From the NCBI RefSeq assembly GCF_053078305.1, contig NZ_CP166879.1: 64,000 nucleotides of DNA. One strand, 5' to 3'. How positions within the stretch are numbered: the stretch's first letter is position 1; each line of letters begins with the position of its first letter. A model generated the notes under the pieces. The model saw nothing but the letters and a program-made list of their open reading frames with translations. It was not told the origin of the DNA and did not search any database. Positions 1 through 64,000 of the stretch are shown one piece after another. A program made the position numbers and the translations under genes.

Positions 1-150
1 ACCCGTGGGGCCAATCAGTTTTACAGCGTCATGGAACGGCTGAAGATGCTCGATTCCCTGCAGGCAACACAGCTTCAGTCGGCCATTGTTAAAGCCATTT
101 ATGTCTATCATCTCCCCGTAGTTGTCCGCATCGTTCGCCAACTCCACTGA
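1..150 (+). CDS. B: phage portal protein (lambda gpB-like), upstream part; 5' partial at window edge and interrupted after codon at nt 96, then 18 foreign codons to a stop
   Basis: Frame 1 reads ...FYSVMERLKMLDSLQATQLQSAIVKA, continuous with MYAATIESELD at 11936; matches remembered lambda portal. Confidence 0.75.
   Translation, partial: TRGANQFYSVMERLKMLDSLQATQLQSAIVKAIYVYHLPVVVRIVRQLH
91..98. other. left junction core repeat AAAGCCAT (putative attL core; extended 12/13 match to nt 103)
   Basis: Identical 8-mer at 11930-11937 exactly where the portal reading frame is broken and resumed. Confidence 0.6.
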
Positions 151-227
151 AACCCTTGCTGCGGCTGGAATGTCGTTTTCCATACTTTTGATGACCGTTC
201 ATCACACTTCCAGGTTTTCGCGGTTTT

Positions 228-280
228 GTGTATTGCAATGTGTATTGCAAATTGGCGATCGGGATGGGTGTGTATTGCAA
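228..280 (+). repeat. three direct copies of GTGTATTGCAA upstream of int (putative arm-type recombinase binding sites)
   Basis: Copies at 228-238, 240-250, 270-280; two more copies at 11835-11857 near the right end. Confidence 0.55.
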
Positions 281-298
281 ATCTCTTGAGGGCTGTTA

Positions 299-1540
299 AT
301 GGCTATTGAAAACAAACTCAGTGACAAACTGTTAAAGAGTCTTGTCGGAAAACGGCAGGACAAACAAAAAACAATAGCGGATGGGCGCGGGTTGTCTGTG
401 CGTGTAAGCATGGTTGGGGGGATCAGCTTTGTTTTTTACTATCGTCTTGGTGGCAGGGAATCCCCTCCGGTATGGCTTACACTTGGGCGCTATCCTGATA
501 TGTCTCTTGCAACAGCCAGGCGCATGCGTGATCAGTGCCGTGAGTGGCTGGCTGAAAATCTGGACCCCCGCAGGCAAATAAAACTTGCCGCCGAAAAAAC
601 CATGCAACCAGTGACCGTAAGGGATGCGCTGTTTTACTGGTACGACAATCACGCCACAACAGCCAGAAAAGAGCATGAATATTTAATAAAACGATTTGAA
701 AAGCATATCTTCCCCTATATCGGTGATATGGCTATAGAACAGTGCAAATTACACACATGGCTTGCCGTCTTTGACAGGATCAAAAAAAATGCGCCTGTTA
801 TGTCTGGTGCAATTTTTCTTGATATCAAACAGGCGTTGCGTTTTTGTCGCGTCAGGCAATACATCGCGTGCGATCCCTTTGGCGATATTAACGTAAGTTA
901 TGTCGGGCGCTCATCCGGTATAAGGGATCGCGTTCTTAATATCAATGAAACAGCGGATGTATGGTCTTATGCTTACGGTAATAATTTGCTGACACTGTCA
1001 TCAATACATAACAGAAGAATAATGGTTATCTGCCTGGTGTTTGGTTGCCGTCAGCAGGAGGCGAGGTTATCCACATGGGACGAATGGGATTTAAAAAACT
1101 GGGTATGGACAGTCCCAAAAGAGCACAGCAAAAACAAGGAGGCCATAGTAAGGCCTGTTCCTGACGGCATAAAACAATGGCTCGTTAATCTTTACGCAGA
1201 AACAAAAAATCGCGGTTATGTTGTCGGTTGTGCTTTGCAAAGGGCGACAATAACAGGGGCTGCAAACAGAATATGCAGGCGTCTTGGTCATGATATTAAT
1301 GGCTTGTGGTGCATACATGATTTCAGGCGCACATTTTCCACTGCGCTTAATGATATGGGGGCGGATCCTTATATTGTCGAACTTCTTTTAGGTCATAAAG
1401 TGAAAGGGGTTGCCGGTGTTTACAATAAAAGCAGGCATATAAAGAAAAAACTTGAGGTGCTTAATATGTGGGTTAATTACCTTAATACGATAGCAGGATT
1501 TAACAACAACGTTATCGAGCTTAATAAAGAGGTGGTGTGA
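299..1540 (+). CDS. int: tyrosine-type site-specific integrase (P4-like family)
   Basis: 413 aa; N-terminal arm-binding-like region, C-terminal HDFRRT...LLGH...GVAGVY catalytic motifs; position at element end. Confidence 0.85.
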   Translation: MAIENKLSDKLLKSLVGKRQDKQKTIADGRGLSVRVSMVGGISFVFYYRLGGRESPPVWLTLGRYPDMSLATARRMRDQCREWLAENLDPRRQIKLAAEKTMQPVTVRDALFYWYDNHATTARKEHEYLIKRFEKHIFPYIGDMAIEQCKLHTWLAVFDRIKKNAPVMSGAIFLDIKQALRFCRVRQYIACDPFGDINVSYVGRSSGIRDRVLNINETADVWSYAYGNNLLTLSSIHNRRIMVICLVFGCRQQEARLSTWDEWDLKNWVWTVPKEHSKNKEAIVRPVPDGIKQWLVNLYAETKNRGYVVGCALQRATITGAANRICRRLGHDINGLWCIHDFRRTFSTALNDMGADPYIVELLLGHKVKGVAGVYNKSRHIKKKLEVLNMWVNYLNTIAGFNNNVIELNKEVV

Positions 1541-1541
1541 T

Positions 1542-1799
1542 ATGGCAATTTATTCTCTTGTTGATGAAAACGATTTGCGCACAATGAAGGACATTGATCG
1601 GTTCATTCGTGAAAAAGAGTGCATAGCACTTACCACGCTGGCAAACTCAACACGCTGGAAAATGGAGCAGGCAGGTAAATTCCCGCGACGTATCAAGATC
1701 GGTGAACGTGCGGCAGGGTATCGACTTTCAGAGGTTCAGGCATGGATCCGTGGTGAGTGGCATCCTGGATGGAAACCTGGAAAAACAAAACAGCAATAA
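1542..1799 (+). CDS. alpA: AlpA-family phage transcriptional regulator / excisionase-like HTH protein
   Basis: 85 aa, overlaps int stop, pattern typical of AlpA (CP4-57 regulatory protein) family. Confidence 0.7.
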   Translation: MAIYSLVDENDLRTMKDIDRFIREKECIALTTLANSTRWKMEQAGKFPRRIKIGERAAGYRLSEVQAWIRGEWHPGWKPGKTKQQ

Positions 1800-1853
1800 C
1801 CAGTAAATAACGCCCCTCATCAAGAGGGGTTTTTGTCTATAGGGTAAAACGCG

Positions 1854-2432
1854 ATGAATAAAAATATTGCCGTGACGGGCAAGGGGTACGCTCGTCCAGT
1901 GAAAAAATTCTGTGATATTCGTGATCTTGTCGTTCTGCGCTTTGATGGTGTGAGCGTTCGCGTGGTGTATGTGAACGGCGATCCGTGGTTTGTTGCCGTT
2001 GACGTGTGCGCTGCGCTGGAAATTGTTGATCACAAGGTTGCGTTACGCCGTCTCGATGATGATGAAAAGGGGGAGTGTTTAATACCCACCCCAGGTGGAA
2101 ATCAAACAATGCGAACGGTATGCGAGTCAGGGTTCTACAAACTAATCGCCAGAAGTCGGAAAGCTGTTACTCCTGGCACGTTCGCCCGTCGTTTCAGTAA
2201 CTGGGTATTCAGAAATGTGATACCAGGTATCAGAAAAACGGGGGCTTATGGTATCCCGTGGGGGGCATTACAGGATTTTTCCCGCCGTAAAGAGCAATAT
2301 CAAATAAGTGCCAGCGAGAAGGGGAGGGAGCTACAGGCATGTAAGCGCAAAAAACGTGAACTGGAGGAAGAAGAAAAAAGGCTGATACGTGAATATCAGC
2401 CTGAGTTTTACTTTGGTGAGCGTATTCAGTAA
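1854..2432 (+). CDS. Bro-N domain protein (phage antirepressor-like)
   Basis: 192 aa; N-terminal FDGVSVRVVYVNGDPWFVAVDVCAALEI resembles Bro-N/antirepressor domain. Confidence 0.55.
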   Translation: MNKNIAVTGKGYARPVKKFCDIRDLVVLRFDGVSVRVVYVNGDPWFVAVDVCAALEIVDHKVALRRLDDDEKGECLIPTPGGNQTMRTVCESGFYKLIARSRKAVTPGTFARRFSNWVFRNVIPGIRKTGAYGIPWGALQDFSRRKEQYQISASEKGRELQACKRKKRELEEEEKRLIREYQPEFYFGERIQ

Positions 2433-2770
2433 CCACACGCGGTGCTGATTATACGGTACATCGTGTTAACCGAGAAGCTACCCACCAGCAAGGCAAAATC
2501 TTCTGCTAAAAAATGACATATGGCCAGTCGTCCGGAAAGCATGAAATTTTACAAAAATGGAAAATGAAGATTTTTATTGTGCTGGTGGGTAAAAACAAAA
2601 AGCGCCCCGTTGCCGGAGCGCCCTTGTGAACAATTAACCTGCTGCGAAAAAATTGGATCAGTGCAGGGAAATTATATCAACTGTGTGAAGAAGCGCCACA
2701 ATTGCCAGTTTAGCTTTGCGGCGAACGCGTCAATAAAGAATATTCTTTCTTTAAATTCTGTTTGTGTATT

Positions 2771-2800
2771 TTTTCGTAGTTTTTCGTAGTTTTTCGTAAG
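2771..2800. repeat. tandem repeat TTTTTCGTAG x3
   Basis: Three perfect 10-bp units in the intergenic gap between convergent genes. Confidence 0.6.
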
Positions 2801-2895
2801 GAGAAAGAGCGGCGCGTATGCACCGCTAAGGAGTTTATTTTCATGACTTATGCAGCTTTCAATCTTAGCACCGCCGTAGCTGGTGGACAAGGCTA

Positions 2896-3123
2896 TCAGC
2901 CAGGCGGTCGGTTTTTAGTGGCTTTTAACCGCCGTGGGTATTTCTCGACAAAATCTTCAAGGGCAAATTTTTCTGGTGGCACTAAGCGCGGCGCTGGTGG
3001 TGGTATTTTTGTTCTGGTTAGTTCTTCCTCAAGTCTGGCGCAGGCTTCTAACTGCCTTTGCCGGATGATTTCATCATCTTGCGTTTGCGTGTCTTGTATT
3101 GGTGATAGTGTGTTGTTGGTCAT
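2896..3123 (-). CDS. hypothetical protein
   Basis: 75-aa ORF co-directional with RHH gene; preferred over overlapping low-complexity + strand ORF. Confidence 0.35.
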   Translation of the reverse strand: MTNNTLSPIQDTQTQDDEIIRQRQLEACARLEEELTRTKIPPPAPRLVPPEKFALEDFVEKYPRRLKATKNRPPG

Positions 3124-3180
3124 GATACTGCCCTGTAAAGCAATGCGCCGGAGTACCTCACGCCACGGCGCTGATAGTGA

Positions 3181-3486
3181 TTATTCTGATTCTTGGGTCT
3201 TGCGACGCTGGAGTTCTTCGCGTGCAACGGTGACAAGTTGCCCGATTTCTTCCGCTGCTTTGATGCCGATTTGTTCGACCTTAGCCAGAGCATCCAGTGA
3301 AGACACAAGGGGATTTTCTCCGCTGCCTTCTGCCTGGCGGCGGGCGATTTCACCGCGCATGGCGGTTACTATGAATCCGGCGTTGCTTTCACCGTCCAGT
3401 TTTACGGATTCCATGCCTTCAATAACATCATGCGGGATCCGAGCTGTCAGTGATTGTGATTTTGCGTTTTTTGAACCTGTAGCCAT
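3181..3486 (-). CDS. ribbon-helix-helix (CopG/Arc-like) DNA-binding protein, putative element repressor
   Basis: SLTARIPHDVIEGMESV beta-strand/helix pattern; ATG at 3486 with GAGAGGA RBS; divergent from rightward operon. Confidence 0.5.
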   Translation of the reverse strand: MATGSKNAKSQSLTARIPHDVIEGMESVKLDGESNAGFIVTAMRGEIARRQAEGSGENPLVSSLDALAKVEQIGIKAAEEIGQLVTVAREELQRRKTQESE

Positions 3487-3700
3487 CTGTAATCCTCTCA
3501 ATGAAAGTGTAAGACAATATACACATAAAAAGTCTTACATAAAAGCATTGACATGTAAGCCACCTATAAATAAAGTTACTTACACCTTGTTAATGCAAGG
3601 TGCAGAAACGACGAAACCCGGCAGTGCGCTAACACTAACCGGGCTTCTAACCACCAACGATAGAAAGCGTATCGAGGTAGCTATGAGAAATCATACCACA
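3487..3700. promoter_or_regulatory. divergent promoter/operator region with repeated TGTAAGACA / GTCTTACAT / ACATGTAAG motifs
   Basis: AT-rich intergenic region between leftward RHH gene and rightward operon, repeated half-sites. Confidence 0.45.
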
Positions 3701-4045
3701 CACCCGCAAGGGCGGGACTCGCACAACCTGAATAAATACATCTGGCGTTTTCTGGCCCGAAAAAACCAGTTGATCGCCAGTGTCGAAAATAGCTATGATT
3801 CCCGCGCACCTCATAAAACGGGTGCCGGGATTGGCGTCCTGGGCAAAACTGAAGCGCATAACACGCGCCCCGCGTGTTTTTTTGTGCCGCATAGTCACAC
3901 CTTATCAATGGTGGGCTGTACGGGGGCGGAGCAATCCGCGCCGGTTTCTTCAGTGTCCGGTTACGCCAACCCTGTACAGTCCGCCACCAGCGAAATTGGC
4001 GTTTCCGGTGGCGGTTATCTTAACCACACTGAGGAGGCTGCCAAC

Positions 4046-4237
4046 ATGGCTACTATCCCTACCCTTGTACATTCTCAAACCGCCTTTCTCTGGCGCTTTA
4101 TCATCTTTGGCGCGTCAGACCATCAAATCATCCACGTCACCGCCTGGACGGAACGCGAAGCGCGTAGCCGTTGCCCGTCCGGTTGTGTTGCTGTATTCGC
4201 CGCCCGTATTCGTCAGGAGGTGTGCCATGTGCAATAA
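4046..4237 (+). CDS. Icd-like small protein (P4 cell-division-inhibitor family), tentative
   Basis: 63 aa, GAGGAGG RBS at 4031-4037; resembles remembered Icd-like proteins of P4-type elements. Confidence 0.4.
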   Translation: MATIPTLVHSQTAFLWRFIIFGASDHQIIHVTAWTEREARSRCPSGCVAVFAARIRQEVCHVQ

Positions 4238-4484
4238 AACCACACCGGACGCAGCCGCCGCGCTCACTACACTGATGCACGCGCTGATTGATATTTCTGT
4301 TATTGCTGACAGGGCGCATAAGCACGCCACCAGTGAAACAGAATATGCCGGGGCTTTCGTTCCTCATTCGCTGGCGGTTATGCAACTTAGTGCTGATATG
4401 GCGCTGAATGAGGCCAAAGCTATCCTGATTTCTGATTGTGAAAATGGGGGGGGGTTATGCGTGATGATCGTTTTAATGCCCTGA
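4227..4484 (+). CDS. hypothetical protein
   Basis: ATG overlapping previous stop, CAGGAGG RBS; operon context. Confidence 0.45.
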   Translation: MCNKTTPDAAAALTTLMHALIDISVIADRAHKHATSETEYAGAFVPHSLAVMQLSADMALNEAKAILISDCENGGGLCVMIVLMP

Positions 4485-4678
4485 AACAGGAGTTTGATGG
4501 TGCGCCTGATGATGCAGGTGATGCGCTTTCGTCAATATCCGAACTGATAAGAGTGGCCTTTTTCTTACTTGGCACGAAAGAATATAAATCAACTGGAATA
4601 GACGTACTGAATATTACTGCTGATTATGCGGAATATATGGCAGAAGTGGATTTAAGAAAGATAACGGACAGGGGGTAA
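4457..4678 (+). CDS. hypothetical protein
   Basis: 73 aa, G-rich RBS upstream, overlaps previous gene end. Confidence 0.45.
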   Translation: MRDDRFNALKQEFDGAPDDAGDALSSISELIRVAFFLLGTKEYKSTGIDVLNITADYAEYMAEVDLRKITDRG

Positions 4679-4679
4679 T

Positions 4680-4913
4680 ATGCGTGATATTTACCACGAA
4701 ACAATAGACCGCGCATTTAGTGCCCTTGCTTACGCTGAAGGTATGTACGAAATATTGCAAATGTGTCTGGAAACATTTGGCGATAATGAGCGTGATGTAA
4801 AGAAGGCGCGGATTATTAAATCACTGATAACTCTCCTTGAACCTGTAATAACAGAGTTGCAGGAAATAGACTTATTGCACGACAGATATAACGAACAGCA
4901 CACCGGAGAATAA
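4680..4913 (+). CDS. hypothetical protein
   Basis: 77 aa, AGGGGG RBS, tightly packed operon. Confidence 0.45.
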   Translation: MRDIYHETIDRAFSALAYAEGMYEILQMCLETFGDNERDVKKARIIKSLITLLEPVITELQEIDLLHDRYNEQHTGE

Positions 4914-4918
4914 AAATA

Positions 4919-5218
4919 ATGAAACTTAAATATCCTGGCTTAACTGCCAGTGGCAACACTCACCCTAAATTTACGCGCGGTGATATTTACCGCGACCAGT
5001 ACGGCGGCACGGTAATGATTAAGGGCGTGGCGGGACGGTGCGTAACTTACCGCCGTGAAGGCTACGAATATGATTGCGTGATGCCTGTTTATCAGTTCCG
5101 GCGTGATTTTTCTCTGGTACAGACCGCGCCGCATAACGTGCCCACCAGCAACGCCAGGGCACGGGCAAACATCCAGAAGCTGAAAACCATGATTAACGGA
5201 TTCAGGGGTAAAAAATGA
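4919..5218 (+). CDS. hypothetical protein
   Basis: 99 aa, GGAG RBS, stop overlaps next start. Confidence 0.45.
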   Translation: MKLKYPGLTASGNTHPKFTRGDIYRDQYGGTVMIKGVAGRCVTYRREGYEYDCVMPVYQFRRDFSLVQTAPHNVPTSNARARANIQKLKTMINGFRGKK

Positions 5219-6624
5219 AACTGGCACCGAACGTAAAACGATTACCGAAAGATAAATACACCGAAGCGGTTATTTTTGCGGGTATTGATGCTCACTCATT
5301 CGCAGAGCATTACATCATTGCACAGGCCAAAAAAGCAGGCGATCCAGTCCCTCCCGTTTATCTGGGGCGTTATCAGTTAAGCGAACTGGATAACCTCCAG
5401 ATTGTTGATGATGGGCGATACAGGGCGACGGTGATACGCGCCGGAAATATTGAAGAGCCGCAGCTGTTAACCATCGCCACGAAACTGGCGAGCGCCGGAG
5501 TCCAGGAGGCGCGGCTACTTTCTGAAAATTTCGAATTGCTGGAGGAATGGAGCGACCAGCTTCCACGGCTTAGGGAGGCATGGGAACGCGGGGAAAGCCT
5601 GGTCATGAAAAAAATTCCCCAGCGAAAAACCACGCTACCGATGAGCGTTGGATCTACCGGATACGACACACAGCTTGATTACGTGGTAAAGGGGATTATT
5701 CCGGCATCGTCGCTTTGCAGCATATACGGGGCGAGCGGTTCCTATAAATCATTCCTTGCCGGATCGTGGGCGTGTCACGTTTCCACGGGCCGCCAGTGGG
5801 GAGGCCGCAGGGTGGCGCATGGCGCTGTTCTCTATGTGGTTGGTGAAGGCGGTATCGGCGTTCCGCGTCGTGTAAAAGCCTGGGAGGTTGTGCACGGTGA
5901 GCAGGTGAAAAATCTGTATCTGGTAAACCGTCCCATCTTTCCGGCTGTCCCGCTTGATGTTGATGAACTGGTTATTGCTGCCAGTCAGGTGGAGAGGGAA
6001 ACGGGTAAACCTGTTCGCATGATTATTCTGGACACGCTGGCGCGTTGCTTTGGCGGCAATGATGAAAATGACTCCCGCGACATGGGGGCATTTATCCGTG
6101 GTTGTGACGAGCTTAAACGGCGCACAGGGGCTACGGTGCTGGTGGTTCACCATTCCGGCAAGGATGAAACAAAGGGGGCGCGTGGTTCCAGTGCATTTCG
6201 TGCATCACTGGACGCTGAATACCGGATACGCAGGGAGGACGCAGGAAGCGAAGCGCTGGTTATCTCATGCACCAAAATGAAGGACGCGGAGGAACTCAAA
6301 GAGGCTGCCTATGATTTGCGGGTGGTGGAGCTTTTTACCGACGCTGACGGGGAGTTAATTACGTCGCTGGTGGTGGTGGATAAGCCGCGCCCTCCCGTTG
6401 AACTGGAGCGCATCGAGGAGGCAGGCAACAAGACGGAAAACCATACCGCGCTATGGGGGTGCATCCGTTCACGCACACAGAACGGCGACAAGTGCACGAT
6501 CCCGCTGTTACGTGACGATATGAAAAAGCTGGGGTATGACACAAAACACCTTAAACGATGGTTAGCCAAACTGGAAAAAGACGACGTGATCTACATTGAC
6601 GGTGATGATGTAGGACCACTGTAA
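5215..6624 (+). CDS. replication initiation protein, RecA-like ATPase (AAA_25/RepA-type) with C-terminal DNA-binding domain
   Basis: 469 aa; Walker A-like GASGSYKS, Walker B MIILD, LVVHHSGKD motif; iterons immediately downstream. Confidence 0.7.
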   Translation: MKLAPNVKRLPKDKYTEAVIFAGIDAHSFAEHYIIAQAKKAGDPVPPVYLGRYQLSELDNLQIVDDGRYRATVIRAGNIEEPQLLTIATKLASAGVQEARLLSENFELLEEWSDQLPRLREAWERGESLVMKKIPQRKTTLPMSVGSTGYDTQLDYVVKGIIPASSLCSIYGASGSYKSFLAGSWACHVSTGRQWGGRRVAHGAVLYVVGEGGIGVPRRVKAWEVVHGEQVKNLYLVNRPIFPAVPLDVDELVIAASQVERETGKPVRMIILDTLARCFGGNDENDSRDMGAFIRGCDELKRRTGATVLVVHHSGKDETKGARGSSAFRASLDAEYRIRREDAGSEALVISCTKMKDAEELKEAAYDLRVVELFTDADGELITSLVVVDKPRPPVELERIEEAGNKTENHTALWGCIRSRTQNGDKCTIPLLRDDMKKLGYDTKHLKRWLAKLEKDDVIYIDGDDVGPL

Positions 6625-6830
6625 AAAGTGGGCATTAAAAGTGGGAAAGGTGGGCGATTTAACGTAATTTTAACAAAATCACCCACTTTCCCACGTGTAT
6701 ATATCCCAAAAAGTGGGCACTAAAAAAATACCTATGAAACAAGATGATATAAATCCCAAACTTCCCACGTTGGACGAAGTGGGAAAACGTAAAAAGTGGG
6801 CGAAAAAAGTGGGTAGAGGTGGGCGAATGA
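6625..6830. repeat. iteron array, putative replication origin of the satellite
   Basis: About ten copies of AAGTGGG(C/A) / GGTGGGCGA in both orientations directly downstream of the rep gene. Confidence 0.7.
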
Positions 6831-7078
6831 CTCAAAAACACAGAGACAGAACAGAGCCAAAATATAAAGCGTTAGACATGACAGAGCACGCTTTAAAGGT
6901 GGCAATCAGGGTAATAGACCGCCACACGCGGGAAGGATACGCGAAGGAACATCCCGACCTGATAAGCGCATTCATGACCACAGCGGCGGCAAACTTTGCC
7001 ACGCTGACAGAACGGGAGATAGCCGAAGCGGAACAGGTAACAACCATCAACGTTAAAACCGGAGAGGTGGAATCATGA
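6827..7078 (+). CDS. hypothetical protein
   Basis: 83 aa from ATG at 6827 (upstream part of track ORF lies in the iterons). Confidence 0.45.
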   Translation: MTQKHRDRTEPKYKALDMTEHALKVAIRVIDRHTREGYAKEHPDLISAFMTTAAANFATLTEREIAEAEQVTTINVKTGEVES

Positions 7079-7485
7079 CAGCACAGATAGCCGCTTACGG
7101 GCGGCTGGTGGACGACCCGCAGGTAAAACAAACCAGCAAGGGCACACCGATGACGCTGGCGCGTATGGCGGTATCTCTGCCATGCAGCCAGGCACAGGAC
7201 GGGCAGGCTACGTTATGGCTATCAGTGATGGCATTTGGTAAGCAGGCCGACTTCCTGGCTAAACATCAAAAAGGCGATGTTGCCAGCGTATCCGGCACGA
7301 TGCAGGTAAGCCAGTGGACCAGACAGAACGGGGAAACGCGGCAGGGTTATCAGGTTATTGCAGACAGTGTAATCAGTGCCCGTGCTGCCCGTCCTGGCGG
7401 GAGCAGACGTACAACCACAGGCACACAGGGTAATCAGCCACCAGCGGGAGGCGATGACCCTTACGGTGACGGTATTCCGTTCTGA
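7075..7485 (+). CDS. ssb: single-stranded DNA-binding protein
   Basis: OB-fold pattern and acidic C-terminal tail DDPYGDGIPF typical of SSB. Confidence 0.75.
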   Translation: MTAQIAAYGRLVDDPQVKQTSKGTPMTLARMAVSLPCSQAQDGQATLWLSVMAFGKQADFLAKHQKGDVASVSGTMQVSQWTRQNGETRQGYQVIADSVISARAARPGGSRRTTTGTQGNQPPAGGDDPYGDGIPF

Positions 7486-7495
7486 GGGGGTGACG

Positions 7496-7768
7496 ATGGT
7501 ACATGACCGCATAGCGGAGGAACTCGAGGCAAAAGGCTTTTACCGGAGGGCGGCGGCGCGATGGGGTGAAGTTATGCAGCTGGTGGAGACAGACAAGGAA
7601 CGGCATCAGGTTACGATGCGACGGCTGGAATGTTCCAGGAAGGCACAGAGGCCACCGGAGCCGCCGGATAACTTCGGAGACCTGAAAAAAGCAGTAGATC
7701 GCACTTATGCCGAAATGGGTATGGATGGTGTAAGCGATGAAATATGGCGTAATTACCCAGACAGCTAA
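7496..7768 (+). CDS. PerC-family transcriptional regulator
   Basis: 90 aa; IAEELEAKGFYRRAAARW motif resembles PerC family. Confidence 0.5.
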   Translation: MVHDRIAEELEAKGFYRRAAARWGEVMQLVETDKERHQVTMRRLECSRKAQRPPEPPDNFGDLKKAVDRTYAEMGMDGVSDEIWRNYPDS

Positions 7769-7774
7769 TCAACA

Positions 7775-7796
7775 GCCGGAGAAATCCGGCTTTTTT
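7775..7796 (+). terminator. rho-independent terminator (GCCGGAGAAATCCGGC + T-run)
   Basis: Perfect hairpin then TTTTTT; identical hairpin recurs at 10049-10071. Confidence 0.65.
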
Positions 7797-8007
7797 GTAC
7801 CCAAAAAAAGCCCGATAAGTACAGGAGGCATCTTATCGGGCTTTTGCATATGAGGTTTTTTTGGTGCACTGACACACATGATCGGGGTAATCATTTCATA
7901 ATTTGCAACACAACTCAACATCATTGCACAAAATGCAATCCTGATTATAATCAGAGCTGGATGAACATCCAGTTCTGATTTTTTAAGTCAAAGAGGAATT
8001 TCTTACT

Positions 8008-8214
8008 ATGGCTGAAGAGAAAAAAGGCGGTGTTTCGGTGTACATAAGCCCCGAAATCGTGGAGGTGCTCAAGCAGCGCCACAAAAAAAACTATGAGGCT
8101 GGCGTAGCGGCTGGACTGGATCCGCTGATGACGCCGGAGCCGTCGATAGGTTCACTTGTGCGCTCTTATTTACTTGCGGCGCTTGGGATGCATAAAAATT
8201 ATGGTGGTGAATAA
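8008..8214 (+). CDS. hypothetical protein
   Basis: 68 aa, AAGAGG RBS, first gene of capsid operon. Confidence 0.45.
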   Translation: MAEEKKGGVSVYISPEIVEVLKQRHKKNYEAGVAAGLDPLMTPEPSIGSLVRSYLLAALGMHKNYGGE

Positions 8215-9269
8215 TGACAGTAAAAGCAATGGCACTTACAACTAACCAGCTTTTCGCGTACCTGAATCGCGGGGATATTGCAGAATTTAAATTCAGTCCG
8301 CTGTTTACCACGCTGTTTTTCCCGAACGTGGCGACCTTCAACACCCAGAACATCATGCTGGACACCCTGGACATTGAAGAGGTTACGATGTCAGCGTTCT
8401 GTTCGCCTATGGTGGGTAGTCAGGTCCAGCGCGATAAAGGGTACGAAACCAGCACGATTAAACCAGGCTACATGAAACCCAAACACGAAATCGATCCAAC
8501 AAAAACCATCATGCGCATGGCTGGAGAAGATCCGGCACAGCTTAACGACCCTACCTACCGCCGTATGCGCCTGATTACTGGCAACATGCGCCGCCAGATA
8601 AACGCCATTAAAGCGCGCGTGGAATGGCTGGCGGTGAATGCGATAACGACCGGAAAAAACATCATTGAGGGCGAAGGCATAGAACGCTATGAAATCGACT
8701 GGAAAATACCGGAAAACTGCATCATAGAGCAGGCCAAGGGTAAAAAATGGTCCGAGCATGATAAAGATATTTACGATCCAATCTATGACATCGAACTATA
8801 CGCAGATCAGGCAGGTTGCCCCGCCAACGTCATGATTATGGGCGCTGAGGTATGGCGCACGTTACGCAGCTTTAAAAAATTCCGCGAACTGTACGATCTT
8901 TCCCGTGGTTCAGAATCCGCCGCAGAACTGGCCTGTAAAAACCTGGGTGAAGTAGTGAGCTTTAAAGGCTATCTGGGCGATATTGCCCTTATCGTCTATT
9001 CCGGCAAATACACTGACAGCGACGGTACCGAAAAATATTTCCTTGAGCCTGATTTGCTGGTCCTGGGTAACACCAACAATAAAGGGCTGGTGGCCTATGG
9101 TGCGATTATGGATCAGGAAGCGGTAAGAACGGGCGCAACGCAAAACATGTTCTACCCGAAAAACTGGATTGAAGACGGCGATCCGGCGATTGAGTACGTT
9201 CAGACGCACAGCGCACCGCAGCCGGTACCGGCAGATATTCGCAAATTTGTTACCGTCAAAATTGCTTAA
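8214..9269 (+). CDS. major capsid protein, lambda gpE-like paralog encoded by the satellite
   Basis: 351 aa; clear similarity to helper E at 14646-15674 (PGYVKPKHE, EDPAQLNDP, VVSFKGY, VLGNT motifs). Confidence 0.85.
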   Translation: MTVKAMALTTNQLFAYLNRGDIAEFKFSPLFTTLFFPNVATFNTQNIMLDTLDIEEVTMSAFCSPMVGSQVQRDKGYETSTIKPGYMKPKHEIDPTKTIMRMAGEDPAQLNDPTYRRMRLITGNMRRQINAIKARVEWLAVNAITTGKNIIEGEGIERYEIDWKIPENCIIEQAKGKKWSEHDKDIYDPIYDIELYADQAGCPANVMIMGAEVWRTLRSFKKFRELYDLSRGSESAAELACKNLGEVVSFKGYLGDIALIVYSGKYTDSDGTEKYFLEPDLLVLGNTNNKGLVAYGAIMDQEAVRTGATQNMFYPKNWIEDGDPAIEYVQTHSAPQPVPADIRKFVTVKIA

Positions 9270-9280
9270 CGGGGGATTCT

Positions 9281-9616
9281 ATGGACACTCCATACATTGA
9301 GTTATTTGCAGGCAGTCAGCAGGTATCCACGACGCTGGTACATTTTGCCGCTGATGCTGGCGTTATTCAGGAATTTACCCCGCTGATGCTGGCGGACAAT
9401 GGCGAGTTTAAGCCGTGGGATGGTCAGGAATCTGGCAAGGCTGTTTATCTGACCTCGTACCCCGTGGACACGTCAAAGCAGAAATCAGCACAGTGTTACA
9501 AGACGGGGATATTTAATATCGCCGCCGTAAACTGGCCTGAGAGCGCCGACACTGACGCGAAAAAATGCGCCGCCTTTGCGGGTTCTGGCGTATCCGTTCA
9601 GCCGCTGGCGCGATAA
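9281..9616 (+). CDS. head decoration protein, lambda gpD-like paralog
   Basis: 111 aa; TPLMLA...WDGQ...YKSG/TGIF...WPES...AFAG pattern shared with helper D at 14241-14588. Confidence 0.75.
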   Translation: MDTPYIELFAGSQQVSTTLVHFAADAGVIQEFTPLMLADNGEFKPWDGQESGKAVYLTSYPVDTSKQKSAQCYKTGIFNIAAVNWPESADTDAKKCAAFAGSGVSVQPLAR

Positions 9617-9628
9617 GCAGGGGAAACG

Positions 9629-10042
9629 ATGGCAACGAATGAAAGCATCATGGCGCTACCGCTGGCGAGTAAATTTAAAGCAGAAGCGCGGGCAATGGCT
9701 GACAGAGGTTTATCAACCTACGAGGCCGTATATCAACTCAACAAACTGGAAGAGCAGGACAAGCCGCGCGCTGATGCGATTATGGCGCTTCATGAACATA
9801 ACGACTATCAGCCGCTGTTACGTGCAATGGCAAACGTGCCATGTATTAGCGTCGATAATGCTCGTGAAATCCTGAACATGACCATAGAGCAGGAGCGCCC
9901 AAAGGTTGCGCCGGAGCTTACCGCAGCCTTTGAAAACTTTATGGACATGCACAGCCCGAAAGCCGTATCACCCGGCATGGCATACGACGGCAGAAACCAG
10001 GGCGATGAAGGCGACGTCGATCGCATACTGAAAACCATCTGA
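9629..10042 (+). CDS. scaffold protein, Nu3-like (scaffold domain only, no protease domain)
   Basis: 137 aa; C-terminus AAFENFMDMHSPKAV...DEGDVD parallels helper C/Nu3 C-terminus ALFEHFMANHSPAAV...ADGDAD. Confidence 0.65.
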   Translation: MATNESIMALPLASKFKAEARAMADRGLSTYEAVYQLNKLEEQDKPRADAIMALHEHNDYQPLLRAMANVPCISVDNAREILNMTIEQERPKVAPELTAAFENFMDMHSPKAVSPGMAYDGRNQGDEGDVDRILKTI

Positions 10043-10048
10043 CATAAG

Positions 10049-10071
10049 GCCGGAGAAATCCGGCTTTTTTT
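10049..10071 (+). terminator. rho-independent terminator after capsid operon
   Basis: GCCGGAGAAATCCGGC hairpin followed by TTTTTTT. Confidence 0.65.
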
Positions 10072-10130
10072 ACGGGTCCTTTCCGGCATATGGACCCGTT
10101 ACGGGGCGGCGACCTCGCGGTTTTTCGCTA
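10072..10130 (+). other. cos site 1 (cosN GGGCGGCGACCT at 10104-10115 with cosQ-like and cosB-like flanks), rightward orientation
   Basis: Exact lambda 12-nt cohesive-end sequence and lambda-like flanks ACGGGTCCTTTCCGG...CGCGGTTTTTCGCTATTTATGA. Confidence 0.8.
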
Positions 10131-10248
10131 TTTATGAGCTTTTTTCGGGTGCTGGTGGTGGTTTTGTTGTTCGCTCTATCTCTATGAATAAAAAGGGAAA
10201 GATAAAACCAATACACCAACCTGAAACATTACTTAAGTGGGGATATTG

Positions 10249-10791
10249 ATGAAATCGCACCTGATGAACAAAAAAAACATGGCGCAAAGCTGCCGTGTAA
10301 GTGCGACAGCGTTCGACAAGTGGGGAGTGACTCCCGTTGAACGTAAAGGACGCGAGGCTTTTTACGATGTTGCCAGCGTGATAGACAATCGGGTAAGCAA
10401 TGCAATTAACCAGGTTACAAACGACAAAGGCGAGATTGATGATGATGAACTCTTACGAGTCAGGATCAGATTACTGACCGCCCAGGCTGAGGCGCAGGAA
10501 CTTAAAAACGAGCGCGATCGCGGTGACGTAATTGATACTGAGTTTTGCCTGTACGCGCTTTCAAAGCTGGCGAGTCAGATTTCTTCAATCATGGACAGTT
10601 TGCCGCTTACCATGCAAAGGCGCTTCCCGCAGATTACTCCCGCTATGCTGGATGGGCTTAAAAGGGAAGTGGTTAAAGCCTGTAATGCCAGTGCCACAGT
10701 TGCCGACAACCTCCCGAAGATACTGGCTGATTACCTGATGGAAACTACCGGAGACGTACCGGAGAAGTTGCTACAGAAGAAAGGCGAGTAA
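10249..10791 (+). CDS. terminase small subunit, lambda Nu1-like
   Basis: LTAQAEAQELKNERDRGDVIDTEFCLYALSKLASQISSIMDSLPLTMQRRFP parallels remembered lambda Nu1; start uncertain (10237/10249/10264). Confidence 0.75.
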   Translation: MKSHLMNKKNMAQSCRVSATAFDKWGVTPVERKGREAFYDVASVIDNRVSNAINQVTNDKGEIDDDELLRVRIRLLTAQAEAQELKNERDRGDVIDTEFCLYALSKLASQISSIMDSLPLTMQRRFPQITPAMLDGLKREVVKACNASATVADNLPKILADYLMETTGDVPEKLLQKKGE

Positions 10792-10962
10792 CAGACGCGC
10801 AATTATTGAACAAAAGTAAGGCCCGACATGAAATCACCCAAAAATGCCTTTTTCATGCGTTTGTATGTCTGACCTTTTACGGTTTCGATATTATAAAAAA
10901 CAAATAGTTACGCTCGAGAGGTACCGACACGCATTTTTCAGGAAAATTTTCATAAACAGATA

Positions 10963-11015
10963 AAAACCGCGAGGTCGCCGCCCCGTAACGGGCCATAATT
11001 CCAGGAAGGACCCGA
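10963..11015 (-). other. cos site 2 (cosN reverse complement at 10972-10983), inverted relative to cos site 1
   Basis: AGGTCGCCGCCC plus lambda-like flanks on the minus strand. Confidence 0.75.
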
Positions 11016-11047
11016 CGACACCAGGCTATCAGAACGATGAGGGCACA

Positions 11048-11329
11048 ATGACAGAAGCCGAACTACTGGGATTAATCCGCTACGTTACCGGAATCAGCCA
11101 GCAGCATGACGAACAGGCCACGCAGCCGGACAGCGTGACCGCTGAAAATTATGCGCGTGTTGTTGCTGAGGTGATGCGCCGTGATGGTATCCAGCTTAAT
11201 GATGCAGATATGCGCGACATACGGATCCGCGTTCTTGAAATGCTGGCCTACCGTCGCCGCGTGCAGACGTACAGGGAAAAAGCAAAAATAACGTACCAGT
11301 GGAAGAAGCCGGAGCGATTACGGCGGTAA
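11048..11329 (+). CDS. hypothetical protein
   Basis: 93-aa ORF, last gene before the right junction. Confidence 0.4.
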   Translation: MTEAELLGLIRYVTGISQQHDEQATQPDSVTAENYARVVAEVMRRDGIQLNDADMRDIRIRVLEMLAYRRRVQTYREKAKITYQWKKPERLRR

Positions 11330-11834
11330 CTTGCTGATATTCCCGATAACGCAAAATTGCGCTCTGTCCTAACCCGTTGATATTTTCGGGAACAGCCAAC
11401 GGCTGAGGCCGGAACAACGATTATCTTTCAGATAGTCAGAGCTACGAAATTTTCGTAGTTTAATTACTCGCCAGTTTATCGTTAACTCGTTGATATTTTC
11501 GGTAACCTCAATTTGAGGAGATCGGAAACATAACCCTTCACATTCTGAATGGTTATAATGACCACTCAGACCATCAAGGCAACCATAACGAACATCGTTA
11601 CGGTTGGAGCTTTTACCCCACTGGGGGGAAGGTGCACATCTGGATCATCATTACCGTGATCAAGGGTATGTAAAACCCACCAGCCTGATTAACTGTTAAC
11701 CGGAAAAAAGCCAGGTAGCCAATCTCGATATGGGGATCCCCATATCGACATTAACGCCCCCTAGAACTGCGCATATCTGCATATAAAAACATCCACCAGC
11801 TTTATGACGGATGCCGCTCATCTGATAAATAATC

Positions 11835-11857
11835 GTGTATTGCAATGTGTATTGCGA
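11835..11857 (+). repeat. two direct copies of GTGTATTGCAA/GTGTATTGCGA near right end (arm-type sites)
   Basis: Same motif as the triplet at 228-280. Confidence 0.55.
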
Positions 11858-11929
11858 CTCCTTTAAACGATAGGTTTGAGCATTCGTAATGTACTGTTTT
11901 TAAATTTTATTTTTTCCTGTCTTTTCATA

Positions 11930-11937
11930 AAAGCCAT
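11930..11937. other. right junction core repeat AAAGCCAT (putative attR core)
   Basis: Identical to 91-98; portal frame resumes here. Confidence 0.6.
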
Positions 11938-12709
11938 GTATGCAGCGACGATTGAAAGTGAACTTGATACCGAAAAGGCCTTTGAATATATCGCCGGTGC
12001 GCCGCAGGGGCAGAAGGATAATCCGCTTATTAATATTCTGGATAAGTTCTCCACCTGGTATGACACGAATATCGTGACGCTGGGCGGTGTCAAAATTCCG
12101 CACCTTTTCCCCGGTGATGATCTGAAACTTCAGACCGCGCAGGATTCAGACAATGGATTTTCGGCGCTTGAACAGGCGCTGCTGCGGTATATCGCCGCCG
12201 GTCTTGGCGTTTCCTACGAACAGTTGTCCCGTGATTACTCGAAGGTCAGTTATTCAAGTGCCCGCGCCTCCGCCAATGAGTCGTGGCGCTATTTTATGGG
12301 ACGACGAAAATTTATTGCAGCCCGGCTGGCCACGCAGATGTTTTCCTGCTGGCTGGAAGAGGCACTTCTTCGGGGGATTATCCGTCCGCCACGGGCACGT
12401 TTTGATTTTTATCAGGCGCGTTCAGCCTGGTCGCGGGCAGAGTGGATTGGCGCAGGAAGAATGGCCATTGACGGGCTCAAGGAGGTCCAGGAATCAGTGA
12501 TGCGCATTGAGGCCGGACTGAGCACGTATGAGAAAGAGCTGGCGCTGATGGGTGAGGATTATCAGGACATTTTCCGCCAGCAGGTCAGGGAATCCGCAGA
12601 GCGGGAAAAAGCCGGACTCTCACGTCCGGTGTGGATAGCGCAGGCGTATCAGCAGCAGATAGCAGAGAGCCGCAGGCCGGAAGAGGAGACAACACCACGT
12701 GAGACGTAA
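11930..12709 (+). CDS. B: phage portal protein (lambda gpB-like), downstream part resuming after the insertion
   Basis: KAMYAATIESELD...YIAAGLGVSYEQLSR...MAIDGLKEVQE resembles remembered lambda portal C-terminal half. Confidence 0.8.
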   Translation, partial: KAMYAATIESELDTEKAFEYIAGAPQGQKDNPLINILDKFSTWYDTNIVTLGGVKIPHLFPGDDLKLQTAQDSDNGFSALEQALLRYIAAGLGVSYEQLSRDYSKVSYSSARASANESWRYFMGRRKFIAARLATQMFSCWLEEALLRGIIRPPRARFDFYQARSAWSRAEWIGAGRMAIDGLKEVQESVMRIEAGLSTYEKELALMGEDYQDIFRQQVRESAEREKAGLSRPVWIAQAYQQQIAESRRPEEETTPRET

Positions 12710-14204
12710 TCTTTCACACATTATTGCCGCAGCATTCAATGAACCGCTGCTTCTGGAGCCCGCCTATGCGCGGGTTTTCTTTTGCGCGCTCGGGCGCGAG
12801 ATGGGGGCAGCAAGTCTTTCGTTACCACAACAGCAGGTACAGCTTGATGCTCCCGGGATGCTGGCTGAAACGGACGAGTACATGGCCGGAGGTAAACGAC
12901 CGGCCCGTGTTTACCGGGTGGTGAACGGTATTGCGGTACTGCCGGTGACCGGCACGCTGGTGCACCGGCTGGGTGGTATGCGGCCATTTTCCGGAATGAC
13001 AGGCTATGACGGCATTGTTGCCTGTCTTCAGCAGGCAATGGCGGACACCTCTGTCCGGGGCGTACTGCTGGATATTGACAGTCCGGGCGGGCAGGCCGCC
13101 GGTGCGTTTGACTGCGCTGACATGATTTACCGCCTCCGGCAGCAGAAGCCGGTCTGGGCACTGTGTAATGACACGGCCTGTTCTGCGGCCATGCTGCTGG
13201 CGTCGGCCTGCTCCCGACGGCTGGTTACCCAGACATCCCGTATCGGCTCCATTGGCGTGATGATGGGCCATGTCAGCTATGCCGGTCATCTGGCGCAGGC
13301 CGGAGTGGATATCACGCTGATTTATGCCGGGGCGCATAAGGTGGATGGCAATCAGTTTGAAGCGTTGCCGTCAGAGGTTCGCCAGGACATGCAGCAGCGG
13401 ATTGATGCGGCGCGCCGGATGTTTGCCGAAAAAGTGGCGATGTATACGGGGCTGTCTGTGGAAGCTGTCACGGGGACAGAGGCTGCCGTTTTTGAAGGTC
13501 AGTCCGGTATTGAAGCCGGGCTGGCGGATGAATTAATCAATGCGTCGGATGCCATCAGTGTGATGGCTGCGGCGTTGAACACACATGATACAGGAGGCAC
13601 TATGCCGCAATTAACTGCAACGGAAGCCGCCGCGCAGGAGAACCAGCGAGTGATGGGGATCCTGACGTGTCAGGAAGCGAAAGGACGTGAACAGCTTGCC
13701 ACGATGCTGGCAGGACAACAGGGCATGAGCGTTGAACAGGCCCGGGCGATTCTGGCCGCGGCGGCACCACAGCAGCCGGTGGCATCCGCGCAGAGTGAAG
13801 CCGATCGCATTATGGCGTGTGAAGAAGCTAAAGGTCGTGAACAACTGGCGGCAACGCTGGCGGCGATGCCGGATATGACGGTGGAAAAAGCCCGCCCGAT
13901 CCTGGCGGCTTCACCGCAGGTGGATGCCGGCCCCTCACTCCGTGATCAGATTATGGCTCTGGATGAGGCAAAAGGGGCTGAGGCGCAGGCTGAACAGCTG
14001 GCTGCCTGCCCGGGAATGACAGTGGAGAGCGCCCGGGCTGTGCTGGCTGCGGGATCAGGTAAGGCAGAACCGGTTTCTGCATCAACAACCGCCCTGTTTG
14101 AACATTTCATGGCGAACCATTCACCGGCAGCCGTGCAGGGTGGCGTGTCACAGACGTCGGCAGACGGTGATGCGGACGTGAAAATGCTCATGGCCATGCC
14201 ATGA
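12699..14204 (+). CDS. C: prohead protease (S49/ClpP-like, lambda gpC) with nested in-frame scaffold (Nu3) region
   Basis: 501 aa; peptidase region then three ~40-aa scaffold-like repeats and a C-terminus similar to the satellite Nu3-like protein. Confidence 0.8.
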   Translation: MRRNLSHIIAAAFNEPLLLEPAYARVFFCALGREMGAASLSLPQQQVQLDAPGMLAETDEYMAGGKRPARVYRVVNGIAVLPVTGTLVHRLGGMRPFSGMTGYDGIVACLQQAMADTSVRGVLLDIDSPGGQAAGAFDCADMIYRLRQQKPVWALCNDTACSAAMLLASACSRRLVTQTSRIGSIGVMMGHVSYAGHLAQAGVDITLIYAGAHKVDGNQFEALPSEVRQDMQQRIDAARRMFAEKVAMYTGLSVEAVTGTEAAVFEGQSGIEAGLADELINASDAISVMAAALNTHDTGGTMPQLTATEAAAQENQRVMGILTCQEAKGREQLATMLAGQQGMSVEQARAILAAAAPQQPVASAQSEADRIMACEEAKGREQLAATLAAMPDMTVEKARPILAASPQVDAGPSLRDQIMALDEAKGAEAQAEQLAACPGMTVESARAVLAAGSGKAEPVSASTTALFEHFMANHSPAAVQGGVSQTSADGDADVKMLMAMP

Positions 14205-14240
14205 AGTCAGTGCTGACCATCAATATGAGGTTTTTACAAT

Positions 14241-14588
14241 ATGGTAACGAAAACCATCACTGAACAACGTGCGGAAGTACGTATTTTTGCCGGTAATGAT
14301 CCGGCTCATACCGCCACAGGCAGCAGCGGGATTTCTCAGGCAACACCGGCACTGACGCCCCTGATGCTGGATGAAGCCAGCGGGAAACTGGTGGTCTGGG
14401 ACGGACAGAAAGCCGGTAATGCGGCTGGCATACTGGTACTGCCGCTTGAAGGCACAGAGACGGTGCTGACGTATTACAAGTCGGGGACCTTTGCGACGGA
14501 GGCAATCCGCTGGCCTGAAAGTGTGGATGAACACAAAAAGGCCAACGCCTTTGTCGGCACAGCCCTGAGTCACGCGGCGCTGCCGTAA
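14241..14588 (+). CDS. D: head decoration protein gpD
   Basis: 115 aa; close to remembered lambda D (DPAHTATG, TPLMLD, YKSGTF, WPE). Confidence 0.85.
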   Translation: MVTKTITEQRAEVRIFAGNDPAHTATGSSGISQATPALTPLMLDEASGKLVVWDGQKAGNAAGILVLPLEGTETVLTYYKSGTFATEAIRWPESVDEHKKANAFVGTALSHAALP

Positions 14589-14645
14589 CACGTTATCAGG
14601 CCACCGCGTTGGCCTGACTGATTTCTGAATGAAAGGAACTGATTT

Positions 14646-15674
14646 ATGGGATTGTTTACGACCCGCCAGTTACTCGGTTATACCGAACAAAAAGTGAAAT
14701 TTCGTGCGCTGTTTCTGGAGCTGTTTTTCCGCCGTACGGTGAATTTCCACACCGAAGAGGTGATGCTGGATAAAATTACCGGAAAAACGCCGGTGGCAGC
14801 CTATGTCTCCCCGGTTGTTGAAGGAAAAGTGCTGCGTCATCGTGGTGGTGAAACCCGCGTGTTGCGTCCGGGCTACGTCAAGCCGAAACACGAATTTAAT
14901 TACCAGCAGGCGGTGGAGCGCCTTCCCGGTGAAGATCCGGCGCAACTGAACGACCCGGCCTACCGTCGTCTGCGTATCATCACTGATAACCTCAAACAGG
15001 AAGAGCATGCCATTGTCCAGGTGGAGGAAATGCAGGCGGTGAATGCCGTGCTGTATGGCAAATACACCATGGAAGGGGAGCAGTTTGATACTGTCGAGGT
15101 GGATTTCGGGCGCTCTGAAGGAAATAACATTGAGCAGGCTGACGGTAAAAAATGGTCTGAGCAGGACCGTGATACGTTTGATCCGACGCATGATATTGAC
15201 CTCTACTGCGATCAGGCCAGCGGTCTTGTGAATATCGCCATTATGGACGGTACGGTCTGGCGTCTGCTGAATGGCTTTAAGTTGTTCCGCGAAAAACTGG
15301 ATGCCCGTCGCGGCTCAAATTCACAACTCGAAACAGCAGTGAAAGACCTGGGGTCGGTGGTGTCCTTCAAGGGGTATTACGGCGATCTGGCCATTGTGGT
15401 GGCGAAAACGTCTTATGTGGCAGAGGACGGTACCGAAAAACGTTATCTGCCGGAGGGCACGCTGGTCCTGGGAAATACGTCAGCGGAGGGCATCCGTTGC
15501 TATGGTGCCATTCAGGATGCGCAGGCGTTGTCCGAAGGTGTGGTGGCCTCTTCCCGTTATCCGAAACACTGGATGACCGTGGGCGATCCGGCCCGTGAAT
15601 TCACCATGACGCAGTCCGCGCCGCTGATGGTGCTGCCGGATCCGGATGAGTTTGTGGTGGTACAGGTGAAATAA
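14646..15674 (+). CDS. E: major capsid protein gpE
   Basis: 342 aa; high similarity to remembered lambda E. Confidence 0.9.
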   Translation: MGLFTTRQLLGYTEQKVKFRALFLELFFRRTVNFHTEEVMLDKITGKTPVAAYVSPVVEGKVLRHRGGETRVLRPGYVKPKHEFNYQQAVERLPGEDPAQLNDPAYRRLRIITDNLKQEEHAIVQVEEMQAVNAVLYGKYTMEGEQFDTVEVDFGRSEGNNIEQADGKKWSEQDRDTFDPTHDIDLYCDQASGLVNIAIMDGTVWRLLNGFKLFREKLDARRGSNSQLETAVKDLGSVVSFKGYYGDLAIVVAKTSYVAEDGTEKRYLPEGTLVLGNTSAEGIRCYGAIQDAQALSEGVVASSRYPKHWMTVGDPAREFTMTQSAPLMVLPDPDEFVVVQVK

Positions 15675-15725
15675 TCCGGGAGCGGGGGCGAAATGCCCCC
15701 GTGTCTTTTTTCACAGGGGGCTGAG

Positions 15726-16109
15726 ATGGCAACAAAAGAAGAAAATCTGAATCGTCTTCGTCAACTGGCTGGTCTGCTGGGGCGCGAGGCGGATATGTCG
15801 GGGAGTGCTGCGGATATTGCTCTGCGTGTGTCTGAGTGGGAAGAGGAGCTTGCAGCTTCCCGGGAGGGCATTATGCACTCTGATGAGAGCGGGTCTGATC
15901 AAAATGACACAGACGATGGTGAGCAGTTGAACAACACGGATTCTCCGGATGATGTTAAAGCCGTCCGGGTACGGAAGTGCCTGCAAGTGATGGGGTATTG
16001 CCCGGAGACAGGTCGTCCCGTTGAGCTGGCGTTACGGGGTATGCGTGTTCTGGTGCCATCATCACTGGCAACGGCCATGATACAGCACGGAACGGCTGAA
16101 TATGCGTGA
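15726..16109 (+). CDS. FI: DNA packaging protein FI
   Basis: Position and architecture match lambda FI; ATG at 15726 with AGGGGG RBS. Confidence 0.7.
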   Translation: MATKEENLNRLRQLAGLLGREADMSGSAADIALRVSEWEEELAASREGIMHSDESGSDQNDTDDGEQLNNTDSPDDVKAVRVRKCLQVMGYCPETGRPVELALRGMRVLVPSSLATAMIQHGTAEYA

Positions 16110-16455
16110 TTTTCAGAATGCCTTTGATGCTGCCCTCGCCGGGGTGGACAGTACGATCGTTGAAGTGATGGGGATCCGTGCGCAGTTCACCTCCGGTGCA
16201 CAGCGTGGCGGCGAAGTTCAGGGGGTTTTTGACGATCCGGAGTCGCTGGGTTTTGCCGGTGGCGGGGTCCGTATTGAAGGAAGCAGCCCGTCATTATTTG
16301 TGCGGACGGATACGGTGCGTGCTGTGCGGCGTGGTGACACGCTGACCATTAACGGCGAGATGTTCTGGGTGGATCGTGTTTCTCCGGATGACGGGGGCAG
16401 CTGTTATCTCTGGCTCAACCGTGGGCAACCACCCGCTGTTAACCGGCGACGATAA
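16102..16455 (+). CDS. FII: head-tail joining protein FII
   Basis: 117 aa; near-identical motifs to remembered lambda FII (GDTLTI...FWVDRVSPDDGGSC). Confidence 0.9.
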   Translation: MRDFQNAFDAALAGVDSTIVEVMGIRAQFTSGAQRGGEVQGVFDDPESLGFAGGGVRIEGSSPSLFVRTDTVRAVRRGDTLTINGEMFWVDRVSPDDGGSCYLWLNRGQPPAVNRRR

Positions 16456-16470
16456 ACGCAGGGTGAAATT

Positions 16471-16953
16471 ATGGCGATAAAAGGGCTTGATCAGGCGATT
16501 GATAATCTGAGCCGGGTTCGTAAAAACGCCATTCCTGCTGCTTCAGCAATGGCCATTAACCGCGTGGCCACAACGGCAATAAATCAGTCTGCGTCACAGG
16601 TTGCCCGTGAGACAAAGGTACGCCGGAAACTGGTAAAGGAAAGGGCCAGGCTGAAAAGGGCCACGGTAAAAAATCCGCAGGCCAGAATCAAAGTTAACCG
16701 GGGGGATTTGCCTGTAATCAGGCTGGGTAATGCGCGGGTTGTCCTGTCCCGACGCAGGCGACGTAAAAAGGGGCAGCGTTCATCCCTGAAAGGTGGCGGC
16801 AGTGTGCTTGTGGTGGGTAACCGTCGCATTCCCGGCGCGTTTATTCAGCAACTGAAAAATGGGCGGTGGCATGTCATGCAGCGTGTGGCCGGGAAAAACC
16901 GTTACCCCATTGATGTGGTAAAAATCCCGATGGCGGTGCCTGTAACCAGGTAA
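16471..16953 (+). pseudogene. Z: tail protein Z, upstream part truncated by Mu-like insertion (ends with 3 foreign codons)
   Basis: Matches remembered lambda Z to ...IPMAVP, then VTR-stop from inserted DNA; remainder found at 56278-56391. Confidence 0.8.
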
Positions 16954-17245
16954 ATCATTTGATACCGACAAGGGTTTTAGTGAAAGGAGGTGAAATCACC
17001 TGTAAGATACTGAAATAAAACAGGTGATCGATGATTCTGGAGGTTGTTTAGTTTTGATACTGATTAAATAAAATCCGGTATAAAATTAAGGTATCGGCAA
17101 CAAATTTGATACTGCACATACTGCTTATGGACGTTTTTAAAAGTACTTAAAATGTCTTTTATGCTAAAAAGTTTATATCAATATCGATCTGGTCACAAAT
17201 CAAGTTGAAAGTGCTCGCTAAGTGCATAGCCTGGGCTTCATGGGG

Positions 17246-17764
17246 TTACGCTTTGGCTTCTTTATGGGTTAAATTGAAATGATGCTCCTTGGTTTCATCT
17301 CCCTCGAAAATCTCTCTAACCTTTTGATCTGATAAATTATTAAGGCTCAATGCTGCCAGGCGTCGAATACCTGTTAAAGCGATCAACTCTTGATTCTCTT
17401 GATTGCAGAATTCCAGCAATTTTTCTACCCCTTTCCTTCTCAAGGTGTAAATAACTAATTCTTGCTCTTCTTGGCTCAAAGTGTCGATGAGTTCGAGCAA
17501 CTCGCTATTGCCACCGTTCTTTTGAGGGGGCTGGTGTTTTATTTCTGCACTACCTGTAATGATGGAAACAACATGTGCAGGTAAGTCGCTTAAACGGTAG
17601 GCAAATGCTCTCCCTCTGATACCAGGTGTAGTTACCGAACGTTTTTCCCATCCTTCATTTTTTGCTCGTTTATGAAGCCCAGCCAGAGATGAAGGAAGAC
17701 CTCCAACCCCCAACAAGTCACTGGCAAGGATCCATTCTTGGTCAAGGATCATATCAAACTCCAT
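17246..17764 (-). CDS. c: Mu-type repressor c
   Basis: 172 aa leftward gene at left end; N-terminal DNA-binding domain shared with transposase N-terminus (LPSSLAGLHK). Confidence 0.7.
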   Translation of the reverse strand: MEFDMILDQEWILASDLLGVGGLPSSLAGLHKRAKNEGWEKRSVTTPGIRGRAFAYRLSDLPAHVVSIITGSAEIKHQPPQKNGGNSELLELIDTLSQEEQELVIYTLRRKGVEKLLEFCNQENQELIALTGIRRLAALSLNNLSDQKVREIFEGDETKEHHFNLTHKEAKA

Positions 17765-17981
17765 TTGATATTAACTTTTGTTTATATCTTTTATGCGGTT
17801 TATTTCAAAAATAACTCAATAAAAAACAAATAGATACAGAGCAAATTTAAAAATTTGAAATTAACCAGTTGATATTTACTAAGTTAATATCTAACATATC
17901 AAACATACACTAGTGAGTAACTCAATAGAGTAGCACACATGAGTAATAAAGTTTGCCATAGAAAGTACACAGGGGGCCATT

Positions 17982-18227
17982 GTGAGTCTTATTGAAGATT
18001 GGTCTTCCGCCGATATAAAGGCAGCCTTAGAAAAACGCGATACCAATTTGTCACGTTTATCAAGGGAAAATAATTTGCAGCCTAGGACTTTGGGTAATGC
18101 TTTGCGAGTTCCCTACCCTAAAGGTGAAAAGATAATTGCTAGGGCTATAGGTGTAGAGCCACAGGTTATTTGGCCTACTAGATATGAACGACGTGCGCGG
18201 AGGAAATATGTGGGTTGCAATGACTGA
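17982..18227 (+). CDS. ner: Ner-like DNA-binding protein
   Basis: 81 aa; GTG start with AGGGGG RBS; resembles Ner/Nlp family. Confidence 0.7.
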   Translation: MSLIEDWSSADIKAALEKRDTNLSRLSRENNLQPRTLGNALRVPYPKGEKIIARAIGVEPQVIWPTRYERRARRKYVGCND

Positions 18228-20292
18228 ATTGATTTCATTCAGTGACCTACCTAGTTCTTTGGCAGGTCTGCACAAAAAAGCAAAGAGGGAAGCGTGGAAA
18301 ACGCGGCTAAAACCAGGGGTAAAAGGGAAAGTTTTAGAGTGTGAAATAGGAGCTTTGCCTTTAACTGTTCAGCAGGCAGTACGCGAACGCCATGCCCTGC
18401 AACTGATGACGCAAAAAGCCGATGAATCACCGGCTCCGGTGGTGACAAAGGCCAGACGCTCACCTGCCGTGGTTGATGCGGTGGAGGCATATCGCGGATC
18501 ACCCCAACTGATGGTCGAACGCCTCAATGCCCTGACTGAAAATCAGCGCCAGGTGGCTGATGCACGAATCGCGATCGTCAGCGAAGTTCTGAAAGTCGCG
18601 CAACAACCTGGTTTCAGCTGTGCGAAGGCTATCCGGTTTATCGTTGACAACCTGGCACGTTCGCAGTTGGACGAGCGCATTGTGGCAATGGTTGAGACGG
18701 CGAACGCCAAAAAGGGAAACAGCCGCGCGTTAAGTGAAATCACGCTGAAACGCTGGATTGCGGCCTTTAACAAGGCGCAGAACGCCGCTGAACGCCTGCT
18801 TTTACTGGCACCGGGTAAGCGCCAGGAAATAAAAGCCGAAGATATTAACTGGCTGCCCGAATTTCTGGCGCAGTATCGCCAGTCAAACGGCCGACCAATG
18901 ACCGAGGCTTACGAGGATTTTGTCGCTGAATGGCAGCACCGGCACGCCGATGAGCCTTATATGCTCGATATCATGCCGTCTTATGACACCATTCGCCGCG
19001 CAATGAAGAAACTGCCGGAAGTGGTGAAACAAAAAGGCCGGGTGACCGGCAGTGAATACCGCCAGCTTGAGGGATTCACGCGCCGCGACTGGTCAAAAAT
19101 GCCGGTGAATTATGTCTGGATTGGTGACGGTCACGGCATGAAGCTGAAATGCGCACACCCGGTTCACGGTCGGCCATTTGCACCGGAAGTGACCTTTGTT
19201 ATCGACGGTGGCACGCGCTTTGTGGTGGGCTGGAGCCTTGACCTGGCTGAAAATGTTTTCGCCGTAGCCGGTGCCATACAGCACGGCATTCGCCATCACG
19301 GCAAACCGTTTCTGTATTACTCGGATAACGGCTCCGGGGAAACCGCCGACATCCTGGATAAGGAGGTTGTGGGGATACTGCCGCGACTGGGGATTAATCA
19401 CCCGACCGGGATTGCCGGTAATCCGCAGGGACGAGGCATTATCGAACGGCTTAACCGCACATTACCGATGCGCATAGCCCGTAAATACCGCACCTATTTC
19501 GGGAAAGGTGCAGATCGCGAGACGTTACGCAAAACCAACCGCGATTTACGCTCGGCATTTACTGCCCTGCAACAGGGCAAACGGCTGAACGCCCGGCAGC
19601 AGTCAGCGATGCGTGATTTACCGTCCTGGTCTGAACTGATTGATGCCATTCGTGACGGTGTTGAGTGGTACAACAACCGGCCGCACGATGAATTACCGGT
19701 GAAGCCGAACGGCAAGCATTACAGCCCGGCGGAGTTCAGAAAAAAACGCCTGGCGGAAGAGGACACGGAAATTGAATGGCTGTCCGATGTTGAGCTGCGG
19801 GATATGTTCCGGCCGATGGTGGAACGCCCTGTAAGACGCTGTGAAATACGCTGGCTGAATAATATTTACTACGCGCCCGAGCTGCGTGACGAGCATGGTC
19901 GTAAGGTGCTTATCAGCTATGACATTCATGATGCCGAACGAATTACCGTACGTCGCCTGGATGGCAGCGTGATTTGCGAGGCGGTATGGGACGGTAATAA
20001 ACGCGAAGCCTTCCCGGTTAGCGCGGAATACTACAAACAGCAGCAACGCCTTAAAGGCATGCGTAAACGCGCAGAGGAAAAAATCCGTGATGCCGAGGAT
20101 GAGGTTGTCAACGTGCTGGAGCACAAGCCGCAGGAGCCCTGGCTGGAAAACATATACCGCCCTGTGGGTAATACGGTGACCGTTCAGCAACCGGTCGCTG
20201 ACGATGAACCTGATGAAGAATACGAGCGTAATTTCCAGCGGGGATTGCAGTTGCTGGAAGCGAAATTAAAAGAAAATGACCCGCTGGCCTGA
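18208..20292 (+). CDS. A: Mu-type DDE transposase A
   Basis: ~694 aa; position after ner, repressor-like N-terminal domain, large catalytic core. Confidence 0.8.
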   Translation: MWVAMTELISFSDLPSSLAGLHKKAKREAWKTRLKPGVKGKVLECEIGALPLTVQQAVRERHALQLMTQKADESPAPVVTKARRSPAVVDAVEAYRGSPQLMVERLNALTENQRQVADARIAIVSEVLKVAQQPGFSCAKAIRFIVDNLARSQLDERIVAMVETANAKKGNSRALSEITLKRWIAAFNKAQNAAERLLLLAPGKRQEIKAEDINWLPEFLAQYRQSNGRPMTEAYEDFVAEWQHRHADEPYMLDIMPSYDTIRRAMKKLPEVVKQKGRVTGSEYRQLEGFTRRDWSKMPVNYVWIGDGHGMKLKCAHPVHGRPFAPEVTFVIDGGTRFVVGWSLDLAENVFAVAGAIQHGIRHHGKPFLYYSDNGSGETADILDKEVVGILPRLGINHPTGIAGNPQGRGIIERLNRTLPMRIARKYRTYFGKGADRETLRKTNRDLRSAFTALQQGKRLNARQQSAMRDLPSWSELIDAIRDGVEWYNNRPHDELPVKPNGKHYSPAEFRKKRLAEEDTEIEWLSDVELRDMFRPMVERPVRRCEIRWLNNIYYAPELRDEHGRKVLISYDIHDAERITVRRLDGSVICEAVWDGNKREAFPVSAEYYKQQQRLKGMRKRAEEKIRDAEDEVVNVLEHKPQEPWLENIYRPVGNTVTVQQPVADDEPDEEYERNFQRGLQLLEAKLKENDPLA

Positions 20293-20363
20293 AATAAAAA
20301 AATAACCCGAGCGGCGACTCAGGTTATTTGATTAAACAAGGTATCAAATGAAAGGTTAATAAT

Positions 20364-21296
20364 ATGACTGATATTAACGATGTAATCAAGACCATTGATG
20401 AACTTATTGATGGCGGCGTACTGACGCAGTATGCCATCGCCAGAGAGGCGGGAATTTCCGACGGCACATTATCGGCTTTCCGTAAGGGAAAATATAAAGG
20501 CGATAACGCTGCTGTGGCTGCTTCCCTGCGTTCCTGGTATGAGAACTGGAATAAACAAAGCGCACTGCCGGAACCGCCGCAGTTTGTGGAAACGCAGACA
20601 GTCCAGGAGCTGCGCACACTGTTTCAGGCGGTTCGTCTGATGGGCTGTATTAACGTTATTGTGGGCGTACCGGGTGTGGGTAAAACGGCCACTGCCCGTA
20701 ATTACTGCCAGGAGCAACCAAACACCTGGATGATCACCCTGTCACCCGCGCACTCCAGCGTCACGGAGTGTCTGCTGGAGCTGGCCGATGCGCTGGGGAT
20801 TGATTACACCCGCGCGAACAAAGGGGCATTATCCCGCGCCATCCGCCGTCGCCTGATGGGAACGCGTGGACTGGTGATTGTGGATGAGGCGGATCATCTT
20901 GGTATTGACGGTCTGGAGCAACTCCGGGCAATTCAGGACGCCACGGGGATCGGGATGGTGCTTATTGGTAACCCGCGCGGATTGTTTAAAGGTGGACGCC
21001 GCGCCTTTGATGATTTATCGCGCCTGTTCAGCCGTCTTGCCCGTACAAAACAACTTCGCAAGGCCAAAAAGGCGGATGTGCTGGCCATTGCCAGTGCGTG
21101 GGGGATCAGTGGTGAGGCCGAGCTGGCCGTCATGCAGGCTATCGCTGAAAAGCCGGGAGCGTTACGCGTTCTGACACATACGCTTAACCAGGCGTGGCTC
21201 ACCGCCAGCGGTGAAGGCGCGGCGCTGACAGAAAAACATATTAATGCGGCCTTTAAAGAGGTTTATACCAACCCTGAATTACTCTCACAGGTGTGA
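20364..21296 (+). CDS. B: transposition ATPase B (AAA+)
   Basis: 310 aa; Walker A GVPGVGKT, Walker B VIVDEADHL. Confidence 0.8.
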   Translation: MTDINDVIKTIDELIDGGVLTQYAIAREAGISDGTLSAFRKGKYKGDNAAVAASLRSWYENWNKQSALPEPPQFVETQTVQELRTLFQAVRLMGCINVIVGVPGVGKTATARNYCQEQPNTWMITLSPAHSSVTECLLELADALGIDYTRANKGALSRAIRRRLMGTRGLVIVDEADHLGIDGLEQLRAIQDATGIGMVLIGNPRGLFKGGRRAFDDLSRLFSRLARTKQLRKAKKADVLAIASAWGISGEAELAVMQAIAEKPGALRVLTHTLNQAWLTASGEGAALTEKHINAAFKEVYTNPELLSQV

Positions 21297-21520
21297 TTAT
21301 GGCGGTATTTAATATTCCTGATATTTACGGACGCTTTTACCTGGTTAATTTCGATAACGTGAAGGTGATTTCACTGGCCGAAAATAAAGAATGTGGCGAT
21401 TTACTTTTTGAATTTAATGACCGCACACGAATGGTGATATCTGCCGGACTTGATCGCGAAGGTGCGACAGACGTTTACAGCGGAATATGCCGTTCTGTTG
21501 GTGCGAAACAAGTCAGCTAA
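21293..21520 (+). CDS. hypothetical protein (Mu-like early region)
   Basis: 75-aa ORF overlapping B stop. Confidence 0.4.
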   Translation: MIMAVFNIPDIYGRFYLVNFDNVKVISLAENKECGDLLFEFNDRTRMVISAGLDREGATDVYSGICRSVGAKQVS

Positions 21521-21787
21521 ATGAGGTGTTATATGAATATGCAATCCTGCGGTAACAAAATGAATTTATTCGACTCCCTGAACAGCGCGCGCCGTCTGAC
21601 CGAACTTGCCGGTGCGGTACTGGAACGCAGTAAGCGCTATCCGCAACGTTTTGCACTGAAAACCACGCCGCCGGTAGGCAACGTGCAGGGAACCGGTGAA
21701 ATTGAAATCACCATACAGACCAACGGCCTGCGCCGCCGTGTGAAGGCCACCCGCATCAGCGGCTGCACGGTTTACTGGGAGGTGTGA
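21521..21787 (+). CDS. hypothetical protein (Mu-like early region)
   Basis: 88-aa ORF. Confidence 0.4.
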   Translation: MRCYMNMQSCGNKMNLFDSLNSARRLTELAGAVLERSKRYPQRFALKTTPPVGNVQGTGEIEITIQTNGLRRRVKATRISGCTVYWEV

Positions 21788-21864
21788 GGTGAAAAAAAAA
21801 TCTCATTGCATGGGCGTGGTCGAGTGGTCTTATTGAGTTTGGTTACGTCCTGCCGGAAGGTGCA

Positions 21865-22071
21865 TTGCCGATAGTTGCCGGAAAGCCTGCCACGGTACGG
21901 CATGTGATTGAGGTTATGGCGCGTCATGGACGTGATGAACAGGAGCAGTTACTGGTTCCGGGGATACCGGAAGCGGTGACGGAGGAAGAAGCCTTTAATG
22001 CCATGATTCGGTTCTGCCGTGAGGTCAGACGCCGGGTCAGTTATCCAAACAGAACGAGGACCAGAGGATGA
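21865..22071 (+). CDS. hypothetical protein
   Basis: 68-aa ORF. Confidence 0.35.
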   Translation: MPIVAGKPATVRHVIEVMARHGRDEQEQLLVPGIPEAVTEEEAFNAMIRFCREVRRRVSYPNRTRTRG

Positions 22072-22340
22072 GTAAAGTCGTACGCATTATTTTCGAATAC
22101 AAGGAGCACGTTATCCATAAAAACGCGGATGGAACAGTGCGCATGGGGATAAGTCTGGACATACGTTCAACCGGGATAAAGCAGAAAGGTGATGGACCTG
22201 CCATGATTTTTGGGGTGGTTATGCTCGCGGAAAGCAGAGACTTTGCTGAACTTGTGGCAATGAAAGCCAGTGCGCTCATGAAAGATATGAGCATGCGTTC
22301 CGGGGTTATTAAAGGTAATGAATTTAATCAGCAGGGGTAA
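22068..22340 (+). CDS. hypothetical protein, paralog pair member 1
   Basis: 90 aa; MSKVVRIIFEYK similar to next gene MSKVRVIFEFK. Confidence 0.45.
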   Translation: MSKVVRIIFEYKEHVIHKNADGTVRMGISLDIRSTGIKQKGDGPAMIFGVVMLAESRDFAELVAMKASALMKDMSMRSGVIKGNEFNQQG

Positions 22341-22344
22341 TTCC

Positions 22345-22638
22345 ATGAGCAAAGTACGCGTTATTTTTGAATTTAAGCATGTTTCGCATGACGAAAAACC
22401 GGCAGGCAATGACTGTGTTGAAGTGCATGAAAAGATTGGTGTGGATGTAAAAACAGAACGTGATACGAATAACAGGCCGACGTCACTCTGTGACGTTTAT
22501 GTAAGTATTCTCCAGTATCACAGTCCTGAAATTATTCAGTTTCTCTCAGCGGAATTTCAGGCATCTGTACAGGCTTTTGGGGCGGATGCCATCATTAAAC
22601 GCCACCGCGTGCATAAAGCATCAGGCACACTGCAATAA
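22345..22638 (+). CDS. hypothetical protein, paralog pair member 2
   Basis: ATG at 22345 with GGGG RBS; similar N-terminus to previous gene. Confidence 0.45.
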   Translation: MSKVRVIFEFKHVSHDEKPAGNDCVEVHEKIGVDVKTERDTNNRPTSLCDVYVSILQYHSPEIIQFLSAEFQASVQAFGADAIIKRHRVHKASGTLQ

Positions 22639-22649
22639 GGAAAAACAAA

Positions 22650-23180
22650 ATGGCAAAACGCGTTACAAAATTAAAGGCCGCAGCAGAGGCGGCACCGCAG
22701 ACCCGTGAAGAGGTCAGCCGCGATATCCGCACCCTGGGCGATATTCAGCGAGAGGCGCTGCGCCTGGAAACAGCGATGAATGATGAAGTGGCAGAAATCA
22801 CCGCCCGTTATACGCCGCAGATTGAAAACCTTAAAAAAGAAATCAAAGTGCTTTTTAAGGGGATTCAGGACTGGTGCAAAACCAACCGTGATGAGCTGAC
22901 GAACGGCGGCAAAACCAAAACTGCCAATCTGACCACCGGAACAGTGTCATGGCGGCTGGGAAATCCATCATGCAGCGTCAGCCGTGATGTGGAAGGTGTG
23001 ATTGAAATGCTGCGCCGTATGGGGCTTGAGCGATTCATCCGCACGAAAGAGGAAGTGAACAAGGAAGCGGTCCTGGCGGAGCCGGATGCAGTGAAAGGCA
23101 TTGCCGGTATTAAGGTGAATAAAGGCGCTGAAAGTTTTTATGTCGAGCCTTTTGAACAGGACGCCGGACTGAATAAATAA
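22650..23180 (+). CDS. gam: host-nuclease inhibitor Gam (Mu-type)
   Basis: 176 aa; DIQREALRLETAMNDEVAEIT...ANLTTGTVSWR...RFIRTKEEVNKEA matches remembered Mu Gam. Confidence 0.8.
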   Translation: MAKRVTKLKAAAEAAPQTREEVSRDIRTLGDIQREALRLETAMNDEVAEITARYTPQIENLKKEIKVLFKGIQDWCKTNRDELTNGGKTKTANLTTGTVSWRLGNPSCSVSRDVEGVIEMLRRMGLERFIRTKEEVNKEAVLAEPDAVKGIAGIKVNKGAESFYVEPFEQDAGLNK

Positions 23181-23277
23181 CACCGCATTAAATCTTTAAA
23201 TATCACATCGTTTTAAGTATGGCGCTCGCGTCAGGGGACTGTCTGCGCCTGTAAACTGAAAATAAGGAACAGGATAT

Positions 23278-23820
23278 ATGGCATATTTTTATTTCAAATT
23301 AGACCGTGTGCAGACAAATAAATATTTCACCAAATATCAACAGACTGTTTTACCGCTACGCAACAGTATTCTTCGGGCATTACTGAAAAATACAGGCGCT
23401 GCCGGATTGCGCTTAAAGCCGTTTGCCATGGACGTAATCAGTGAGTTTTATTTTTCTGGTACTCTGCCTGCGGGCTGGCGTAAGCGCGATGATGTGGCTT
23501 TTATCGGGGACGGACCGTGCTTTATTGCCAGACCTGATGAGTCATGCCCTGAAGGACCGGCGATTGCCGCAATGATTGAAGCCGCTGAACGCGAGTTAAG
23601 AAAGCGTCCTGATTTCCTTGTCTGGCTCTGTGAAAAGCTGGGGGTAATGAGAATCCCCTCCATGTTTAACATGGACTCCTGGTGGACCCCGTCGCTCTCC
23701 CGTGATGCCCTGTGCGTGGTGTTTAAAGTAGGCGCTTATGGCAGGGAAATAAAAGGGGGTATTCCTGAAGAATGCCAGGAGATTAAACATTCTGAATATG
23801 TGGCGCTGACGGAGGAATAA
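23278..23820 (+). CDS. hypothetical protein
   Basis: 180-aa ORF. Confidence 0.45.
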   Translation: MAYFYFKLDRVQTNKYFTKYQQTVLPLRNSILRALLKNTGAAGLRLKPFAMDVISEFYFSGTLPAGWRKRDDVAFIGDGPCFIARPDESCPEGPAIAAMIEAAERELRKRPDFLVWLCEKLGVMRIPSMFNMDSWWTPSLSRDALCVVFKVGAYGREIKGGIPEECQEIKHSEYVALTEE

Positions 23821-23823
23821 TTC

Positions 23824-24357
23824 ATGATTGATGCAAAAGTGCTTGAAGGGGTTAAAAACTGGCTGAGTATTTACGGGCGTCTGACCTGCGGAGTTCTGGC
23901 TGAAAAAATGAATATGCCGCCATCCTCGATGGTTTATTTTCTGCGTGATGCGGTTGATGCCGGGGTGCTGACGGAATGTAACGGTTTTTATGATATTCCG
24001 CGTCCCCGCCCGGTGCAGCCGGTTCGTCGCAAATGCAGCCAGGAGTCTGCGGCTGATGATGTTCAGTGGTGCAGCTTCAGAAAATCCCTGCCGTGGATTG
24101 AGGGGCATGATATTCCGTCGATGGCGTGGGAATTTGCTCAGGGCATACTGACCTGTGAAACCGTTTATGTGGTGGCTGAAGTTGATGAGCAGGCCATGAA
24201 AGAAGGCGTGCCCCAGTTTGTGATGGCGTATATCGACATACGCCTGGGTGTCATTATCTGCGGTTTAAGCGGCTGGAATATCACCTCGCGCGTTCTGCGT
24301 TACCTGATTGTTGACCGGACGGCCGCGCCTGCCGGGATATCTGCGGAGGTGGCGTAA
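23824..24357 (+). CDS. hypothetical protein
   Basis: 177-aa ORF. Confidence 0.45.
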   Translation: MIDAKVLEGVKNWLSIYGRLTCGVLAEKMNMPPSSMVYFLRDAVDAGVLTECNGFYDIPRPRPVQPVRRKCSQESAADDVQWCSFRKSLPWIEGHDIPSMAWEFAQGILTCETVYVVAEVDEQAMKEGVPQFVMAYIDIRLGVIICGLSGWNITSRVLRYLIVDRTAAPAGISAEVA

Positions 24358-24872
24358 TGTTCTTTAAAACATCAAACCCTTCCGCGCTGGCCGCGTGGCA
24401 AAAATATCAGCAGGACTGCCAGAAAGTTAAGGATGAGGCAAAACGCCTTGAGGCCGTGCTGAATGTTGCGTGCCGGTCGGTATTTGTATCCGGTATCAGT
24501 GGCTTTTGTTTTAAAGGGCTGCGCTTTATGGATGACAAATATCCTTTTCATCGCGACTTATGGCGAAAACCGACTGCGTCGAATGGCTGGAGCTGCACAC
24601 CGCGCACATCACGTATTCCCAAAGCCCTGCGCGTTGCCTCTGACGAACTTAACAGTCTGTGGCGTGAATATTCGCCCGTCACGTATGCCAGAACCGATGC
24701 ACTGTTGTTCTGGCTGGGTATTGATTTCTCGGCAATCATGTTTGGCCCTGTGAAGTGGTTCTGCGTTGACGATGTGATTTACCTTGAGTGCGGCGTAAAA
24801 CCCGCAAATCAGAAAATGACCGAAATTCTGTCTGATGAGTTTTATGCTGCTGAAAAGCGAGTCAGGGGGTGA
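24357..24872 (+). CDS. hypothetical protein
   Basis: 171-aa ORF. Confidence 0.45.
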   Translation: MFFKTSNPSALAAWQKYQQDCQKVKDEAKRLEAVLNVACRSVFVSGISGFCFKGLRFMDDKYPFHRDLWRKPTASNGWSCTPRTSRIPKALRVASDELNSLWREYSPVTYARTDALLFWLGIDFSAIMFGPVKWFCVDDVIYLECGVKPANQKMTEILSDEFYAAEKRVRG

Positions 24873-24875
24873 TGT

Positions 24876-25427
24876 ATGATGATTTTACAACCCATGGGGC
24901 GAAAAGGTCAGGCACCTGCTCATGTCCGTGCGTGGACACCTGAAGAAGATGCGCTGCTGATTGCGCTTTATCCATCCACCCCGGTTAAGGATATTGCTGT
25001 CAGGGTAAAAAGAAGTTTCTGGGGTGTACATAACCGGATTGTTTTATTACGCGGTACTTACCCGGAGTTGCTCAAATGCAAACGTCCAAGATTTAAACAT
25101 GATGAAGATAAATTTATCCGAAAAAATGCCAGAACGATGACCGGTAAGCAAATAGGAGAATATCTGGGGCGAGACCGGGATTCTGTCCACAATCGGGCGC
25201 GATATATTGGCGTAAGCATGAAAAAATACGGAGAATTGCTGCCCTTCACCCGTATACCTGACGATGATGTTCATCTTATTCGTGAATTACGGGATGCTGA
25301 ATCACCACGACGTCTTACCTTCCGGGAAATAGGCGAGAAATTTGAATTATCCGAGAGTACGGTGAATTTTATTTATCACCATCGCCGGACTGCCGAGGAC
25401 GCTGTATTACGGGAGTTAACGCCATGA
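24876..25427 (+). CDS. hypothetical DNA-binding protein (HTH-like segments)
   Basis: 183 aa with two HTH-like stretches. Confidence 0.4.
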   Translation: MMILQPMGRKGQAPAHVRAWTPEEDALLIALYPSTPVKDIAVRVKRSFWGVHNRIVLLRGTYPELLKCKRPRFKHDEDKFIRKNARTMTGKQIGEYLGRDRDSVHNRARYIGVSMKKYGELLPFTRIPDDDVHLIRELRDAESPRRLTFREIGEKFELSESTVNFIYHHRRTAEDAVLRELTP

Positions 25428-25609
25428 TAAAGAGACTTGTATTTTTCGCAATTTTCGTTCCGGTGTTGGGGGTTGGTTTTATATTTGCGATTACAGGAAA
25501 CCTGTCCATGATGCCAGATATTTGGTTCTTTATCAGGATGTCGCTCTTCCTGTTTATTATGAATCTTCTTATCGACATATATATCCGTATTACTGGAAAA
25601 CATAAATGA
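25424..25609 (+). CDS. small hydrophobic membrane protein
   Basis: 61 aa, strongly hydrophobic. Confidence 0.35.
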   Translation: MIKRLVFFAIFVPVLGVGFIFAITGNLSMMPDIWFFIRMSLFLFIMNLLIDIYIRITGKHK

Positions 25610-25980
25610 GAAAAATCACGTCCTTGTCAGAGTTACAGGAGATGAATATGAGTATTGAATTAAGATCGTCTTATGAGTATCGCAAATTTCTTATCGCCGG
25701 AGGCATGAAACCGGAAGATGTGGAAAAAATCGTTTCTTTTATGGATAAGGAATGTGACAAGCGGGATGTGTCAGAAATTATTATGGATGACATGATTCTG
25801 GATTCAGTCGTGGCGTTAAGTCCGTTATGGATTGTGCATTCTCTTGCGGAAATTGCCAAAGGCACCGATAAACAGGCAGCTGTTGCTGCCCTTCAGACGC
25901 TTAATGAAATGCGTATATCTCCACGCCCGACATTAATACAGATGATTTTGTCCAGTATGGAGGATAAAGCAAATGAATAG
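25606..25980 (+). CDS. hypothetical protein
   Basis: 124-aa ORF. Confidence 0.4.
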   Translation: MRKITSLSELQEMNMSIELRSSYEYRKFLIAGGMKPEDVEKIVSFMDKECDKRDVSEIIMDDMILDSVVALSPLWIVHSLAEIAKGTDKQAAVAALQTLNEMRISPRPTLIQMILSSMEDKANE

Positions 25981-26170
25981 TCTACCCGCTGGATGGGCGC
26001 GCCCTCTGATGGCTAAGAAGCATCATTTTTTTAAAACTGGCGATAATATCAGTATATGTAGGCGGTGGTTATATCTGGCTCATAATCGCGAGCCGGATAC
26101 ATTTGAAAGCCCTGATGACTGTGCCGAATGTCGCAGAAGACTGAATAAGGAGAAAGATAATGGACAGTAG
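25973..26170 (+). CDS. hypothetical Cys-rich small protein
   Basis: 65 aa with CxxC-like pairs. Confidence 0.35.
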   Translation: MNSLPAGWARPLMAKKHHFFKTGDNISICRRWLYLAHNREPDTFESPDDCAECRRRLNKEKDNGQ

Positions 26171-26456
26171 TTCGCAGTTGTTCTGGTGTTTATATATCAC
26201 ATCGTTTTTCGGTGCATTCGTCATTACACGATGGCTGTGCCGGAAAGTTATCAGTATTTTTCATAAAAAATACCTGATTGGGCTGGCGGCGACTTCTCTG
26301 ATTAATGCACTTGCCAGATATCATAAGGGGGAATACTACTCAAGAATAAAAACTGATGATGGTTTTAATATTTTTGTGATTCCTCCGGAGTATCGGGTTC
26401 AGCTCGATCGGGAAAGTAATATCTATCATATCAGCAGGAGTGTTGATACAGCATGA
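26160..26456 (+). CDS. hypothetical membrane protein
   Basis: 98 aa, N-terminal hydrophobic segment. Confidence 0.4.
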   Translation: MDSSSQLFWCLYITSFFGAFVITRWLCRKVISIFHKKYLIGLAATSLINALARYHKGEYYSRIKTDDGFNIFVIPPEYRVQLDRESNIYHISRSVDTA

Positions 26457-26962
26457 GAGGGAAACTGATATCCGCTATTCATGTGGCAAAGCGCGAGCTT
26501 GCCCTGGATGATGAGACCTACACATTCGTACTACTGGCAGCCACCGGCAAAACCAGTTGCCGGGATATGTCACCGGATGAGTTATCCCGCGTGCTGGATG
26601 TTTTCAAAAAACGCGGTTTTAAAGTGCGTCAGAAACCGGTTAACCGGGCCTTAAAACCGGGTACGGTGACCGCCAAAATTCGCGCCATCTGGAAAGTGAT
26701 GCACTGGCAGGGCTTTATCTCTGATGGTGCGGAAACCGCTCTTAACCGCTGGGTGAAATCGCAGACGGCCGCGCAGAACGGCGGCGAAGGTGTGGCAAAC
26801 TGGCAGTGGCTGGAGCAACACCCCGCCCTGGCCTCAGATGTGCTGGAGCGTCTCAAGCGATGGCACCGCCGCAAAATGCTGGCCGCGATGGGAATGCCCG
26901 AACGCACGCTGATGGGGTATGACGCCGTTTGCAGGCAGTATGAAAAATCACTTCCCCGTTAA
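26453..26962 (+). CDS. gemA: GemA / gp16-family regulatory protein
   Basis: 169 aa; position before mor and pattern typical of Mu gp16. Confidence 0.6.
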   Translation: MRGKLISAIHVAKRELALDDETYTFVLLAATGKTSCRDMSPDELSRVLDVFKKRGFKVRQKPVNRALKPGTVTAKIRAIWKVMHWQGFISDGAETALNRWVKSQTAAQNGGEGVANWQWLEQHPALASDVLERLKRWHRRKMLAAMGMPERTLMGYDAVCRQYEKSLPR

Positions 26963-27031
26963 CCCCAAATCCCGCCACAACGCGGGATTTTTATTTTAAA
27001 CTTACCGGGAACGCGAGAACCGGAGGCTGAT

Positions 27032-27457
27032 ATGGCAGAAACTCAGATGAGCATGTTTGGTGGTGACAGTGAGCAACTGCACGCCCTTATCGACCGCCTT
27101 GATGACATCCCTGATGATGTTCTCAAAAAGAACTGGCCGCGTACCCTGTCTGAACTGGTTGAAGTCACCGGCGCAGAACTTCAGCGTCAGGGGATTGAGC
27201 CGGTACTGGCCGGTAAACTGGCACGCAAGGTGGCTGCGGCTCAGGCCGCCTATATGGGCGGACGGGGTTATTACCTGCCGGTCGGGGAATCTCTCTTTGC
27301 CGAGCTGCGAAACAATGAGATATTTTCGCGCTGGGACCGGGGCGAGAAAATTGAATCCCTTCGCCGCCATTACCGGATGTCAGAAACCCAGATTTATACC
27401 GTCATACGTGAACAGCGCCGTCTGCATCTGGCAAGAACACAACCGCCACTTTTCTGA
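27032..27457 (+). CDS. mor: Mor/C-family transcriptional activator
   Basis: 141 aa; C-terminal HTH and placement before lysis genes. Confidence 0.65.
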   Translation: MAETQMSMFGGDSEQLHALIDRLDDIPDDVLKKNWPRTLSELVEVTGAELQRQGIEPVLAGKLARKVAAAQAAYMGGRGYYLPVGESLFAELRNNEIFSRWDRGEKIESLRRHYRMSETQIYTVIREQRRLHLARTQPPLF

Positions 27458-27528
27458 TATTCCGCAAAGCCTGCCGCCTTTCCTTCACCGTTACGCTGAC
27501 TCAGAGAACATCATGAGACAGCGTAACA

Positions 27529-28029
27529 ATGCCAAAACTCCCCGCACCACTGCGTAAAAAGCTGATTGCCCTTGTTCTGGCCGGTGCCGGGACGTTCACG
27601 ATTGCCACGCATTACACCGGTTACTGGGAAGGGAAAGAAAACTCCACGTATATCGATCCCACCGGTACACCCACCATCTGTTACGGCCATACCGGCCCGG
27701 ATGTGAAACCGGGTATGACCCTGACGGATGAAGAATGCCTGGAACTACTGGAAAAGGACATGAAATGGGCCTTTGCGGCCATTGATCGGCGTGTTCAGGT
27801 GCCGCTTACCCGTGGTCAGACGGTGGCGCTGGCTTCGTGGATCTTCTGGGCCGGTGAAACGAACTTTCGCAACTCCACGCTTCTGCGCCTGATCAATGCC
27901 GGGCAGATGCCCGCGTCCTGTAAGCAGTATATCCGCTGGATTTATTCAAAGGGGGTGAAGCTCCCCGGCCTTGAGGCCCGCCGTTCGGCGGATGAATGGT
28001 TATGTCGCTACGATTTGCCGAAAGTCTGA
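27529..28029 (+). CDS. lys: endolysin, lysozyme family with N-terminal signal-anchor (SAR-type)
   Basis: EGKENSTYIDPTGTPTICYGHT catalytic E...D...T motif; hydrophobic N-terminus. Confidence 0.75.
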   Translation: MPKLPAPLRKKLIALVLAGAGTFTIATHYTGYWEGKENSTYIDPTGTPTICYGHTGPDVKPGMTLTDEECLELLEKDMKWAFAAIDRRVQVPLTRGQTVALASWIFWAGETNFRNSTLLRLINAGQMPASCKQYIRWIYSKGVKLPGLEARRSADEWLCRYDLPKV

Positions 28030-28102
28030 ACCGCTTCTGGCGACCGATCATGATAGCGCTGCTGTGTGCGGTACTGCTGTTACGGGGTGTCCTGTGGCTG
28101 CG

Positions 28103-28492
28103 GTGAATAATGCCTTACCGGCCCTGATTGCCGGGGCGTGCATGGCGGCGCTGGGGATTATCGCTGTACTGGTTGCCGCGATATGGGGAATGCACCAGAA
28201 GACGCAGCGCCTTGAAGACAATAATCAGGTGCTTGTGCGTGAGCGGGATGAGGCGCGTCAGGTGCTGGCAAATCAGCAGCACACCCTGCAACTCATTTCA
28301 CAAATCAGTGAGGCGGCCACGAATGAAAAACAACAGAACATTCAGCACAGCGAGGGGCAGCAGAGCGTTGTCCGCCGGTCGCTGGCAGCAGTGCCTGCGG
28401 CCTCTGCCCCTGTTCCTGATGATGTGGCTGATCGGGTGCGCCGGGCCGTCTGTGAAATACGTGCCTGTGAAGCCGGTGCCGATCCCCGCTGA
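28103..28492 (+). CDS. i-spanin (Rz-like)
   Basis: N-terminal TM helix then coiled-coil region; start uncertain (GTG 28103 chosen). Confidence 0.5.
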   Translation: MNNALPALIAGACMAALGIIAVLVAAIWGMHQKTQRLEDNNQVLVRERDEARQVLANQQHTLQLISQISEAATNEKQQNIQHSEGQQSVVRRSLAAVPAASAPVPDDVADRVRRAVCEIRACEAGADPR

Positions 28493-28694
28493 ATGGCTGG
28501 CTGACTGCCTGGTCCCTCCTGCGCCGGAGCCGTTCACGTTTGGGGCATCGGTCACTTACAACCTGCAACTGCTGGCGGTGATCAAGAACTGCAACGTGGA
28601 CAAGGCCAGTATTCGTCGTCTGGAGGCGCGGCGACAACATGAATTTACTGATATGGCCGGAACGCCTGCTGTTCCGGCAGGAAAGACGAAGTAA
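28323..28694 (+). CDS. o-spanin lipoprotein (Rz1-like), overlapping i-spanin in another frame
   Basis: Lipobox LIGCAG after signal peptide, Pro-rich, ATG at 28323. Confidence 0.55.
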   Translation: MKNNRTFSTARGSRALSAGRWQQCLRPLPLFLMMWLIGCAGPSVKYVPVKPVPIPAEWLADCLVPPAPEPFTFGASVTYNLQLLAVIKNCNVDKASIRRLEARRQHEFTDMAGTPAVPAGKTK

Positions 28695-28704
28695 GGAAAA
28701 AGGT

Positions 28705-28932
28705 ATGGATGATTCAGATCGTGCTCAGGCTGTGATGGAGCGGGGATCAGAACGCGCCCTTTGTAACCGGCTGACACGTAAGCGCCGGGCAGTGGATGCT
28801 CCGGGCAGACGTGTCTGCGCAGACTGTGGCGGAGAGATCCCCGCCGCACGTCTTGTTGCTGTGCCGGATGCCATCCGTTGTGTGAACTGCCAGAACATCA
28901 TGGAGGCCCGTCATGTGGGTCAGCATCGTTAA
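28705..28932 (+). CDS. TraR/DksA-family C4 zinc-finger protein
   Basis: CADCGGEIPAARL...CVNCQ motif. Confidence 0.6.
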   Translation: MDDSDRAQAVMERGSERALCNRLTRKRRAVDAPGRRVCADCGGEIPAARLVAVPDAIRCVNCQNIMEARHVGQHR

Positions 28933-29221
28933 AGATTATGTTGTGCCGATCCTTTCGGCGACGGCAACCGCTGGCGGGATATTCATGGCGCTGATGCGCA
29001 AAACGTTTGTCCCCCGCGAGGCCTTTGAAAAACTCTCCGACCGCGTTGAGAAGGTGGAAACCCGCCTGTCGTCACTGCCGACAGAAGCCGAGGTCAACCG
29101 TCTGAATGTGGAAATCGTGACCCTGCGGGGTGAACTGAAAACCACGAACGCCACGCTCCGCTCTGTCTCCTATCAGAACGAACTGCTGCTGGAGCAGGCT
29201 GTAAGGAAAAAAACGCAATGA
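28913..29221 (+). CDS. hypothetical protein with TM segment and coiled coil
   Basis: 102 aa; Mu gp25-like position. Confidence 0.4.
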   Translation: MWVSIVKDYVVPILSATATAGGIFMALMRKTFVPREAFEKLSDRVEKVETRLSSLPTEAEVNRLNVEIVTLRGELKTTNATLRSVSYQNELLLEQAVRKKTQ

Positions 29222-29508
29222 GTGATTTCATTACTGAAGATCAGCGTCTGGTCATTCTGCGGTCGCTGGCAGATTACAACGGTGAACTGGGTGAATCCGT
29301 GCTCCAGGACTGTCTGGATGATTACGGCCACCGCGTGTCCCGCGACACCGTTCACACCCACATAGCCTGGCTTGCCGAGCAGGGACTGGTGCGCAAACGC
29401 GTTCTGATTAACGGTTATTTCATCGCGGAACTGACCGGTCGTGGGCAGGATGTGGCGGAAGGCCGGGCCTGCGTTCCGGGTGTGAAGAAACCACGCGCAA
29501 GGGGGTAA
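29218..29508 (+). CDS. hypothetical protein
   Basis: 96-aa ORF, operon context. Confidence 0.4.
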   Translation: MSDFITEDQRLVILRSLADYNGELGESVLQDCLDDYGHRVSRDTVHTHIAWLAEQGLVRKRVLINGYFIAELTGRGQDVAEGRACVPGVKKPRARG

Positions 29509-29510
29509 CG

Positions 29511-30092
29511 ATGGACAAGCCGACGCGTGGTCGTGTACGCAAGGTGGATTTGCTCCCCGACAGCATCCGTAAGCCGCTGCTGGAAATGCTGCGTGAAAAA
29601 CGTCTGACGCAGGTCCAGATCCGCGAGGAAATCAACCGTCTGATCCGTGAGGCGGGCCTGCCGGAAGAGCAGCAGCTTTCACCGGCGGCCATCAGCCGGG
29701 AAGCCTCCCGTAATGAGCTGATTGCCCGTAACCTGCGTGATTTACGCGAGCAGACAAAAGCCATGATGGCCGAACTGGGGGACAAGCCAACCGGTGAAAC
29801 CACAGCGCTGATTCTGGAAATGTCCCGCGCCCTGATGTACCGCCGCCTGCGTGCCGCGACCGAATCTCTGAACAGCGACAGCGACGTGGATATGCGCCTC
29901 ATCAAAGACATCCTCCTGTCAGCACAGCGTGCGGAAAGTGCCGCCGAGCGCAGCATTAAGCGTGAAAAAGAAATCCGGGCCGCATTTGCTGAAGAGATGG
30001 CAAACGCGGTCACCGACGAGCTGCGCGGCGTGGATGGCATGAGCGAGCAGATAGAATTTCGTATCAGGCAGATGCTGCTGGGTAAAGCGTAG
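29511..30092 (+). CDS. Mu gp27-like protein (putative small terminase subunit)
   Basis: 193 aa immediately upstream of large terminase. Confidence 0.55.
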   Translation: MDKPTRGRVRKVDLLPDSIRKPLLEMLREKRLTQVQIREEINRLIREAGLPEEQQLSPAAISREASRNELIARNLRDLREQTKAMMAELGDKPTGETTALILEMSRALMYRRLRAATESLNSDSDVDMRLIKDILLSAQRAESAAERSIKREKEIRAAFAEEMANAVTDELRGVDGMSEQIEFRIRQMLLGKA

Positions 30093-30102
30093 GAGGTGAA
30101 TC

Positions 30103-30351
30103 ATGGCAACAGATAACCGCTCACTGATGATCTGTGCCCATCAGAAGGCATTCAGTCTTGCAACACAGTTACCTCCTGAAACCATAAAAGTGTGTCGTGA
30201 GTTGACTGAACTCTGCATTGCCGGGGAAATCTCCCTGAAACAACTGCATTCGCTGCTGGCAGAGGCTGTCACTGATGAATTGAGCAGCGTGGACGTGATG
30301 ACTGAAGAGCTTGAGTCCCGAATCAGGGGCATTCTGACAGGTAAAGCATGA
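30103..30351 (+). CDS. hypothetical protein, paralog of gp27 C-terminal region
   Basis: AVTDELSSVDVMTEELESRIRGILTGKA parallels gp27 end AVTDELRGVDGMSEQIEFRIRQMLLGKA. Confidence 0.4.
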   Translation: MATDNRSLMICAHQKAFSLATQLPPETIKVCRELTELCIAGEISLKQLHSLLAEAVTDELSSVDVMTEELESRIRGILTGKA

Positions 30352-32015
30352 TGAGCAAAGCCAAAGAAACGTCTCCTTCACTGATGCAAATGACGCCTCC
30401 CCGCAAAATTGATCTGGCCGGTGAAAAAGCCCTGCTGGGCGTGGATGTGCCGGACAGCCTTGATTTACCCGGTGATATGCCGGTGTTTCTGGATTATCAG
30501 GCCCGCTGGTTTGAGGATGAAAGTCAGGTCTGCATCGCGGAAAAATCCCGACGCACCGGGCTGACCTGGGCGGAAGCCGGGCGTAACGTCATTACCGCCG
30601 CAAAGCCTAAGCGTCGTGGTGGCCGTAATGTGTTTTATGTGGGGTCAAAGCAGGAGATGGCGCTGGAATATATTTCTGCCTGCGCCCTGTTCTCCCGTGC
30701 CTTTAACCAGCTGGCAGATGCTGATGTGTATGAGCAGACCTTCTGGGATCGGAATAAAAAAGAAGAAATTCTGACCTACATGATCCGCTTTCCGAACAGT
30801 GGATTCAAAATTCAGGCACTGTCTTCCCGTCCGTCAAACCTGCGCGGCCTTCAGGGGGATGTGGTGATTGATGAAGCCGCGTTCCACGAGTCACTGGATG
30901 AGCTTCTCAAGGCGGCAATGGCGCTCACCATGTGGGGCGCGCGCGTGCGTATTATCTCCACGCATAACGGCGTCGATAATCTGTTTAATCAGTACATTCA
31001 GGAAGCCCGCGAGGGGCGCAAGGATTACAGCGTCCACCGCATAACCCTGGATGATGCCATTGCGGACGGGCTGTACCGTCGTATCTGTTATGTCACCGGC
31101 CGCGAATGGTCACCGGAAAGCGAGCAGAAGTGGCGTGATGATCTCTACAAAAACGCCCCGACCCGTGAGGATGCCGACGAGGAATACGGCTGTATCCCGA
31201 AAAAATCCGGCGGTGCCTATATTCCTCACGCGCTTATTGAAATGGCGATGCTCCGCGACATCCCGATTCTGACGTTTGAAGCCCCGGACGACTTCATCAG
31301 CCGTGCCGCATGGCTGCGTGAATCGGAGGTTTTAACCTGGTGTGAAGAACATTTAAAACCGCTTTTAGAGGCGTTAAATCCCCGTTCCCGCTTCAGCTTC
31401 GGGGAAGACTTTGCCCGCACCGGTGACCTCTCCTGCTTTGTGCTGCTGGAAATCACTGAATCCCTGGCAAAACGCGAGGTGTTTCGCGTGGAGCTGCGCA
31501 ACCTGCCGTATGCCCAGCAGGAGCAGGTGATGATGTACATCCTGACCCGCGTTCCGGCGCTGGTCGGTGCGGCGTTCGACGCCACCGGTAACGGCGGCTA
31601 TCTGGCCGAAGCCGCGCTGCTGGCCTTTGGCCCGGACATCATCGACTGCGTGATGTTATCGCCGAAGTGGTACGGCGAGTGGATGCCAAAACTGAAGGCC
31701 GAGTTTGAGGATCAGAATATCCTCGTCGCCCGCCATCAGACCACGCTTGATGATTTGCGCCATGTGAAGGTGGTGAACGGTATCCCGCAAATCGACAAGG
31801 GGCGTACGAAGGACCAGAACGCAACGGCTGTGAACGCCCGCCGCCATGGCGATTTTGCCGTGGCGCTCTGTATGGCAAACCGGGCGTCGTACATGGAGGG
31901 CTTCATCCTGGATGAATCAGCCTGTCAGGCGCTGCCGGAGCGGTCGCGGGCCATGGAGGGCGGTTATCGTGATGACGATGAGGCATATCATGAATTTGAT
32001 CGGGGGTGCTGGTAG
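30348..32015 (+). CDS. terminase large subunit (Mu gp28-like)
   Basis: 555 aa; ATPase region then nuclease region, position before portal. Confidence 0.8.
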   Translation: MMSKAKETSPSLMQMTPPRKIDLAGEKALLGVDVPDSLDLPGDMPVFLDYQARWFEDESQVCIAEKSRRTGLTWAEAGRNVITAAKPKRRGGRNVFYVGSKQEMALEYISACALFSRAFNQLADADVYEQTFWDRNKKEEILTYMIRFPNSGFKIQALSSRPSNLRGLQGDVVIDEAAFHESLDELLKAAMALTMWGARVRIISTHNGVDNLFNQYIQEAREGRKDYSVHRITLDDAIADGLYRRICYVTGREWSPESEQKWRDDLYKNAPTREDADEEYGCIPKKSGGAYIPHALIEMAMLRDIPILTFEAPDDFISRAAWLRESEVLTWCEEHLKPLLEALNPRSRFSFGEDFARTGDLSCFVLLEITESLAKREVFRVELRNLPYAQQEQVMMYILTRVPALVGAAFDATGNGGYLAEAALLAFGPDIIDCVMLSPKWYGEWMPKLKAEFEDQNILVARHQTTLDDLRHVKVVNGIPQIDKGRTKDQNATAVNARRHGDFAVALCMANRASYMEGFILDESACQALPERSRAMEGGYRDDDEAYHEFDRGCW

Positions 32016-33604
32016 TGGGACGTATAATTGATCTTGACGGAAAACCTTTCTCCTTTGACCCGGAGATGCAGAGTGCCGCGCTGGATATTCCGCAGATTGC
32101 CAGCCGTTATATTGAACATCCGGCCTCGGGTATCACCCCGAACCGGGCGGCGCAGTGCCTTCGCGGGGCTGAACGTGGCGATCTGATTGCCCAGTCCGAT
32201 CTGGCCGCTGACATTGAAGAAAAGGATACCCACCTTTTTGCAGAGCTGGGCAAGCGACGTCTTGCCATTCAGGGGGTGCCATGGAGTATTGAGCCGCCAC
32301 CGAACGCCAGCGCGAATGAGAAAAAGGACGCGGAAATGCTCGACGAATATCTGCATTCCGCCGACTGGTTTGATGCCATGCTGTTTGATGCCACCGATGC
32401 CATCCTGAAGGGCTATTCCTGCATGGAGATTGAGCACGGGATGCTCGGTAAAATGCACATCATCCGCGCCATCCGCTGGCGTGACAGCGGGCATTTCTGC
32501 CTTAACCCGGATGATTTGAGCGAACTGCGGCTGCGTGACGGCAGCCATGCCGGGGTGGCGTTTCAGCCCTTTGGCTGGATAGTGCATCAGTCGCGTTCAC
32601 GCACTGGCTACGGTGGTGCGACGGGGCTTGTCAGAACGCTTATCTGGCCGTTCATTTTCAAAAACTATTCCGTGCGCGATCTGGCTGAATTTCTGGAGGT
32701 GTACGGCCTGCCGATGAAGGTCGGGAAATACCCGTCCGGGGCAACACCGGAGCAGAAAAGCGCCCTGATGCGGGCGGTGATGGATATCGGGCGACGTACA
32801 GGCGGGATCATCCCTGCCGGGATGTCGCTGGAGTTTCAGGCAGCCGCGAACGGTCAGGCCGATCCGTTTGAAACCATGATTTCGTGGGGGGAGCGTTCCA
32901 TCTCCAAAGCTATCCTCGGCGGCACGCTGACCACGGAAGCCGGAGACAAGGGCGCGCGTTCGCTGGGTGAAGTGCATAACGAGGTGCGCCGGGAAATCAG
33001 GGATTCTGATTTACGTCAGCTGGCCGCCACGCTGAACCGCGATCTGGTGTATCCGCTGTATGCCCTGAACACCGCCCACGCCATTGATATCCGTCGCCTG
33101 CCGCGTATCTGTTTCCAGACCAAAGAGCCGGGGGATATCACCAAAATCACCAGTGCGGTGATGCAGCTCAGTACGGGGATGGATATTCCAGATCCCTGGG
33201 TACGGGAGCAGACCGGTATTCCACAGCCAGCCCCCGGTGAAGCCATCTTCCGTGTCCGGCAGAGCAGTAATGAACCCGCGCAGATCAACAGGGAAACACC
33301 GCCGGAAAAACAGGAAAAGACAGAGCAGACGGCGCTGTCAGCCCGAGTGCCGGAAGCGAAAAGCAGCCCCCGTGATGAACTGGACGACATGGGGGATGCG
33401 GTGCCTGCCCGCCGGTTACAGGAGGCCATCGACCCGCTACTGGAGCCGGTCATTGATGCCATCAGAACGCGGGGGCTGGCGGATGCGCTGGCAGACCTGC
33501 CTGCCCTTTACCGTGAAATGGATGATTCCCGCCTGATGACGCTGCTCAGTGATGCCATGTTTGCTGCGGAAATGAAGGGGATGCTGGATGGCTCAGGGGA
33601 TTGA
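32006..33604 (+). CDS. portal protein (Mu gp29-like)
   Basis: 532 aa after TerL. Confidence 0.75.
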   Translation: MLVVGRIIDLDGKPFSFDPEMQSAALDIPQIASRYIEHPASGITPNRAAQCLRGAERGDLIAQSDLAADIEEKDTHLFAELGKRRLAIQGVPWSIEPPPNASANEKKDAEMLDEYLHSADWFDAMLFDATDAILKGYSCMEIEHGMLGKMHIIRAIRWRDSGHFCLNPDDLSELRLRDGSHAGVAFQPFGWIVHQSRSRTGYGGATGLVRTLIWPFIFKNYSVRDLAEFLEVYGLPMKVGKYPSGATPEQKSALMRAVMDIGRRTGGIIPAGMSLEFQAAANGQADPFETMISWGERSISKAILGGTLTTEAGDKGARSLGEVHNEVRREIRDSDLRQLAATLNRDLVYPLYALNTAHAIDIRRLPRICFQTKEPGDITKITSAVMQLSTGMDIPDPWVREQTGIPQPAPGEAIFRVRQSSNEPAQINRETPPEKQEKTEQTALSARVPEAKSSPRDELDDMGDAVPARRLQEAIDPLLEPVIDAIRTRGLADALADLPALYREMDDSRLMTLLSDAMFAAEMKGMLDGSGD

Positions 33605-34913
33605 TTTAGGTTATGCCGCCACGCTTCCCTCAAAAGAGGCGGTGGCATACTTCCGCGCCAAAGGGGCGCATATCAGCTGGAACTGGTTCGAAACAGACGC
33701 GGATGTTCATGCCCGTTCATTCACGGCGGCAAAAGTGGCACGCCTGGACGTACTGACCACACTACAGGCGGAAGTGCAGCGTGCTGTTGATGAGGGGATT
33801 TCACAGAAAGCATTTATCCGCACACTGACACCCCGCCTGCAAAAGCTGGGATGGTGGGGAAAGCAGATTGTGGTGGACAGTGCCGGTAACGCGGAAGAAG
33901 TGCAGCTGGGCAGCCCCCGCCGTCTGGCGCTGATTTACAACGTGAACACCCGCGTGGCTTACAATGCCGGGCGTTACACGCAGATGATGAACAACACGGA
34001 CACGCATCCGTTCTGGCAGTATGTAGCGGTGATGGACAGCCGCACCCGCCCGGCGCATTCCGCCCTTAACGGGCTGGTATTCCGCTATGACGATCCGTTC
34101 TGGAATACACACTACCCACCCAATGGCTGGAACTGCCGCTGCCGTGTCCGGCCATTGTCTCAGGCCCGTCTGGATGCAATGGGGTTATCCGTTTCATCCG
34201 GTCAGGATCATCTTTCCACCCGCAATGTTGAGGCTGGCGTGGATAAGCAGACCGGAGAAGTCAGAGAAATGCCGGTGACCACATATTCAGATGGCACCAG
34301 AACCATGACACCGGATGTGGGCTGGTCATATAACCCCGGTTCGGCGGCGTTCGGCACAGACCAGGCGCTGATCCGCAAGCTGATCGAAGTGAAAAGCCCG
34401 GCGTTACGGGAAATGGTGGTTCAGGAGATGAACAACAGCCCGGAGCGGCAGCTGGCGTTCCGCATCTGGGCAAAAAACATCATGAAAACCCGGCGAGGCG
34501 GTAACGATATCCGCACGCTGGGCTTTATGACCGAAAGTATTGCGCAGGCGGTGGAAAGCCGGACGGGAACGCCACCGGCCCGCCTGCTGGCGATGAGCGG
34601 TAAAAATGTGCTCCATGCGGACAGCGTGAAACATCAGAATGACGGTATCGCCCTGACGCCGGAGGATTTCGCGCAGCTTCCCGCCATGCTGGCTTCCCCC
34701 GATGCCGTGCTGTGGGATCATGTCCATCAGAACCTGCTTTACATCACTGAAACCCGTGACGGAACGGCAAAGATTGCCGTCAATGCGCCTTATGGTGTGA
34801 AGCGCCAGCCGGATAAGCTGGATGTGGTAATTAATGCTTACCGGGTAAATAAATTTGATATTGAAAAAGCAATAGAGGGCGGAAAGCTGGAACTACTGGA
34901 AGGTAAATTGTAA
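33588..34913 (+). CDS. head morphogenesis protein, Mu F-like
   Basis: 441 aa; NGWNCRCRV motif typical of F-like minor head proteins. Confidence 0.7.
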   Translation: MAQGIDLGYAATLPSKEAVAYFRAKGAHISWNWFETDADVHARSFTAAKVARLDVLTTLQAEVQRAVDEGISQKAFIRTLTPRLQKLGWWGKQIVVDSAGNAEEVQLGSPRRLALIYNVNTRVAYNAGRYTQMMNNTDTHPFWQYVAVMDSRTRPAHSALNGLVFRYDDPFWNTHYPPNGWNCRCRVRPLSQARLDAMGLSVSSGQDHLSTRNVEAGVDKQTGEVREMPVTTYSDGTRTMTPDVGWSYNPGSAAFGTDQALIRKLIEVKSPALREMVVQEMNNSPERQLAFRIWAKNIMKTRRGGNDIRTLGFMTESIAQAVESRTGTPPARLLAMSGKNVLHADSVKHQNDGIALTPEDFAQLPAMLASPDAVLWDHVHQNLLYITETRDGTAKIAVNAPYGVKRQPDKLDVVINAYRVNKFDIEKAIEGGKLELLEGKL

Positions 34914-35031
34914 GCCGGTGACGGGGGTCGAACCCGCATAAACATATGACCCCTGAGGGTTTATGCCGCTTTACCAGTTAAGAGTACACCGGCCTGTATT
35001 TATTTTAATCAGATAGTTTTAAGGAGGCAAC

Positions 35032-35505
35032 ATGTCATCCATCGATGCAGCCGTGGTGGTGGACGTTGCGCGTCTCCAGCGGGTCTTTGCCCGGCTTCAG
35101 TTTGTGGGTGGTGGAAAAGACCTGGCCCGCAGTGTGGCGGCGAGTCTTCTGTCATCGTCAGAAATGGCGTTTGAACAGGAAAAAGAGCCGGACGGCGAAC
35201 GCTGGCATGACTGGTCAGATCCTTACCGCAAGTGGCGTACCCGTAAGGGATACATGCCCGGCAAAATCCTGACGCTGAACGGCGATCTGGCCCGACGCCT
35301 GACCACGGATTATGGCGACACCTGGGCGCTGATTGGATCAAATGAGCCTTATGCGGCCATTCATCAGTGGGGTGGCCTGCCCGGTATGCCACCGGGACCG
35401 GCGGCCATTGGTGCACGTCCGTATATGGGCTTTGATCAGGTGGCAGAGCAGGAGATCATGGACGAAATCAGAAAACGCTTTAAAAAGGCCACAGAAACGC
35501 CTTAA
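35032..35505 (+). CDS. virion morphogenesis protein (Mu G-like)
   Basis: 157 aa, position between F and protease. Confidence 0.6.
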   Translation: MSSIDAAVVVDVARLQRVFARLQFVGGGKDLARSVAASLLSSSEMAFEQEKEPDGERWHDWSDPYRKWRTRKGYMPGKILTLNGDLARRLTTDYGDTWALIGSNEPYAAIHQWGGLPGMPPGPAAIGARPYMGFDQVAEQEIMDEIRKRFKKATETP

Positions 35506-35681
35506 TTGTTTAAGGTATGCAAATGCATTACCTTACCCCCTTCAGGCGCGTGTCGTGATTTTCTAACCTGTATTTAACGGGCTTTAAAATCTGCGTGAAG
35601 CGCCTTTGTATTTTTCCCCTGGAAGCACTTCCTGAAATCCCGCAAAACCCGCCCTGAAAATTCCCGGCTTATGCTGCCGGA

Positions 35682-36806
35682 ATGAAGACGAAAAACACGC
35701 CCAAACTTGCTTATGCCATTCTGAATGCCATCAGCCTGTCCGCAGACGGGGACGGTGACTGGTGTCAGATCATGCCAGCCGGTCGGGTAAAGGCCCGTGA
35801 CGGTCGCCCGGAAAAACCGGCTGAAGGCTGGCTGATTAACCGTGCGACCGTTGAGCGCATGGTATCCCGGGTTGTGGCGCTCAATCAGCCGGTAAAAATT
35901 GACTACAACCACCAGACCCTGATTAAGGGGCATCAGGCACCGGCTGCCGGTTTTGTGATGGCCTCACCGGAGAATTTTCGCTTCAGTGAAGAGCGTGGCT
36001 TCGAGGTGCGCCCGAAGTGGAATCCTCCGGCCCTTGAACATCTGCGTAATAACGAATTCCCCTGGTTTTCACCGGTGATTGGCTATGACGAGAGCACCGG
36101 CGAACCTGTCGAACTTCGGATGCTGGCTATTACCGGTGACCCCGGTCTGACCGGCATGAATCCTGTCGCCGCGCTGTCGGCGGATGACCTTTATAACGCC
36201 TTAAACCCTCCTTTAAAGGATACCTCCATGAATGAGCAATTACGCCAGTTGCTGACGGCGCTCGGTCTGACCGTGGCTGACGGTGACGAATTTACGCCGG
36301 AGCTGGGCACGGCAGCGCTGTCTGCCCTCACCGGGATCAAAACCCGTGCGGATGCACACGACAACCTGAAAACACAGGTTGCCAGCCTGTCGGCAGAGCT
36401 GGAAACCGCAAAAGGCACACCGGCTGGCGGCAGTATTGATCTGACGAAATACGTGCCTGTTGAAACGTATAACGCCCTGCGTACCGAATACGTTGCGCTG
36501 TCGGCGCAGCACGGCAGCACCACGCTGGAGCAGGTGCTGGACAAGGCTGAATCCGAAGGGCGCATCTTCAAAAGCGAACGCGGCTATCTGGAACAACTGG
36601 GCGGGCAGATTGGCGTGGCGGCACTTTCTGCACAGCTTGACGCCCGCCAGCCGGTTGCGGCCCTGACCGGCCTTCAGACCGACACCGTGACCGTGCCGGA
36701 TAAAAAGACTGCCACCGCTGTGCTGTCGGCTGAAGATATCGCGGCCGCCAAACTGCTGGGTAAAACCGAAGCCGAGTTCCTGAAAATGAAAGAGGAAATG
36801 CAATAA
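35682..36806 (+). CDS. head protease/scaffold (Mu I/Z-like)
   Basis: 374 aa directly upstream of major head gene. Confidence 0.7.
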   Translation: MKTKNTPKLAYAILNAISLSADGDGDWCQIMPAGRVKARDGRPEKPAEGWLINRATVERMVSRVVALNQPVKIDYNHQTLIKGHQAPAAGFVMASPENFRFSEERGFEVRPKWNPPALEHLRNNEFPWFSPVIGYDESTGEPVELRMLAITGDPGLTGMNPVAALSADDLYNALNPPLKDTSMNEQLRQLLTALGLTVADGDEFTPELGTAALSALTGIKTRADAHDNLKTQVASLSAELETAKGTPAGGSIDLTKYVPVETYNALRTEYVALSAQHGSTTLEQVLDKAESEGRIFKSERGYLEQLGGQIGVAALSAQLDARQPVAALTGLQTDTVTVPDKKTATAVLSAEDIAAAKLLGKTEAEFLKMKEEMQ

Positions 36807-37753
36807 TGCCTACCCCGATTACACCGGCGATGATCACCGCCCTGATGACGGGCTACCGTTCTGATTTTCAGGCCGGGATGTCCATGGCCCCGTCGCAGTA
36901 CAAAAAAATTGCGATGACCGTGCCCTCCACATCGAAATCCAACACCTACGGCTGGCTGGGGCATGCGCCTCATTTTCGTGAGTGGATTGGTTCTCGTGTG
37001 ATCCAGAAAATGAAAGCGCACGGTTATTCCATTGTAAACAAGACCTGGGAAGATACCGTCCCTGTTAATCGTGATGATTTTGAGGACGATAATCTCGGTA
37101 TTTACTCGCCTTTATTTCAGGAGCTTGGTCGTGCCGCTGCTGTTCAGCCGGATGAGCTTGTATTTGCTGCTCTGCGTGATGGTCTGAAAAGTGCGTGTTA
37201 CGACGGTCAGAACTTCTTTGATACCGAACACCCCGTCTACCCAAATGTGGATGGTACCGGTGATGTGGCGCTGGTCAGCAACATGTTTGTGGCAAAAACC
37301 GGCTCTGTCGGTGCACAGGCAGATTACAGCGGACCGGCCTGGTATCTGCTCGACTGCTCCCGTGCAATAAAACCCATCATCTATCAGAGCCGCCGCAAGG
37401 TTGAACTGGTTGCACAGACAAAAATTGATGAAGGTCGCGCATTCACTGATAACGAGTTTGTGTTCGGTGCATCCGTTCGTCACAACGTGGGCTACGGCTT
37501 CTGGCAGATGGCCTACATGATGCAGTCACCGCTGACGCTGGATGCGCTGTGGCATGGCTGGTCCGCCATGCGTGAGTTTACCGCTGACGGTGGCCGCAAA
37601 CTCGGCATCAAACCCACCCATATTGTTGTCCCCACCTCGCTGGAAAAACAGGCGGTGCAGCTGCTGGAGCGTGAACTGTTCGCAGACGGAAACGCAACCG
37701 TCTCTAACGAGATGAAGGGCAAGCTGGAGCTGGTTGTCGCGGATTATCTGTAA
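36806..37753 (+). CDS. major head subunit (Mu T-like)
   Basis: 315 aa; position and pattern. Confidence 0.75.
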   Translation: MPTPITPAMITALMTGYRSDFQAGMSMAPSQYKKIAMTVPSTSKSNTYGWLGHAPHFREWIGSRVIQKMKAHGYSIVNKTWEDTVPVNRDDFEDDNLGIYSPLFQELGRAAAVQPDELVFAALRDGLKSACYDGQNFFDTEHPVYPNVDGTGDVALVSNMFVAKTGSVGAQADYSGPAWYLLDCSRAIKPIIYQSRRKVELVAQTKIDEGRAFTDNEFVFGASVRHNVGYGFWQMAYMMQSPLTLDALWHGWSAMREFTADGGRKLGIKPTHIVVPTSLEKQAVQLLERELFADGNATVSNEMKGKLELVVADYL

Positions 37754-37796
37754 ATGGTGAGCCGGGCTTACGGCCCGGCCCCTGCGGAGGGCAAAT

Positions 37797-38228
37797 ATGA
37801 ATGAACATCACACTGTGGCAGCAACAGATGATTCAGGTCTTCAGATCAGTGGTGACAATTCTGTCACGGTGCTGGCAGAAGTGCGTTGCAGTCGTTCGGC
37901 GTTTCGTCGTGCGGGGTTCCTGTTCACGCGTGGACGTCAGCAGGTTGAGGTCACCCCGGAGCAGCTTGCCCGACTGGAGGCGGAGCCATGCCTCACTGTG
38001 CGAATACTACAGACGTCTGCTGATGATGCGGGGAGCGTGGCGGGTGTGGTTCATGCAGTGGCCTGTACAGATTTAGCCGAAGCCGAAGCCGAAGCCGAAG
38101 CCGAAGCCGAAGCCGAAGCCGAAGCCGAAGCCGAAGCCGAAGCCGAAGCCGAAGCCGAAGCCGGACAGGATGCTCCCCGGAAAAAGACCGGTAACAAAGC
38201 GAAACAGGCGAAAAAGGCCCGCGCATGA
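37797..38228 (+). CDS. hypothetical protein with (Ala-Glu)14 repeat and basic C-terminus
   Basis: 143 aa; in-frame hexanucleotide repeat. Confidence 0.5.
   Translation: MNEHHTVAATDDSGLQISGDNSVTVLAEVRCSRSAFRRAGFLFTRGRQQVEVTPEQLARLEAEPCLTVRILQTSADDAGSVAGVVHAVACTDLAEAEAEAEAEAEAEAEAEAEAEAEAEAEAGQDAPRKKTGNKAKQAKKARA
38076..38159. repeat. perfect tandem hexanucleotide repeat (GCCGAA)14
   Basis: 14 uninterrupted units plus one imperfect unit, in frame within ORF 37797-38228. Confidence 0.9.
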
Positions 38229-38644
38229 ATTACGCCACTGAAACCGATATGCGGGCGCGTTACCGCGAGGATTTGCTCAGGCCGTTACTGGCTGTGCCCC
38301 GTTCGGATGAGCCGGACACGCGCAAGCTGAACCGGGCGCTGACAGATGCGTCAGCCCTTATCGACAGCTATCTGTCCGCCCGTTACACGCTGCCGCTGGA
38401 GGTTATTCCGGCCGTTCTTGTTCAGCACTGTTGCGCGATTGCCTTTTATTACCTGTGCGATCAGCGAGCCTCCGATCAGGCGCGTGACCGTTACCGTGAA
38501 GCGCTGGCCTGGCTGAAAGATGTCATGAACGGCAATGTGCCGGTCGGTGTGGATACGAACGGTGCGGCCCCTGAATCCGGGGATTTACCACAGGTTCTGT
38601 CTGATGCAGCGGTATTCGGGCGCAACCAGAAGGGCTTCATATGA
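38225..38644 (+). CDS. Mu gp36-like head completion protein
   Basis: 139 aa, synteny. Confidence 0.55.
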   Translation: MNYATETDMRARYREDLLRPLLAVPRSDEPDTRKLNRALTDASALIDSYLSARYTLPLEVIPAVLVQHCCAIAFYYLCDQRASDQARDRYREALAWLKDVMNGNVPVGVDTNGAAPESGDLPQVLSDAAVFGRNQKGFI

Positions 38645-39201
38645 TTACGGAAACCGAACAGGCATACATCGCCCGTATCCGTGAGTATTTCGGGAATGAA
38701 CTGGTGTCTGTTGACACGCATCCCGGCGACTGGAGCGACAGCGTACTGCGCACCATGCTGATTAACGCCCCGGCGATCTACGTTGCCTGGCTGGGTGCCG
38801 GTGAAGGCCGTACCCGTGGTCGTCTGGTCAGTCACTGGGTGTTCTACGTCATCGGCGACATGCTCAACGGGCGTGAGGCCAGCCGTCCCGGACTGTATCA
38901 GATTGTGGCCCGGCTGATTGCCGTGCTTAACGGCTTCAGAACAGAAAAAACCTCACCGCTTTACTTTGAAAAGGCGGTCAACGGTTACACCGAAACCCAG
39001 GCGGACAGTGGTGCGGTGATGTATGCGCTTTATTTCTCCTGCGAGGAAATGATCGCGCCACTGACGGATATCAGCTCGCTGGACGACTTCCTGCGTCATT
39101 ACGAAACCTTTGTGGAGCCGCCCGGTACGCCGCCGTTTGAGGCACATATTGATTTGCCGGGGAACACGACAACGGCGGTCGAACCGCCGGAGGAACTGTA
39201 A
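38641..39201 (+). CDS. Mu gp37-like protein
   Basis: 186 aa, synteny. Confidence 0.55.
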   Translation: MITETEQAYIARIREYFGNELVSVDTHPGDWSDSVLRTMLINAPAIYVAWLGAGEGRTRGRLVSHWVFYVIGDMLNGREASRPGLYQIVARLIAVLNGFRTEKTSPLYFEKAVNGYTETQADSGAVMYALYFSCEEMIAPLTDISSLDDFLRHYETFVEPPGTPPFEAHIDLPGNTTTAVEPPEEL

Positions 39202-39447
39202 ATGAAAACCATCTTTATCAAACCCGCGCCGGGACGCCTGATTCGTGATCCCGACACAATGCGCCCGCTGGCACAGGAGGGGGAGGAAAAGCCCTTCACG
39301 CCGTTCTGGTGTCGGCGTCTTGATGACGGCGATGTCATTCAGGCTGAAAAAGCCGCTGAAGAGGCTCCGGCTGTATCTGCGGATGCAACGACTGCGACAG
39401 AAAAACCGGTCGCCCAACCGGCATCCGATAAGGAGAAACCGCAATGA
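39202..39447 (+). CDS. hypothetical protein
   Basis: 81-aa ORF upstream of sheath. Confidence 0.4.
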   Translation: MKTIFIKPAPGRLIRDPDTMRPLAQEGEEKPFTPFWCRRLDDGDVIQAEKAAEEAPAVSADATTATEKPVAQPASDKEKPQ

Positions 39448-40946
39448 TTAATTTTGACGGGATCGGTAATGACCGCCGTATACCGCTGATTGAGGTTGAG
39501 TTTAATAACTCCATGGCTGTCACCGGCACCCCGGCACAGCGTCAGTGTGTACTGCTGTTTGGTCAGGCGAGAATGAAAGAGAATGCCGTGGACGGTACCG
39601 GTGTTCTGGATGTTCCGGTCAGGATCACCCGTGCGTCTCAGGCAACAGAACTCTGGGGGCGCGGCTCCATGATTGCCCTGATGGTGGCGGAATTTATCGC
39701 CATCAATCCTGATGCTGAACTGTATGCCATTGCTCAGGGGAATGGCACCGGACAGGCAACGGCTGCGGCCATGAATCTGACCGGAACGGTCACCCGTGAC
39801 GGGATTGTTTATGCCTGCGTGGGGGGGCGGCGTTATACACTCCCGGCACCAAAAGGTAAGAAAGGCAAAGAACTGACCGACGAGCTGGCCGCGCTGATCA
39901 ATGCCGATCCTGACGCGCCCTTCACGGCCTCCTCTGGTGCAGGAAGTGGTGATAATGGCGCAGGTCTGAAAGGGTCTCTGGGGATCACCGCCCGCTTTAC
40001 CGGTGAATGCTCCGTGCATGATGTGCGCCTGAACTATCACGACGGGGAAGCAACCCCGGAAGGAATACAGGTCGCTATAGCCTATCCGAAACAAAAAGCG
40101 GCTAACCCGGATATCACCCGAAGCGTGGCGGGTATGGGCGATCGCCAGTACAACTATGTCGTCATGCCCTATAAGGATGATGCAAACCTGAAAATCATCA
40201 GTGATGAGCTTCTGAAACGCTGGGGACCGGCCAAAATGTCTGACGGCGTGCTGTGGCTGGCACATACCGGCACGTTTGGTGAGGTGCAGGCATTCGGGGC
40301 AAAACGCAATGATTTTCTGGCGACCTGCACATCCATTCCCAAAGCCCCTGAACCGGATTACCTCTGGGCCGCGGCGGTCTGCGCCACCTGTGCACCCTCT
40401 CTGGGAGCAGATCCTGCGCGTCCGCTTCAGACGCTGGCGCTTCCGTCACGCATGGCCCCGGCTCCGGCCGATCGTCTGACGCGTGAAGAGCGTAACAGTC
40501 TGCTGTGGGGAGGGATTGCCTCGGTCAGTGTGGCTGCCGGTGATGTGGTTCAGATCGAACGTCAGGTGACCATGTATCGCCAGAACGTGTACGGCGAAAG
40601 TGATCCCAGCTATCTGGATGTGGAAACCATCTACACCCTCTCCTGGCTGCGTTATTCCCTGCGTACTTTTATCACACAACGTTTTCCGCGCCATAAACTG
40701 GCTGATGACGGGACGCCCGTTCGTGCCGGTCAGAATATCGTGACGCCGGAGATCATGAAGCTTCAGTTAATTTCGCTGGGTGAAGAGTGGGTGGAACTCG
40801 GGCTGGTCGAAAATCTGGACACCTTTAAAAAGAATCTGCTTGTGGAGCGTAATGCGTCAGATCGAAACCGTCTTGACGTGTTATGCACGCCGGATCTGGT
40901 TAACCAGTTCCGCTTCCTGGCAGCACAGATCCGTTTCATTTTGTGA
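39444..40946 (+). CDS. contractile tail sheath protein (Mu L-like)
   Basis: 500 aa, followed by tube gene. Confidence 0.8.
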   Translation: MINFDGIGNDRRIPLIEVEFNNSMAVTGTPAQRQCVLLFGQARMKENAVDGTGVLDVPVRITRASQATELWGRGSMIALMVAEFIAINPDAELYAIAQGNGTGQATAAAMNLTGTVTRDGIVYACVGGRRYTLPAPKGKKGKELTDELAALINADPDAPFTASSGAGSGDNGAGLKGSLGITARFTGECSVHDVRLNYHDGEATPEGIQVAIAYPKQKAANPDITRSVAGMGDRQYNYVVMPYKDDANLKIISDELLKRWGPAKMSDGVLWLAHTGTFGEVQAFGAKRNDFLATCTSIPKAPEPDYLWAAAVCATCAPSLGADPARPLQTLALPSRMAPAPADRLTREERNSLLWGGIASVSVAAGDVVQIERQVTMYRQNVYGESDPSYLDVETIYTLSWLRYSLRTFITQRFPRHKLADDGTPVRAGQNIVTPEIMKLQLISLGEEWVELGLVENLDTFKKNLLVERNASDRNRLDVLCTPDLVNQFRFLAAQIRFIL

Positions 40947-40954
40947 GGTAACGC

Positions 40955-41320
40955 ATGAGCGGAAAACAGTATCAGGGCACGGCCACTATCCGTGTGAACG
41001 GTCAGGAATACGAGACGCTTGAGGGGGCTACATTTTCTCCGTCAGGTTTTGAACGTGAAGTGGTGAAAGGCGCGAAAGTCTATGGTTACCGCCAGAAACC
41101 ACGTGAAGCGACGCTGGACTGCAAATTTCCGGCAGGCGGAGAAGGCTCACCAGCCGCTGATGAAATCAACAACTGGACTGCGGTCACCATCGAGTTTGTG
41201 GCGGATACCGGCGAAGTCCACATGATGACGAAGGCCTGGAGCAGTGAACCGGCCTCGCTTGACGGTGGCGGGGAGATCTCCGTGAAGTTCGCCAGCGCCT
41301 CCAGTACCCGTGTTCAGTGA
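40955..41320 (+). CDS. tail tube protein (Mu M-like)
   Basis: 121 aa. Confidence 0.75.
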   Translation: MSGKQYQGTATIRVNGQEYETLEGATFSPSGFEREVVKGAKVYGYRQKPREATLDCKFPAGGEGSPAADEINNWTAVTIEFVADTGEVHMMTKAWSSEPASLDGGGEISVKFASASSTRVQ

Positions 41321-41811
41321 TCAGGAAAAATAAAATGACCACACGTAAGAAAAAAACGGCAGTTTCCGATGCCGCCGTGATGGAGGCAATCCGGGAAGCA
41401 CTTGAGGGGGCTGATCCACGCACTGCCGGGCTGACAGAGCAACTGGCAAAGGGATATGTGGATCTGCTTGATGGTCTGCCGTTTGGTGAGACCCGTGAAT
41501 ATCGTGTCACGTTCCGGGAACTGACTGCGAAAGACAGTATTGACGCAGAAGCAGAAGCCGAGCGCGTGGTGGAGACAAACAATGGCCCGATGCTGATAGC
41601 GTCTCCGTCGTTACGCGGTGTTGCACTGCTGCGCCGTCAGATTGCCGCAGTGGGAGACATTGAGGGTCCGTTGTCACCCCGTCAGATTGGGCGGTTAAGC
41701 GAGCGCGATCTCTCCCGCCTGATGGCAGCGGTCAGCCTGCTGGATACCGCGCTTGCCGGAAAGCTGGCTGCTGACCGGGGGCGATCAGGCGCAGTGTCGG
41801 GATCAGATTGA
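41317..41811 (+). CDS. tail assembly chaperone
   Basis: 164 aa before tape measure; overlapping alternative-frame ORF 41753-41935. Confidence 0.55.
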   Translation: MIRKNKMTTRKKKTAVSDAAVMEAIREALEGADPRTAGLTEQLAKGYVDLLDGLPFGETREYRVTFRELTAKDSIDAEAEAERVVETNNGPMLIASPSLRGVALLRRQIAAVGDIEGPLSPRQIGRLSERDLSRLMAAVSLLDTALAGKLAADRGRSGAVSGSD

Positions 41812-41937
41812 AGAAGCGGCAATTATCCTGGGGATGGTGACAAAAAGCGGCCCGGAATGGGCGCTTAACCTCCCCCTGTCGCAACTTTACCGGCACTGCC
41901 GACAGACAGAAAAAATCATCAGAACGAAGCAGTAAGT

Positions 41938-44013
41938 ATGGCCCGAAATCTCAGAGCATCTCTGATAGTTGATTTGCTCGGCAATATCTCAGCCAAATCC
42001 CGCCAGTGGTCTCAGGAGCTGGGGGCATTCTCACGCTCCGGCCAGGCGGGGCTGGGTGGTCTGGGAAATGCTGCCCGCCGTGCCGGGCAGGAAACAGATG
42101 TACTCGGAAGCAGGATGCAGCGCACGCTGGCCGGGGTGCGGGGCAGTATCCGCCATGTCACTTCTGATTTTGACCGTCTTCAGGGCAGTATTACCGGCAC
42201 CATCGGGCGGATCAGCAATCTTTACGGAATGCTGGCCGGTGGTGCTGCTGTATATGGCTTTAACCGGGGATTTATTCGCCCGGCAGCGGAGATGGAAACC
42301 TATATGATTCGCCTGAACTCCCTTTACAAAGGGGATCGGGCGAAAACGGATGATGTCCGCAGGTGGGCAATACAGAATGCGAAGGAAACCACCTGGGGGC
42401 TGGCTGGCGTCATGCAGGAATATACGTCCAGTCTGGGCTTTGGTATGAGTGACAGGGAGGCCCGAAATTTTGTCACCATGCTTCAGGATCAGGGTGCCGT
42501 GGGCGGCTGGTCACTGTCCGATGCACAGGGGGCATCCCTGCAACTGAAACAGATGTATGCAAGAGGCAGTATTCAGGCGGCGGATGCAAATATTCTTGCC
42601 ACCTACGGCATTAATGCCTACCGCGTGCTGGCTGATCGTCTGGGTGTGGACCAGAAAGTGGTCAGAAAACTTGGTGAAAAAGGGCTGCTTGGGCCGGACA
42701 GTATTCGCCTGTTATTTCAGACGCTGGCGGAACAGGCCAGGGGAGCACAAAAGGACGCAATGAATTCCTGGAGTGGCCTGACGGCCATGATGGGTGACGT
42801 CTGGGACCAGTTTGCCCGGGATGTGATGGACAGTGGGCCATTTGAAAAACTGAAGGGTAATCTCAGGGGATTTCTTTCATGGGTTGACAGTGCCAAATCT
42901 GATGGCAGTTACCATTCCCTGGCGGAAAGCACGGCATCAGCCATGAACCAGGGCTTTGAGTATGCCCGTGATGCAGTGACAGGGTTTTATCAGGCGATCA
43001 GAAAGGTACGCGACACGCTTCAGGCTCTGCGGGATGCGGGCTATGGTGATGCGCTGGATCGCATTGGTCAGGGGGCACAGACTGCCGCGAAATACCTGCT
43101 GTACATGTATCTCGCCACCCGTGCCCTGAAAATGGCGCGGGCTGTCGGAACGGGGATTATACGTCCGGGTGCTGCATTGCTGGGATACGGATTATCAGCG
43201 GCGGCCTTCCTGACTTCACCTTTCCGGCGCTCTCCTCCGGCCGGAACACCACCAGGCACATCTCAGGGACGAGGGCAACGTTTTATGAACTTTCTTACCG
43301 GGGTAAATCCGGCAGCCGTTCAGCCAGTGCTTGTAACAAACTGGCCCGCAGGAGGACTGTCCGGCACCGGCGCGACCGATACATCCTCAGGCGGACGTCA
43401 GGGACGGGGCCGCAGGAAACGCGGACCGGGGCGCGGAAGACCGGTCACGCCTCCCCTGCCACCGTCCCCTGTACCACCGTCGCCCTCTTCTGGTGGGTCA
43501 GGGTTCTGGGGGCGCATGATGGGGCGCGCCGGTGGGTTGCTTTCGTCTGCCGGTAACCGCATGGGACTGGGGCGTTTCTCCGGCTTTTTCCGCAGTGCCG
43601 GTGGACTGGCTGGACGGCTGGGTGGCGGTGCCCTGTGGGCTGGCGCGATGGCAGCCCCGGTTCTGCTGGATGGCAGCGCCAGTATCACAGACAAGGGAGA
43701 AGCGGTCGGCTCTCTTGCAGGCAGTATTGCCGGTGGTGCGCTGGGGGCGGCAGCCGGACCTGTGGGGATTGCCATTGGTTCTACGGTGGGCAGCTATCTC
43801 GGTAACTATCTGGGGGGGTGGCTGACTGAAGCCTGGCAGAAATTACGGGGCAGTGATAATGAAAGCAGTGGACAGGCGGTACAAAAAGCCTCTGCCCGTG
43901 TGGAGCTGGTTGCCCCGGAAGGGTGGCAGGCTCGCAGTATTGATATTGATGACACGTCCGGTCACGGACTGGATGTGAATGTCTGGAACGGAGGGAATTA
44001 TGGCCTCTGGTGA
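41938..44013 (+). CDS. tail tape measure protein
   Basis: 691 aa, Gly-rich C-terminal segments. Confidence 0.75.
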   Translation: MARNLRASLIVDLLGNISAKSRQWSQELGAFSRSGQAGLGGLGNAARRAGQETDVLGSRMQRTLAGVRGSIRHVTSDFDRLQGSITGTIGRISNLYGMLAGGAAVYGFNRGFIRPAAEMETYMIRLNSLYKGDRAKTDDVRRWAIQNAKETTWGLAGVMQEYTSSLGFGMSDREARNFVTMLQDQGAVGGWSLSDAQGASLQLKQMYARGSIQAADANILATYGINAYRVLADRLGVDQKVVRKLGEKGLLGPDSIRLLFQTLAEQARGAQKDAMNSWSGLTAMMGDVWDQFARDVMDSGPFEKLKGNLRGFLSWVDSAKSDGSYHSLAESTASAMNQGFEYARDAVTGFYQAIRKVRDTLQALRDAGYGDALDRIGQGAQTAAKYLLYMYLATRALKMARAVGTGIIRPGAALLGYGLSAAAFLTSPFRRSPPAGTPPGTSQGRGQRFMNFLTGVNPAAVQPVLVTNWPAGGLSGTGATDTSSGGRQGRGRRKRGPGRGRPVTPPLPPSPVPPSPSSGGSGFWGRMMGRAGGLLSSAGNRMGLGRFSGFFRSAGGLAGRLGGGALWAGAMAAPVLLDGSASITDKGEAVGSLAGSIAGGALGAAAGPVGIAIGSTVGSYLGNYLGGWLTEAWQKLRGSDNESSGQAVQKASARVELVAPEGWQARSIDIDDTSGHGLDVNVWNGGNYGLW

Positions 44014-45349
44014 CGGTCGTGGTGCGTTCCGTGGTGTGCCGTTCCTCGTCTGGCGTGAGCAGCGCGAACGTGGCGGGCGAAACATTGTCCGTCGGGAATA
44101 TCCGTTACGGGAAACCGGTGGAGCAGACGATCTGGGACCTAAACTGGCTGAATTTACGTTCAGTGTACTTGTGATGGGGGATGATGTTCAGACGCAGCGA
44201 AATCGTCTGCGTGATGCCCTTCGTGCTCCCGGTGCCGGGGAGCTGCTTCACCCGGATTACGGCACGTTAAATGTGCTGATAAACAGCTTTGAAAGTCGTT
44301 ATAACGCCGCTGAACAGGGCGTGGTTGAGTTCACCATTAATGTCACGCCGGTAAGTGATGATACCGCACCTGCTGTCACACAGGACACGGCCGCCATTCT
44401 GGAGCAGAAGAGTACCACCGCGCTCGGGCAGGTTTTTGAAACCCTGGAAGCGGGCTGGACGGTGATTTCTGACGGAATGCACGATGTCCAGGCAATGACC
44501 GAAACCATCAGCGATAAGGTGTCCGCCCTGGAAAATGCCGTTTCCGGCATGGGGATTGTGCAGGATATCAGTGCCTTTACTGCCACGTTCACGGCGCTGA
44601 AAGGGAATGCCACGGCATTACTGACAGCACCTTCCCGCATGGCCTCATCTTTTGCGGGGCTTTTCAGTGCCCTGATCACCCTGCCATCGCTGCCGTCACT
44701 GTCTTCAGGAGGCCTGAATACCCGGCCCGGTGGCAGTATCGGCCGGACGACATCCGCCGTCTATCAGGGAATGCCGCAACTGTACAGGACATTATCTTCC
44801 CTGCGTTACGTGCTGGATGAGCAGGATAATCCGCAGACTCTCATCGGTCTGACACCGGCAGCACAAAAGAATATTCGTCTGATACGGGCGGTAATGCAGA
44901 GTGCTGCCGTGGTGGCCCAGGCACAGACCGTGGGAAAACTGCTGGATCAGGTTCTCAGTCAGGAAACCCTGCCGGATAGTGACGCAGCCCACCGTACCTG
45001 GCCTGTCTGGCTGGAAAGTTCAGTCGATCTTCAGCGCATTAACCGTGACTTAAGCGAAGCGCTCGAACGGCAGGTGATGACACTGTCCGGGCAGGGGTAT
45101 ACCGCCACGGCGCTGACGCTTCGTGATGCCAGACTGGCACTGACAGAGGATCTGAATACACGGGGAGTTCAGCTACCCGGTGCAACAGTAGTGACTGTAC
45201 GTACCACCGAGCCTGCACTGGTGACCCTGTACCGTGCCACCGGGAACAGTACCGGCTGGCAACGTTTTGTGCGCCGTAACGGTATTGTTGATCCGCTGTT
45301 CATTCCCGGAGGCCATTCAGTGGAGGTGATTAGTGAGCAGCAGGGTTGA
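43979..45349 (+). CDS. DNA circularization protein N-like
   Basis: 456 aa, synteny after tape measure. Confidence 0.65.
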   Translation: MSGTEGIMASGDGRGAFRGVPFLVWREQRERGGRNIVRREYPLRETGGADDLGPKLAEFTFSVLVMGDDVQTQRNRLRDALRAPGAGELLHPDYGTLNVLINSFESRYNAAEQGVVEFTINVTPVSDDTAPAVTQDTAAILEQKSTTALGQVFETLEAGWTVISDGMHDVQAMTETISDKVSALENAVSGMGIVQDISAFTATFTALKGNATALLTAPSRMASSFAGLFSALITLPSLPSLSSGGLNTRPGGSIGRTTSAVYQGMPQLYRTLSSLRYVLDEQDNPQTLIGLTPAAQKNIRLIRAVMQSAAVVAQAQTVGKLLDQVLSQETLPDSDAAHRTWPVWLESSVDLQRINRDLSEALERQVMTLSGQGYTATALTLRDARLALTEDLNTRGVQLPGATVVTVRTTEPALVTLYRATGNSTGWQRFVRRNGIVDPLFIPGGHSVEVISEQQG

Positions 45350-46466
45350 ACTGTATCTGGGCGGTGAGATTTTTTCCGGCTGGCTGACGGTGAGTGTTCG
45401 TCGCTCTCTTGAACATCTGGCGGGCTCCTTTGAACTGGGGGTAATGATGCCCGGTGTACGCCTTCCGTCATCCGTCCGTGCCGGTCAGTCTCTGGAATTG
45501 CGCATTGACGGTCAGCCTGTGATCACCGGCTGGCTGGATCAGGTCCGGCAGCGCATCAGCGCCACGCGTTTTCAGATCACGCTCAGCGGACGGGATAAAA
45601 CCGGTGACCTGGTGGACTGTTCAGCCATTCATCCGGGCAGCCAGTGGAGGAACCGTACGCTGGAGCACATTGCTTCAGATTTGTGTGCTCCGTTCGGGGT
45701 CACGGTGCGCTGGCAGGTAAATGATGCAACGGCAGCCCGGCCCTTTTCCACCTTCACACTGGAAAACTCAGAAACCGTGGCAGATGCGCTGACACGGGCC
45801 GCGAGACACAGAGGCGTCCTGGTAACCAGTAATGCCGCCGGTGAACTGGTTTTCACTCAGGCCGGCAGTCAGCGTGGCGACACGCTGACGCTGGGCGAAA
45901 ATCTGCTGGATTTGGATCACAACGTGGATCACCGTCTGCGCCACAGTGAATACCGTGTACGGGGGCACGGGCGTGGTGGTGGTCATGCCGGGGATGCACT
46001 GACAGCCGGAACGCTGGCCGCACCCGTTGGTACGGTGACAGACAGTGCCATCCACCGTTACAGACCGAAAATTGTGCTGGCGGATCATGCTGTTGATGCA
46101 GACGGTGCACGCCAGAGGGCTGTCCGGGAAATGCGCCGGGCGGTTGCCCGCTCTGTGCGCCTGACAGCCACCGTGCGGCACTGGTTTCGGGAGAACGGCC
46201 AGTTGTGGGATATCAACCTGCTGACGGCTGTCACGGCTCCCCGCACCGGAGTGGAAGAGCGTGATCTTCTTGTCTGTCAGGTGGAGTTTTCGCTGGATGC
46301 AAATCACGGCGAAACCACCCGTCTGATTCTGGCACCCCGTGACGGCTTTATTGTTCCGGCAGAGCCGGACAGCCGGGGAAACAGCGGAAGCGGAAATGCG
46401 GGTGATGTGGACGCCTTCGTGCGGGCACAGATGAAAAAACAGGGGATTAAATTCAATGATGAATGA
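45333..46466 (+). CDS. baseplate protein (Mu P-like)
   Basis: 377 aa. Confidence 0.65.
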   Translation: MSSRVELYLGGEIFSGWLTVSVRRSLEHLAGSFELGVMMPGVRLPSSVRAGQSLELRIDGQPVITGWLDQVRQRISATRFQITLSGRDKTGDLVDCSAIHPGSQWRNRTLEHIASDLCAPFGVTVRWQVNDATAARPFSTFTLENSETVADALTRAARHRGVLVTSNAAGELVFTQAGSQRGDTLTLGENLLDLDHNVDHRLRHSEYRVRGHGRGGGHAGDALTAGTLAAPVGTVTDSAIHRYRPKIVLADHAVDADGARQRAVREMRRAVARSVRLTATVRHWFRENGQLWDINLLTAVTAPRTGVEERDLLVCQVEFSLDANHGETTRLILAPRDGFIVPAEPDSRGNSGSGNAGDVDAFVRAQMKKQGIKFNDE

Positions 46467-47070
46467 CGAAGTCATCAGCCGCCTTCTGGCCCCCGTGATG
46501 CGGGGTGTTCGTCTGCTGTTCGGGCGTGGTGTACTGACCGGCACAACGGACACGCTGAAAATCCAGAATGTGCAAATCACCGGTATGGATGGTGAAACCT
46601 TTGATGACGTTGAGCGCCCCCAGCAGTACGGGCAAATCAGCGTCCCCCTGCCTGGTGCGGAAGTTTTTCTGGCCTGTGCTGGTGGACAACGGGATCAGGC
46701 CGTGGTGCTTGTGGTGGAAGACCGCCGCAGTCGCCCGACCGGACTTACCGCCGGAGATACCGGCGTGTATCACCATGAGGGGCACCGTATACGTCTGACA
46801 AAGAACGGCCGGATCATTGTGACCTGTAAGACGCTGGAGATTTACGCCGATGAAGGAGTTCAGGTGGATACACCGGAGGCTCACTTTACCGGTAATGTCA
46901 CAGTGGATAAGAACCTGCATGTCAAAGGCAATGTGTCCATTGACGGCACCGGAAGATCACAGGGGACGTTCACGATGTCCGAAGCGGTTATTGCCGGGAT
47001 CACCTATTCAGGTCATGTGCATCACGATAACGGTGAAGGCAGCAAAACGGGAGGACCAGAGAATGGCTGA
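46456..47070 (+). CDS. baseplate assembly protein V / spike (Mu gp45-like)
   Basis: 204 aa. Confidence 0.65.
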   Translation: MMNDEVISRLLAPVMRGVRLLFGRGVLTGTTDTLKIQNVQITGMDGETFDDVERPQQYGQISVPLPGAEVFLACAGGQRDQAVVLVVEDRRSRPTGLTAGDTGVYHHEGHRIRLTKNGRIIVTCKTLEIYADEGVQVDTPEAHFTGNVTVDKNLHVKGNVSIDGTGRSQGTFTMSEAVIAGITYSGHVHHDNGEGSKTGGPENG

Positions 47071-47500
47071 TATTGCTGTCGTCTGGGATCAGGGTTGTGG
47101 TTCCCTGCAACTGAACGGCGCAGATCTTCTGACGGATAACAGCCTGCTGACTGCGGTCATTATTTCACTGTTTACGGACAGGCGGGCGCTGGATTCCGAT
47201 GAAATCCCTGACGGCACCCGTGACCGTCGGGGATGGTGGGGAGACAGTTTCCGGGAGCGCCCCATTGGCTCCCGTCTCTGGCTGTTAAGCCGTGAAAAGA
47301 CGCTGTCCTCCGTGGTCAGCCGTGCACAGGCCTATGCTGATGAAGCGCTGGCGTGGCTGCATAAAAGCGGTGCTGCCACATCCGTGGTATGTCATGCCAT
47401 GCGTGTGGGGCATGATCGCCTTTCGCTTTCCGTGAAAATCACCCTGCCGGACGGAAGCAGACATCCGATGATTTTTTATGCTGATATGAAGGGGGAATGA
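47063..47500 (+). CDS. Mu gp46-like baseplate protein
   Basis: ATG at 47063 overlapping previous stop. Confidence 0.55.
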   Translation: MADIAVVWDQGCGSLQLNGADLLTDNSLLTAVIISLFTDRRALDSDEIPDGTRDRRGWWGDSFRERPIGSRLWLLSREKTLSSVVSRAQAYADEALAWLHKSGAATSVVCHAMRVGHDRLSLSVKITLPDGSRHPMIFYADMKGE

Positions 47501-48582
47501 TGCCTTATCAGCCCTTACCACTGGCGCAACTGATCACACAGACACAACAGGATATCAGCCAGCGCCTGCCCGGTTCGCAGCCGGGCGTGAATGAAACCAC
47601 CCTGAATGCCATTGCGTATGCACTGGCGGGTCTGTCAGCACAGGAGCATGAACATCTGGCCTGGATCTCCCGGCAGATAATTCCGACAGAAGCTGATGAA
47701 GCCGAACTCCTGAAACACTGCGCATTCTGGGGTGTCATCCGTAAACCGGCTTCCCGCGCTGACGGACCGGTACAACTGATGCTGACCACGGATGCAGGGA
47801 TCACGGAAGGCGTACTCCTTCAGCGAAGCGATGGTGTTGTGTACCGCATCACCGGCTCTGCGACCGGAAAAGCCGGAACACTGAATGTTAATGTGGAGGC
47901 GGAAAGTGCGGGGCGCGCTGGAAATACCCCGACCGGAACCCGCCTGTCCTTTATCACGCCACAGGCGGGCATCAACCAGACAGCCACGGTCACCGGCACG
48001 GGACTCACCGGTGGTGCGGATGTGGAAACGGTGCCGGAGTTGCTGTCCAGGCTGGTATTCCGGGTACAGAACCCGCCATCAGGGGGAACACAGTATGATT
48101 TTGAACGCTGGGCACGGGAAGTACCGGGCGTGACGCGGGCATGGTGTAAGCCTGAATGGCCTGAGGCGGGTAGTGTTGGTGTGACTTTTGTTCAGGATAA
48201 TAACCCTGACATTTTCCCCGGAGAAGGTGATGTGAAGCGGGTGGCGGATTATATCCGCAGTCATGATGATCCGGCGACGGGCCAGCCCGTTGGTCAGCCA
48301 CTTGGGCCGACAATCAGCGTGTTTAAGCTGACCAATAAGTCGGTGGCGTTTGAGATCAGGATTGTACCCAAAACGCCGGAAAATCAGGCTGCCGTAAAAC
48401 AGGCATTAACGGACCTGCTTTATAACGAATCGCGGCCGGGTGGACTTGTATTGCCTTCATCATTCTGGCGGGCTGTTGCAGGGGTGAAAGGACTGGAGGA
48501 TTTTGAAGTTCGCAGTCCGCTGAAGTCCGTGATGGCCGGAGATACAGAGTTGCTGACCGTGGGGGAAATCACATGGCTGTAA
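47497..48582 (+). CDS. baseplate J-like protein (Mu gp47-like)
   Basis: 361 aa. Confidence 0.65.
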   Translation: MMPYQPLPLAQLITQTQQDISQRLPGSQPGVNETTLNAIAYALAGLSAQEHEHLAWISRQIIPTEADEAELLKHCAFWGVIRKPASRADGPVQLMLTTDAGITEGVLLQRSDGVVYRITGSATGKAGTLNVNVEAESAGRAGNTPTGTRLSFITPQAGINQTATVTGTGLTGGADVETVPELLSRLVFRVQNPPSGGTQYDFERWAREVPGVTRAWCKPEWPEAGSVGVTFVQDNNPDIFPGEGDVKRVADYIRSHDDPATGQPVGQPLGPTISVFKLTNKSVAFEIRIVPKTPENQAAVKQALTDLLYNESRPGGLVLPSSFWRAVAGVKGLEDFEVRSPLKSVMAGDTELLTVGEITWL

Positions 48583-49130
48583 CCCTGACCCCGCATCAGC
48601 GCGCCCTGTTGCAGTTGCTGCCTGACGGGCTGGCATGGGATAAGCGGCCGTCATCCGTTCTTGCAGCTTTGTGCCTGGGCCTCAGTCATTCCACGGAGCG
48701 TGTTTCCTGGACCGGTAACCAGATGCTGGCAGAACGTTTTCCTGATTCATCCCGTCTGCTGCTGGAAGACTGGGAGCGTTATCTGGGGTTGCCGGAATGT
48801 GATATGACCGGCGCAACCATTCAGGAACGTCAGCGTTATGCCGGGAATAAATACCGGATGAAACCCTCTCTTAACCGTGAATTTTATATCCGGTTTGCGG
48901 CTGAGTTTGGTTATGAAATAGATATCCAGCCATCACCGGAATCACAATGGATCAGTATTGTGACAGTGAAGACGGCGGTGGGATACCGTCACATGAATGT
49001 ACTGGACGATATTCTTACACCACTGCGAATTTATGATGCAAGTGCGCTGGAGTGCATTTTAAACCGTTATAAGCCAGCCTGGCAGACGTTTTTATATCTG
49101 TACGAAAACAGTCATGAGGAGACGGAGTAA
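48573..49130 (+). CDS. tail protein (Mu gp48-like)
   Basis: 185 aa. Confidence 0.55.
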   Translation: MAVTLTPHQRALLQLLPDGLAWDKRPSSVLAALCLGLSHSTERVSWTGNQMLAERFPDSSRLLLEDWERYLGLPECDMTGATIQERQRYAGNKYRMKPSLNREFYIRFAAEFGYEIDIQPSPESQWISIVTVKTAVGYRHMNVLDDILTPLRIYDASALECILNRYKPAWQTFLYLYENSHEETE

Positions 49131-50017
49131 TGTATTTTGTCGACAACAATTCAGGTGTGACCGATATGCCACCACTGGCCCCCTCTCAGGGTACGCAGGT
49201 TAAATGGTTTACTGAAGGTGACGGACGCAAAGGGATCAGCCATATCGGTCAGGACTGGCTGAACATCGTGCAGGCAGAGCTGCTTGCCATTCTGACAGAA
49301 GGAAAGGTTCAGCCGGATAAGGCAAAACTGAACCAGCTGGTGACAGCCATTAAGGCAATCATTGCAGCAAACGCATACAGCCGGAAAAACAACCTTAAGG
49401 AGATTGCGGATGCAGGTGCAGAAGCACAGGCTGCTGCCCGCCGTCATCTGGGGCTGGGAGGATTATCAGGAAAAGACAGTCTGGCTGCTGCTGATGTGGG
49501 AGCACTGGAGAAATCCCGGAATTTTGACGATGTACCGGATAAACCGACGGCCCGCCTGAATCTTGATGTTTACAGTAAGGGAGAAGGCGATGAGCGTTAT
49601 CTGCGCAGGGACCAGAATGGCGCGGATATCCCGGACAAAGGAACCTTTATCGATAACCTCGGTTTACGGGAAACGGTAAATAAGGCTGCTGATGCCCTGC
49701 CATCGGGTGGAACCGCCGTGGCAGCGAATAAACTCGCCACCCCAGTAAATATTAATGGCGTTCCTTTCGACGGAACGCAGGATATCAATATTACATCGGG
49801 GATGACGCAGTCTGTGGCTGACTCACGTTATGTTCAAAGCATTCGAAGAGGTTCAAGGTCAACGATTGGAATGCAATATAATATTTTTGAAGTTCCTGAC
49901 GGATGCGTACTTACAGGGCTTGATGTCGCTGGTGATGGTAATGCAACGGTAACCGCATATTATCGCCCTGTTCAGTTTCTGATAAATGGTTCGTGGAAAA
50001 CAGCTTCCAGCGCATAA
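49130..50017 (+). CDS. tail fibre protein S (constant part plus variable part Sv in current orientation)
   Basis: 295 aa; C-terminal third lies inside the invertible segment. Confidence 0.75.
   Translation: MYFVDNNSGVTDMPPLAPSQGTQVKWFTEGDGRKGISHIGQDWLNIVQAELLAILTEGKVQPDKAKLNQLVTAIKAIIAANAYSRKNNLKEIADAGAEAQAAARRHLGLGGLSGKDSLAAADVGALEKSRNFDDVPDKPTARLNLDVYSKGEGDERYLRRDQNGADIPDKGTFIDNLGLRETVNKAADALPSGGTAVAANKLATPVNINGVPFDGTQDINITSGMTQSVADSRYVQSIRRGSRSTIGMQYNIFEVPDGCVLTGLDVAGDGNATVTAYYRPVQFLINGSWKTASSA
49655..49788. repeat. left inverted repeat of invertible tail-fibre segment (134 bp)
   Basis: Reverse-complement identical to 50906-51039 by manual comparison. Confidence 0.8.
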
Positions 50018-50096
50018 AAGTGCAGTAGTTCAAAAAACAGATTATCTGAATAAATATATGATGATTTTGTCTTTTCAACAAAAACAAGGTGAAATA

Positions 50097-50618
50097 ATGG
50101 AGCTTATTAACGTAAAACGATATTACCCGGAACACAAACCCTATGGTGAGGATGTTCAGTATTTCCAGAGTGAGGACGGAAGGGATTTTTATGAATCTCT
50201 CCCGCTTTTCACAAAGAAATACAAACTCTGTATTTCGCCTGTAACGGGTATTATCTGCTCTGTTGCTGAAGATGTCTCTGCTTTATATCCGGCAGGTTTT
50301 ACTGTTGTTGAAGTGGACGAACTGCCGGAAGGTGTGGATATTGACGGTAACTGGCAGTTTTCTGATGGCCTGATATCAAAGGTGCCGGTAAACTGGAAGA
50401 CGGTTGCTGAAAAGCGCCGCTCATCGCTGCTCCAGGAAGCCAACGAAACTGTGGATGACTGGAAAACGGAATTAAAACTGGACATGATTAGCGATGAAAA
50501 TAAATTACAGCTGACGCGCTGGATGGCGTATATCCGACAGCTTAAAGAAATGCACTTTAATGATATTGCCAGTGAGGGGCATTACCAGGCGATTCCCTGG
50601 CCGGAAAAACCGGAATAA
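50097..50618 (+). CDS. tail fibre assembly protein (U-like)
   Basis: 174 aa from ATG at 50097; inside invertible segment. Confidence 0.7.
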   Translation: MELINVKRYYPEHKPYGEDVQYFQSEDGRDFYESLPLFTKKYKLCISPVTGIICSVAEDVSALYPAGFTVVEVDELPEGVDIDGNWQFSDGLISKVPVNWKTVAEKRRSSLLQEANETVDDWKTELKLDMISDENKLQLTRWMAYIRQLKEMHFNDIASEGHYQAIPWPEKPE

Positions 50619-50652
50619 TTCAGAGGGTGCATTCAGCACCCTTTTCTGTGGT

Positions 50653-50976
50653 TTACACTGAACTTACCGTTCTCCAGGCATTATTAATATAAATCTGAAC
50701 CGGGCGATAATAGACCCCACCGATATTGTCCGCAGACCGGGAGCCGGTTTCCTGCACGTTAATACCGGAAAGCATACAACCGGAAGGTGCGCTGTAATTC
50801 CATGACATTTCATTGCCTCCGGGTGAATGATAGCTCTGTGCTCCAAGCTGAACATTCTGTACATACCGGCCATCTGCGGTTGACTGCGTCATTCCTGACG
50901 TGATGTTGATATCCTGCGTTCCGTCGAAAGGAACGCCATTAATATTTACTGGGGTGGCGAGTTTATTCGCTGCCAC
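50653..50976 (-). CDS. alternative tail-fibre C-terminal cassette (Sv'), promoterless in current orientation
   Basis: Minus-strand ORF homologous to S C-terminus (ANKLATPVNINGVPFDGTQDINITSGMTQS...). Confidence 0.7.
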   Translation of the reverse strand: MAANKLATPVNINGVPFDGTQDINITSGMTQSTADGRYVQNVQLGAQSYHSPGGNEMSWNYSAPSGCMLSGINVQETGSRSADNIGGVYYRPVQIYINNAWRTVSSV

Positions 50977-51039
50977 GGCGGTTCCACCCGATGGCAGGGC
51001 ATCAGCAGCCTTATTTACCGTTTCCCGTAAACCGAGGTT
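50906..51039. repeat. right inverted repeat of invertible segment (134 bp)
   Basis: Partner of 49655-49788. Confidence 0.8.
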
Positions 51040-51101
51040 TCAGGGATGTCGTATATCTGCTTTAAAAGGCATTTTCACCTCTTTTTAAGGAAGGTAAATA
51101 C

Positions 51102-51662
51102 ATGCTGATTGGCTATATACGCGTATCAACAAATGACCAGAACACAGGTTTACAAAGAAATGCGCTGGAATGTGCAGGATGTAAGCTGATTTTTGAAGAT
51201 AAAATGAGCGGAAAAACAACGCAGCGGCCGGGACTGAAGCGGGCACTGAAGAAACTAAAACCCGGTGACACGCTGATGGTCTGGAAACTGGACAGGCTGG
51301 GGCGCAGTATGCGCCACCTTGTTGCGCTGACAGATGAATTACAGCAACAGGGGATAAATTTTCGTAGTCTTACTGACAACATTGATACGTCAACCCCCAT
51401 GGGGCGCTTCTTTTTTCACATAATGGGTGCGCTGGCAGAAATGGAGCGTGAATTGATTGTCGAACGGACACGGGCTGGTCTTGCAGCTGCCCGTGAAAGG
51501 GGACGAACCGGTGGCAGACCCCGTCGTCTCACGCAGGAACAATACGAGCAGGTCGGGCGTTTACTGGCCGGGGGTGTCAGCCGAAGACAGGTGGCACTTA
51601 TTTTTGATATCGGCCTTTCAACCCTTTATCGTTATTATCCTGCAAGCATTTCGGAAAAATAA
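51102..51662 (+). CDS. gin: serine recombinase, Gin/Hin/Pin-family DNA invertase
   Basis: MLIGYIRVSTNDQ catalytic N-terminus, C-terminal HTH; adjacent to inverted repeats. Confidence 0.9.
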   Translation: MLIGYIRVSTNDQNTGLQRNALECAGCKLIFEDKMSGKTTQRPGLKRALKKLKPGDTLMVWKLDRLGRSMRHLVALTDELQQQGINFRSLTDNIDTSTPMGRFFFHIMGALAEMERELIVERTRAGLAAARERGRTGGRPRRLTQEQYEQVGRLLAGGVSRRQVALIFDIGLSTLYRYYPASISEK

Positions 51663-51752
51663 GACGCTCCCTTTGTTGGGCCTTTACTGAATTAACGCAA
51701 AATGGCGTTTATCGGTCTGTGGATATGATAATTCTGTTTATTCAGGAACAGG

Positions 51753-53810
51753 ATGAATATTATGACGTCCAAATGGGTTCAACTATCATCAATGCCCGGA
51801 AACTTTACCGTTAAAGTTTCCGGTGGTACAGCGGCATTTCTTGAGGCTCCTTTTCCTCCGGCTGAAACGAAAGGAGGAATGACATTTGCTGACTGTCTCA
51901 TCAGTTTTAATACACAGGATTGCCTGTGGGTAAGGCCAGTATCCGGTGATCCGAACGTGGAAATTACCGGAGCGGGTATTGGTGCTGTCATTCCGTTAAG
52001 TGCTGATGTTGCCGGTACTACTGAACCGTCAGACTGGGATAATGCTGAAACACATACCCGTCCGGCAGGAAATGAAACGGCTTCCAGCTCCCCTTCCTGG
52101 TATTACGTGATTGTTATAGCCGGTCAGTCCAATGCTTCATCTTATGGTGAAGGGTTGCCCCTGCCGGATTCTTATGATCGTCCTGATCCACGTATTATGC
52201 AGCTGGCACGCAGGAATACACAAACCCCCGGAGGTATTCCCTGCAAATACAATGAAATCATTCCAGCAGATCACTGCCTTCATGATGTTCAGAATATGAG
52301 TCTGCTGAACCATCCAAAAGCAGACCTGAAAAAAGGGCAGTATGGTTGTGTGGGTCAGGGACTTCATATTGCGAAAAAAGTATTACCGGTGATTCCTGCT
52401 GATGCCGGGATTTTACTGGTTCCCTGTGCCCGTGGCGGCTCTGCTTTTACAACCGGCGCAGTTGGCTCATTCGATCCGGCAAGTGGTGCAGCCGAGGCGT
52501 CACTACGCTGGGGAGTGGATACCCCACTGTATCAGGATCTTGTCAGTCGAACGAAAGCGGCACTTGAGGCGAATCCAAAGAATGTGCTGTTATCTGTCGT
52601 ATGGATTCAGGGGGAAGGAGACCTTAAAGCGACCCCGGCCCAGCATGGTGCCCAGTTTACTGCGATGGTGAAAAAATTCCGTGCGGATCTTGGTGCTTTC
52701 TCCGGTCAGTGTATTGGTGGTTCATCAGACAGTGTGCCGTGGTTATGTGGTGACACAACCTATGACTGGAAAGAGAAGAACCCGGCGGCATATGAAACCA
52801 TTTATAGCGGATATAAAAACCGGGCTTCCGAGAACATTCACTTTGTTCCACTGATGCACGATGAGTTCGGTAATAAAACCGCGACCAACCTGCCGGAGCA
52901 CGACCCGGATATCGCTTCTGCCGGGTATTATGGTGCGGAATCACGGGGAGATGGCAACTGGACAACAGCATCCAGGGCAACCCATTTTAGCTCCTGGGCG
53001 CGCCGTTTTCTGGTCTCAGATCGTTTTGCATCAGCAATTCTTAAATATGCAGGTCTGACCTCTGCATTTATTGCCGGTGTGGCCCCTGATGGTGAAGCCC
53101 TGCCTCAGCCCGCGCCGGGTGGAAAACCGGAAGCTCCGACAGGTAGTCAGCCAGGAAGCAGTGAGTCCCCCCAGCCGACATCCCCGTCACTCCGTACGCT
53201 GCTTTCACTTAAAGCATCAGCAGGGGAAGCCCCGGCTCAGGGATGGAAAATTACAGATGGTACAATCCAGCTGACGGACGAAGGTAAAGCGCTGACCGTA
53301 TCCAAACAAAGCGGAAAAACCTGGTCACTTACCCATGCGACCAGTGCTGCCGGAGAGCTGTTGCAGCATGGTGGTCAGTTGACCTGTAAATTCCGTCTGT
53401 CAGGTGAAGTAAAAGAAGGCCAGTTTGCTCTGGGTATTTACCTCCACACCGATACGGTCCCGGAAGGTGTAACCATGAGTGGTACAGGCACACCGTTCCT
53501 GATGGCGTATTATCTCCAGACAACAGGCGGCCAGTTAAATCTGATGCACCATAAAACAGGGGGGAATACGAAACTGGGATCATTTGGAGCCTACAATAAC
53601 CAGTGGCATACACTTGTCCTGAAGTTTACGGCGGGAAGTGCCCAGGTAACGCCTGTGCTGGATGGCACTCCGGGCCAGGCATTCCAGATGGTGAAAGATG
53701 CACTTTCCCCTGCCAAAGATACGCTGACACTGACAGATGTCACCAAAGGGGCAACTTATGGCGTGTCTTTTGAGAGCGTTGTCCTTGAGGTTAATACCCC
53801 TGCGGCATAA
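51753..53810 (+). CDS. NanS-p-like sialate O-acetylesterase (SASA-type esterase with lectin-like C-terminal domain), tentative
   Basis: 685 aa; GQSNASSYGEG esterase motif; cargo position between gin and com/mom. Confidence 0.5.
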   Translation: MNIMTSKWVQLSSMPGNFTVKVSGGTAAFLEAPFPPAETKGGMTFADCLISFNTQDCLWVRPVSGDPNVEITGAGIGAVIPLSADVAGTTEPSDWDNAETHTRPAGNETASSSPSWYYVIVIAGQSNASSYGEGLPLPDSYDRPDPRIMQLARRNTQTPGGIPCKYNEIIPADHCLHDVQNMSLLNHPKADLKKGQYGCVGQGLHIAKKVLPVIPADAGILLVPCARGGSAFTTGAVGSFDPASGAAEASLRWGVDTPLYQDLVSRTKAALEANPKNVLLSVVWIQGEGDLKATPAQHGAQFTAMVKKFRADLGAFSGQCIGGSSDSVPWLCGDTTYDWKEKNPAAYETIYSGYKNRASENIHFVPLMHDEFGNKTATNLPEHDPDIASAGYYGAESRGDGNWTTASRATHFSSWARRFLVSDRFASAILKYAGLTSAFIAGVAPDGEALPQPAPGGKPEAPTGSQPGSSESPQPTSPSLRTLLSLKASAGEAPAQGWKITDGTIQLTDEGKALTVSKQSGKTWSLTHATSAAGELLQHGGQLTCKFRLSGEVKEGQFALGIYLHTDTVPEGVTMSGTGTPFLMAYYLQTTGGQLNLMHHKTGGNTKLGSFGAYNNQWHTLVLKFTAGSAQVTPVLDGTPGQAFQMVKDALSPAKDTLTLTDVTKGATYGVSFESVVLEVNTPAA

Positions 53811-54082
53811 TCGTGACGGCCGGGAATTTATCCGGCTGTAACATCAGTTAATAAGAGTGAGGCTTATATGACATATATAAACGTCTGCCTGCTGTATTTC
53901 TGCACGGTGGTTTGTTGTCTGTTGCTTGTCAGCGGTGGTTATAAAATTATTCGCAATTATTTTCGAAATAAAATTGATGCAGCTGCCGAGGAAAAGATAA
54001 AAAGCGGTGCTGTAATGCCGCAGCCGAAAGACTCCGGTCAGATTTAATTTTTTGTGAACCAGAAAAGGAAAGGAGAATATTC

Positions 54083-54328
54083 ATGCCAGAGATTAAAGGC
54101 ACGGTTACTGAAGAGCTTGTCAAACAGGCACTTTATTCTGAAGAAGTGAACCGCGTGCTGAAGGCGCAGGTTCGCAAGGATTTTGAGGCACAAATCGACG
54201 CATATGTTGATGAAGTGCTGGCCCGAATGGTTGGCCATTCTCCGGCTGAAAACAGCACGGAGAATGAGCCTCAGCCCGTAGAGCAACCAGAGCCGGTTCA
54301 GCCCGGAACTGACAGTGCCATGATGTAA
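54083..54328 (+). CDS. hypothetical protein
   Basis: 81 aa, AAGGAG RBS. Confidence 0.4.
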   Translation: MPEIKGTVTEELVKQALYSEEVNRVLKAQVRKDFEAQIDAYVDEVLARMVGHSPAENSTENEPQPVEQPEPVQPGTDSAMM

Positions 54329-54402
54329 CAATACAAACCGACAGCTTCTCCTGTCGGTTTGATTTTCATGGGCGATGTATATACCAGTCAGAGGAAATAA
54401 TC

Positions 54403-54603
54403 ATGGACAAGAACAAAAAGCAGCCCGATACCAAAGGTCTGGAAATATTAAGCGCAGAAATTATCAATGCGCTACGTTCAGGACTTGATGAAAATACATT
54501 ACAGGATCGAAACTTCACCACTGCAATGTGGATAGCGATGCAGATCCTGTGTACCCCAAGATGCGCTATTTTTGCGGTTCGTGAGGGTCAGTTGACTCGC
54601 TGA
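54403..54603 (+). CDS. hypothetical protein
   Basis: 66-aa ORF; competing antisense ORF 54566-54796. Confidence 0.3.
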   Translation: MDKNKKQPDTKGLEILSAEIINALRSGLDENTLQDRNFTTAMWIAMQILCTPRCAIFAVREGQLTR

Positions 54604-55258
54604 TTGCCCGAATTACATCAGAAAAGCACGCGTTCCATAATTGCATAGCTGATGAATCACCAGCTGTATGAAAAGAGGTAAAGACACAACTGGTGGATGT
54701 CATTGCTGCAATTGTGATATCAGCTGCAATTCGCGCAGCCTGTAACTTTTGGTCGGTGGTCAGTTTATCCATTTTCTCCTGCCTGAACAGATGCATCTCT
54801 GCTTTACAGGAGGCCGGGGAATATCATAGGATACACCACGAGCTCAGAGTGAAGCATTGATGCAGTTTTTTACAGATTGACCCAGAATAGTTCGCGCTAT
54901 CTGAGTCGCCATTTATGTAGTCCCGAAGTAAAGCATTGATGCAAACTTGTCTAAATCGGCCCAGCATAGTTCCAGCTATGCTGGGTTTCCCTTTTATGTA
55001 GTATCCTGTTGATTTGAAACATACTACATATACGCGCGATCCTACCTTCACTGGATAAAAAGTCAATAAAATGATCATTTTATGATCGTTTTCACCACCT
55101 AACTCTTCGTTTTCTTTAAGTAAATAATCACCGCCCTGAATCATTGTTGATGACTTTTCAATCTATTTGTTGTATCAATTAAACAAATCGAATCGATCGT
55201 TTTTGTCGATCGATTGCATGAGAAAGGCATCAACAACAAAGCAGGAGGTTATGCGGCC

Positions 55259-55459
55259 ATGTATCGAAACATACGGTGCCGACACTGCAATAAGCTACTG
55301 GCACGGGCCAGTTTCAGTTATCTGGAAGTAAAATGTCCGCGCTGTAAAACCCTCAATCAAATCACATCTCCGAGCGCCACAGAGCACCCCACATACACAA
55401 GGAAATCCTGTCGTGGGGAACAGAAAGCAAGTCACATCCCGTATCATCAGCACGCCTGA
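55259..55459 (+). CDS. com: Com zinc-finger translational activator of mom
   Basis: CRHCNKLL...CPRCK zinc finger; overlaps start of mom. Confidence 0.75.
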
Positions 55460-56150
55460 ACTTATTCGCTATAACGACAATATCGTTGGTTATGGTTCCC
55501 GTGAGTTGCGGGTTGAGACAATAAGTTGCTGGCTGGCCAGACTGGTTATCGTCAATAAACATTACAGCCACCGTTTCGTAAATAACTCCTACCTTCATCT
55601 GGGCATATTTTCAGAACGGGAACTTGTTGGCGTAATGCAATGGGGTTACGCCCTTAACCCAAACAGTGGTGCACGCGTCGTAACGGGTACGCAGAACCGA
55701 GAATATATGGAGCTGAACCGGCTATGGATGCATGACTGTATGCCGAGAAACTCCGAATCAAGGGCAATCAGTTACGCGCTCAAGCTAATCAGGCAGCTTT
55801 ATCCGCAGGTACAGTGGGTTCAGTCGTTTGCAGATGAGCGTTGTGGCTGTCTTGGTGTCGTGTATCAGGCAAGCAATTTTGATTATGTAGGCAGCCATGA
55901 AACAATATTCTATGAACTTGATGGCGAGTGGTATCACGAGATTTGCAGGAATGCCATTAAACGAGGCGGACAACGAGGTGAACATCTGAGGGCTAATATC
56001 GACAGAGCCAGTGTGCATAAGTTCCGACAGTTTCGTTACATCCGGTTTCTGAACAAGAGGGCCAGAAAACGCCTCAACACAAAGCTATTCAAAGTCCAGC
56101 CTTACCCAAAACCACAAACAGTTAAAACTGGTTTGAAAGAGAGTGAATGA
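55413..56150 (+). CDS. mom: DNA modification protein Mom
   Basis: 245 aa at extreme right end after com, as in Mu. Confidence 0.7.
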
Positions 56151-56277
56151 GCGCTTAAAAACTCATTCTAAAACTCAAAAGAAAAGCGCCGATTTAGTAT
56201 CAAATAAGTTGCGTATCGGCGTTTTTCAGCGGTATCAAATGAAATGCAAATCGGTATCAAAAAAATCGCCGCGCTAT

Positions 56278-56391
56278 ATGCCGCTGACCACAGCATTTAA
56301 ACAGAATATTGAACGTATCCGGCGTGAACGCCTGCCAGAAGAACTGGCATATGCGCTGAAACAACAACTGAGGATTGCGATAAAACGATGA
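56278..56391 (+). pseudogene. Z: tail protein Z, downstream part resuming after Mu-like insertion
   Basis: [36 protein letters not shown] matches remembered lambda Z C-terminus. Confidence 0.8.
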
Positions 56392-56783
56392 AACATACTG
56401 ATATCCGTGCAGCCGTACTGGATGCACTGGAGAAGCATGACACCGGGGCGACGCTGTTTGATGGTCGCCCCGCTGTTTTTGAGGAGGCGGATTTTCCGGC
56501 GGTCGCGGTTTATCTGACGGATGCAGAGTATACCGGTGAAGAGCTGGATGCTGATACCTGGCGGGCCACACTGCATATTGAGGTGTTTTTACCGGCACAG
56601 GTACCGGATTCAGAGCTTGATCAGTGGATGGAAAGCCGGATTTACCCGGCGATGGCGGCGATCCCTGCACTGGCAGGCATGATTACCACGATGGTTACGC
56701 AGGGCTATGAGTATCGTCGTGATGACGATATGGCATTGTGGAGCTCTGCAGATCTGACTTATTCCATTACATACGAGATGTGA
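56388..56783 (+). CDS. U: tail terminator protein U
   Basis: 131 aa; near-identical to remembered lambda U. Confidence 0.9.
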
Positions 56784-56790
56784 GGATGAT

Positions 56791-57540
56791 ATGGCAACAC
56801 CAAATCCCCTGGCGCCGGTAAAAGGTTCCGGCACCACGCTCTGGGTTTACACCGGTAAGGGCGATGCTTATGCAAACCCGCTGTCAGATGATGAGTGGAC
56901 GCGTCTGGCAAAAATAAAGGATCTGACCCCCGGCGAGATGACGGCGGAATCCTACGACGATAACTATCTGGATGATGAGGATGCTGACTGGGTATCCACC
57001 GGGCAGGGGCAGAAATCTGCCGGTGACACCAGTTTTACGCTGGCCTGGAAGCCCGGCGAGAAAGGGCAGCGTGATTTGATTGCCTGGTTTGACAGCAGTG
57101 AGACCCGGGCCTACAAAATCCGCTTCCCGAACGGTACGGTGGATGTGTTCCGTGGCTGGGTGAGCGCCATTGGTAAAGCGGTGACTGCCAAAGAAGTGAT
57201 TACCCGTACGGTAAAAATCACCAATATTGGTCGTCCGTCGCTGGCGGAGGATCGGGGAGAAATCACACCGGTCACCGGTATTACCGTGACGCCACTAACG
57301 GGGAATGTGGCAAAAGGTCAGAGCACCACCCTGACTGTGGCCGTTCAGCCGGAAGGCGCAACGGATAAAACATTCCGCGCAACGTCGGCAAATCAGAATT
57401 TCGCCACCATTACCGTGAAAGGGAACACGATCACCGTGAAAGGTGTTGCGGCAGGTAAAGCGCAGATCCCTGTTGTCACCGGCAACGGTGAGTTTGCGGC
57501 GGTGGCGGAGATCACCGTTACGGATGGCGCTGCGGGCTGA
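56791..57540 (+). CDS. V: major tail protein V
   Basis: 249 aa with C-terminal Ig-like domain; matches remembered lambda V. Confidence 0.9.
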
Positions 57541-57556
57541 GGGGAGGAGATCAAGC

Positions 57557-57979
57557 ATGTTCCTGAAAACAGAACAATTTGAATATAACGGTGTGTCCGT
57601 CACGCTGTCGGAACTGTCCGCGCTGCAGCGGTTTGATTATATAAAGTTTGTTTCAGACGCAGCACAACAGGAGACAACGGAGCATGATGCCGTGCACATT
57701 AACCAGCGATATCTGGAAACGGCATCCCTGCTTGTGGCGATGTCGCTATGGCATTCCCATTCCCTCAAAGGCACTCTGGCCTCTCCGGAGACAGAGATGC
57801 AGCAGATCCGCCGTGAAGTGATGCTGGGATGGCCTGCTGATGCACTGAATCAGGCAACGAACCGGGTGCTTTATCTTTCAGGTATGCTGGATAACCGGCA
57901 CGATGCCGATCCTGAACAAACCGGGAAAGCAGAAGCGACTGAGCCGGTAACATCAAAAAAGCATTCGAAGGCGAGCTGA
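57557..57979 (+). CDS. G: tail assembly chaperone G
   Basis: 140 aa; MFLKTEQFEYNGVSVTLSELSALQR matches remembered lambda G. Confidence 0.85.
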   Translation: MFLKTEQFEYNGVSVTLSELSALQRFDYIKFVSDAAQQETTEHDAVHINQRYLETASLLVAMSLWHSHSLKGTLASPETEMQQIRREVMLGWPADALNQATNRVLYLSGMLDNRHDADPEQTGKAEATEPVTSKKHSKAS

Positions 57980-58419
57980 ACTTTGTCCTGAAACTGGCGC
58001 GTGAGATGGGGAGAGCCGACTGGCGCGCCATGCTTGCCGGGATGACATCCACCGAATATGCCGACTGGCGACGTTTTTACTGCACGCATTATTTTCAGGA
58101 TACCCAACTGGACGCTCATTTTTCCGGGCTGATGTACGCCGTACTCAGCCTGTTTTTTGGCGATCCGGATATGCATCCGGCGGATTTCAGTCTGCTTGCT
58201 CCAGCGTGTGAGGAAGAGCAGACGGAGATGCCGGACGAGGAAGAAATGCTGATGCAGAAAGCGACAGGAGTTGCCGGAGGCGTCCGGTTCGGAGGGGACG
58301 GGGGACGCGATATTTCACCTTCTGCGGATGTGGTGGATGTCAGCGAGGATGATGTTGCATTAATGATGGCTTCAGCGGGGATTTCCGGAGGTGTGAGATA
58401 TGTCCCAGCCAGCGGGTGA
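57557..58419 (+). CDS. T: tail assembly protein G-T fusion made by -1 programmed frameshift (slippery A AAA AAG at 57955-57961)
   Basis: -1 frame opens at 57943 and runs to 58419; heptamer near end of G. Confidence 0.65.
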
Positions 58420-61012
58420 TCTGGTTATTGATTTGAGTCTGGATGCGGCCCGGTTTGATGAACAGATGGCCCGGGTACGCCGTCATTTTTCCAGTCTGGA
58501 GGCGGATGCCAGAAAAACCGCCAGTACTGTTGAACAGGGGCTGAGCCGACAGGCGCTGGCTGCACAAAAAGCCGGGATATCAGTCGGACAGTATAAGGCT
58601 GCCATGCGCACACTGCCCGCACAGTTCACGGATATTGTCACTCAGCTTGCCGGTGGTCAGAATCCCTTCCTTATCATGCTGCAGCAGGGGGGGCAGATCA
58701 GCGATTCATTCGGTGGACCGCTCAGCCTGCTTACCCTGCTGAAGGAGGAACTTCTCGGGATCAGGGATGCCTCTGAATCATCAGAGGATTCGCTGTCAGA
58801 TACGGCAAATGCTCTGGCTGAAAATGCCCGGAATGCCGGTGAACTGGGACGATTTATGTCGGTGGCCCGTGTGGCGGCAGGTGGCGGGGTTGCCGTACTG
58901 GCCGCGCTTGCTGCTGCCGCCTGGCAGGCAGAGCAGGCTGACCGGGCCTTATTGCGTTCACTGACCCTGACCGGAGGGGCGGCTGCCACCACAACGGCCG
59001 AATTGTGGAAAATGGCCGGGGTGATCAGCGATGAAGCCGGTGGTGGTATCAGACAGGCGGCAGAAAATCTGGCCCGTCTGGCAGAAAGCGGGAAATATAC
59101 CGCCGGGCAGCTACGGATCATGGGGGAAACCTCTCAGAGATGGCTGCAGACGGTGGGGGACGATGCCGGGAAGGTGGAAAAAGCCTTTGAAGGGATTGCA
59201 GCAGATCCGGTGAAGGCGCTGGCCTCCCTGAATCAGCAGTATAACTTCCTGAGCGTTTCCCAGTTACGCCATATTGATGAGCTTGAGCGCACGAAAGGTA
59301 AACAGGCTGCGGTGACGGAGGCGATGTCCCTGTTTGCGGATGTTATGAATGCACGTCTGGAGCAACTTGATAAAGCGGCCACGCCGGTGGAAAAAATCTG
59401 GGACGATGTTAAAACCTGGACTTCTGACGCATGGGCATGGATAGGTGATCATACACTGGGGGCACTCAGTCTGATCACTGACGTGGTGGCAGGAACCGTT
59501 GAACAGGTGAAGCTGCTGCTTGTGCAGGGGGATCTGGCGCTGGCTGAATTTATTCAGTCAGCCTGGGAAACGACAAAGAATGTGCCCGGCGTTGGTGCGT
59601 TGTTTGGTGAACTGGCAGAAGAGAACCGCGTATTTATTGAGAAAACAAAACGCGATGAACTGGCGCTGAGAAAATCCATTGCGGAACGGGATGCGCGTAT
59701 ACGCCAGGGGGAAATGGGGTACATCAACCGTTCGCGTGCAACAGGCGTCAGCAAAGGTCCGGGGCAGCAGGAAGCCGTCAGCCGTCTGGCTGAAGAGCTG
59801 ACAGGTAAAAAGCATACATCACCGAAAACGCGCTCTGCCGGGGAGAGGGAAGAGGAGCAGGCAAGAGAGGCTCTGCTTGCCCTTGAAGCTGAACTCAGGA
59901 CGCTGGAAAAACACAGCGGTGCGAATGAGAAAATCAGCCGGCAACGCCGTGATTTATGGAAGGCGGAAAGTCAGTATGCGGTCCTGAAAGAGGCTGCCAC
60001 GAAACGACAGTTATCCGGGCAGGAAAAATCCCTGCTGGCCCATGAGAAAGAGACGCTGGAGTACAAACGCCAGCTGGCTGAGCTGGGCGACAAGGTTGAA
60101 TACCAGAAACGCCTGAATGAGCTGGCACAGCAGGCGGCACGGTTTGAAGAGCAGCAGAGCGCGAAGCAGGCCGCCATCAGCGCAAAAGCCCGTGGTCTCA
60201 CTGACCGTCAGGCGCAGCGGGAGTCTGAAGCGCAGCGTCTTCGTGACGTGTATGGCGATAATCCGCAGGCGCTGGCACAGGTCACCGGGGCACTGAAACA
60301 GACATGGGCGGATGAAGACATGCTGCGCGGTGACTGGCTGGCCGGGCTGAAGTCCGGCTGGGGCGAGTGGGCAGAAAGTGCGACGGACAGTTTTTCGCAG
60401 GTTAAAAGTGCTGCCACGCAGACCTTTGACGGTATTGCGCAGAATATGGCGGCGATGCTGACCGGTGCAGAGGCAGACTGGCGGGGATTCACCCGTTCGG
60501 TGCTGTCCATGATGACAGAAATCCTGCTTAAACAGGCCATGGTGGGAATTGTCGGGCGTATCGGCAGTGCCATTGGTGGTGCTTTCGGTGGTGGTGCATC
60601 TGCTTCCTCGGGGACGGCCATTGAGGCTGCGGCGGCGAACTTCCATTTCGCGACCGGAGGATTTACGGGGACGGGCGGCAAATATGAGCCTGCGGGGATA
60701 GTTCACCGCGGGGAGTTTGTTTTCACGAAAGAGGCAACCAGCCGGATAGGTGTGGGGAATCTTTACCGTCTGATGCGCGGGTATGCGGAAGGTGGTTATG
60801 TGGGTGCTGCCGGAAGTCCGGCGCAGATGCGGCGGGCGGAAGGTATTAATTTTAATCAGAACAATCACGTGGTGATTCAGAACGACGGTATCAACGGACA
60901 GGCGGGGCCGCAGCTGATGAAGGCGGTGTATGACATGGCCCGTAAGGGGGCGCAGGATGAACTCCGGCTGCAGTTACGTGATGGCGGTATGTTATCAGGG
61001 AGCGGGCGATGA
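58400..61012 (+). CDS. H: tail tape measure protein H
   Basis: 870 aa; extensive similarity to remembered lambda H. Confidence 0.9.
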   Translation: MSQPAGDLVIDLSLDAARFDEQMARVRRHFSSLEADARKTASTVEQGLSRQALAAQKAGISVGQYKAAMRTLPAQFTDIVTQLAGGQNPFLIMLQQGGQISDSFGGPLSLLTLLKEELLGIRDASESSEDSLSDTANALAENARNAGELGRFMSVARVAAGGGVAVLAALAAAAWQAEQADRALLRSLTLTGGAAATTTAELWKMAGVISDEAGGGIRQAAENLARLAESGKYTAGQLRIMGETSQRWLQTVGDDAGKVEKAFEGIAADPVKALASLNQQYNFLSVSQLRHIDELERTKGKQAAVTEAMSLFADVMNARLEQLDKAATPVEKIWDDVKTWTSDAWAWIGDHTLGALSLITDVVAGTVEQVKLLLVQGDLALAEFIQSAWETTKNVPGVGALFGELAEENRVFIEKTKRDELALRKSIAERDARIRQGEMGYINRSRATGVSKGPGQQEAVSRLAEELTGKKHTSPKTRSAGEREEEQAREALLALEAELRTLEKHSGANEKISRQRRDLWKAESQYAVLKEAATKRQLSGQEKSLLAHEKETLEYKRQLAELGDKVEYQKRLNELAQQAARFEEQQSAKQAAISAKARGLTDRQAQRESEAQRLRDVYGDNPQALAQVTGALKQTWADEDMLRGDWLAGLKSGWGEWAESATDSFSQVKSAATQTFDGIAQNMAAMLTGAEADWRGFTRSVLSMMTEILLKQAMVGIVGRIGSAIGGAFGGGASASSGTAIEAAAANFHFATGGFTGTGGKYEPAGIVHRGEFVFTKEATSRIGVGNLYRLMRGYAEGGYVGAAGSPAQMRRAEGINFNQNNHVVIQNDGINGQAGPQLMKAVYDMARKGAQDELRLQLRDGGMLSGSGR

Positions 61013-61338
61013 AAACCTTTCGCTGGAAAGTGAAGCCGGATATGGAGGTGAACTCGCAGCCGTCGGTGCGTGAAGTGCGTTTTGGTGACGGGTACTCACA
61101 GCGTATGGCGGCAGGGCTGAATGCTGACCTGAAAACATACCGGGTGATGCTTTCCGTGACCCGGGAGGAGGCCCGGCATCTGGAAGCGTTCCTGGCAGAG
61201 CACGGGGGCTGGAAGGCATTTTTGTGGAAGCCACCCTATGCATACCGGCAGATAAAGGTGACCTGTGCCGGGTGGTCTGCGCGGGTCGGGATGCTGCGCG
61301 TTGAGTTCAGCGCGGAGTTTAAGCAGGTGGTGAACTGA
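61009..61338 (+). CDS. M: minor tail protein M
   Basis: 109 aa, lambda M-like. Confidence 0.9.
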   Translation: MKTFRWKVKPDMEVNSQPSVREVRFGDGYSQRMAAGLNADLKTYRVMLSVTREEARHLEAFLAEHGGWKAFLWKPPYAYRQIKVTCAGWSARVGMLRVEFSAEFKQVVN

Positions 61339-62036
61339 TGCAGGATATTCACGAAGAAACTCTTAACGAGTCGGTTAAGTCAGAGCAGTCACCGCGGGTG
61401 GTGCTCTGGGAAATCGACCTGACGGCGCAGGGCGGTGAGCGGTATTTTTTCTGCAATGAGCTGAATGAAAAAGGGGAGCCGGTGACCTGGCAGGGGCGTG
61501 AATATCAGGCGTACCCGATTGAGGGCAGCGGCTTTGAGATGAACGGAAAGGGCAGCAGTGCCCGCCCGTCGCTGACAGTGTCCAATCTTTTTGGGCTGGT
61601 CACCGGGATGGCGGAGGATTTGCAGAGCCTGGTGGGTGCCACGGTGGTCCGCCGCCGGGTGTATGCGCGTTTTCTGGATGCGGTGAATTTTGTGGCAGGC
61701 AATCCGGAGGCAGACCCTGAGCAGGAGCTGATGGACCGGTGGGTGGTGGAGCAGATGTCAGCGCTGACGGCCATGACGGCCTCGTTTGTGCTGGCGACAC
61801 CGACGGAGACGGACGGTGCGCTGTTTCCCGGTCGCATCATGCTGGCGAACACCTGTATGTGGGATTACCGGGGCGATGAATGCGGGTATAACGGTCCGGC
61901 AGTGGCGGATGAGTTCGACAACCCCACCACGGATATCCGGAAGGACAGATGCAGTAAATGCATGCGCGGGTGTGAGATGCGCGGCATGGTGGCTAATTTC
62001 GGCGGTTTCCTTTCCATTAATAAACTTTCGCAGTAA
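61338..62036 (+). CDS. L: minor tail protein L
   Basis: 232 aa, lambda L-like. Confidence 0.9.
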   Translation: MQDIHEETLNESVKSEQSPRVVLWEIDLTAQGGERYFFCNELNEKGEPVTWQGREYQAYPIEGSGFEMNGKGSSARPSLTVSNLFGLVTGMAEDLQSLVGATVVRRRVYARFLDAVNFVAGNPEADPEQELMDRWVVEQMSALTAMTASFVLATPTETDGALFPGRIMLANTCMWDYRGDECGYNGPAVADEFDNPTTDIRKDRCSKCMRGCEMRGMVANFGGFLSINKLSQ

Positions 62037-62044
62037 ATCCCGTT

Positions 62045-62790
62045 TTATGACACAGACTGAATCAGCGATTCTGGCGCATGCCCGGCGGTGTGCGCCAGCG
62101 GAGTCGTGCGGCTTCGTGATAAGCACCCCGGAGGGCGAACGGTACCAGCCCTGCGTGAATATCTCCGCAGAGCCGGAGGCGTATTTTCGTATTGCACCGG
62201 AAGACTGGCTGCGGGCAGATATGCAGGGGGAGATTGTGGCGCTGGTCCACAGTCATCCCGGTGGTCTGCCCTGGCTGAGCGAGGCGGACCGGCGGCTGCA
62301 GATAAAGAGTGCCCTGCCCTGGTGGCTGGTCTGCCGGGGCGACATTCACCGGTTCCGCTGTGTGCCGCACCTGACCGGACGGCGCTTTGAACACGGTGTG
62401 ACGGACTGTTACAGCCTGTTCCGGGATGCATACCATCTGGCGGGGATAACGCTGCCGGATTTTGTGCGTGAGGATGACTGGTGGCGCAACGGCCAGAACC
62501 TGTACCTGGACAACCTGGCGGACAACGGCTTTTACCGGGTGTCTCCGTCCTGTGCACAGGCGGGCGATATCCTGCTGTGCTGCTTTGGTTCATCGGTGCC
62601 GAATCATGCCGCCATTTACTGTGGCAACGGTGAACTGCTTCACCATATACCTGAACAACTGAGTAAACGGGAGAGGTATTCTGAAAAATGGCAACGACGA
62701 ACGCATTCTGTCTGGCGTCACCGCCACTGGTCCGTATCTGCCTTCACGGGGATTTACAACGATTTGGTCGCCGCATCAGCCTGTATGTGA
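62045..62790 (+). CDS. K: tail assembly protein K
   Basis: 248 aa; ATG at 62045; synteny between L and I. Confidence 0.8.
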
Positions 62791-63368
62791 ACACGGCAGC
62801 GGAGGCCATACGTGCCCTGTCACTGCAGGTGCCGGGATTCCGCGGTCAGATGAACGAAGGCTGGTACCGGATACGTATTGCCGGTGAGGATACCGCGCCG
62901 GAGGCGGTGTATGCCCGTCTTCACGAACAACTGGGTGAGGGAGCGGTCATCCACATTGTACCGCGACTGGCCGGAGCCGGGGGAAATGGTGTTTTTCAGG
63001 TGGTGCTGGGGGCAGCAGCCATCGTGGGCTCTTTCTTCACAGCCGGTGCAACGATGGCGTTGTGGGGCGCAGCCCTGAGTGCCGGAGGGCTGACTGCCAC
63101 CACGATGCTGTTCTCACTGGGTGCCAGCATGATACTGGGTGGTGTGGCTCAGATGCTGGCCCCGAAGGCAAAGACGCCGGAGTACAAAAGTACGGATAAC
63201 GGTAAACAGAACACGTATTTTTCGTCACTGGACAACATGATTGCCCAGGGTAACCCGATGCCGGTACCTTACGGTGAAATGCTGGTTGGTTCACGACGGA
63301 TATCCCAGGACATTAGCACCCGTGATGAGGGCGGAGACGGGAAAGTGGTGGTTATCGGACGGGGATAA
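62688..63368 (+). CDS. I: tail assembly protein I
   Basis: 226 aa; ICLHGDLQRFGRRI...GNGVFQVVLGAAAI matches remembered lambda I; overlaps K. Confidence 0.85.
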   Translation: MATTNAFCLASPPLVRICLHGDLQRFGRRISLYVNTAAEAIRALSLQVPGFRGQMNEGWYRIRIAGEDTAPEAVYARLHEQLGEGAVIHIVPRLAGAGGNGVFQVVLGAAAIVGSFFTAGATMALWGAALSAGGLTATTMLFSLGASMILGGVAQMLAPKAKTPEYKSTDNGKQNTYFSSLDNMIAQGNPMPVPYGEMLVGSRRISQDISTRDEGGDGKVVVIGRG

Positions 63369-63608
63369 AAATAAAAAAATCCCGCAGAGTTAGTGGAGCT
63401 GCGGGAAATAACGATGAAGATTAATGTTATGGAGTTATTTTTTTGGGCAGAAAAACAGTAACGCAGCGTCATTATAGCGGCTACAGGCAATTGCCGGAAA
63501 TGTGAAGAATTTCAGAAATTTTATTCCGTCATGACACAGGCACCCTCCGGGGTGCCTGTTGTTTTTGGGCATAAACAGATTCAGACATCAGACAGGAGAG
63601 GGGGACAG

Positions 63609-64000
63609 AGTGGGTAAAGGGGGCGGCAAGGGGCACACACCGCGTGAGGCGAAGGACAATCTCAAATCCACGCAGATGATGAGCGTGATTGATGCCATTG
63701 GTGAGGGACCGGTGGAAGGTCCGGTGAAGGGACTGCAGAGTATTCTGGTGAACAAAACCCCGCTGACGGACACGGACGGTAATCCCGTGATACACGGTGT
63801 GACCGCCGTCTGGCGCGCCGGGGAGCAGGAGCAGACACCGCCGGAAGGCTTTGAGTCCTCCGGGGCAGAAACCGCACTGGGCGTGGAGGTGACGAAGGCA
63901 AAGCCGGTGACGCGCACCATCACGTCAGCGAACATTGACCGTCTGCGGGTCACCTTCGGGGTGCAGTCACTGGTGGAGACCACCTCAAAGGGTGACCGTA
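63609..64000 (+). CDS. J: tail tip/host specificity protein J, 5' part (runs off window)
   Basis: GTG start; KGHTPREAKDNLKSTQ...GEQEQTPPEGFESSG matches remembered lambda J N-terminus. Confidence 0.85.

What the first reader, a model, noticed from the sequence alone, without database searches (positions are those of the whole stretch)
8008..10042. Satellite carries its own diverged capsid shell, decoration and scaffold genes but no portal, protease or large terminase
Three consecutive genes are clear but diverged paralogs of the helper genes E (14646-15674), D (14241-14588) and the Nu3 scaffold region of C (12699-14204), with the scaffold homolog lacking the protease domain. This points to capsid remodelling by substituting the shell, scaffold and decoration proteins while borrowing helper portal, protease, terminase and tails. 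That is distinct from P4 Sid-type external scaffolds and from fully capsid-forming islands that bring portal and terminase.
Basis: partly seen in the sequence, partly recalled or inferred. Interest (0 to 1): 0.88.

Follow-up and report, generated by a model that had tools for sequence, protein, structure and literature searches.

The report
Known phage satellite's own head-shell genes
This is the head-shell gene cluster of a known type of E. coli phage satellite, nearly identical to the one in the model island EcCICFT073 and here lodged inside its helper prophage's portal gene; the homologies are real, but what the genes do is still unknown.

Summary
Window 8214-9269, 9281-9616 and 9629-10042 encode diverged homologs of the neighbouring prophage's E (47% identity, E=1e-110), D (34%, 5e-16) and the C-terminal Nu3/scaffold part of C (35% over 83 aa, 2e-9). 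The 11.8-kb element has no portal, protease or large terminase.

The class is already described. The three proteins are 96.6%, 97.3% and 89.8% identical to c1499, c1500 and the next gene of the model Gram-negative PICI EcCICFT073. The capsid protein has a crystal structure (PDB 3BQW). The module occurs in 589 of 5426 complete E. coli genomes.

The element sits precisely inside the helper's portal gene B. That makes it a helper-embedded PICI, as published in 2022-23. It also carries its own Nu1-like small terminase and two lambda-like cos sites.

[quoted passage not shown] "Capsid remodelling" is therefore not supported.

What I add:
- The third gene is a stand-alone Nu3-type scaffold homolog matched to this helper type.
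- The genes are under purifying selection (capsid dN/dS about 0.07).
- No sequenced phage has a capsid more than 47% identical.

The most likely role is a self-supplied shell kit of normal head size. Interest is low to moderate.

The parts
1..103 (+). Upstream piece of the helper portal gene B, up to the attL crossover core AAAGCCATTTATG (91-103)
   Evidence: Translation reads ...RLKMLDSLQATQLQSAIVKAIY, as in lambda-family portals. It is contiguous with 11930 onward in the uninterrupted portal of phage PhiR12_2_star.
227..282 (+). Arm-type repeats TGTGTATTGCAA (three copies here, a fourth at 11846-11859)
   Evidence: Repeat family D7. This matches the 'doubled DNA motif' reported for HE-PICI attP regions.
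299..1540 (+). Tyrosine integrase
   Evidence: PHROG 1 integrase, E=1.6e-58. 98.8% aa identity to the integrase of another portal-embedded element in E. coli GZEC065.
1542..1799 (+). AlpA-type excisionase/regulator
   Evidence: PHROG 2790, E=1.9e-15.
1854..2432 (+). Bro-N / anti-repressor family protein (Bro zone)
   Evidence: PHROG 2593, E=1.5e-78.
3806..3991 (+). isrK-like (3806-3882) and C4 antisense (3904-3991) RNAs, a P4-type immunity RNA pair
   Evidence: Rfam RF01394 at 66 bits and RF01695 at 77.6 bits, both above their gathering scores.
5215..6624 (+). RepA-family helicase (replication zone)
   Evidence: PHROG 2850, E=1e-222, plus primase/helicase families.
7075..7485 (+). Single-stranded DNA-binding protein
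   Evidence: PHROG 44, E=1e-38.
7496..7768 (+). PerC-family putative transcriptional activator, just upstream of the shell module
   Evidence: PHROG 994 and activator families match residues 41-130 of ORF 7376-7768. The ortholog is annotated as PerC family in O55:H7 and CFT073.
7775..7796 (+). Terminator-like hairpin; an identical 22-nt copy follows the module at 10049-10070
   Evidence: Exact repeat D18 GCCGGAGAAATCCGGCTTTTTT and terminator scan.
7925..7980 (+). Conserved promoter-like block (TTGCAC, 16 nt, TATAAT) overlapping a 14-bp-arm palindrome, just before ORF 8008
   Evidence: Read from the sequence. The block is conserved in six elements, including a diverged one; the palindrome is less well kept in the diverged one. 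Function is inferred only.
8008..8214 (+). Conserved 68-aa ORF of unknown function; its stop overlaps the capsid start codon
   Evidence: PHROG 3255, unknown function, E=8.5e-46. No Pfam, PDB-fold or helper match. dN/dS 0.31-0.37. Present in CFT073, O55:H7, ST130 and L006.
8214..9269 (+). Satellite major capsid protein, lambda gpE family (HK97 fold)
   Evidence: 47% to helper E and 43% to lambda E. PHROG 29, E=1.4e-107. PDB 3BQW, E=2.9e-232. 96.6% to CFT073 c1499. dN/dS 0.055-0.082.
9281..9616 (+). Satellite head decoration protein, lambda gpD family
   Evidence: 34% to helper D. PHROG 49, E=4e-27. Matches solved 'head decoration protein' chains such as 1TD0, E=6e-13. 97.3% to c1500. dN/dS 0.03-0.2.
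9629..10042 (+). Stand-alone Nu3-type scaffold homolog (137 aa), no protease domain
   Evidence: phmmer hit to a phage Nu3-type ORF that precedes D and E (P0041/L007, E=2.3e-4 in 1.8e9 proteins). AlphaFold2 model is all-alpha with a disordered stretch at 109-126 and a terminal helix. 89.8% to the CFT073 ortholog. dN/dS 0.22-0.27.
10104..10115 (+). cosN-like GGGCGGCGACCT with lambda-like flanks (cos1)
   Evidence: Compared with the lambda left end.
10237..10791 (+). Satellite small terminase, full-length Nu1 homolog
   Evidence: 36% to lambda Nu1 over 179 aa, E=4e-35. PHROG 57, E=9e-52. No match to any solved structure, RppC included.
10972..10983 (-). Second cosN-like site in inverted orientation (cos2)
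   Evidence: EcCICFT073 is reported to carry two cos sites.
11048..11329 (+). Conserved 93-aa ORF of unknown function
   Evidence: PHROG 1561, E=1.5e-55. 81.7% to the CFT073 ortholog.
11930..12709 (+). attR core AAAGCCATGTATG (11930-11942) and the downstream piece of helper portal gene B
   Evidence: The junction falls at codons 272-276 of the 530-aa portal, near position 240 of Pfam Phage_portal_2.
12699..14204 (+). Helper C (S49 protease fused to Nu3-type scaffold repeats, 501 aa)
   Evidence: 53% to lambda C. 96% to the C of the CFT073 resident prophage.
14241..14588 (+). Helper decoration protein D
   Evidence: 90% to the CFT073 prophage D.
14646..15674 (+). Helper major capsid protein E
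   Evidence: 62% to lambda E. The head region is 95.9% identical at DNA level to the PhiR12_x phage genome records.

Best explanation
The interval is the late (head-shell) module of an EcCICFT073-type Gram-negative phage-inducible chromosomal island. Here the 11.8-kb island is inserted precisely into, and co-oriented with, portal gene B of a lambdoid prophage of the same type as the CFT073 resident prophage. That makes it a helper-embedded PICI.

The module encodes a 68-aa protein of unknown function, a lambda-E-family capsid protein, its cognate lambda-D-family decoration protein, and a protease-less Nu3-type internal scaffold.

Proposed mechanism:
1. After helper induction the island is replicated and read through as part of the helper's late transcript, then excises and restores the portal gene.
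2. Its own capsid, scaffold and decoration proteins build lambda-sized (T=7-type) shells on the helper's portal.
3. The helper's C protease matures these shells.
4. The helper's large terminase fills them, directed to the island's cos site by the island's own Nu1-type small terminase. About four island copies (47.3 kb) go into each head.
5. Helper connectors and tails complete the particles.

On this view the kit makes the island independent of the helper's E, D and Nu3 supply. This would matter when helper late genes are interrupted, mutated or repressed. The kit does not change head size and is redundant when the helper's shell genes work.

Shown: the homologies, the gene content, the embedded position, conservation, purifying selection, and identity with EcCICFT073.
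Inferred: that the proteins assemble into DNA-filled shells, that helper portal and protease accept them, and that head size is unchanged in this pair.
For: - Identity with the known module: capsid 96.6%, decoration 97.3% and scaffold-like 89.8% to CFT073 c1499, c1500 and the next gene. The capsid is near-identical to PDB 3BQW.
- Embedded position: attL and attR cores flank the island, and the empty site is seen in a phage portal gene. The same integrase is found in portal genes of two other genomes.
- The genes are functional. dN/dS is 0.055-0.082 for capsid, 0.03-0.2 for decoration and 0.22-0.27 for scaffold-like, with no internal stops in the four copies compared. The module is complete in 589 of 5426 E. 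coli genomes.
- It is a satellite-specific lineage: no phage capsid exceeds 47% identity.
- Capsid and decoration genes travel as a pair in two diverged satellite variants (55% and 54% identity between variants). This is expected if the decoration protein must fit its own shell.
- The scaffold-like gene matches the 501-aa C type of this helper and of the CFT073 prophage, not lambda-type C. Islands in lambda-type helpers lack it.
- A packaging kit lies next to the module: a Nu1 homolog and two cosN sites.
- Normal head size and redundancy fit the published data. EcCICFT073 DNA is packaged at phage length, and deletion of c1499 or c1500 is tolerated.
- Four copies of 11,826 bp make 47.3 kb.
- In strain EC93 the helper E is a pseudogene while the embedded island's capsid gene is intact.
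Against: - No experiment shows these proteins in particles.
- Deletion of c1499 or c1500 in EcCICFT073 had no effect on transfer or interference, so a structural role has never been demonstrated. If it exists it is dispensable under laboratory conditions.
- The helper-matching argument rests on three or four loci that are not independent.
- This island interrupts B yet carries no portal gene, so the published 'backup copy of the interrupted gene' idea does not apply here.
- Compatibility of a 47%-identical capsid protein with the helper portal and protease is assumed, not tested.
- The helper in this window is also split in tail gene Z by a Mu-like prophage. This particular pair may no longer be productive.
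Confidence: 0.5

Rival explanations
1. Size redirection, as the first reader suggested and as Ccm does in SaPIbov5. On this view the island's capsid, scaffold and decoration proteins build smaller, island-sized heads that exclude the helper genome.
For: The island has its own capsid and its own scaffold, the two determinants of shell geometry. An 11.8-kb genome is about one quarter of the helper's. SaPIbov5 Ccm and the Pasteurella island PmCI172 are precedents in which a satellite capsid homolog goes with small heads. The published size test used lambda, whose C/Nu3 is of a different type from this module's natural helper.
Against: With EcCICFT073, whose module is 90-97% identical, all packaged DNA was phage-sized. 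Deleting c1499 or c1500 did not relieve interference or alter transfer by the resident prophages. GN-PICI DNA is described as packaged in about 45-kb concatemers.
Confidence: 0.15
2. Interference. The island's shell proteins co-assemble with, or compete against, the helper's E, D and Nu3 and poison helper head assembly. This would add to the block on helper packaging.
For: The proteins are homologous but diverged, which is typical of dominant-negative assembly subunits. Satellites commonly interfere at capsid assembly. In EcCICFT073 the strong Rpp block could mask a second, weaker effect.
Against: Single deletions of c1499 or c1500 did not restore lambda plaques. A poison would not need a cognate decoration protein. 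Very low capsid dN/dS across its whole length, together with the near-identical ortholog crystallising as an HK97-fold protein (3BQW), fits a working shell subunit better.
Confidence: 0.1
3. Passive cargo. The genes are leftovers of late-gene capture from a helper and have no role for the island.
For: Late-gene capture by PICIs is documented, and the knockouts were neutral.
Against: The genes are under purifying selection, intact in all copies examined, and present as a full-length match in 589 genomes. No source phage lies within 47% identity. The gene order is rearranged relative to phages.
Confidence: 0.03

Closest known systems
EcCICFT073, the model Gram-negative PICI of E. coli CFT073 (Fillol-Salom et al. 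2018, PMC6092414; 2019, PMC6739421)
   Same: It has the same late module in the same order: PerC-family gene, 68-aa ORF, capsid c1499, decoration c1500, 137-aa protein and 93-aa ORF. Identities are 96.6%, 97.3% and 89.8% for the three homologs. It has two cos sites. Its resident prophage is of the same type as the helper here: C 96%, D 90%, E 94%.
   Different: EcCICFT073 lies in the chromosome next to phoQ and acts in trans, whereas this island is inside the helper's portal gene. EcCICFT073 has RppA (144 aa) where this island has a full-length Nu1-type small terminase. The integrase, AlpA and Bro zones are unrelated at the DNA level.
Helper-embedded PICIs (HE-PICI/HES; Tommasini, Mageeney & Williams 2022-23, bioRxiv 10.1101/2022.07.18.500453, PMC10111431)
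   Same: [quoted passage not shown] The site corresponds to their B:Phage_portal_2:240-243 group. It has the repeated attP motif, the four zones (integration, Bro with C4/isrK RNAs, replication, late), and its own capsid gene.
   Different: The prototype 11capE sits in gene E and lacks terS. This one sits in B, has terS, and carries the EcCICFT073-type shell module rather than the variant found with the same integrase in GZEC065 and EC93.
SaPIbov5 Ccm (Staphylococcus cos-type PICI)
   Same: It is a satellite that encodes a homolog of its helper's major capsid protein while borrowing portal, protease and terminase.
   Different: Ccm redirects helper capsid protein into small heads and is the interference factor. 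It comes with no decoration or scaffold partner. For the E. coli module, neither size change nor interference could be shown.
Capsid-forming PICIs (cf-PICI, e.g. EcCIEDL933)
   Same: It is a PICI backbone carrying head genes and a small terminase.
   Different: cf-PICIs also encode portal, protease, head-tail connectors, HNH and large terminase, and steal only tails. None of these genes is present here.
P4 Sid/Psu
   Same: The satellite lifestyle is shared. So are the P4-like C4/isrK immunity RNAs here and the Icd-like and Ash genes annotated in related islands.
   Different: P4 uses an external scaffold (Sid) on helper capsid protein and has no capsid homolog. No Sid-like gene was found here.

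Membership tests
Gram-negative PICI (EcCICFT073 type) | Island of about 10-15 kb with int, alpA and a replication module all in one direction, and no lysis or tail genes | tested here: met
   11,826 bp between the att cores. It has int, AlpA, Bro, RepA helicase and SSB, and no lysis or tail families.
Gram-negative PICI (EcCICFT073 type) | Late zone orthologous to c1499/c1500 and neighbouring genes | tested here: met
   96.6%, 97.3%, 89.8% and 81.7% identity for capsid, decoration, 137-aa and 93-aa proteins, in the same order.
Gram-negative PICI (EcCICFT073 type) | cos-type packaging with helper-like cosN, and redirection of helper terminase | tested here: inconclusive
   Two cosN-like sites are present. 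The redirecting factor here is a Nu1-type TerS rather than Rpp. Function was not tested.
Gram-negative PICI (EcCICFT073 type) | Induction, replication and high-frequency transfer by a helper phage | not testable with these tools
   This needs induction and transduction experiments.
Helper-embedded PICI (HE-PICI) | [quoted passage not shown] | tested here: met
   Portal fragments lie at 1-103 and 11930-12709 on the same strand. The empty site is seen in the phage PhiR12_2_star portal.
Helper-embedded PICI (HE-PICI) | Integrase of the HE clade using one of the published late-gene sites | tested here: inconclusive
   The site maps near position 240 of Phage_portal_2, matching the published B:Phage_portal_2:240-243 group. 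The integrase is 98.8% identical to one in two other portal-embedded islands. No phylogeny against the published clade was made.
Helper-embedded PICI (HE-PICI) | Repeated motif in the attP arms | tested here: met
   TGTGTATTGCAA occurs three times near attL and once near attR. Identity with the published motif could not be checked because the figure is not held.
Capsid-forming PICI (cf-PICI) | Encodes portal, head maturation protease, head-tail connectors and large terminase | tested here: not met
   No such family was found in any ORF. tblastn with lambda A, W, B, C and FII finds nothing.
Ccm-type capsid size redirection | The satellite capsid homolog causes small heads and blocks the helper | not testable with these tools
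   A homolog is present. Published tests on the near-identical EcCICFT073 genes were negative.
Lambda Nu3-type internal scaffold | Homology to the C-terminal, protease-free part of gpC / Nu3 | tested here: met
   Direct comparison with lambda Nu3 itself is only weak: it picks the same repeat motif at E=0.0076 and 5% probability.
Lambda Nu3-type internal scaffold | Acts as an assembly scaffold inside proheads and is removed by the protease | not testable with these tools
   Only an all-alpha model with a disordered tail supports this. The fold search gave no significant match.

The most novel reading that the evidence does not exclude
With its natural helper type (501-aa C, as in the CFT073 prophage and the PhiR12 phages) rather than lambda, the island's capsid, scaffold and decoration trio might replace the helper's shell proteins on the helper portal. 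This would give particles with a satellite-specific shell, possibly of different size or stability. It would be a third morphogenetic strategy, lying between classical PICIs that use helper capsids and cf-PICIs that make whole heads. The published negative results would then reflect a helper mismatch (lambda) or redundancy.
Probability: 0.2. Interest if true: 0.7.

Novelty: already known. Interest (0 to 1): 0.28.

Why it matters
The gene content and the embedded configuration are both published, so the finding does not reveal a new kind of system.

One question stays open. Many Gram-negative PICIs keep a capsid gene: 21 of 29 reference islands do, and the module seen here is in about 11% of complete E. 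coli genomes. These genes are under strong purifying selection, yet knockouts show no phenotype.

Two results here make that question more testable. The third gene is a stand-alone Nu3-type scaffold. The module also appears matched to one helper protease/scaffold type. The island therefore carries a complete shell kit, and the prediction is clear: it should rescue helpers that lack E, D or Nu3, and its proteins should be found in particles made with the matching helper.

Tried and rejected
1. Recent duplication of helper genes. Rejected: identities are 47%, 34% and 35%. The satellite capsid is an outgroup to helper E and lambda E. No phage exceeds 47%. The gene order is reversed.
2. The RefSeq name 'phage head-tail connector protein' for the 137-aa protein. 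No NCBIfam, Pfam or PDB support was found. My guess is that the name echoes the old 'head-tail preconnector' label for C/Nu3.
3. ORF 10237-10791 as Rpp. Rejected: it has no match to any solved structure, RppC included. It is a full-length Nu1 homolog. CFT073 has an unrelated 144-aa protein at that position.
4. The 68-aa ORF as a ribbon-helix-helix regulator or a gpW analog. The AlphaFold2 model (pLDDT 72) shows an extended N-terminus and two helices, but the fold search gave nothing significant, and there is no similarity to lambda W or any helper gene. Left as unknown.
5. Fold search with the scaffold-like model gave no significant match.
6. ATTGCAA boxes as a shared AlpA site at the att arms and the module promoter. 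The heptamer is not enriched in the window and is absent from the promoter block. Dropped.
7. tblastn of the 137-aa protein against the window, and of helper C against the satellite, missed the hit that BLASTP, HMM and hhalign find. I treated this as a seeding failure and checked it with a shuffle test.
8. The TSD-based guess for the Mu-like right end (CAGTGCC at 54313) was wrong. The end was placed instead from the C-terminal fragment of helper Z at 56263-56388.
9. No E. coli complete genome holds this exact island (best 67% coverage). The source strain was not identified.
Full report
**What is at the coordinates**

The interval 8008-10042 holds four tightly packed plus-strand ORFs:
- a 68-aa ORF (8008-8214) whose stop overlaps the next start codon;
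- a 351-aa protein (8214-9269);
- a 111-aa protein (9281-9616);
- a 137-aa protein (9629-10042).

| Satellite protein | Helper partner | Identity | E-value |
|---|---|---|---|
| capsid, 351 aa | E (14646-15674) | 47% over 343 aa | 1e-110 |
| decoration, 111 aa | D (14241-14588) | 34% | 5e-16 |
| 137-aa protein | C, residues 416-493 of 501 | 35% over 83 aa | 2e-9 |

Further support for these pairs:
- Shuffle tests give z=23 for the decoration pair and z=12 for the scaffold pair.
- PHROG families agree: major head protein, head decoration, and for the 137-aa protein only the extreme C-terminus of the 'head maturation protease' profile.
- The 137-aa protein has no Pfam domain, so it has no S49 protease domain.
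- hhalign of its family against the last 200 residues of helper C gives 95.8% probability.
- A search of 1.8 billion representative proteins found only eight relatives. One is a 195-aa phage Nu3-type ORF that directly precedes D and E genes.
- Against lambda Nu3 itself the match is weak, but it falls on the same repeat motif that helper C shares with lambda C.
- An AlphaFold2 model is all-alpha with a disordered tail and a terminal helix. This is compatible with a scaffold, but no fold match was significant.

**What the surrounding element is**

The genes upstream and downstream make a typical Gram-negative PICI:
- upstream: integrase, AlpA, a Bro-family protein, C4/isrK immunity RNAs, RepA helicase, SSB and a PerC-family regulator;
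- then the shell module;
- downstream: a full-length Nu1-type small terminase and a conserved 93-aa ORF.

tblastn with lambda Nu1, A, W, B, C, D, E, FI and FII finds only Nu1, D and E homologs in the island. The absence of portal, protease and large terminase is therefore confirmed.

Two cosN-like sites with lambda-like flanks bracket the terminase gene in inverted orientation.

**The island sits inside the helper's portal gene**

The first 103 bases of the window encode a lambda-family portal up to ...SAIVKAIY. The same reading frame resumes at 11930 with KAMYAATIESELD.... A 13-bp core (AAAGCCAT[T/G]TATG) is present at both junctions.

Both flanks are contiguous in the intact portal gene of phage PhiR12_2_star, which serves as an empty site. 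The junction is at codons 272-276 of the 530-aa portal, near position 240 of Pfam Phage_portal_2.

This is the helper-embedded PICI configuration described by Tommasini, Mageeney and Williams. It corresponds to their portal site group at profile positions 240-243. TGTGTATTGCAA repeats in the arms fit their attP motif.

An integrase 98.8% identical sits in the portal genes of lambdoid prophages in E. coli GZEC065 and EC93.

**It is the EcCICFT073 module**

The capsid protein matches PDB 3BQW ('putative capsid protein of prophage') at E=2.9e-232.

In E. coli CFT073, the island next to phoQ has the same order: PerC-family gene, 68-aa ORF, capsid, decoration, 137-aa protein, a 144-aa protein (RppA by size and position) and a 93-aa ORF. 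Identities to the window are:

| Protein | Identity to CFT073 ortholog |
|---|---|
| capsid | 96.6% |
| decoration | 97.3% |
| 137-aa protein | 89.8% |
| 68-aa ORF | 67.6% |
| 93-aa ORF | 81.7% |

Fillol-Salom et al. 2018 named c1499 and c1500 as capsid and decoration genes of EcCICFT073.

The CFT073 resident lambdoid prophage has C, D and E that are 96%, 90% and 94% identical to the helper here. The window therefore holds essentially the known island-module/helper-type pair, arranged in cis instead of in trans.

The module is complete in 589 of 5426 complete E. coli genomes at 90-96% DNA identity. It sits in islands with different integrases, insertion sites and replication genes.

**Not a recent duplication**

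- The satellite capsid is 47% identical to helper E and 43% to lambda E, whereas helper E and lambda E share 62%.
- In 50,697 phage records, 410 have a homolog and none exceeds 47% identity.
- The gene order E-D-Nu3-like is the reverse of the phage order.
- Pairwise Nei-Gojobori estimates among four islands give these dN/dS ranges, with no internal stops:

| Gene | dN/dS |
|---|---|
| capsid | 0.055-0.082 |
| decoration | 0.03-0.2 |
| scaffold-like | 0.22-0.27 |
| 68-aa ORF | 0.31-0.37 |

The genes are maintained by selection in a satellite-specific lineage.

**What is known about function**

For EcCICFT073, all DNA packaged with lambda was phage-sized. Deleting c1499 or c1500 neither restored lambda plaques nor changed island transfer by the resident prophages. 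Interference was later assigned to Rpp.

The HE-PICI paper states that capsid genes occur in 21 of 29 reference GN-PICIs, are not required for transfer, and that the DNA is packaged as concatemers of about 45 kb. It suggests a 'backup copy' role for islands that interrupt the same gene. That idea cannot apply here, because the island interrupts B but carries E, D and a Nu3-like gene.

None of the papers read mentions Nu3 or a scaffold for the third gene.

**Best-supported mechanism**

The island carries a complete shell kit: capsid protein, cognate decoration protein and internal scaffold. A packaging-specificity kit (small terminase and cos) lies next to it.

- Capsid and decoration genes always travel together. 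With the same integrase, GZEC065 and EC93 carry a second satellite variant. Its capsid and decoration proteins are 55% and 54% identical to those here and 41% to their own helper's E. That variant has no 68-aa ORF and no Nu3-like gene, and its helpers have lambda-type 439-aa C.
- The Nu3-like gene matches only the 501-aa C type, through the last repeat and an FExFMxxHSPxAV motif.
- I infer that the proteins assemble on the helper portal into normal-size heads. The helper protease would mature these heads, and the helper large terminase would fill them with about four island copies (4 x 11,826 = 47.3 kb).
- This would make the island independent of the helper's own shell genes and redundant when those genes work. 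It is consistent with the neutral knockouts, but no experiment shows it.
- In EC93 the helper E is a pseudogene while the island capsid is intact. That is the kind of situation in which the kit would pay off.

**Regulation (inference only)**

The module is bracketed by identical 22-nt terminator hairpins at 7775 and 10049. It is preceded by a block that looks like TTGCAC-16-TATAAT overlapping a 14-bp-arm palindrome. The promoter-like block is conserved in six islands, and the palindrome is less well kept in the most diverged one.

In the embedded state, antiterminated helper late transcription should read through the whole island, as proposed in the HE-PICI paper.

**Verdict**

The kind of system is already known. 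The residual interest lies in the unexplained function of a widespread and well-conserved shell module.

Noticed in passing
window 16941 to about 56275: A Mu-like transposable prophage of about 39 kb is inserted in the helper's tail gene Z. It has a repressor at 17246-17764 (minus strand), transposase A at 18184-20292, B at 20364-21296, its own terminase and head genes, and a Mom-like gene at 55413-56150. The N-terminal part of Z ends near 16940 and the last 42 codons of Z are at 56263-56388. The lambdoid 'helper' is therefore interrupted twice and may be tail-defective.
   Followed up: partly
window 10104-10115 (+) and 10972-10983 (-): Two near-perfect lambda cosN sequences, with lambda-like flanks, lie in inverted orientation on either side of the island's small terminase gene.
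   Followed up: partly
window 10237-10791: This island has a full-length Nu1-type small terminase (36% to lambda Nu1) at the position where EcCICFT073 has the unrelated 144-aa RppA. Related islands fall into TerS-type and Rpp-type, and the ST130 island has neither annotated.
   Followed up: partly
window 7775-7796 and 10049-10070; 7925-7980: Identical 22-nt terminator hairpins bracket the shell module. A conserved promoter-like block overlapping a 14-bp-arm palindrome lies just before the 68-aa ORF.
   Followed up: partly
window 3806-3991: isrK-like and C4 antisense RNA genes (P4-type immunity RNAs) lie in the Bro zone. The 464-aa plus-strand ORF 2843-4237 that spans them has a low-complexity, Ser/Ala/Cys-rich translation and covers a region where related islands have short genes, some on the opposite strand. 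It looks spurious to me.
   Followed up: no
proteins P0027, P0030, P0031 (E. coli; relatives of window 9629-10042): Some E. coli carry a 93-aa version of the scaffold-like protein with an in-frame 44-residue deletion (residues 21-64). The deletion lies between two short repeats (EARAMA and LLRAMAN), which points to an internal repeat structure like that of helper C.
   Followed up: no
L011 (E. coli EC93) 27364-28389 and 21254-22294: In EC93 the helper prophage's major capsid gene is annotated as a pseudogene with an internal stop. The capsid gene of the island embedded in that prophage's portal gene is intact.
   Followed up: no
L006 (metagenome contig ERR3372453_225): A more diverged copy of the same four-gene module has capsid 83% and decoration 85% identical, but the scaffold-like protein only 38%. 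The N-terminal IMxLPLASKF and C-terminal IDRILKTI ends are conserved. It is followed by an Rpp-like 146-aa gene.
   Followed up: partly
window 1-12000 vs E. coli genomes: No complete E. coli genome in the collection holds this exact island. The integration zone matches portal-embedded islands at 95-98%. The rest matches phoQ-linked islands at about 91%. The island therefore looks like a recombinant of two known lineages.
   Followed up: partly

What the first reader, a model, noticed from the sequence alone, without database searches (positions are those of the whole stretch)
10049..11015. Two lambda-type cos sites in inverted orientation flanking a Nu1-like small terminase gene
cos1 (cosN at 10104-10115) carries the exact lambda cohesive-end 12-mer with lambda-like cosQ and cosB flanks, followed by a Nu1-like gene. 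About 870 bp downstream a second complete cos-like site (cosN reverse complement at 10972-10983) lies inverted. The two cosB-like arms differ: cos1 has ...TTTATGAGCTTTTTTCGGG, cos2 has ...TTTATGAAAATTTTCC. Inverted cos pairs are unusual; one may be cognate to the satellite Nu1-like protein and the other a helper-type site acting as decoy, terminator or reverse packaging start.
Basis: seen in the sequence. Interest (0 to 1): 0.82.

Follow-up and report, generated by a model that had tools for sequence, protein, structure and literature searches.

The report
Phage satellite with two opposed cos sites
This is the DNA-packaging module of a known kind of E. coli phage satellite (EcCICFT073-family PICI), whose paired, oppositely oriented cos sites have been published and tested; the new detail is that the second site is a complete cos of a different helper-phage type.

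Summary
The exact lambda cohesive-end 12-mer lies at 10104-10115 (+) and 10972-10983 (-), inside a 72-nt inverted repeat. Between the two sites is a full-length Nu1-family small terminase gene (10249-10791).

The locus is the packaging module of an 11.8-kb EcCICFT073-family PICI, here inserted in the portal gene of a lambdoid prophage. EcCICFT073 has the same cos1 / packaging gene / inverted cos2 layout, and both of its sites were tested experimentally (Fillol-Salom 2018, 2019). So an inverted cos pair is normal for this family.

Two differences from the published element:
- The gene between the sites is a true Nu1 homologue, not Rpp.
- cos2 carries a complete phage-21-type cosB (R3, I1, R2, R1).

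Among related satellites, the cos1 cosB is constant. The cos2 slot is always inverted when present, but it holds different helper cos classes or has been lost.

Best reading: cos1 plus the satellite TerS is a private packaging route, and cos2 is a second route through an unmodified helper terminase. This function is inferred, not shown.

Novelty is low to moderate.

The parts
91..11942 (+). Whole satellite (EcCICFT073-family PICI / helper-embedded satellite), inserted in the lambdoid portal gene. The att core AAAGCCAT(T/G)TATG lies at 91-103 and 11930-11942.
   Evidence: The portal reading frame stops near 100 and resumes near 11934. The gene set is int, AlpA, Bro-N, RepA-type helicase, SSB, PerC, capsid E, decoration protein and Nu1. 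62 E. coli genomes share the same portal/integrase junction.
10049..10071 (+). Hairpin plus T-run (GCCGGAGAAATCCGGC, then T7) after the 137-aa Nu3-like ORF. It looks like a terminator and abuts cosQ1.
   Evidence: Read from the sequence. The same 22-mer also occurs at 7775-7796 (D9). The terminator scan did not flag it.
10074..10080 (+). cosQ1 core, GGGTCCT
   Evidence: It also aligns with real helper cos sites.
10104..10115 (+). cosN1, exact lambda 12-nt cohesive end
10116..10236 (+). cosB1, the satellite-private cosB. Its conserved motifs are GGGTGCTGGTGGTGGTTTTGTTGTTC (10147-10172) and, in the opposite sense, ATACACCAACCTGAAAC (10211-10227).
   Evidence: Nearly invariant across 50 distinct cos1 sequences of TerS-type satellites. 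It resembles the cosB of class-D lambdoid prophages, GGTGGTTGTTGTT...ACAACAACC. It is unlike lambda, phage 21, or classes A and B.
10249..10791 (+). Satellite small terminase: a full-length Nu1 homologue of 180 aa, including the C-terminal region that in lambda binds TerL. It is not Rpp.
   Evidence: No similarity to RppA. The closest phage TerS is class D, at 48% identity.
10818..10971 (-). cosB2, phage-21 class. R3 core is at 10921-10931, I1 (IHF site) at 10898-10910, R2 at 10865-10874 and R1 at 10818-10833.
   Evidence: About 80% identical to phage 21 bases 1-165. Placed against the annotated phage 21 subsites in the alignments. The R3 core CGTGTCGGTAC and R1 TTTCATGTCGGGCCTT are identical to phage 21.
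10972..10983 (-). cosN2, exact lambda 12-nt cohesive end on the minus strand
11007..11013 (-). cosQ2 core, GGGTCCT on the minus strand
11048..11329 (+). orf93, the conserved last gene of these satellites; function unknown
   Evidence: PHROG 1561, E 1.5e-55. No Pfam match. It is also the last gene of the cf-PICI at roxA-phoQ in O157:H7.
8214..10042 (+). Upstream late genes: lambda-E-like capsid (8214-9269), decoration protein (9281-9616), and a 137-aa protein with weak similarity to the C-terminal part of head-maturation-protease profiles, i.e. Nu3/scaffold-like (9629-10042).
   Evidence: Same gene order as c1499/c1500 in EcCICFT073.

Best explanation
The region is the packaging module of an EcCICFT073-family phage satellite, a Gram-negative cos-type PICI. 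Here it is a helper-embedded satellite in a lambdoid portal gene.

Route 1 (inferred from homology):
- cos1 has helper-like cosQ and cosN, plus a private cosB.
- The satellite's own Nu1-type TerS reads that private cosB through its N-terminal winged helix.
- Its lambda-like C-terminal domain recruits the helper's large terminase.
- Satellite concatemers are then cut at cosN1 and packaged rightwards.

Route 2 (inferred):
- cos2 is a complete cos of a real helper-phage class, phage-21 type in this window.
- A phage-21-class helper terminase can use it directly, packaging leftwards.
- Because lambda-type cos sites work in one direction only, an inverted cos2 should not terminate packaging that started at cos1, and cos1 should not terminate packaging that started at cos2.

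Shown here: what the element is, the anatomy of both sites, that each cosB belongs to a recognisable class, and that the cos2 slot varies between satellites.
Shown by others, on the EcCICFT073 homologue: both cos sites are usable, and only the cosB of cos1 responds to the satellite's specificity protein.
Not shown: what cos2 does in this satellite.
For: Identity and architecture:
- The gene order matches EcCICFT073. In CFT073, cosN lies at L003 22559 (+) and 23298 (-), flanking rppA at 22660-23094. O55:H7 CB9615 has the same layout around a TerS gene.
- Published tests: each EcCICFT073 cos site cloned alone makes a plasmid transferable. Deleting cos1 lowers transfer, deleting cos2 raises it, and deleting both abolishes it. 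RppA acts only on the cosB of cos1.
- 555 of 5,426 complete E. coli genomes hold at least 80% of this cos1-terS-cos2-orf93 segment.

cos1 and the satellite TerS:
- The TerS is a full-length Nu1 homologue. Its C-terminus is of the lambda/A/D/E/F type (LL.(E/D)Y), not the 21/B type (WIDDFRR).
- cosB1 is nearly invariant among TerS-type satellites.

cos2 as a helper-class site:
- The window's cos2 keeps R3, I1, R2 and R1 of phage 21.
- CFT073's cos2 matches class-A prophage cos sites at 89%, and CB9615's cos2 matches class B.
- Among 80 TerS-type satellites, 41 have a full cos2, always inverted and at the same position. The cosB is of class 21, class B or a 21/E-like class.
- In 11 of those 41, cos2 has a different cohesive end, GGGCGGGAGCAT, and is 86-88% identical to the cos region of phage mEp460.
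- Each cosB class that I could compare with a phage (21, B, 21/E-like, A) keeps its own three R repeats.
- Two 99.8%-identical satellite copies sit in helpers with different TerS/cosB classes, A and lambda. This suggests the satellite does not depend on the helper's TerS class.
Against: - The phage-21-class cos2 matches neither of the two prophages that carry the satellite in this genome. Any benefit would need another helper, which I did not find.
- cos2 is dispensable. It is absent in 22 and partly deleted in 10 of the 73 related loci that can be scored. It is also absent from a satellite embedded in a phage-21-class helper in strain EC28.
- In EcCICFT073, deleting cos2 increased transfer by lambda and phi80. 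So cos2 can be a cost.
- There are no binding, cleavage or virion-end data for a TerS-type satellite.
- The argument about orientation rests on general knowledge of lambda, not on a test.
Confidence: 0.55

Rival explanations
1. cos2 is a by-product of recombination with helper phages at cos, where terminase makes double-strand breaks. It is tolerated but has no role of its own. Only cos1 and the satellite TerS matter for spread.
For: - cos2 is often lost or truncated: 32 of 73 loci that can be scored, and also EC28.
- Deleting it improves transfer of EcCICFT073.
- Its class does not match the resident helpers here.
- One locus (L041) shows phage-like sequence running through the cosN-proximal part, a sign of recent exchange with a class-B phage.
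Against: - In each cosB class that I could compare with a phage, cos2 keeps cosQ, an exact or near-exact cosN, the IHF site and all three R repeats.
- The slot and its orientation are the same in Rpp-type and TerS-type satellites.
- Several classes were acquired independently, one with a different cohesive end. A purely neutral scar is unlikely to do that.
Confidence: 0.25
2. cos2 is mainly an interference device. A helper-type cos on a high-copy replicating satellite draws helper terminase away from helper DNA. Cutting at both converging sites would also release the 0.87-kb terS segment and abort packaging.
For: - cos2 is a complete helper-class site.
- Satellites of this family interfere with helper packaging.
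- Deleting cos2 raises satellite transfer, which fits cos2 causing some unproductive events.
Against: - A complete cos would still package satellite DNA. Decoy and second-route functions therefore cannot be told apart from sequence.
- No interference phenotype has been reported for cos2. In EcCICFT073 interference maps to rppA.
Confidence: 0.15
3. The two inverted cos sites make the terS segment invertible: cutting at both sites and re-ligating could flip it, giving a switch for terS expression.
For: Only geometry. Cutting both sites leaves a fragment with two identical, non-complementary ends, which could rejoin to the rest in either orientation.
Against: All 80 related loci, plus CFT073 and CB9615, have cos1 upstream of terS on the same strand. 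CFT073, CB9615, EC28 and the source genome also show terS co-oriented with the capsid genes. No flipped form was seen.
Confidence: 0.03

Closest known systems
EcCICFT073 (E. coli CFT073 PICI; Fillol-Salom et al. 2018 ISME J, 2019 Mol Cell; Murialdo & Feiss 2022 Viruses)
   Same: - Same gene order: int, alpA, replication genes, SSB, PerC, capsid homologue, decoration protein, 137-aa protein, cos1, packaging-specificity gene, inverted cos2, orf93.
- Exact lambda cosN in both sites.
- The cosB of cos1 is private to the satellite.
   Different: - The gene between the sites is Rpp in EcCICFT073: 144 aa, no TerL-binding tail, acting as a heterodimer with the helper TerS. Here it is a full-length Nu1 homologue with no detectable similarity to RppA.
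- cos2 is class A in CFT073 and phage-21 class here.
- EcCICFT073 sits between roxA and phoQ; this element sits in a prophage portal gene.
- The main text of the papers does not mention the inverted orientation or that cos2 belongs to a helper class.
Phage 21 cos (cosQ-cosN-cosB with R3, I1, R2, R1) and phage lambda cos/Nu1
   Same: cos2 has the same cosN, the same spacing and the same order of subsites. Its R3 core and R1 are identical to phage 21. cos1 and terS are laid out like lambda cos and Nu1.
   Different: cos2 is not followed by a terminase gene. It points into the 3' end of the satellite terS. cosB1 has neither the lambda nor the phage 21 R sequences.
Helper-embedded satellites (Tommasini, Mageeney & Williams, bioRxiv 2022)
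   Same: Integrated in a lambdoid late gene and co-oriented with it. A doubled motif lies next to att. The gene content is PICI-like.
   Different: The element that paper describes, 11capE, is said to lack terS and to share one cos-like segment with its helper. This one has its own TerS and two cos sites, neither with a cosB of the resident helper's class.
SaPIs with their own small terminase (pac type), and cos SaPIs such as SaPIbov5 and SaPIbov4
   Same: The concept is the same: a satellite-encoded TerS redirects the helper's large terminase to satellite DNA. SaPIbov4 is also reported to have two putative cos sites.
   Different: A different terminase family and a different packaging mode. 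No sequence relationship was tested here.

Membership tests
Lambda-type cos site | cosN with the 12-nt cohesive-end sequence | tested here: met
   Exact GGGCGGCGACCT in both sites
Lambda-type cos site | cosQ (GGGTCCT) about 30 nt upstream of cosN on the same strand | tested here: met
   10074-10080 (+) and 11007-11013 (-). Same spacing as in helper cos sites.
Lambda-type cos site | cosB with R3, an IHF site, R2 (inverted) and R1 | tested here: met
   Met for cos2, which has all four phage-21 subsites. For cos1 only two opposed conserved motifs are seen, resembling class-D phage cosB.
Lambda-type cos site | Cleavage by terminase to give virion DNA ends | not testable with these tools
   Shown genetically only for the homologous sites of EcCICFT073
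Nu1-family small terminase | Sequence membership over the full length, including the C-terminal TerL-binding region | tested here: met
   PF07471, PHROG 57, aligned end to end with lambda Nu1
Rpp (redirecting phage packaging) proteins | Sequence similarity to RppA, RppB or RppC; length about 139-154 aa with no TerL-binding tail | tested here: not met
   No significant similarity to RppA (E 1.3). No match to any solved structure, although an RppC structure has been published. The protein is 180 aa with a Nu1-like tail.
Gram-negative PICI, EcCICFT073 type | About 10-15 kb, with int, alpA, its own replication module, no lysis or tail genes, and a packaging module at the right end | tested here: met
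   Synteny with CFT073 and CB9615. DNA identity about 91% to E. coli copies.
Gram-negative PICI, EcCICFT073 type | Induction and high-frequency transfer by a helper phage | not testable with these tools
   Shown only for EcCICFT073
Helper-embedded satellite | Integrated within a lambdoid late gene and co-oriented with it, with the target gene restored on excision | tested here: met
   The portal ORF is split at 91-103 and 11930-11942. Joining the two halves restores the reading ...SAIVKAMYAATIESE.... The helper genes Nu1, A, W and the 5' part of the portal gene lie upstream (L235).

The most novel reading that the evidence does not exclude
The position downstream of the satellite's packaging gene is an exchangeable slot. 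It holds a complete, inverted cos copied from real helper phages. I saw phage-21, A, B and 21/E-like cosB classes, and a mEp460-type cos with a different cohesive end.

Satellites of this family would then have two packaging routes. One is a private cos1 read by their own TerS or Rpp. The other is a swappable helper-class cos2, which widens the range of usable helpers to phages whose terminase the satellite protein cannot redirect.

This would also explain the published result that EcCICFT073 cos2 works poorly with lambda and phi80. That cos2 is class A, and it was never tested with a class-A helper.
Probability: 0.45. Interest if true: 0.55.

Novelty: new member of a known kind. Interest (0 to 1): 0.33.

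Why it matters
PICIs of this family are common in E. coli, including O157:H7 and O55:H7, and they move virulence and defence genes. How they are packaged decides which phages can spread them.

The paired cos sites are already known. If cos2 proves to be an exchangeable helper-type site, helper range could be predicted from sequence alone. It would also explain an odd published result, that deleting cos2 raises transfer. Finally, it would show that satellites combine a private packaging signal with borrowed ones.

For annotation, the practical lesson is that an inverted cos pair around a small packaging gene marks this satellite family.

Tried and rejected
- **Scan of species-representative genomes.** An exact 19-mer around cosN gave 27 loci, mostly chance matches in GC-rich genomes, and no inverted pairs. 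It was not useful, and it used the only scan of that collection.
- **Solved structures.** A search with the satellite TerS gave no match.
- **Pfam on orf93.** Nothing, even at E 10.
- **Walking upstream in the IMG/VR contig.** This was meant to reach the helper cos, but the stored stretch ends 867 nt upstream of the window. An exact-protein look-up of the integrase solved it.
- **Global percent identity to class the cosB sequences.** The background was too high, 0.55-0.7. I classed them by reading the R repeats instead.
- **First regular expression for a full cos2.** It was wrong by one base and was corrected.
- **Promoter and terminator scan.** It found nothing beyond the cosN palindromes themselves.
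- **Rejected: the gene is Rpp**.
- **Rejected: cos2 matches the resident helper**.
- **Rejected: cos2 and orf93 came from a phage as one block.** orf93 is a satellite gene that is also found in the cf-PICI of O157:H7.

Full report
**Observation.** The lambda cohesive-end 12-mer GGGCGGCGACCT occurs exactly twice in the window, at 10104-10115 on the plus strand and 10972-10983 on the minus strand. The copies lie in inverted arms of 72 nt, 82% complementary. Each arm has a cosQ-like GGGTCCT at the usual distance, and the conserved stretch that follows cosN in lambdoid phages. The 180-aa ORF between them (10249-10791) is a full-length Nu1 homologue.

**What the element is.**
- The region belongs to an 11.8-kb element running from about 91 to 11942.
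- Its genes are integrase, AlpA, Bro-N, a RepA-type helicase followed by iterons, SSB, PerC, a lambda-E-like capsid protein, a decoration protein, a 137-aa Nu3-like protein, the TerS, and a 93-aa last gene.
- It splits a lambdoid portal gene, which reads through correctly if the element is removed.
- The helper's Nu1, A, W and the 5' part of the portal gene lie just upstream in the source genome, GCA_000736735.1.
- This is the helper-embedded satellite configuration of Tommasini et al.. 62 complete E. coli genomes share the same junction.
- Gene order and sequence place the element in the EcCICFT073 family of Gram-negative PICIs.

**What is already known.**
- In CFT073 the same exact cosN occurs at L003 22559 (+) and 23298 (-), flanking rppA. 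In O55:H7 CB9615 the two sites flank a TerS gene, as they do here.
- Fillol-Salom et al. (2018) named these sites cos1 and cos2. Either site alone makes a plasmid transferable. Deleting cos1 lowers island transfer, deleting cos2 raises it, and deleting both abolishes it.
- Their 2019 paper showed that the RppA-TerS heterodimer recognises the cosB of cos1 and not that of cos2.
- Murialdo and Feiss (2022) analysed the cos-rpp layout.
- The inverted cos pair is therefore a published and tested feature of the family. At least 80% of this cos1-terS-cos2-orf93 segment is present in 555 of 5,426 complete E. coli genomes.

**What differs here.**
- *The gene between the sites.* It is not Rpp: there is no similarity to RppA and no match to any solved structure. 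It is a complete Nu1-type TerS. Its winged-helix region is closest to the TerS of class-D lambdoid prophages (48% identity). Its C-terminal tail is of the lambda/A/D/E/F type rather than the 21/B type.
- *cos1.* The cos1 cosB has conserved GGTGGTGG..GTTGTT and opposed ACACCAACC motifs. It is nearly invariant across 50 distinct satellite sequences and resembles class-D phage cosB.
- *cos2.* The papers report that no phage cosB could be recognised in either EcCICFT073 site. In this window, cos2 carries a complete phage-21-type cosB. The R3 core and R1 are identical to phage 21, and the IHF site and R2 are nearly so.

**Survey of helper cos classes.**
- Lambdoid prophages that share an identical 50-mer of this portal gene fall into at least five cosB classes.
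- Class A has CCATGTCCGGTT repeats and was the commonest, 32 of 62.
- Class B has TCAGATCC repeats (13 of 62). Phage-21 class accounts for 5, class D for 9, and a few belong to other classes.
- CFT073's cos2 is class A (89% identity), and CB9615's cos2 is class B.

**Survey of related satellites.** Among 80 TerS-type satellites from IMG/VR:
- 41 have a full cos2, always inverted and at the same position.
- The flanks are constant, but the cosB is of class 21, class B or a 21/E-like class.
- In 11 of the 41, cos2 has a different cohesive end, GGGCGGGAGCAT, and is 86-88% identical to the cos region of phage mEp460.
- 10 have a deletion that leaves only cosQ2 and part of cosN2.
- 22 have no cos2, and 7 are too short to score.
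- The embedded satellite of strain EC28 also has no cos2.

**The source genome.** Two satellite copies, 99.8% identical, sit in two different prophages. One helper has a class-A cos and TerS, the other a lambda-type cos and TerS. The phage-21-class cos2 matches neither.

**Interpretation.**
- cos1 with the satellite TerS is most simply a private initiation system. It needs only the helper's large terminase, in the way that SaPI small terminases do. This is inferred from homology and from the constant pairing of cosB1 with the TerS gene.
- cos2 is a complete cos of a real helper class.
- Three things point to a function as a second entry point for unmodified helper terminase: its full set of subsites in each cosB class that I could compare with a phage, the repeated exchange of classes within a fixed slot, and the presence of a foreign cohesive end in some satellites.
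- The inverted orientation would keep the two routes from terminating each other. This rests on the known directionality of lambda cos.
- Against a strong role: cos2 is often lost, it does not match the resident helpers here, and the published cos2 deletion increases transfer. A neutral recombination relic (0.25) or a decoy (0.15) therefore remain open.

**Verdict.** This is a real feature and was described correctly. It belongs to a known and experimentally studied satellite family, so the architecture is not new. The useful additions are the replacement of Rpp by a TerS and the helper-class, exchangeable nature of cos2. Both are sequence-level inferences that direct experiments could test.

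Noticed in passing
window 16471-56200: A Mu-like transposable prophage is inserted in the late region of the lambdoid helper, just after a shortened tail-completion ORF (16471-16953). It carries a repressor (17246-17764, minus strand), transposase A (18184-20292), transposition protein B (20364-21296), a large terminase (30348-32015), a tail sheath (39444-40946) and a Mom-like protein (55413-56150). Lambda-like tail genes resume near 56.3 kb. The helper is therefore interrupted twice and is probably defective.
   Followed up: partly
L234 (GCA_000736735.1 contig JPQG01000003.1), 9703-21242: The same genome holds a second copy of the satellite, 99.8% identical, in the portal gene of a different prophage with a lambda-type cos and Nu1. 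It has the same cos1 (19806, +) and cos2 (20674, -).
   Followed up: yes
window 91-103 and 11930-11942; 228-248 and 11835-11855: The att core AAAGCCAT(T/G)TATG lies inside the portal gene. The doubled motif GTGTATTGCAATGTGTATTGC occurs near both ends. It probably corresponds to the doubled attP motif reported for helper-embedded satellites.
   Followed up: partly
window 6621-6813: Repeats of AAAAAGTGGGCA, spaced about 84 nt apart, directly follow the RepA-type helicase gene (5215-6624). They are probably the satellite's replication origin.
   Followed up: no
window 7775-7796 and 10049-10070: An identical 22-nt hairpin plus T-run, GCCGGAGAAATCCGGCTTTTTT, occurs twice: once before the late gene block and once just before cos1. 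The terminator scan did not flag it.
   Followed up: no
L084-L092, L095, L096, L098, L102, L103 (IMG/VR loci), about 145 nt upstream of terS: Some related satellites have other cohesive-end sequences in cos1 (GGGCGGAAGGCG, GGGCGTCAGGCG, GGGCGGCAGACG) with the same private cosB. This suggests that cosN follows the helper's large terminase, while cosB follows the satellite's TerS.
   Followed up: partly
L073-L075, L077, L078, L080-L083, L093: A recurrent deletion joins the terS stop codon directly to the middle of cosN2 (GAGTAA-CCGCCGCCCCGTAACGGG). It removes cosB2 and part of cosN2 but keeps cosQ2.
   Followed up: partly
L236 (E. coli O157:H7 PNUSAE146131), 3515-3796: A homologue of orf93 is also the last gene of the capsid-forming PICI at the roxA-phoQ site, next to a P27-type TerS and a TerL. 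It is a conserved satellite gene of unknown function with no Pfam family.
   Followed up: partly
window 11370-11414 and 11483-11527: A 45-nt direct repeat, 73% identical (TAAC.CGTTGATATTTTCGG.AAC...), lies in the non-coding stretch between orf93 and attR.
   Followed up: no

Follow-up and report, generated by a model that had tools for sequence, protein, structure and literature searches.

Three tandem repeats in the scaffold region of a phage 21-type protease/scaffold gene correspond by alignment to the Tri boxes of phage 21

Organization of the Locus

The window (the whole stretch of 64,000 nucleotides analyzed here, from NCBI RefSeq assembly GCF_053078305.1, contig NZ_CP166879.1) contains head genes of a phage 21-like prophage, and the gene of interest is the gpC-like protease/scaffold gene that follows the remainder of the portal gene. 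The features at the locus are as follows.

11930-12709: remainder of the portal gene
12699-14204, + strand: gpC-like prohead protease/scaffold gene of the phage 21 gene 5 type, 501 aa with a GTG start, assigned from the open reading frame and the DNA match
13134-13577, + strand: Peptidase_S49 domain, aa 146-293 (Pfam PF01343, E 7.6e-35)
13592-13597, + strand: AGGAGG ribosome-binding site for the internal start, read from the sequence and given as the ribosome-binding site of gene 6 in both phage 21 records
13602-14204, + strand: nested in-frame Nu3-like scaffold ORF of the phage 21 gene 6 type, 200 aa, starting at an in-frame ATG
14241-14588: D-like (decoration) gene
14646-15674: E-like (major capsid) gene

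Over its whole length the gpC-like gene shares 96% DNA identity with phage 21 genes 5/6, and its protein differs from phage 21 gp5 at 20 of 501 residues. The arrangement is that of the lambda-type gpC/Nu3 pair: an S49 (SppA-like) serine protease domain, related to the SppA structures 3rst and 4kwb in a PDB sequence search, lies in the N-terminal two thirds of the protein, an in-frame internal start with its own ribosome-binding site is predicted from the sequence, and the order portal, protease/scaffold, decoration, major capsid E is kept in the window. The internal coding sequence is annotated in phage 21 (AAA32344.1 and UMO75421.1), and an internal start is annotated in lambda as well. The full-length product would be the S49 prohead protease (gp5/gpC type), with the scaffold domain as its C-terminal third, while initiation at 13602 would yield the free scaffold (gp6/Nu3 type), the sequence of which matches phrog_53, phrog_8399, and phrog_1999. 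The complete phage 21 record OL657228.1 (L002) also annotates two cII binding sites inside gene 6 on the opposite strand, at L002 positions 2409-2422 and 2643-2656 (window 13607-13620 and 13841-13854), which are consensus pattern matches only.

Detection and Position of the Repeat Units

The original prediction described three tandem repeats in the scaffold region of this gene, and a self-dot-plot of the gpC-like protein bears this out. With 20-residue windows the top diagonal score is 67, compared with maxima of 41 among 300 shuffles of the whole protein and 53 among 500 shuffles of the alanine-rich scaffold part only, and all 77 hits that score 40 or more fall on offsets of 50, 47, and 97 residues within aa 311-461. 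Pairwise BLASTP gives 63% identity over 38 aa for units 1 and 2 (E 2e-13), 64% over 36 aa for units 2 and 3 (E 8e-10), and 56% over 34 aa for units 1 and 3 (E 2e-6). The conserved core of the repeat is approximately 38-41 aa long and recurs with a period of 47-50 aa. The units and the sequence that follows them are positioned as given here.

13638-13772, + strand: repeat unit 1 (Tri1 box), matched by the profile at Nu3 aa 13-57, with an N-terminal RVMGIL extension
13797-13916, + strand: repeat unit 2 (Tri box), matched by the profile at Nu3 aa 66-105
13938-14060, + strand: repeat unit 3 (Tri3 box), matched by the profile from Nu3 aa 113
14079-14120, + strand: conserved tail helix TTALFEHFMANHSP after the last unit, predicted by AlphaFold as helix 160-173 of the full scaffold model and as helix 51-63 when unit 3 is modeled with the tail
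14121-14201, + strand: predicted disordered acidic stretch and hydrophobic C-terminus, ending in DGDADVKMLMAMP (pLDDT <55)

The extent first proposed for the repeats, 13650-14040, is essentially right, with the last few residues of unit 3 clipped. All three units are downstream of the internal ATG at 13602, i.e., within the scaffold protein, and because the two genes are nested in frame, the protease and the free scaffold both carry all three. The pattern of this C-terminal stretch is common to lambda (…DAVNDLLNTPV) and to the satellite protein described below (…GDVDRILKTI).

At the DNA level the repeat is seen between units 1 and 2 alone (70% over 97 nt, at a spacing of 150), and Tandem Repeats Finder reports no repeat in the DNA, so the repetition is visible mainly in the protein. 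Since only this pair is recognizable in the DNA and Tandem Repeats Finder returns nothing, the duplication is old.

Correspondence with the Tri Boxes of Phage 21

The GenBank record of the phage 21 head operon (M81255.1) contains three repeat_region features in gene 6, named Tri1 box, Tri box, and Tri3 box, each of which carries the annotation note “function unknown; putative.” Via alignment these features map to window positions 13669-13772, 13809-13919, and 13950-14063, respectively. Judged by this alignment, the repeats of the window are the Tri boxes of phage 21, which were known and annotated earlier; the finding is therefore of little weight as a discovery. We take M81255.1 to be the record of Smith and Feiss (Gene, 1993), which would date the annotation to the early 1990s.

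A literature search for the phage 21 repeats or for domain mapping of Nu3 returned nothing in accessible text beyond the lambda interaction map. There is no Pfam model for the unit, and NCBIfam has no model for either scaffold protein (that of the helper or that of the satellite).

Predicted Fold of the Unit and Tail

In an AlphaFold model of the whole scaffold, built on an alignment of 15 sequences, the units are helical with pLDDT values of 72-83, while the linkers score poorly and the pTM is 0.28, so no fixed arrangement between units is indicated. A second model, covering unit 3 and the tail with 43 diverse sequences, places unit 3 in a compact three-helix mini-domain at a pLDDT of approximately 90. 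In this model a flexible linker comes next, then the amphipathic helix ALFEHFMANHSP (pLDDT ~65) and a disordered end. The methionine of the tail helix is invariant across the 43 diverse relatives, and in comparisons of distant phages conservation is much stronger in the unit than in the tail. Taken together, the models predict that each unit folds independently as a small three-helix bundle, with flexible Pro-, Gln-, and Ala-rich linkers between the bundles, in the manner of beads on a string.

Matches of the unit model to known folds are weak and generic. When PDB sequences were queried with the entire protein, with a profile of the unit, and with one unit by itself, there were SppA/ClpP matches to the protease part only, and no unit-related chain. 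A nine-residue match, AKGREALAE, in entry 9hqv was set aside as chance, that entry being a Toxoplasma mitoribosome.

Copy Number Across Relatives

A unit profile of 41 positions was searched against 1.84 billion representative proteins with a cut-off of E ≤ 1e-3, and it finds 1037 representative clusters. The best 150 of these form a list skewed in favor of proteins with many units, and in it 135 carry a single unit, 10 carry two, and 3 carry three; with such a majority in spite of the bias, one unit is the rule. In the long proteins among the best 150 the median distance from the end of the unit to the C-terminus is 49 aa, and Peptidase_S49 is present in all 10 of the long proteins with the unit that were sampled. 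Lambda gpC/Nu3 conforms to this rule, with a single unit ENSRIMGILNCEEAHGREEQARVLAETPGMTVKTARRILAAAPQ followed by a tail of like pattern.

Three units are, judging from the sequences compared, a feature of one group of enterobacterial phages. Fifteen three-unit proteins were found that are 47-92% identical to that of the window, and in these the orthologous units share 73, 65, and 61% identity, while paralogous units share 51-56%. Because orthologous units are more alike than paralogous ones, the triplication predates the divergence of these 15 proteins and was kept thereafter. The approximately 20 records of isolated phages of the phage 21 group all have three units.

Other copy numbers appear in close E. 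coli prophage relatives of 80-96% identity (a homolog search with the scaffold alone gave mostly gene fragments, and the whole protein was used as the query instead). These include a four-unit allele of 551 aa, a 2.5-unit allele of 482 aa, which is the commonest and is indexed in 3592 blocks of the collection, and two-unit alleles of 451-452 aa with at least three different in-register joints. These alleles bear the mark of unequal recombination between units, by which copy number changes. Compared across the family, as the original prediction had proposed, the repeat number is thus one in lambda and in most relatives, and 2, 2.5, 3, or 4 among the relatives in E. coli.

The head modules with the 2-, 2.5-, and 4-unit alleles look complete in their called genes, from terminase through tail, with a decoration protein of 115 aa. 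This suggests that a change in copy number is tolerated, the 2-, 2.5-, and 4-unit alleles being seen only in prophages. A two-unit allele from O157:H7 was dropped as evidence of tolerance, since the capsid gene there is truncated to 88 aa.

Three individual sequences deserve separate mention. In P0265 (482 aa; loci L007 and L008), the allele most often met with in public E. coli assemblies, the second half of unit 2 is absent and the neighboring called head genes look complete, and none of the isolated phage records matched here has this allele. P0236 (657 aa) has the end of the protease part and the units duplicated internally, giving 5.5 units, and in P0060 (174 aa) an unrelated N-terminal segment precedes unit 3 and the tail; these last two are known from one sequence apiece and may be assembly or recombination artefacts.

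The Satellite and Its Nu3-Like Protein

Upstream of the protease/scaffold gene, the portal gene is interrupted by an element that had been called a satellite, a reading with which its gene content and its ends agree.

91-11942, same orientation as the prophage: PICI-type satellite of ~11.8 kb, inside portal gene B of the phage 21-like prophage
91-103 and 11930-11942: 13-bp flanking repeat, AAAGCCATTTATG and AAAGCCATGTATG, respectively
9629-10042, + strand: satellite Nu3-like protein, 137 aa, with two degenerate units and a helper-like tail

In an intact relative (L004), the portal sequence at window positions 1-103 continues without a break into that from 11930 onward. The satellite genes are int, alpA, antirepressor-like, primase/helicase-like, ssb, E-like, D-like, Nu3-like, and Nu1-like, the PICI genes being on the + strand, and the integrase has the Pfam tyrosine-integrase domains. 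A PICI gene set inside a lambdoid late gene, in the same orientation and with an att repeat, identifies the element as a PICI of the helper-embedded type (HE-PICI) in gene B, which is a known kind (PMC10111431), and gene B is among the main integration sites of these elements (PMC10111431). Among 5426 complete E. coli genomes, just 3 match the right-hand junction of this satellite over 80% or more of the query.

Two short stretches, 10069-10149 and 10941-10989 (the latter on the opposite strand), flank the satellite Nu1-like gene at 10237-10791, and they are 81 and 92% identical, respectively, to the stretch that immediately precedes Nu1 in intact phage 21-like prophages. Both are probably packaging sequences of the cos type that the satellite carries.

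The satellite Nu3-like protein had been credited with one unit related to those of the helper and a similar tail. The relationship holds, with 35% identity to the helper Nu3 over 83 aa spanning unit 3 and the tail helix (BLASTP, E 4e-10), and a C-terminal motif resembling that of the helper scaffold is present, as in the satellite protein CpmB. The count of one unit was too low: natural 93-aa variants (P0382, P0385, and P0386) are in-register fusions of satellite units 1 and 2, and because the two fuse in register, the 137-aa protein has two degenerate units, both without the EAKGRE motif. These 93-aa variants reflect the same recombination process as that seen in the helper gene. phrog_1999, a family of unknown function, covers the whole satellite protein (E 6.7e-62), which is named “phage head-tail connector protein” by NCBI.

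It is a doubtful proposition, though one with consequences, that the 137-aa protein is a working scaffold, which would compete with the protease-linked scaffold of the helper for capsid docking or would assemble the satellite's own E-like and D-like proteins. If so, an embedded PICI with a phage 21-type helper would gain control over head assembly, and helper and satellite would be engaged in an arms race over scaffold valency in which the unit copy number of their scaffolds plays a part. To date it is lambda that has served as the tested helper, not a phage of the 21 type.

Proposed Role of the Unit

We consider it probable that the repeats, as the Tri boxes of phage 21 gene 6, represent an old triplication of a ~40-aa core module of the Nu3 scaffold and act as multivalent scaffold contacts. 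In lambda, Nu3 has been reported to interact with Nu3 itself, protease C, portal B, and capsid protein E, and degradation of Nu3 by C has also been reported (PMC3224144); lambda Nu3 is essential (PMC10695390). With this in mind, we infer that the unit is a protein-protein contact module of the scaffold domain, and that this domain, being present on the free scaffold and on the protease, would tether the protease inside the procapsid. Within the procapsid, three units on flexible linkers would then bring the benefit of multivalent contacts and of a longer scaffold/protease tether. The capsid protein is the probable docking site of the tail, by analogy with other systems in which the C-terminal ends of scaffolds dock there (PMC6893505), and the S49 protease would afterwards degrade the scaffold. 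The better conservation of the unit than of the tail could mean that the partner of the unit is not the capsid protein but a conserved one, for example the portal or the S49 domain.

The extra units might instead be tolerated, functionless duplicates, gained and lost by unequal recombination in an alanine-rich flexible region. Such neutral expansion would fit the single unit of most relatives, the polymorphism in copy number among near-identical head modules with several independent joints, and the lack of half of unit 2 in the commonest E. coli allele. We nevertheless think it unlikely, since each unit stays recognizable as itself between proteins of only 47-60% identity (61-73% between orthologous against 51-56% between paralogous units), many positions are invariant in all three units, and every isolated, propagated member of the group in the phage collection has three.

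A second alternative is that the unit serves mainly the S49 protease, in docking, recognition, or organization of cleavage, so that three units would mean more cleavage or docking sites rather than more capsid contacts. Because the unit is so tightly associated with S49 proteases, as in each of the 10 long proteins sampled, such a role is conceivable, and it would be in line with the conservation of the unit over the tail, with the reported interaction of C with Nu3 and degradation of Nu3 by C in lambda (PMC3224144), and with a satellite that lacks a protease gene and has lost the EAKGRE motif from its units. The co-occurrence with S49 is expected in any case, however, from a scaffold ORF nested in the protease gene, and a docking role is compatible with multivalent scaffold contacts, not exclusive of them. 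As an account of the units in its own right, we give it a slim chance.

Beyond the annotation of phage 21, the additions made here are modest: in more than 1000 protein clusters the unit forms the conserved core of scaffolds linked to S49, one copy is normal and three copies are an old feature of one enterobacterial phage group, and the satellite has a diverged two-unit version. The natural 2- to 4-unit alleles, which occur beside near-identical capsid proteins, are a ready-made series on scaffold valency, and with the natural alleles of 1 to 4 units the role of the unit is directly testable.

Unit Number and Capsid Size

The original prediction went further and suggested that repeat number could tune scaffold length and thereby capsid size, an idea against which genome sizes, capsid proteins, and the data on the satellite EcCICFT073 all speak. 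Stated in full, unit number would set scaffold length and hence capsid size or T number, and the shorter scaffold of the satellite would give smaller heads. Scaffolds do determine capsid size elsewhere, as in SaPI1, where CpmB and the helper scaffold have a C-terminal capsid-binding motif in common and CpmB shifts T=7 to T=4 (PMC6893505), and the satellite Nu3-like protein has the helper tail, yet is shorter (137 aa compared with 200 aa). Lambda, however, has one unit and a genome of 48.5 kb, and the isolated three-unit phages, at 42.9-54.4 kb, are of the same size class. The 2-, 2.5-, 3-, and 4-unit alleles adjoin 342-aa capsid proteins that are each 93.3-93.6% identical to that of the window, those beside the 2-, 2.5-, and 4-unit alleles being as close to it as phage 21's own. 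Tuning of size by unit number is unsupported because genome sizes are similar and capsid proteins near-identical across unit numbers, and we regard it as highly improbable.

The data on EcCICFT073 bear on the satellite in the same way: this element gave packaged DNA of phage size only, and its interference was not relieved by deleting its capsid or decoration genes (PMC6092414; PMC6893505). Because EcCICFT073 packaged phage-sized DNA and the deletions were without effect (PMC6092414), a size-redirecting role like that of CpmB is possible but unlikely for the satellite protein of the window.

Comparison with Known Systems

The closest parallel for a satellite scaffold is the SaPI1 CpmB/80-alpha pair, in which the satellite, too, has a gene for a small, helical protein of scaffold type with a C-terminal part similar to that of the helper scaffold (PMC6893505). 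The window satellite differs from it in that there is no sequence relationship to CpmB and in that it carries its own capsid and decoration genes, and for the related EcCICFT073, unlike SaPI1, no small capsids were observed (PMC6092414). With the HE-PICIs (PMC10111431) the satellite shares a length of ~11.8 kb, the int/alpA/pri genes, E-like, D-like, and Nu1-like genes, a position in a lambdoid late gene, and a 13-bp repeat; the words Nu3, scaffold, and decoration are absent from the main text of that paper (PMC10111431).

In comparison with lambda gpC/gpNu3, the window gene has the same position, S49 domain, nested scaffold ORF, and pattern of unit plus tail, and the first 300 aa (the N-terminal region and protease) are 61% identical. 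Lambda differs in its single unit, which is preceded by a longer stretch without counterpart in the window protein, and it is for lambda only that removal of the scaffold by the protease and the need for it in procapsid assembly are on record (PMC3224144, PMC10695390).

The match to genes 5/6 of phage 21 is closer still, with the same nested internal start, three repeat features at equivalent positions, and the 96% identity in DNA noted above; the gene itself shows point differences only. Unlike phage 21, the prophage of the window has two interruptions: the satellite lies within its portal gene, and gene Z contains a Mu-like prophage.

What the first reader, a model, noticed from the sequence alone, without database searches (positions are those of the whole stretch)
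16941..56277. Complete Mu-like transposable prophage (~39.3 kb) inserted within lambda-type gene Z
The Z reading frame stops after ...PMAVP at 16940 and resumes with PLTTAFKQ... near 56281. The intervening DNA has Mu organisation and Mu-type end architecture: three TTTGATAC motifs within ~170 bp of the left end and three inverted GTATCAAA motifs at the right end. Flanking pentamers GTGCC (16936-16940) and ATGCC (56278-56282) look like a 5-bp target duplication with one mismatch. The left end begins TG but the right end does not obviously end CA.
Basis: partly seen in the sequence, partly recalled or inferred. Interest (0 to 1): 0.7.

Follow-up and report, generated by a model that had tools for sequence, protein, structure and literature searches.

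The report
Mu-like prophage inside lambdoid tail gene
A complete 39.3-kb transposable (Mu-like, Sp18-type) prophage has jumped into the tail-completion gene Z of a lambda-like prophage; this is a well-known E. coli phage behaving in a known way, so the finding is correct but ordinary.

Summary
Window 16941-56278 (39,338 bp) is an intact Sp18-type Mu-like prophage. It matches Sp18 of E. coli O157:H7 Sakai at 96.8% identity over 90% of its length, and other E. coli copies at 96-98% over nearly the whole length. It has the full Mu gene order, from c-ner-A-B to gin-com-mom.

Removing it in silico restores a 192-aa lambda-type Z. The joined flanks then align colinearly with an uninterrupted lambdoid prophage, whose empty site reads GGTGCC^GCTGACC.

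Two details need correcting:
- The element ends at 56278, not 56277.
- The "5-bp duplication with one mismatch" is an exact 4-bp duplication (TGCC) plus a phage-borne terminal A.

All 11 independent insertions of this phage lineage that I examined have TG...TA ends and an exact 4-bp duplication. Mu itself has CA ends and a 5-bp duplication. The end architecture otherwise mirrors Mu: L1 and R1 at 6-27, R2 at 28-49.

Sp18-like phages nested in lambdoid and Stx prophages are already published, and GenBank records annotate them with the same 4-bp repeat. Novelty is therefore low.

In passing, the same lambdoid prophage also carries an 11.8-kb integrase-borne, capsid-encoding satellite inside its portal gene.

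The parts
16471..16940 (+). 5' part of lambda-type tail-completion gene Z (codons 1-156 plus 2 nt). As it stands, the ORF runs on into the phage end and stops at 16953.
   Evidence: Translation. In-silico excision restores a 192-aa Z. PHROG 27 match and 88-90% identity to Z of lambda-type phages.
16937..16940 (.). Left copy of the 4-bp target-site duplication, TGCC.
   Evidence: The empty site in L009 reads GGTGCC^GCTGACC. All 11 Sp18-type insertions examined have an exact 4-bp duplication.
16941..56278 (+). Sp18-type Mu-like transposable prophage, 39,338 bp. Termini are 5'-TGTAACC...GCGCTATA-3'. Early to late genes read left to right on the + strand.
   Evidence: Megablast breakpoints at query positions 300/301 at many different E. 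coli loci. 96-98% identity to L002-L004. 96.8% identity over 90% of the length to Sp18. Synteny with Mu.
16946..17114 (+). Left end (attL) with three repeated sites: L1 16946-16967, L2 17041-17062, L3 17093-17114. The conserved core is TTTGATAC(C/T)G. The 22-bp extents are set by analogy with Mu.
   Evidence: Offsets are 6-27, 101-122 and 153-174, against Mu L1 6-27, L2 111-132, L3 151-172.
17246..17764 (-). c-type immunity repressor. The annotated homologue is 168 aa (17249-17752).
   Evidence: PHROG 7148 transcriptional repressor, E 9e-47. 99.4% identical to the 'DNA-binding protein' of L003. Its N-terminus resembles the N-terminus of the transposase (41.8% over 55 aa) and the Mu c repressor (PDB 1g4d).
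17982..18227 (+). ner-type early regulator.
   Evidence: 53% identity to Mu Ner. PHROG 769.
18184..20292 (+). Transposase A (702-aa ORF; relatives are annotated from 18208, giving 694 aa). Candidate DDE residues are D315, D381 and E421.
   Evidence: Pfam HTH_Tnp_Mu_1 (5.6e-8), Mu-transpos_C (3.5e-17) and weak rve. PHROG 310, E 2e-206. BLASTP alignment to MuA puts GDG/DN on MuA's GDG/DN; E421 is placed by motif.
20364..21296 (+). MuB-type AAA+ target-DNA activator.
   Evidence: 48.7% identity to Mu B over 300 aa. PHROG 296.
22650..23180 (+). Gam host-nuclease inhibitor.
   Evidence: 57% identity to Mu Gam. 100% identical to the L003 homologue.
26453..27457 (+). GemA-like gene (26453-26962) and a single Mor/C-family late activator (27032-27457).
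   Evidence: 43% identity to Mu GemA; 39% to Mu C and 26% to Mu Mor.
27529..28694 (+). Lysis genes: endolysin, Rz-type and Rz1-type.
   Evidence: PGAP names in relatives.
29511..37753 (+). Head module: small terminase (29511-30092), extra 82-aa ORF (30103-30351), large terminase (30348-32015), portal (32015-33604), F (33588-34913), G (35032-35505), protease I (35682-36806), major head protein T (36806-37753).
   Evidence: 47-72% identity to Mu D, E, H, F, G, I and T in the same order. Full-length matches to L003.
37797..49130 (+). Connector, contractile tail and baseplate module: sheath 39444-40946, tube 40955-41320, tape measure 41938-44013, N 44000-45349, baseplate genes 45333-49130.
   Evidence: 35-61% identity to Mu gp35-gp48 in the same order. 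90-100% identity to L003.
49130..51039 (+). Tail-fibre gene (49130-50017) reading into a G-like invertible segment. The segment is bounded by 182-nt inverted repeats (49655-49836 and 50858-51039) and carries a tail-fibre assembly gene (50097-50615) plus an alternative fibre C-terminus on the minus strand (51039-50656). It lies in the opposite orientation to Sp18, L002, L003 and L004.
   Evidence: Inverted repeats, 91% complementary. The segment aligns in reverse to relatives. Protein matches.
51102..51662 (+). Gin-type serine DNA invertase.
   Evidence: 74% identity to Mu Gin. PHROG 125 DNA invertase, E 5e-94.
51753..55144 (+). Cargo region absent from Mu: DUF6645 protein (51753-53810), a DUF1378-like ORF (about 53868-54032), DUF826 (54083-54328), and a truncated minus-strand ORF (54824-55144).
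   Evidence: PGAP names in relatives. PHROG 143. Mu has com directly after gin. The same DUF6645-DUF1378-DUF826 trio sits upstream of the holin in lambdoid prophage L009.
55259..56150 (+). com (55259-55459) and mom (55413-56150) DNA-modification genes.
   Evidence: 47% identity to Mu Com and 79% to Mu Mom. PHROG 1384 Mom-like.
56195..56278 (-). Right end (attR) with three repeated sites: R1 56252-56273, R2 56230-56251, R3 56195-56216. The terminal dinucleotide is TA.
   Evidence: Offsets are 6-27, 28-49 and 63-84, against Mu R1 6-27, R2 28-49, R3 56-77. The core-to-tip distance (17 nt) is identical at both ends only if 56278 is the last base.
56279..56282 (.). Right copy of the 4-bp target-site duplication, TGCC.
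56283..56391 (+). 3' part of gene Z. The reading frame resumes with CC of the duplicated TGCC plus G56283 (Pro), then LTTAFKQ...KR*.

Best explanation
Window 16941-56278 is an intact Sp18-type Mu-like temperate phage. It entered the tail-completion gene Z of a resident lambda-type prophage by DDE transposition.

Shown here:
- Exact boundaries of the element.
- A restored Z and a matching empty site.
- Termini identical to those of 10 other copies at unrelated loci.
- An exact 4-bp duplication in all 11 cases.
- A full set of Mu-order genes, apparently undamaged.
- Three repeated sites at each end, laid out as in Mu.

Inferred from homology to Mu:
- The A protein (Mu-type HTH, DDE core and Mu C-terminal domain) binds the TTTGATAC(C/T)G sites L1-L3 and R1-R3 and pairs the ends.
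- The MuB-like ATPase delivers target DNA.
- The two 3'-OH ends (...ACA-3' on the bottom strand at the left end, ...ATA-3' on the top strand at the right end) attack the target 4 bp apart, and gap repair duplicates TGCC.
- Lysogeny is held by the divergently transcribed c repressor, which shares its N-terminal DNA-binding domain with A.
- After derepression the phage would replicate by transposition, switch on late genes through its Mor/C-type activator, package by headful, flip its tail-fibre segment with Gin and modify its DNA with Mom.

Inferred consequence: the lambdoid host prophage has lost Z and has 39 kb inserted between its head and tail genes. It is almost certainly dead as a phage, the more so because its portal gene is also interrupted.
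For: Boundaries. Megablast of both junctions against 5,426 complete E. coli genomes breaks at the junction in every hit, with the phage half found at many unrelated genes such as ypdA, hyfF, yahO, torZ, appC and cas3.

Ends and duplication. Eleven insertions were read directly. Their duplications are TGCC, TTTT, TCTG, TTAA, CTGA, ATAA, CGAG, AGAG, AGAG, CATC and TAAA. The base 5' of the left copy is A in only 3 of 11, while the right junction always has A. GenBank LC727881 and LC727895 annotate the same boundaries and a 4-nt 'duplication due to insertion of Mu'.

Empty site and Z..

Identity to the Sp18 family..

Synteny with Mu. 39 proteins at 25-79% identity, in order.

Transposase. Domains and the DDE alignment.

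End-site layout compared with Mu..

Independent record of the left junction. IMG/VR contig UViG_2617271340_000001 is 99.9% identical to window 4643-17412.

Literature. Sp18 is predicted to be intact and its DNA is packaged (PMC2669165). Of 10 Sp18-like phages in CC119 STEC, 6 sit in mobile elements including Stx phages (PMC10132054). Insertion sites are strain-specific in O157 (PMC7430833).
Against: Transposition activity, inducibility and particle production of this particular copy are inferred from intact ORFs only.

The transposase core is very divergent from MuA. BLASTP is significant only for the N- and C-terminal parts, and the Pfam rve match is weak (E 0.02), so E421 of the DDE triad rests on a motif rather than a significant alignment.

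Two textbook Mu hallmarks are not met: the 5-bp duplication and the CA at the right terminus.

No complete E. coli genome in the collection carries this junction. Support for its physical reality comes from the window itself plus one draft-genome contig that covers only the left junction.
Confidence: 0.95

Rival explanations
1. The duplication is a normal Mu-type 5 bp (GTGCC) whose right copy later mutated G to A.
For: Mu and its studied relatives make 5-bp duplications (established knowledge). In 3 of the 11 sites a 5-bp match is formally possible, because the target base happens to be A.
Against: The base after ...GCGCTAT is A in 11 of 11 insertions, whereas the corresponding base left of the phage is G, A, A, G, G, A, T, T, T, T, T. 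A constant base is element-borne. The core-to-tip spacing (17 nt) is symmetric at both ends only if A56278 is the terminal base. The depositors of LC727881 and LC727895 annotated 4 bp.
Confidence: 0.02
2. The junctions are an assembly artefact, a chimeric join between a lambdoid prophage and a Mu-like prophage located elsewhere in the genome.
For: No complete E. coli genome shows this junction. Repeated prophages are classic sources of misassembly.
Against: Both junctions are base-precise at the known phage termini. They flank a single target position with the lineage-typical 4-bp duplication. Removal restores an ORF and colinearity with an empty site. An independent IMG/VR contig from an isolate genome carries the same left junction. 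A misassembly would not create a target duplication.
Confidence: 0.02
3. The element is a grounded, non-functional Mu-like remnant rather than a complete, potentially active prophage.
For: Activity was not tested. One small minus-strand ORF (54824-55144) is truncated relative to O157 copies. Two small early ORFs of the relatives are replaced at 25430-25635.
Against: All recognisable replication, regulation, lysis, head, tail, invertase and mom genes are full-length at 90-100% identity to relatives. Both ends are intact, with all six sites. The truncated ORF is also frameshifted in several relatives. Sp18 itself is reported to be intact and packaged (PMC2669165).
Confidence: 0.1
4. Z is a preferred, site-specific attachment site for this phage, so integration is targeted rather than transpositional.
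For: None beyond the single occurrence. The literature notes frequent insertion in prophages.
Against: Eleven copies lie at eleven different sequences, with no shared target motif and no integrase in the element. No other genome has it in Z.
Confidence: 0.01

Closest known systems
Prophage Sp18 of E. coli O157:H7 Sakai and its relatives (Sp18-type Mu-like prophages of STEC and other E. coli)
   Same: 96.8% nucleotide identity over 90% of the length to Sp18, and 96-98% over nearly the whole length to copies in MDP9-27, Balcarce_24.2 and 98E11. The termini (TGTAACC...GCGCTATA), the 4-bp duplication, the gene order, the invertible fibre segment and the DUF6645 cargo are the same.
   Different: The insertion site (Z of a lambdoid prophage) is not seen in 5,426 complete genomes. 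The immunity region (most of 16941-18370, c and ner) does not match Sp18, though it does match other copies. There is an extra 259 bp with an 82-aa ORF between the terminase genes, present in only 24 of 5,426 genomes at about 94% identity. The DUF6645 allele is 60% identical to the O157 one. The fibre segment is flipped.
Bacteriophage Mu (AF083977)
   Same: The gene order is the same, from c-ner-A-B-gam through gemA, the Mor/C-type activator, lys, terminase, portal, F, G, I, T, sheath, tube, tape measure, N, P, baseplate, S, U and gin to com-mom. The repressor and transposase share an N-terminal domain. Each end has three sites, with L1 and R1 at 6-27 and R2 at 28-49. Both have a Gin-inverted fibre segment and Mom.
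   Different: Protein identity is only 25-79%. The transposase core is barely alignable. The site core sequence is different (TTTGATACCG against RCGAAAR). R3 is direct here and inverted in Mu. The right terminus is TA rather than CA, and the duplication is 4 bp rather than 5 bp. About 3.4 kb of extra genes lie between gin and com. Only one Mor/C-family gene was detected.
Mu-like phages inserted in Stx-converting prophages (GenBank LC727881, LC727895; Microb Genom 2023, PMC10132054)
   Same: The same phage lineage (about 98% identity where aligned) nested inside a lambdoid prophage, annotated with the same boundaries and a 4-nt duplication. The paper reports 6 of 10 such phages inside mobile elements.
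   Different: The host prophage and the position differ. Here the target is the tail-completion gene Z, and the host prophage additionally carries a satellite in its portal gene.

Membership tests
Mu-like transposable phages | DDE transposase with Mu-type architecture: N-terminal Mu HTH domain, RNase-H-like DDE core, Mu transposase C-terminal domain. | tested here: met
   Pfam HTH_Tnp_Mu_1 5.6e-8 and Mu-transpos_C 3.5e-17, with only weak rve (0.02). PHROG 310 transposase, 2e-206. BLASTP aligns D315 and D381 with MuA's GDG and DN motifs; E421 is placed by motif only.
Mu-like transposable phages | Adjacent MuB-type AAA+ transposition ATPase. | tested here: met
   20364-21296 is 48.7% identical to Mu B over 300 aa. 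PHROG 296.
Mu-like transposable phages | Divergent c repressor and ner at the left end, with the repressor sharing its N-terminal DNA-binding domain with the transposase. | tested here: met
   The repressor homologue also hits the transposase N-terminus (41.8% over 55 aa). The transposase N-terminus hits both the MuA Ialpha domain (1tns) and the Mu c repressor (1g4d). Ner is 53% identical.
Mu-like transposable phages | Several transposase-binding repeats at each end, in inverted orientation between the ends, with Mu-like spacing. | tested here: met
   Cores at offsets 18, 113 and 165 (left) and 18, 40 and 75 (right). The derived sites, L1 and R1 at 6-27 and R2 at 28-49, are identical in position to Mu's. 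Binding itself was not tested.
Mu-like transposable phages | Insertion at essentially random sites, without an integrase. | tested here: met
   Eleven copies at eleven unrelated loci, with no tyrosine or serine integrase other than Gin.
Mu-like transposable phages | 5-bp target-site duplication (the Mu prototype). | tested here: not met
   Exact 4-bp duplication in 11 of 11 insertions. This is a property of the whole Sp18 lineage, not of this copy.
Mu-like transposable phages | Termini 5'-TG...CA-3'. | tested here: not met
   The left end is TG. The right end is TA in 11 of 11 copies.
Mu-like transposable phages | Mu-order late genes, contractile tail, Gin-invertible fibre segment, com-mom at the right end. 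| tested here: met
Mu-like transposable phages | Replication by transposition, and headful packaging with host DNA attached to both ends. | not testable with these tools
   Reported for Sp18 only indirectly: it is not circularised and it is packaged (PMC2669165).
Sp18-type Mu-like prophages of E. coli | Near-identical nucleotide sequence and identical termini. | tested here: met
   96.8% identity over 90% of the length to Sp18. 96-98% to L002-L004. Identical terminal 26-mers, allowing at most 1 mismatch.
Lambda gpZ (tail completion protein), for the interrupted host gene | A protein of about 192 aa homologous to lambda Z, located between FII and U. | tested here: met
   The restored ORF is 192 aa. 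It matches PHROG 27 at 1.6e-67 and is 88-90% identical to Z of lambda-type phages. Its neighbours are head closure (PHROG 82) upstream, and tail terminator U (PHROG 37) and major tail protein V (PHROG 41) downstream.

The most novel reading that the evidence does not exclude
The Sp18 lineage may be a mechanistic variant of Mu transposition that has not been characterised. Its divergent A protein joins ends 4 bp apart instead of 5 and accepts a TA rather than CA 3' terminus at the right end, while keeping Mu's L1/R1/R2 site geometry. The pattern itself is solid (11 of 11 insertions). What is uncertain is whether it is undescribed. GenBank depositors already annotate the 4-nt repeat, and I found no paper in the searchable library that discusses it.
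Probability: 0.5. Interest if true: 0.35.

Novelty: already known. Interest (0 to 1): 0.2.

Why it matters
For annotation, the result gives base-exact boundaries. It also shows that the lambdoid prophage in this window is disabled twice: Z is split by the Mu-like phage and the portal gene is split by a satellite. The lambdoid prophage should therefore not be scored as a functional phage.

More generally, this is one more instance of Sp18-type phages landing in other prophages, a documented route of prophage decay and mosaicism in E. coli and STEC.

The only point of wider interest is the lineage-wide 4-bp duplication and the TA right terminus. If biochemically confirmed, these would give a natural comparison for how the Mu transpososome sets its target stagger and how much it needs the terminal CA.

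Tried and rejected
- 5-bp duplication with a mismatch: rejected after reading 11 insertion sites.
- The same junction in complete E. coli genomes and in one genome per GTDB species: none found. The IMG/VR scan found one draft-genome contig carrying the left junction.
- Significant sequence match of the transposase core to solved MuA core structures: only the N-terminal domain matched, and the core weakly hit retroviral integrases instead. Membership therefore rests on Pfam and PHROG profiles and on a BLASTP alignment.
- The tRNA that PGAP annotates as 'tRNA-OTHER' in relatives: ARAGORN and Rfam find nothing in the window, and the fold is not better than shuffles (z = -1.4). I do not call it a tRNA gene.
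- Literature on a 4-bp duplication for Sp18-like phages: two searches found nothing relevant. This is not proof of absence, because subscription journals are not covered.
- Target consensus: the 11 duplicated tetramers show no obvious shared motif, and the sample is too small to conclude anything.
Full report
**Observation**

The ORF that starts at 16471 encodes a lambda Z-like protein up to ...KIPMAVP at 16940. It then reads three foreign codons and stops. The remainder of Z (PLTTAFKQ...IAIKR*) is at 56281-56391.

Deleting 16941-56282 restores one 192-aa ORF. That ORF matches the tail-completion family PHROG 27 (E 1.6e-67) and is 88-90% identical over its full length to Z of lambda-type phages. 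It lies between a head-closure (FII-type) gene upstream and the tail-terminator (U) and major-tail (V) genes downstream.

The motif TTTGATAC occurs 9 times in the window against 1.7 expected.

**Empty site and boundaries**

The window with the segment removed aligns as a single 12.3-kb HSP (97.9%) with a lambdoid prophage of E. coli Z1323MEC0001. There the gene is intact and the site reads GATGGCGGTGCC^GCTGACC.

I searched both junctions against 5,426 complete E. coli genomes. Every hit breaks at the junction. The Z halves hit lambdoid tail genes. The phage halves hit copies inserted in many unrelated genes, including ypdA, hyfF, yahO, torZ, appC and cas3. No complete genome, and no GTDB species-representative genome, has this junction. 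An IMG/VR contig from an isolate genome carries the left junction and is 99.9% identical to window 4643-17412.

**Ends and duplication**

I read both ends of ten other copies: seven chromosomal copies, two in Stx phages, and Sp18 itself. All begin TGTAACCAGG and all end GCCGCGCTATA.

The four bases after the final A always repeat the four bases before the initial T. The eleven tetramers are TGCC, TTTT, TCTG, TTAA, CTGA, ATAA, CGAG, AGAG, AGAG, CATC and TAAA. The fifth base to the left of the phage is A in only 3 of 11 copies.

The A at 56278 is therefore the phage's last base. The element is 16941-56278 (39,338 bp) and the duplication is an exact 4 bp.

Two further points agree with this. The conserved core TTTGATACCG starts 17 nt from the tip at both ends only with this boundary. 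The depositors of LC727881 and LC727895 annotated the same boundaries and a 4-nt duplication.

**What the element is**

It is 96-98% identical over almost its entire length to Mu-like prophages of E. coli MDP9-27, O157:H7 Balcarce_24.2 and 98E11. It is 96.8% identical over 90% of its length to Sp18 of O157:H7 Sakai.

Every protein of the Balcarce copy has a full-length counterpart at 90-100% identity, with these exceptions:
- two small early ORFs are replaced;
- the fibre and DUF6645 alleles diverge;
- one minus-strand hypothetical ORF is truncated, and it is also frameshifted in several relatives.

Against Mu itself, 39 proteins match in the same order at 25-79% identity. They run from c, ner, A, B and gam through gemA, the Mor/C-type activator, lys, both terminase subunits, portal, F, G, I, T, connectors, sheath, tube, tape measure, N, P, baseplate, S and U to gin, com and mom.

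The transposase has Pfam HTH_Tnp_Mu_1 and Mu-transpos_C domains and a weak rve core. BLASTP aligns its GDG (D315) and DN (D381) motifs with those of MuA, and E421 is a motif-based guess. The N-terminal domain is shared with the repressor, as in Mu.

A 182-nt inverted repeat (49655-49836 and 50858-51039) bounds a G-like invertible tail-fibre segment next to a Gin homologue. The segment is flipped relative to Sp18 and the other relatives.

**End architecture compared with Mu**

I extended each core to a 22-bp site by analogy with Mu.

| Site | This element | Mu (computed from AF083977) |
|---|---|---|
| L1 | 6-27 | 6-27 |
| L2 | 101-122 | 111-132 |
| L3 | 153-174 | 151-172 |
| R1 | 6-27 | 6-27 |
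| R2 | 28-49 | 28-49 |
| R3 | 63-84 (direct) | 56-77 (inverted) |

The geometry is conserved even though the site sequences are unrelated.

**Mechanism**

Shown: the anatomy above, and random insertion with a fixed 4-bp duplication.

Inferred from Mu:
- A binds the six sites and pairs the ends.
- The MuB homologue delivers the target.
- The two 3'-OH ends attack Z 4 bp apart, and repair duplicates TGCC.
- The c repressor maintains lysogeny.
- Derepression leads to replicative transposition, Mor/C-driven late expression, headful packaging, Gin-mediated host-range switching and Mom modification.

Sp18 has been reported as predicted-intact, not circularised and efficiently packaged (PMC2669165).

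The consequence for the host prophage is also inferred. Z is truncated, 39 kb separates the head genes from the tail genes, and the portal gene is broken as well, so the lambdoid prophage should be non-viable.

**Comparison with what is known, and novelty**

Sp18-like phages at strain-specific sites are described for O157 (PMC7430833). In CC119 STEC, 6 of 10 such phages lie inside mobile elements, including Stx phages (PMC10132054). This is the same phenomenon at a new position, so I rate it as already known.

Two textbook Mu features are not met by the whole lineage: the 5-bp duplication and the CA right terminus. I found no paper discussing this in two searches, but the GenBank annotations show it has been noticed. 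It lowers the claim "identical to Mu in mechanism". It does not lower "Mu-like transposable phage".

**Rivals**

- A mutated 5-bp duplication is contradicted by the 11 sites.
- A misassembly would not produce a target duplication, and an independent contig shares the junction.
- A defective remnant cannot be excluded without experiments, but nothing in the sequence suggests it.
- Site-specific integration is excluded by the diversity of sites and the lack of an integrase.

**Other things seen**

Window 1-103 and window 11930 onward are the two halves of the lambdoid portal gene. Between them lies an 11.8-kb island flanked by AAAGCCAT(T/G)TATG. It carries:
- a tyrosine integrase;
- an AlpA-type ORF (position inferred from the relative);
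- an Ant/BRO-type protein;
- isrK and C4 RNAs followed by an Icd-like peptide;
- a RepA-type helicase-primase;
- an SSB;
- a major capsid protein;
- a head-decoration protein;
- a small terminase.

The same portal|integrase junction is present in 61 of 5,426 E. coli genomes. In strain EC28 a 10.9-kb island of the same organisation splits the portal gene of a different lambdoid prophage. This looks like a family of capsid-encoding satellites that use the lambdoid portal gene as their attachment site. It may deserve its own evaluation.

Noticed in passing
window 104-11932 (direct repeats at 93-105 and 11930-11942): A second mobile element sits in the same lambdoid prophage: an 11.8-kb island that splits the portal gene. 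It carries a tyrosine integrase (299-1540), an Ant/BRO-type gene (1854-2432), an Icd-like peptide, a RepA-type helicase-primase (5215-6624), SSB (7075-7485), a major capsid protein (8214-9269), a head-decoration protein (9281-9616) and a small terminase (10237-10791). It has no portal, large terminase or tail genes. The same portal|integrase junction occurs in 61 of 5,426 complete E. coli genomes, and strain EC28 has a similarly organised island in the portal gene of another prophage. This suggests a satellite family whose attachment site is the lambdoid portal gene.
   Followed up: partly
window 3806-3991 (+): Rfam matches to isrK (3806-3882, 66 bits) and C4 antisense RNA (3904-3991, 77.6 bits) lie inside the satellite, just upstream of the Icd-like coding end of the long ORF 2843-4237. 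That ORF is therefore probably not a real 464-aa gene. The arrangement looks like a P1/P7-type C4-icd-ant immunity module.
   Followed up: partly
window 34913-34996 (- strand), between the F and G genes of the Mu-like prophage: A tRNA-like sequence with an acceptor-like stem and a GGGTTCGACCCCC T-arm-like hairpin. PGAP annotates it as 'tRNA-OTHER' in five relatives (for example L002 18687-18766). ARAGORN and Rfam do not call it in the window, and its fold is no better than shuffles (z = -1.4). It is probably a degenerate tRNA remnant.
   Followed up: partly
window 30089-30347 (ORF 30103-30351): An extra 259 bp lies between the small and large terminase genes, relative to Sp18 and most relatives. 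It encodes an 82-aa protein of unknown function (PHROG 30922) whose C-terminus repeats the last 29 aa of the small terminase (69% identity). The variant is present in Mu-like prophages of only 24 of 5,426 E. coli genomes, at about 94% identity.
   Followed up: partly
window 51753-54328: The Mu-like phage carries a DUF6645-DUF1378-DUF826 gene trio between gin and com, which Mu lacks. The same trio sits upstream of the holin in the lambdoid prophage used as the empty-site reference (L009 2979-5566). The module is therefore shared between transposable and lambdoid phages. The window's DUF6645 allele is about 97% identical at the DNA level to those of L002 and L004, but only 60% identical at the protein level to the O157 allele.
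   Followed up: no
window 16941-18370, compared with L014 (Sp18), L001 and L012: The immunity region (c repressor, ner and the start of A) does not align by megablast with Sp18 or with the copy in LC727881, whereas the termini and everything from 18370 onward do align. It is 98% identical to the copies in L002-L004. The lineage therefore has at least two immunity types on an otherwise common backbone.
   Followed up: no
L008 38126-39332 (E. coli FHI_NMBU_11): In this relative the gene after com is annotated as a DNA cytosine methyltransferase (351 aa) instead of mom. This suggests that the DNA-modification gene at the right end has been swapped.
   Followed up: no
window 49655-51039: The invertible tail-fibre segment is in the opposite orientation to Sp18, L002, L003 and L004. 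In this orientation the fibre ORF (49130-50017) ends with the short alternative C-terminus and is followed on the same strand by the tail-fibre assembly gene (50097-50615). In the Sp18 orientation the expressed fibre has no same-strand assembly gene downstream.
   Followed up: partly
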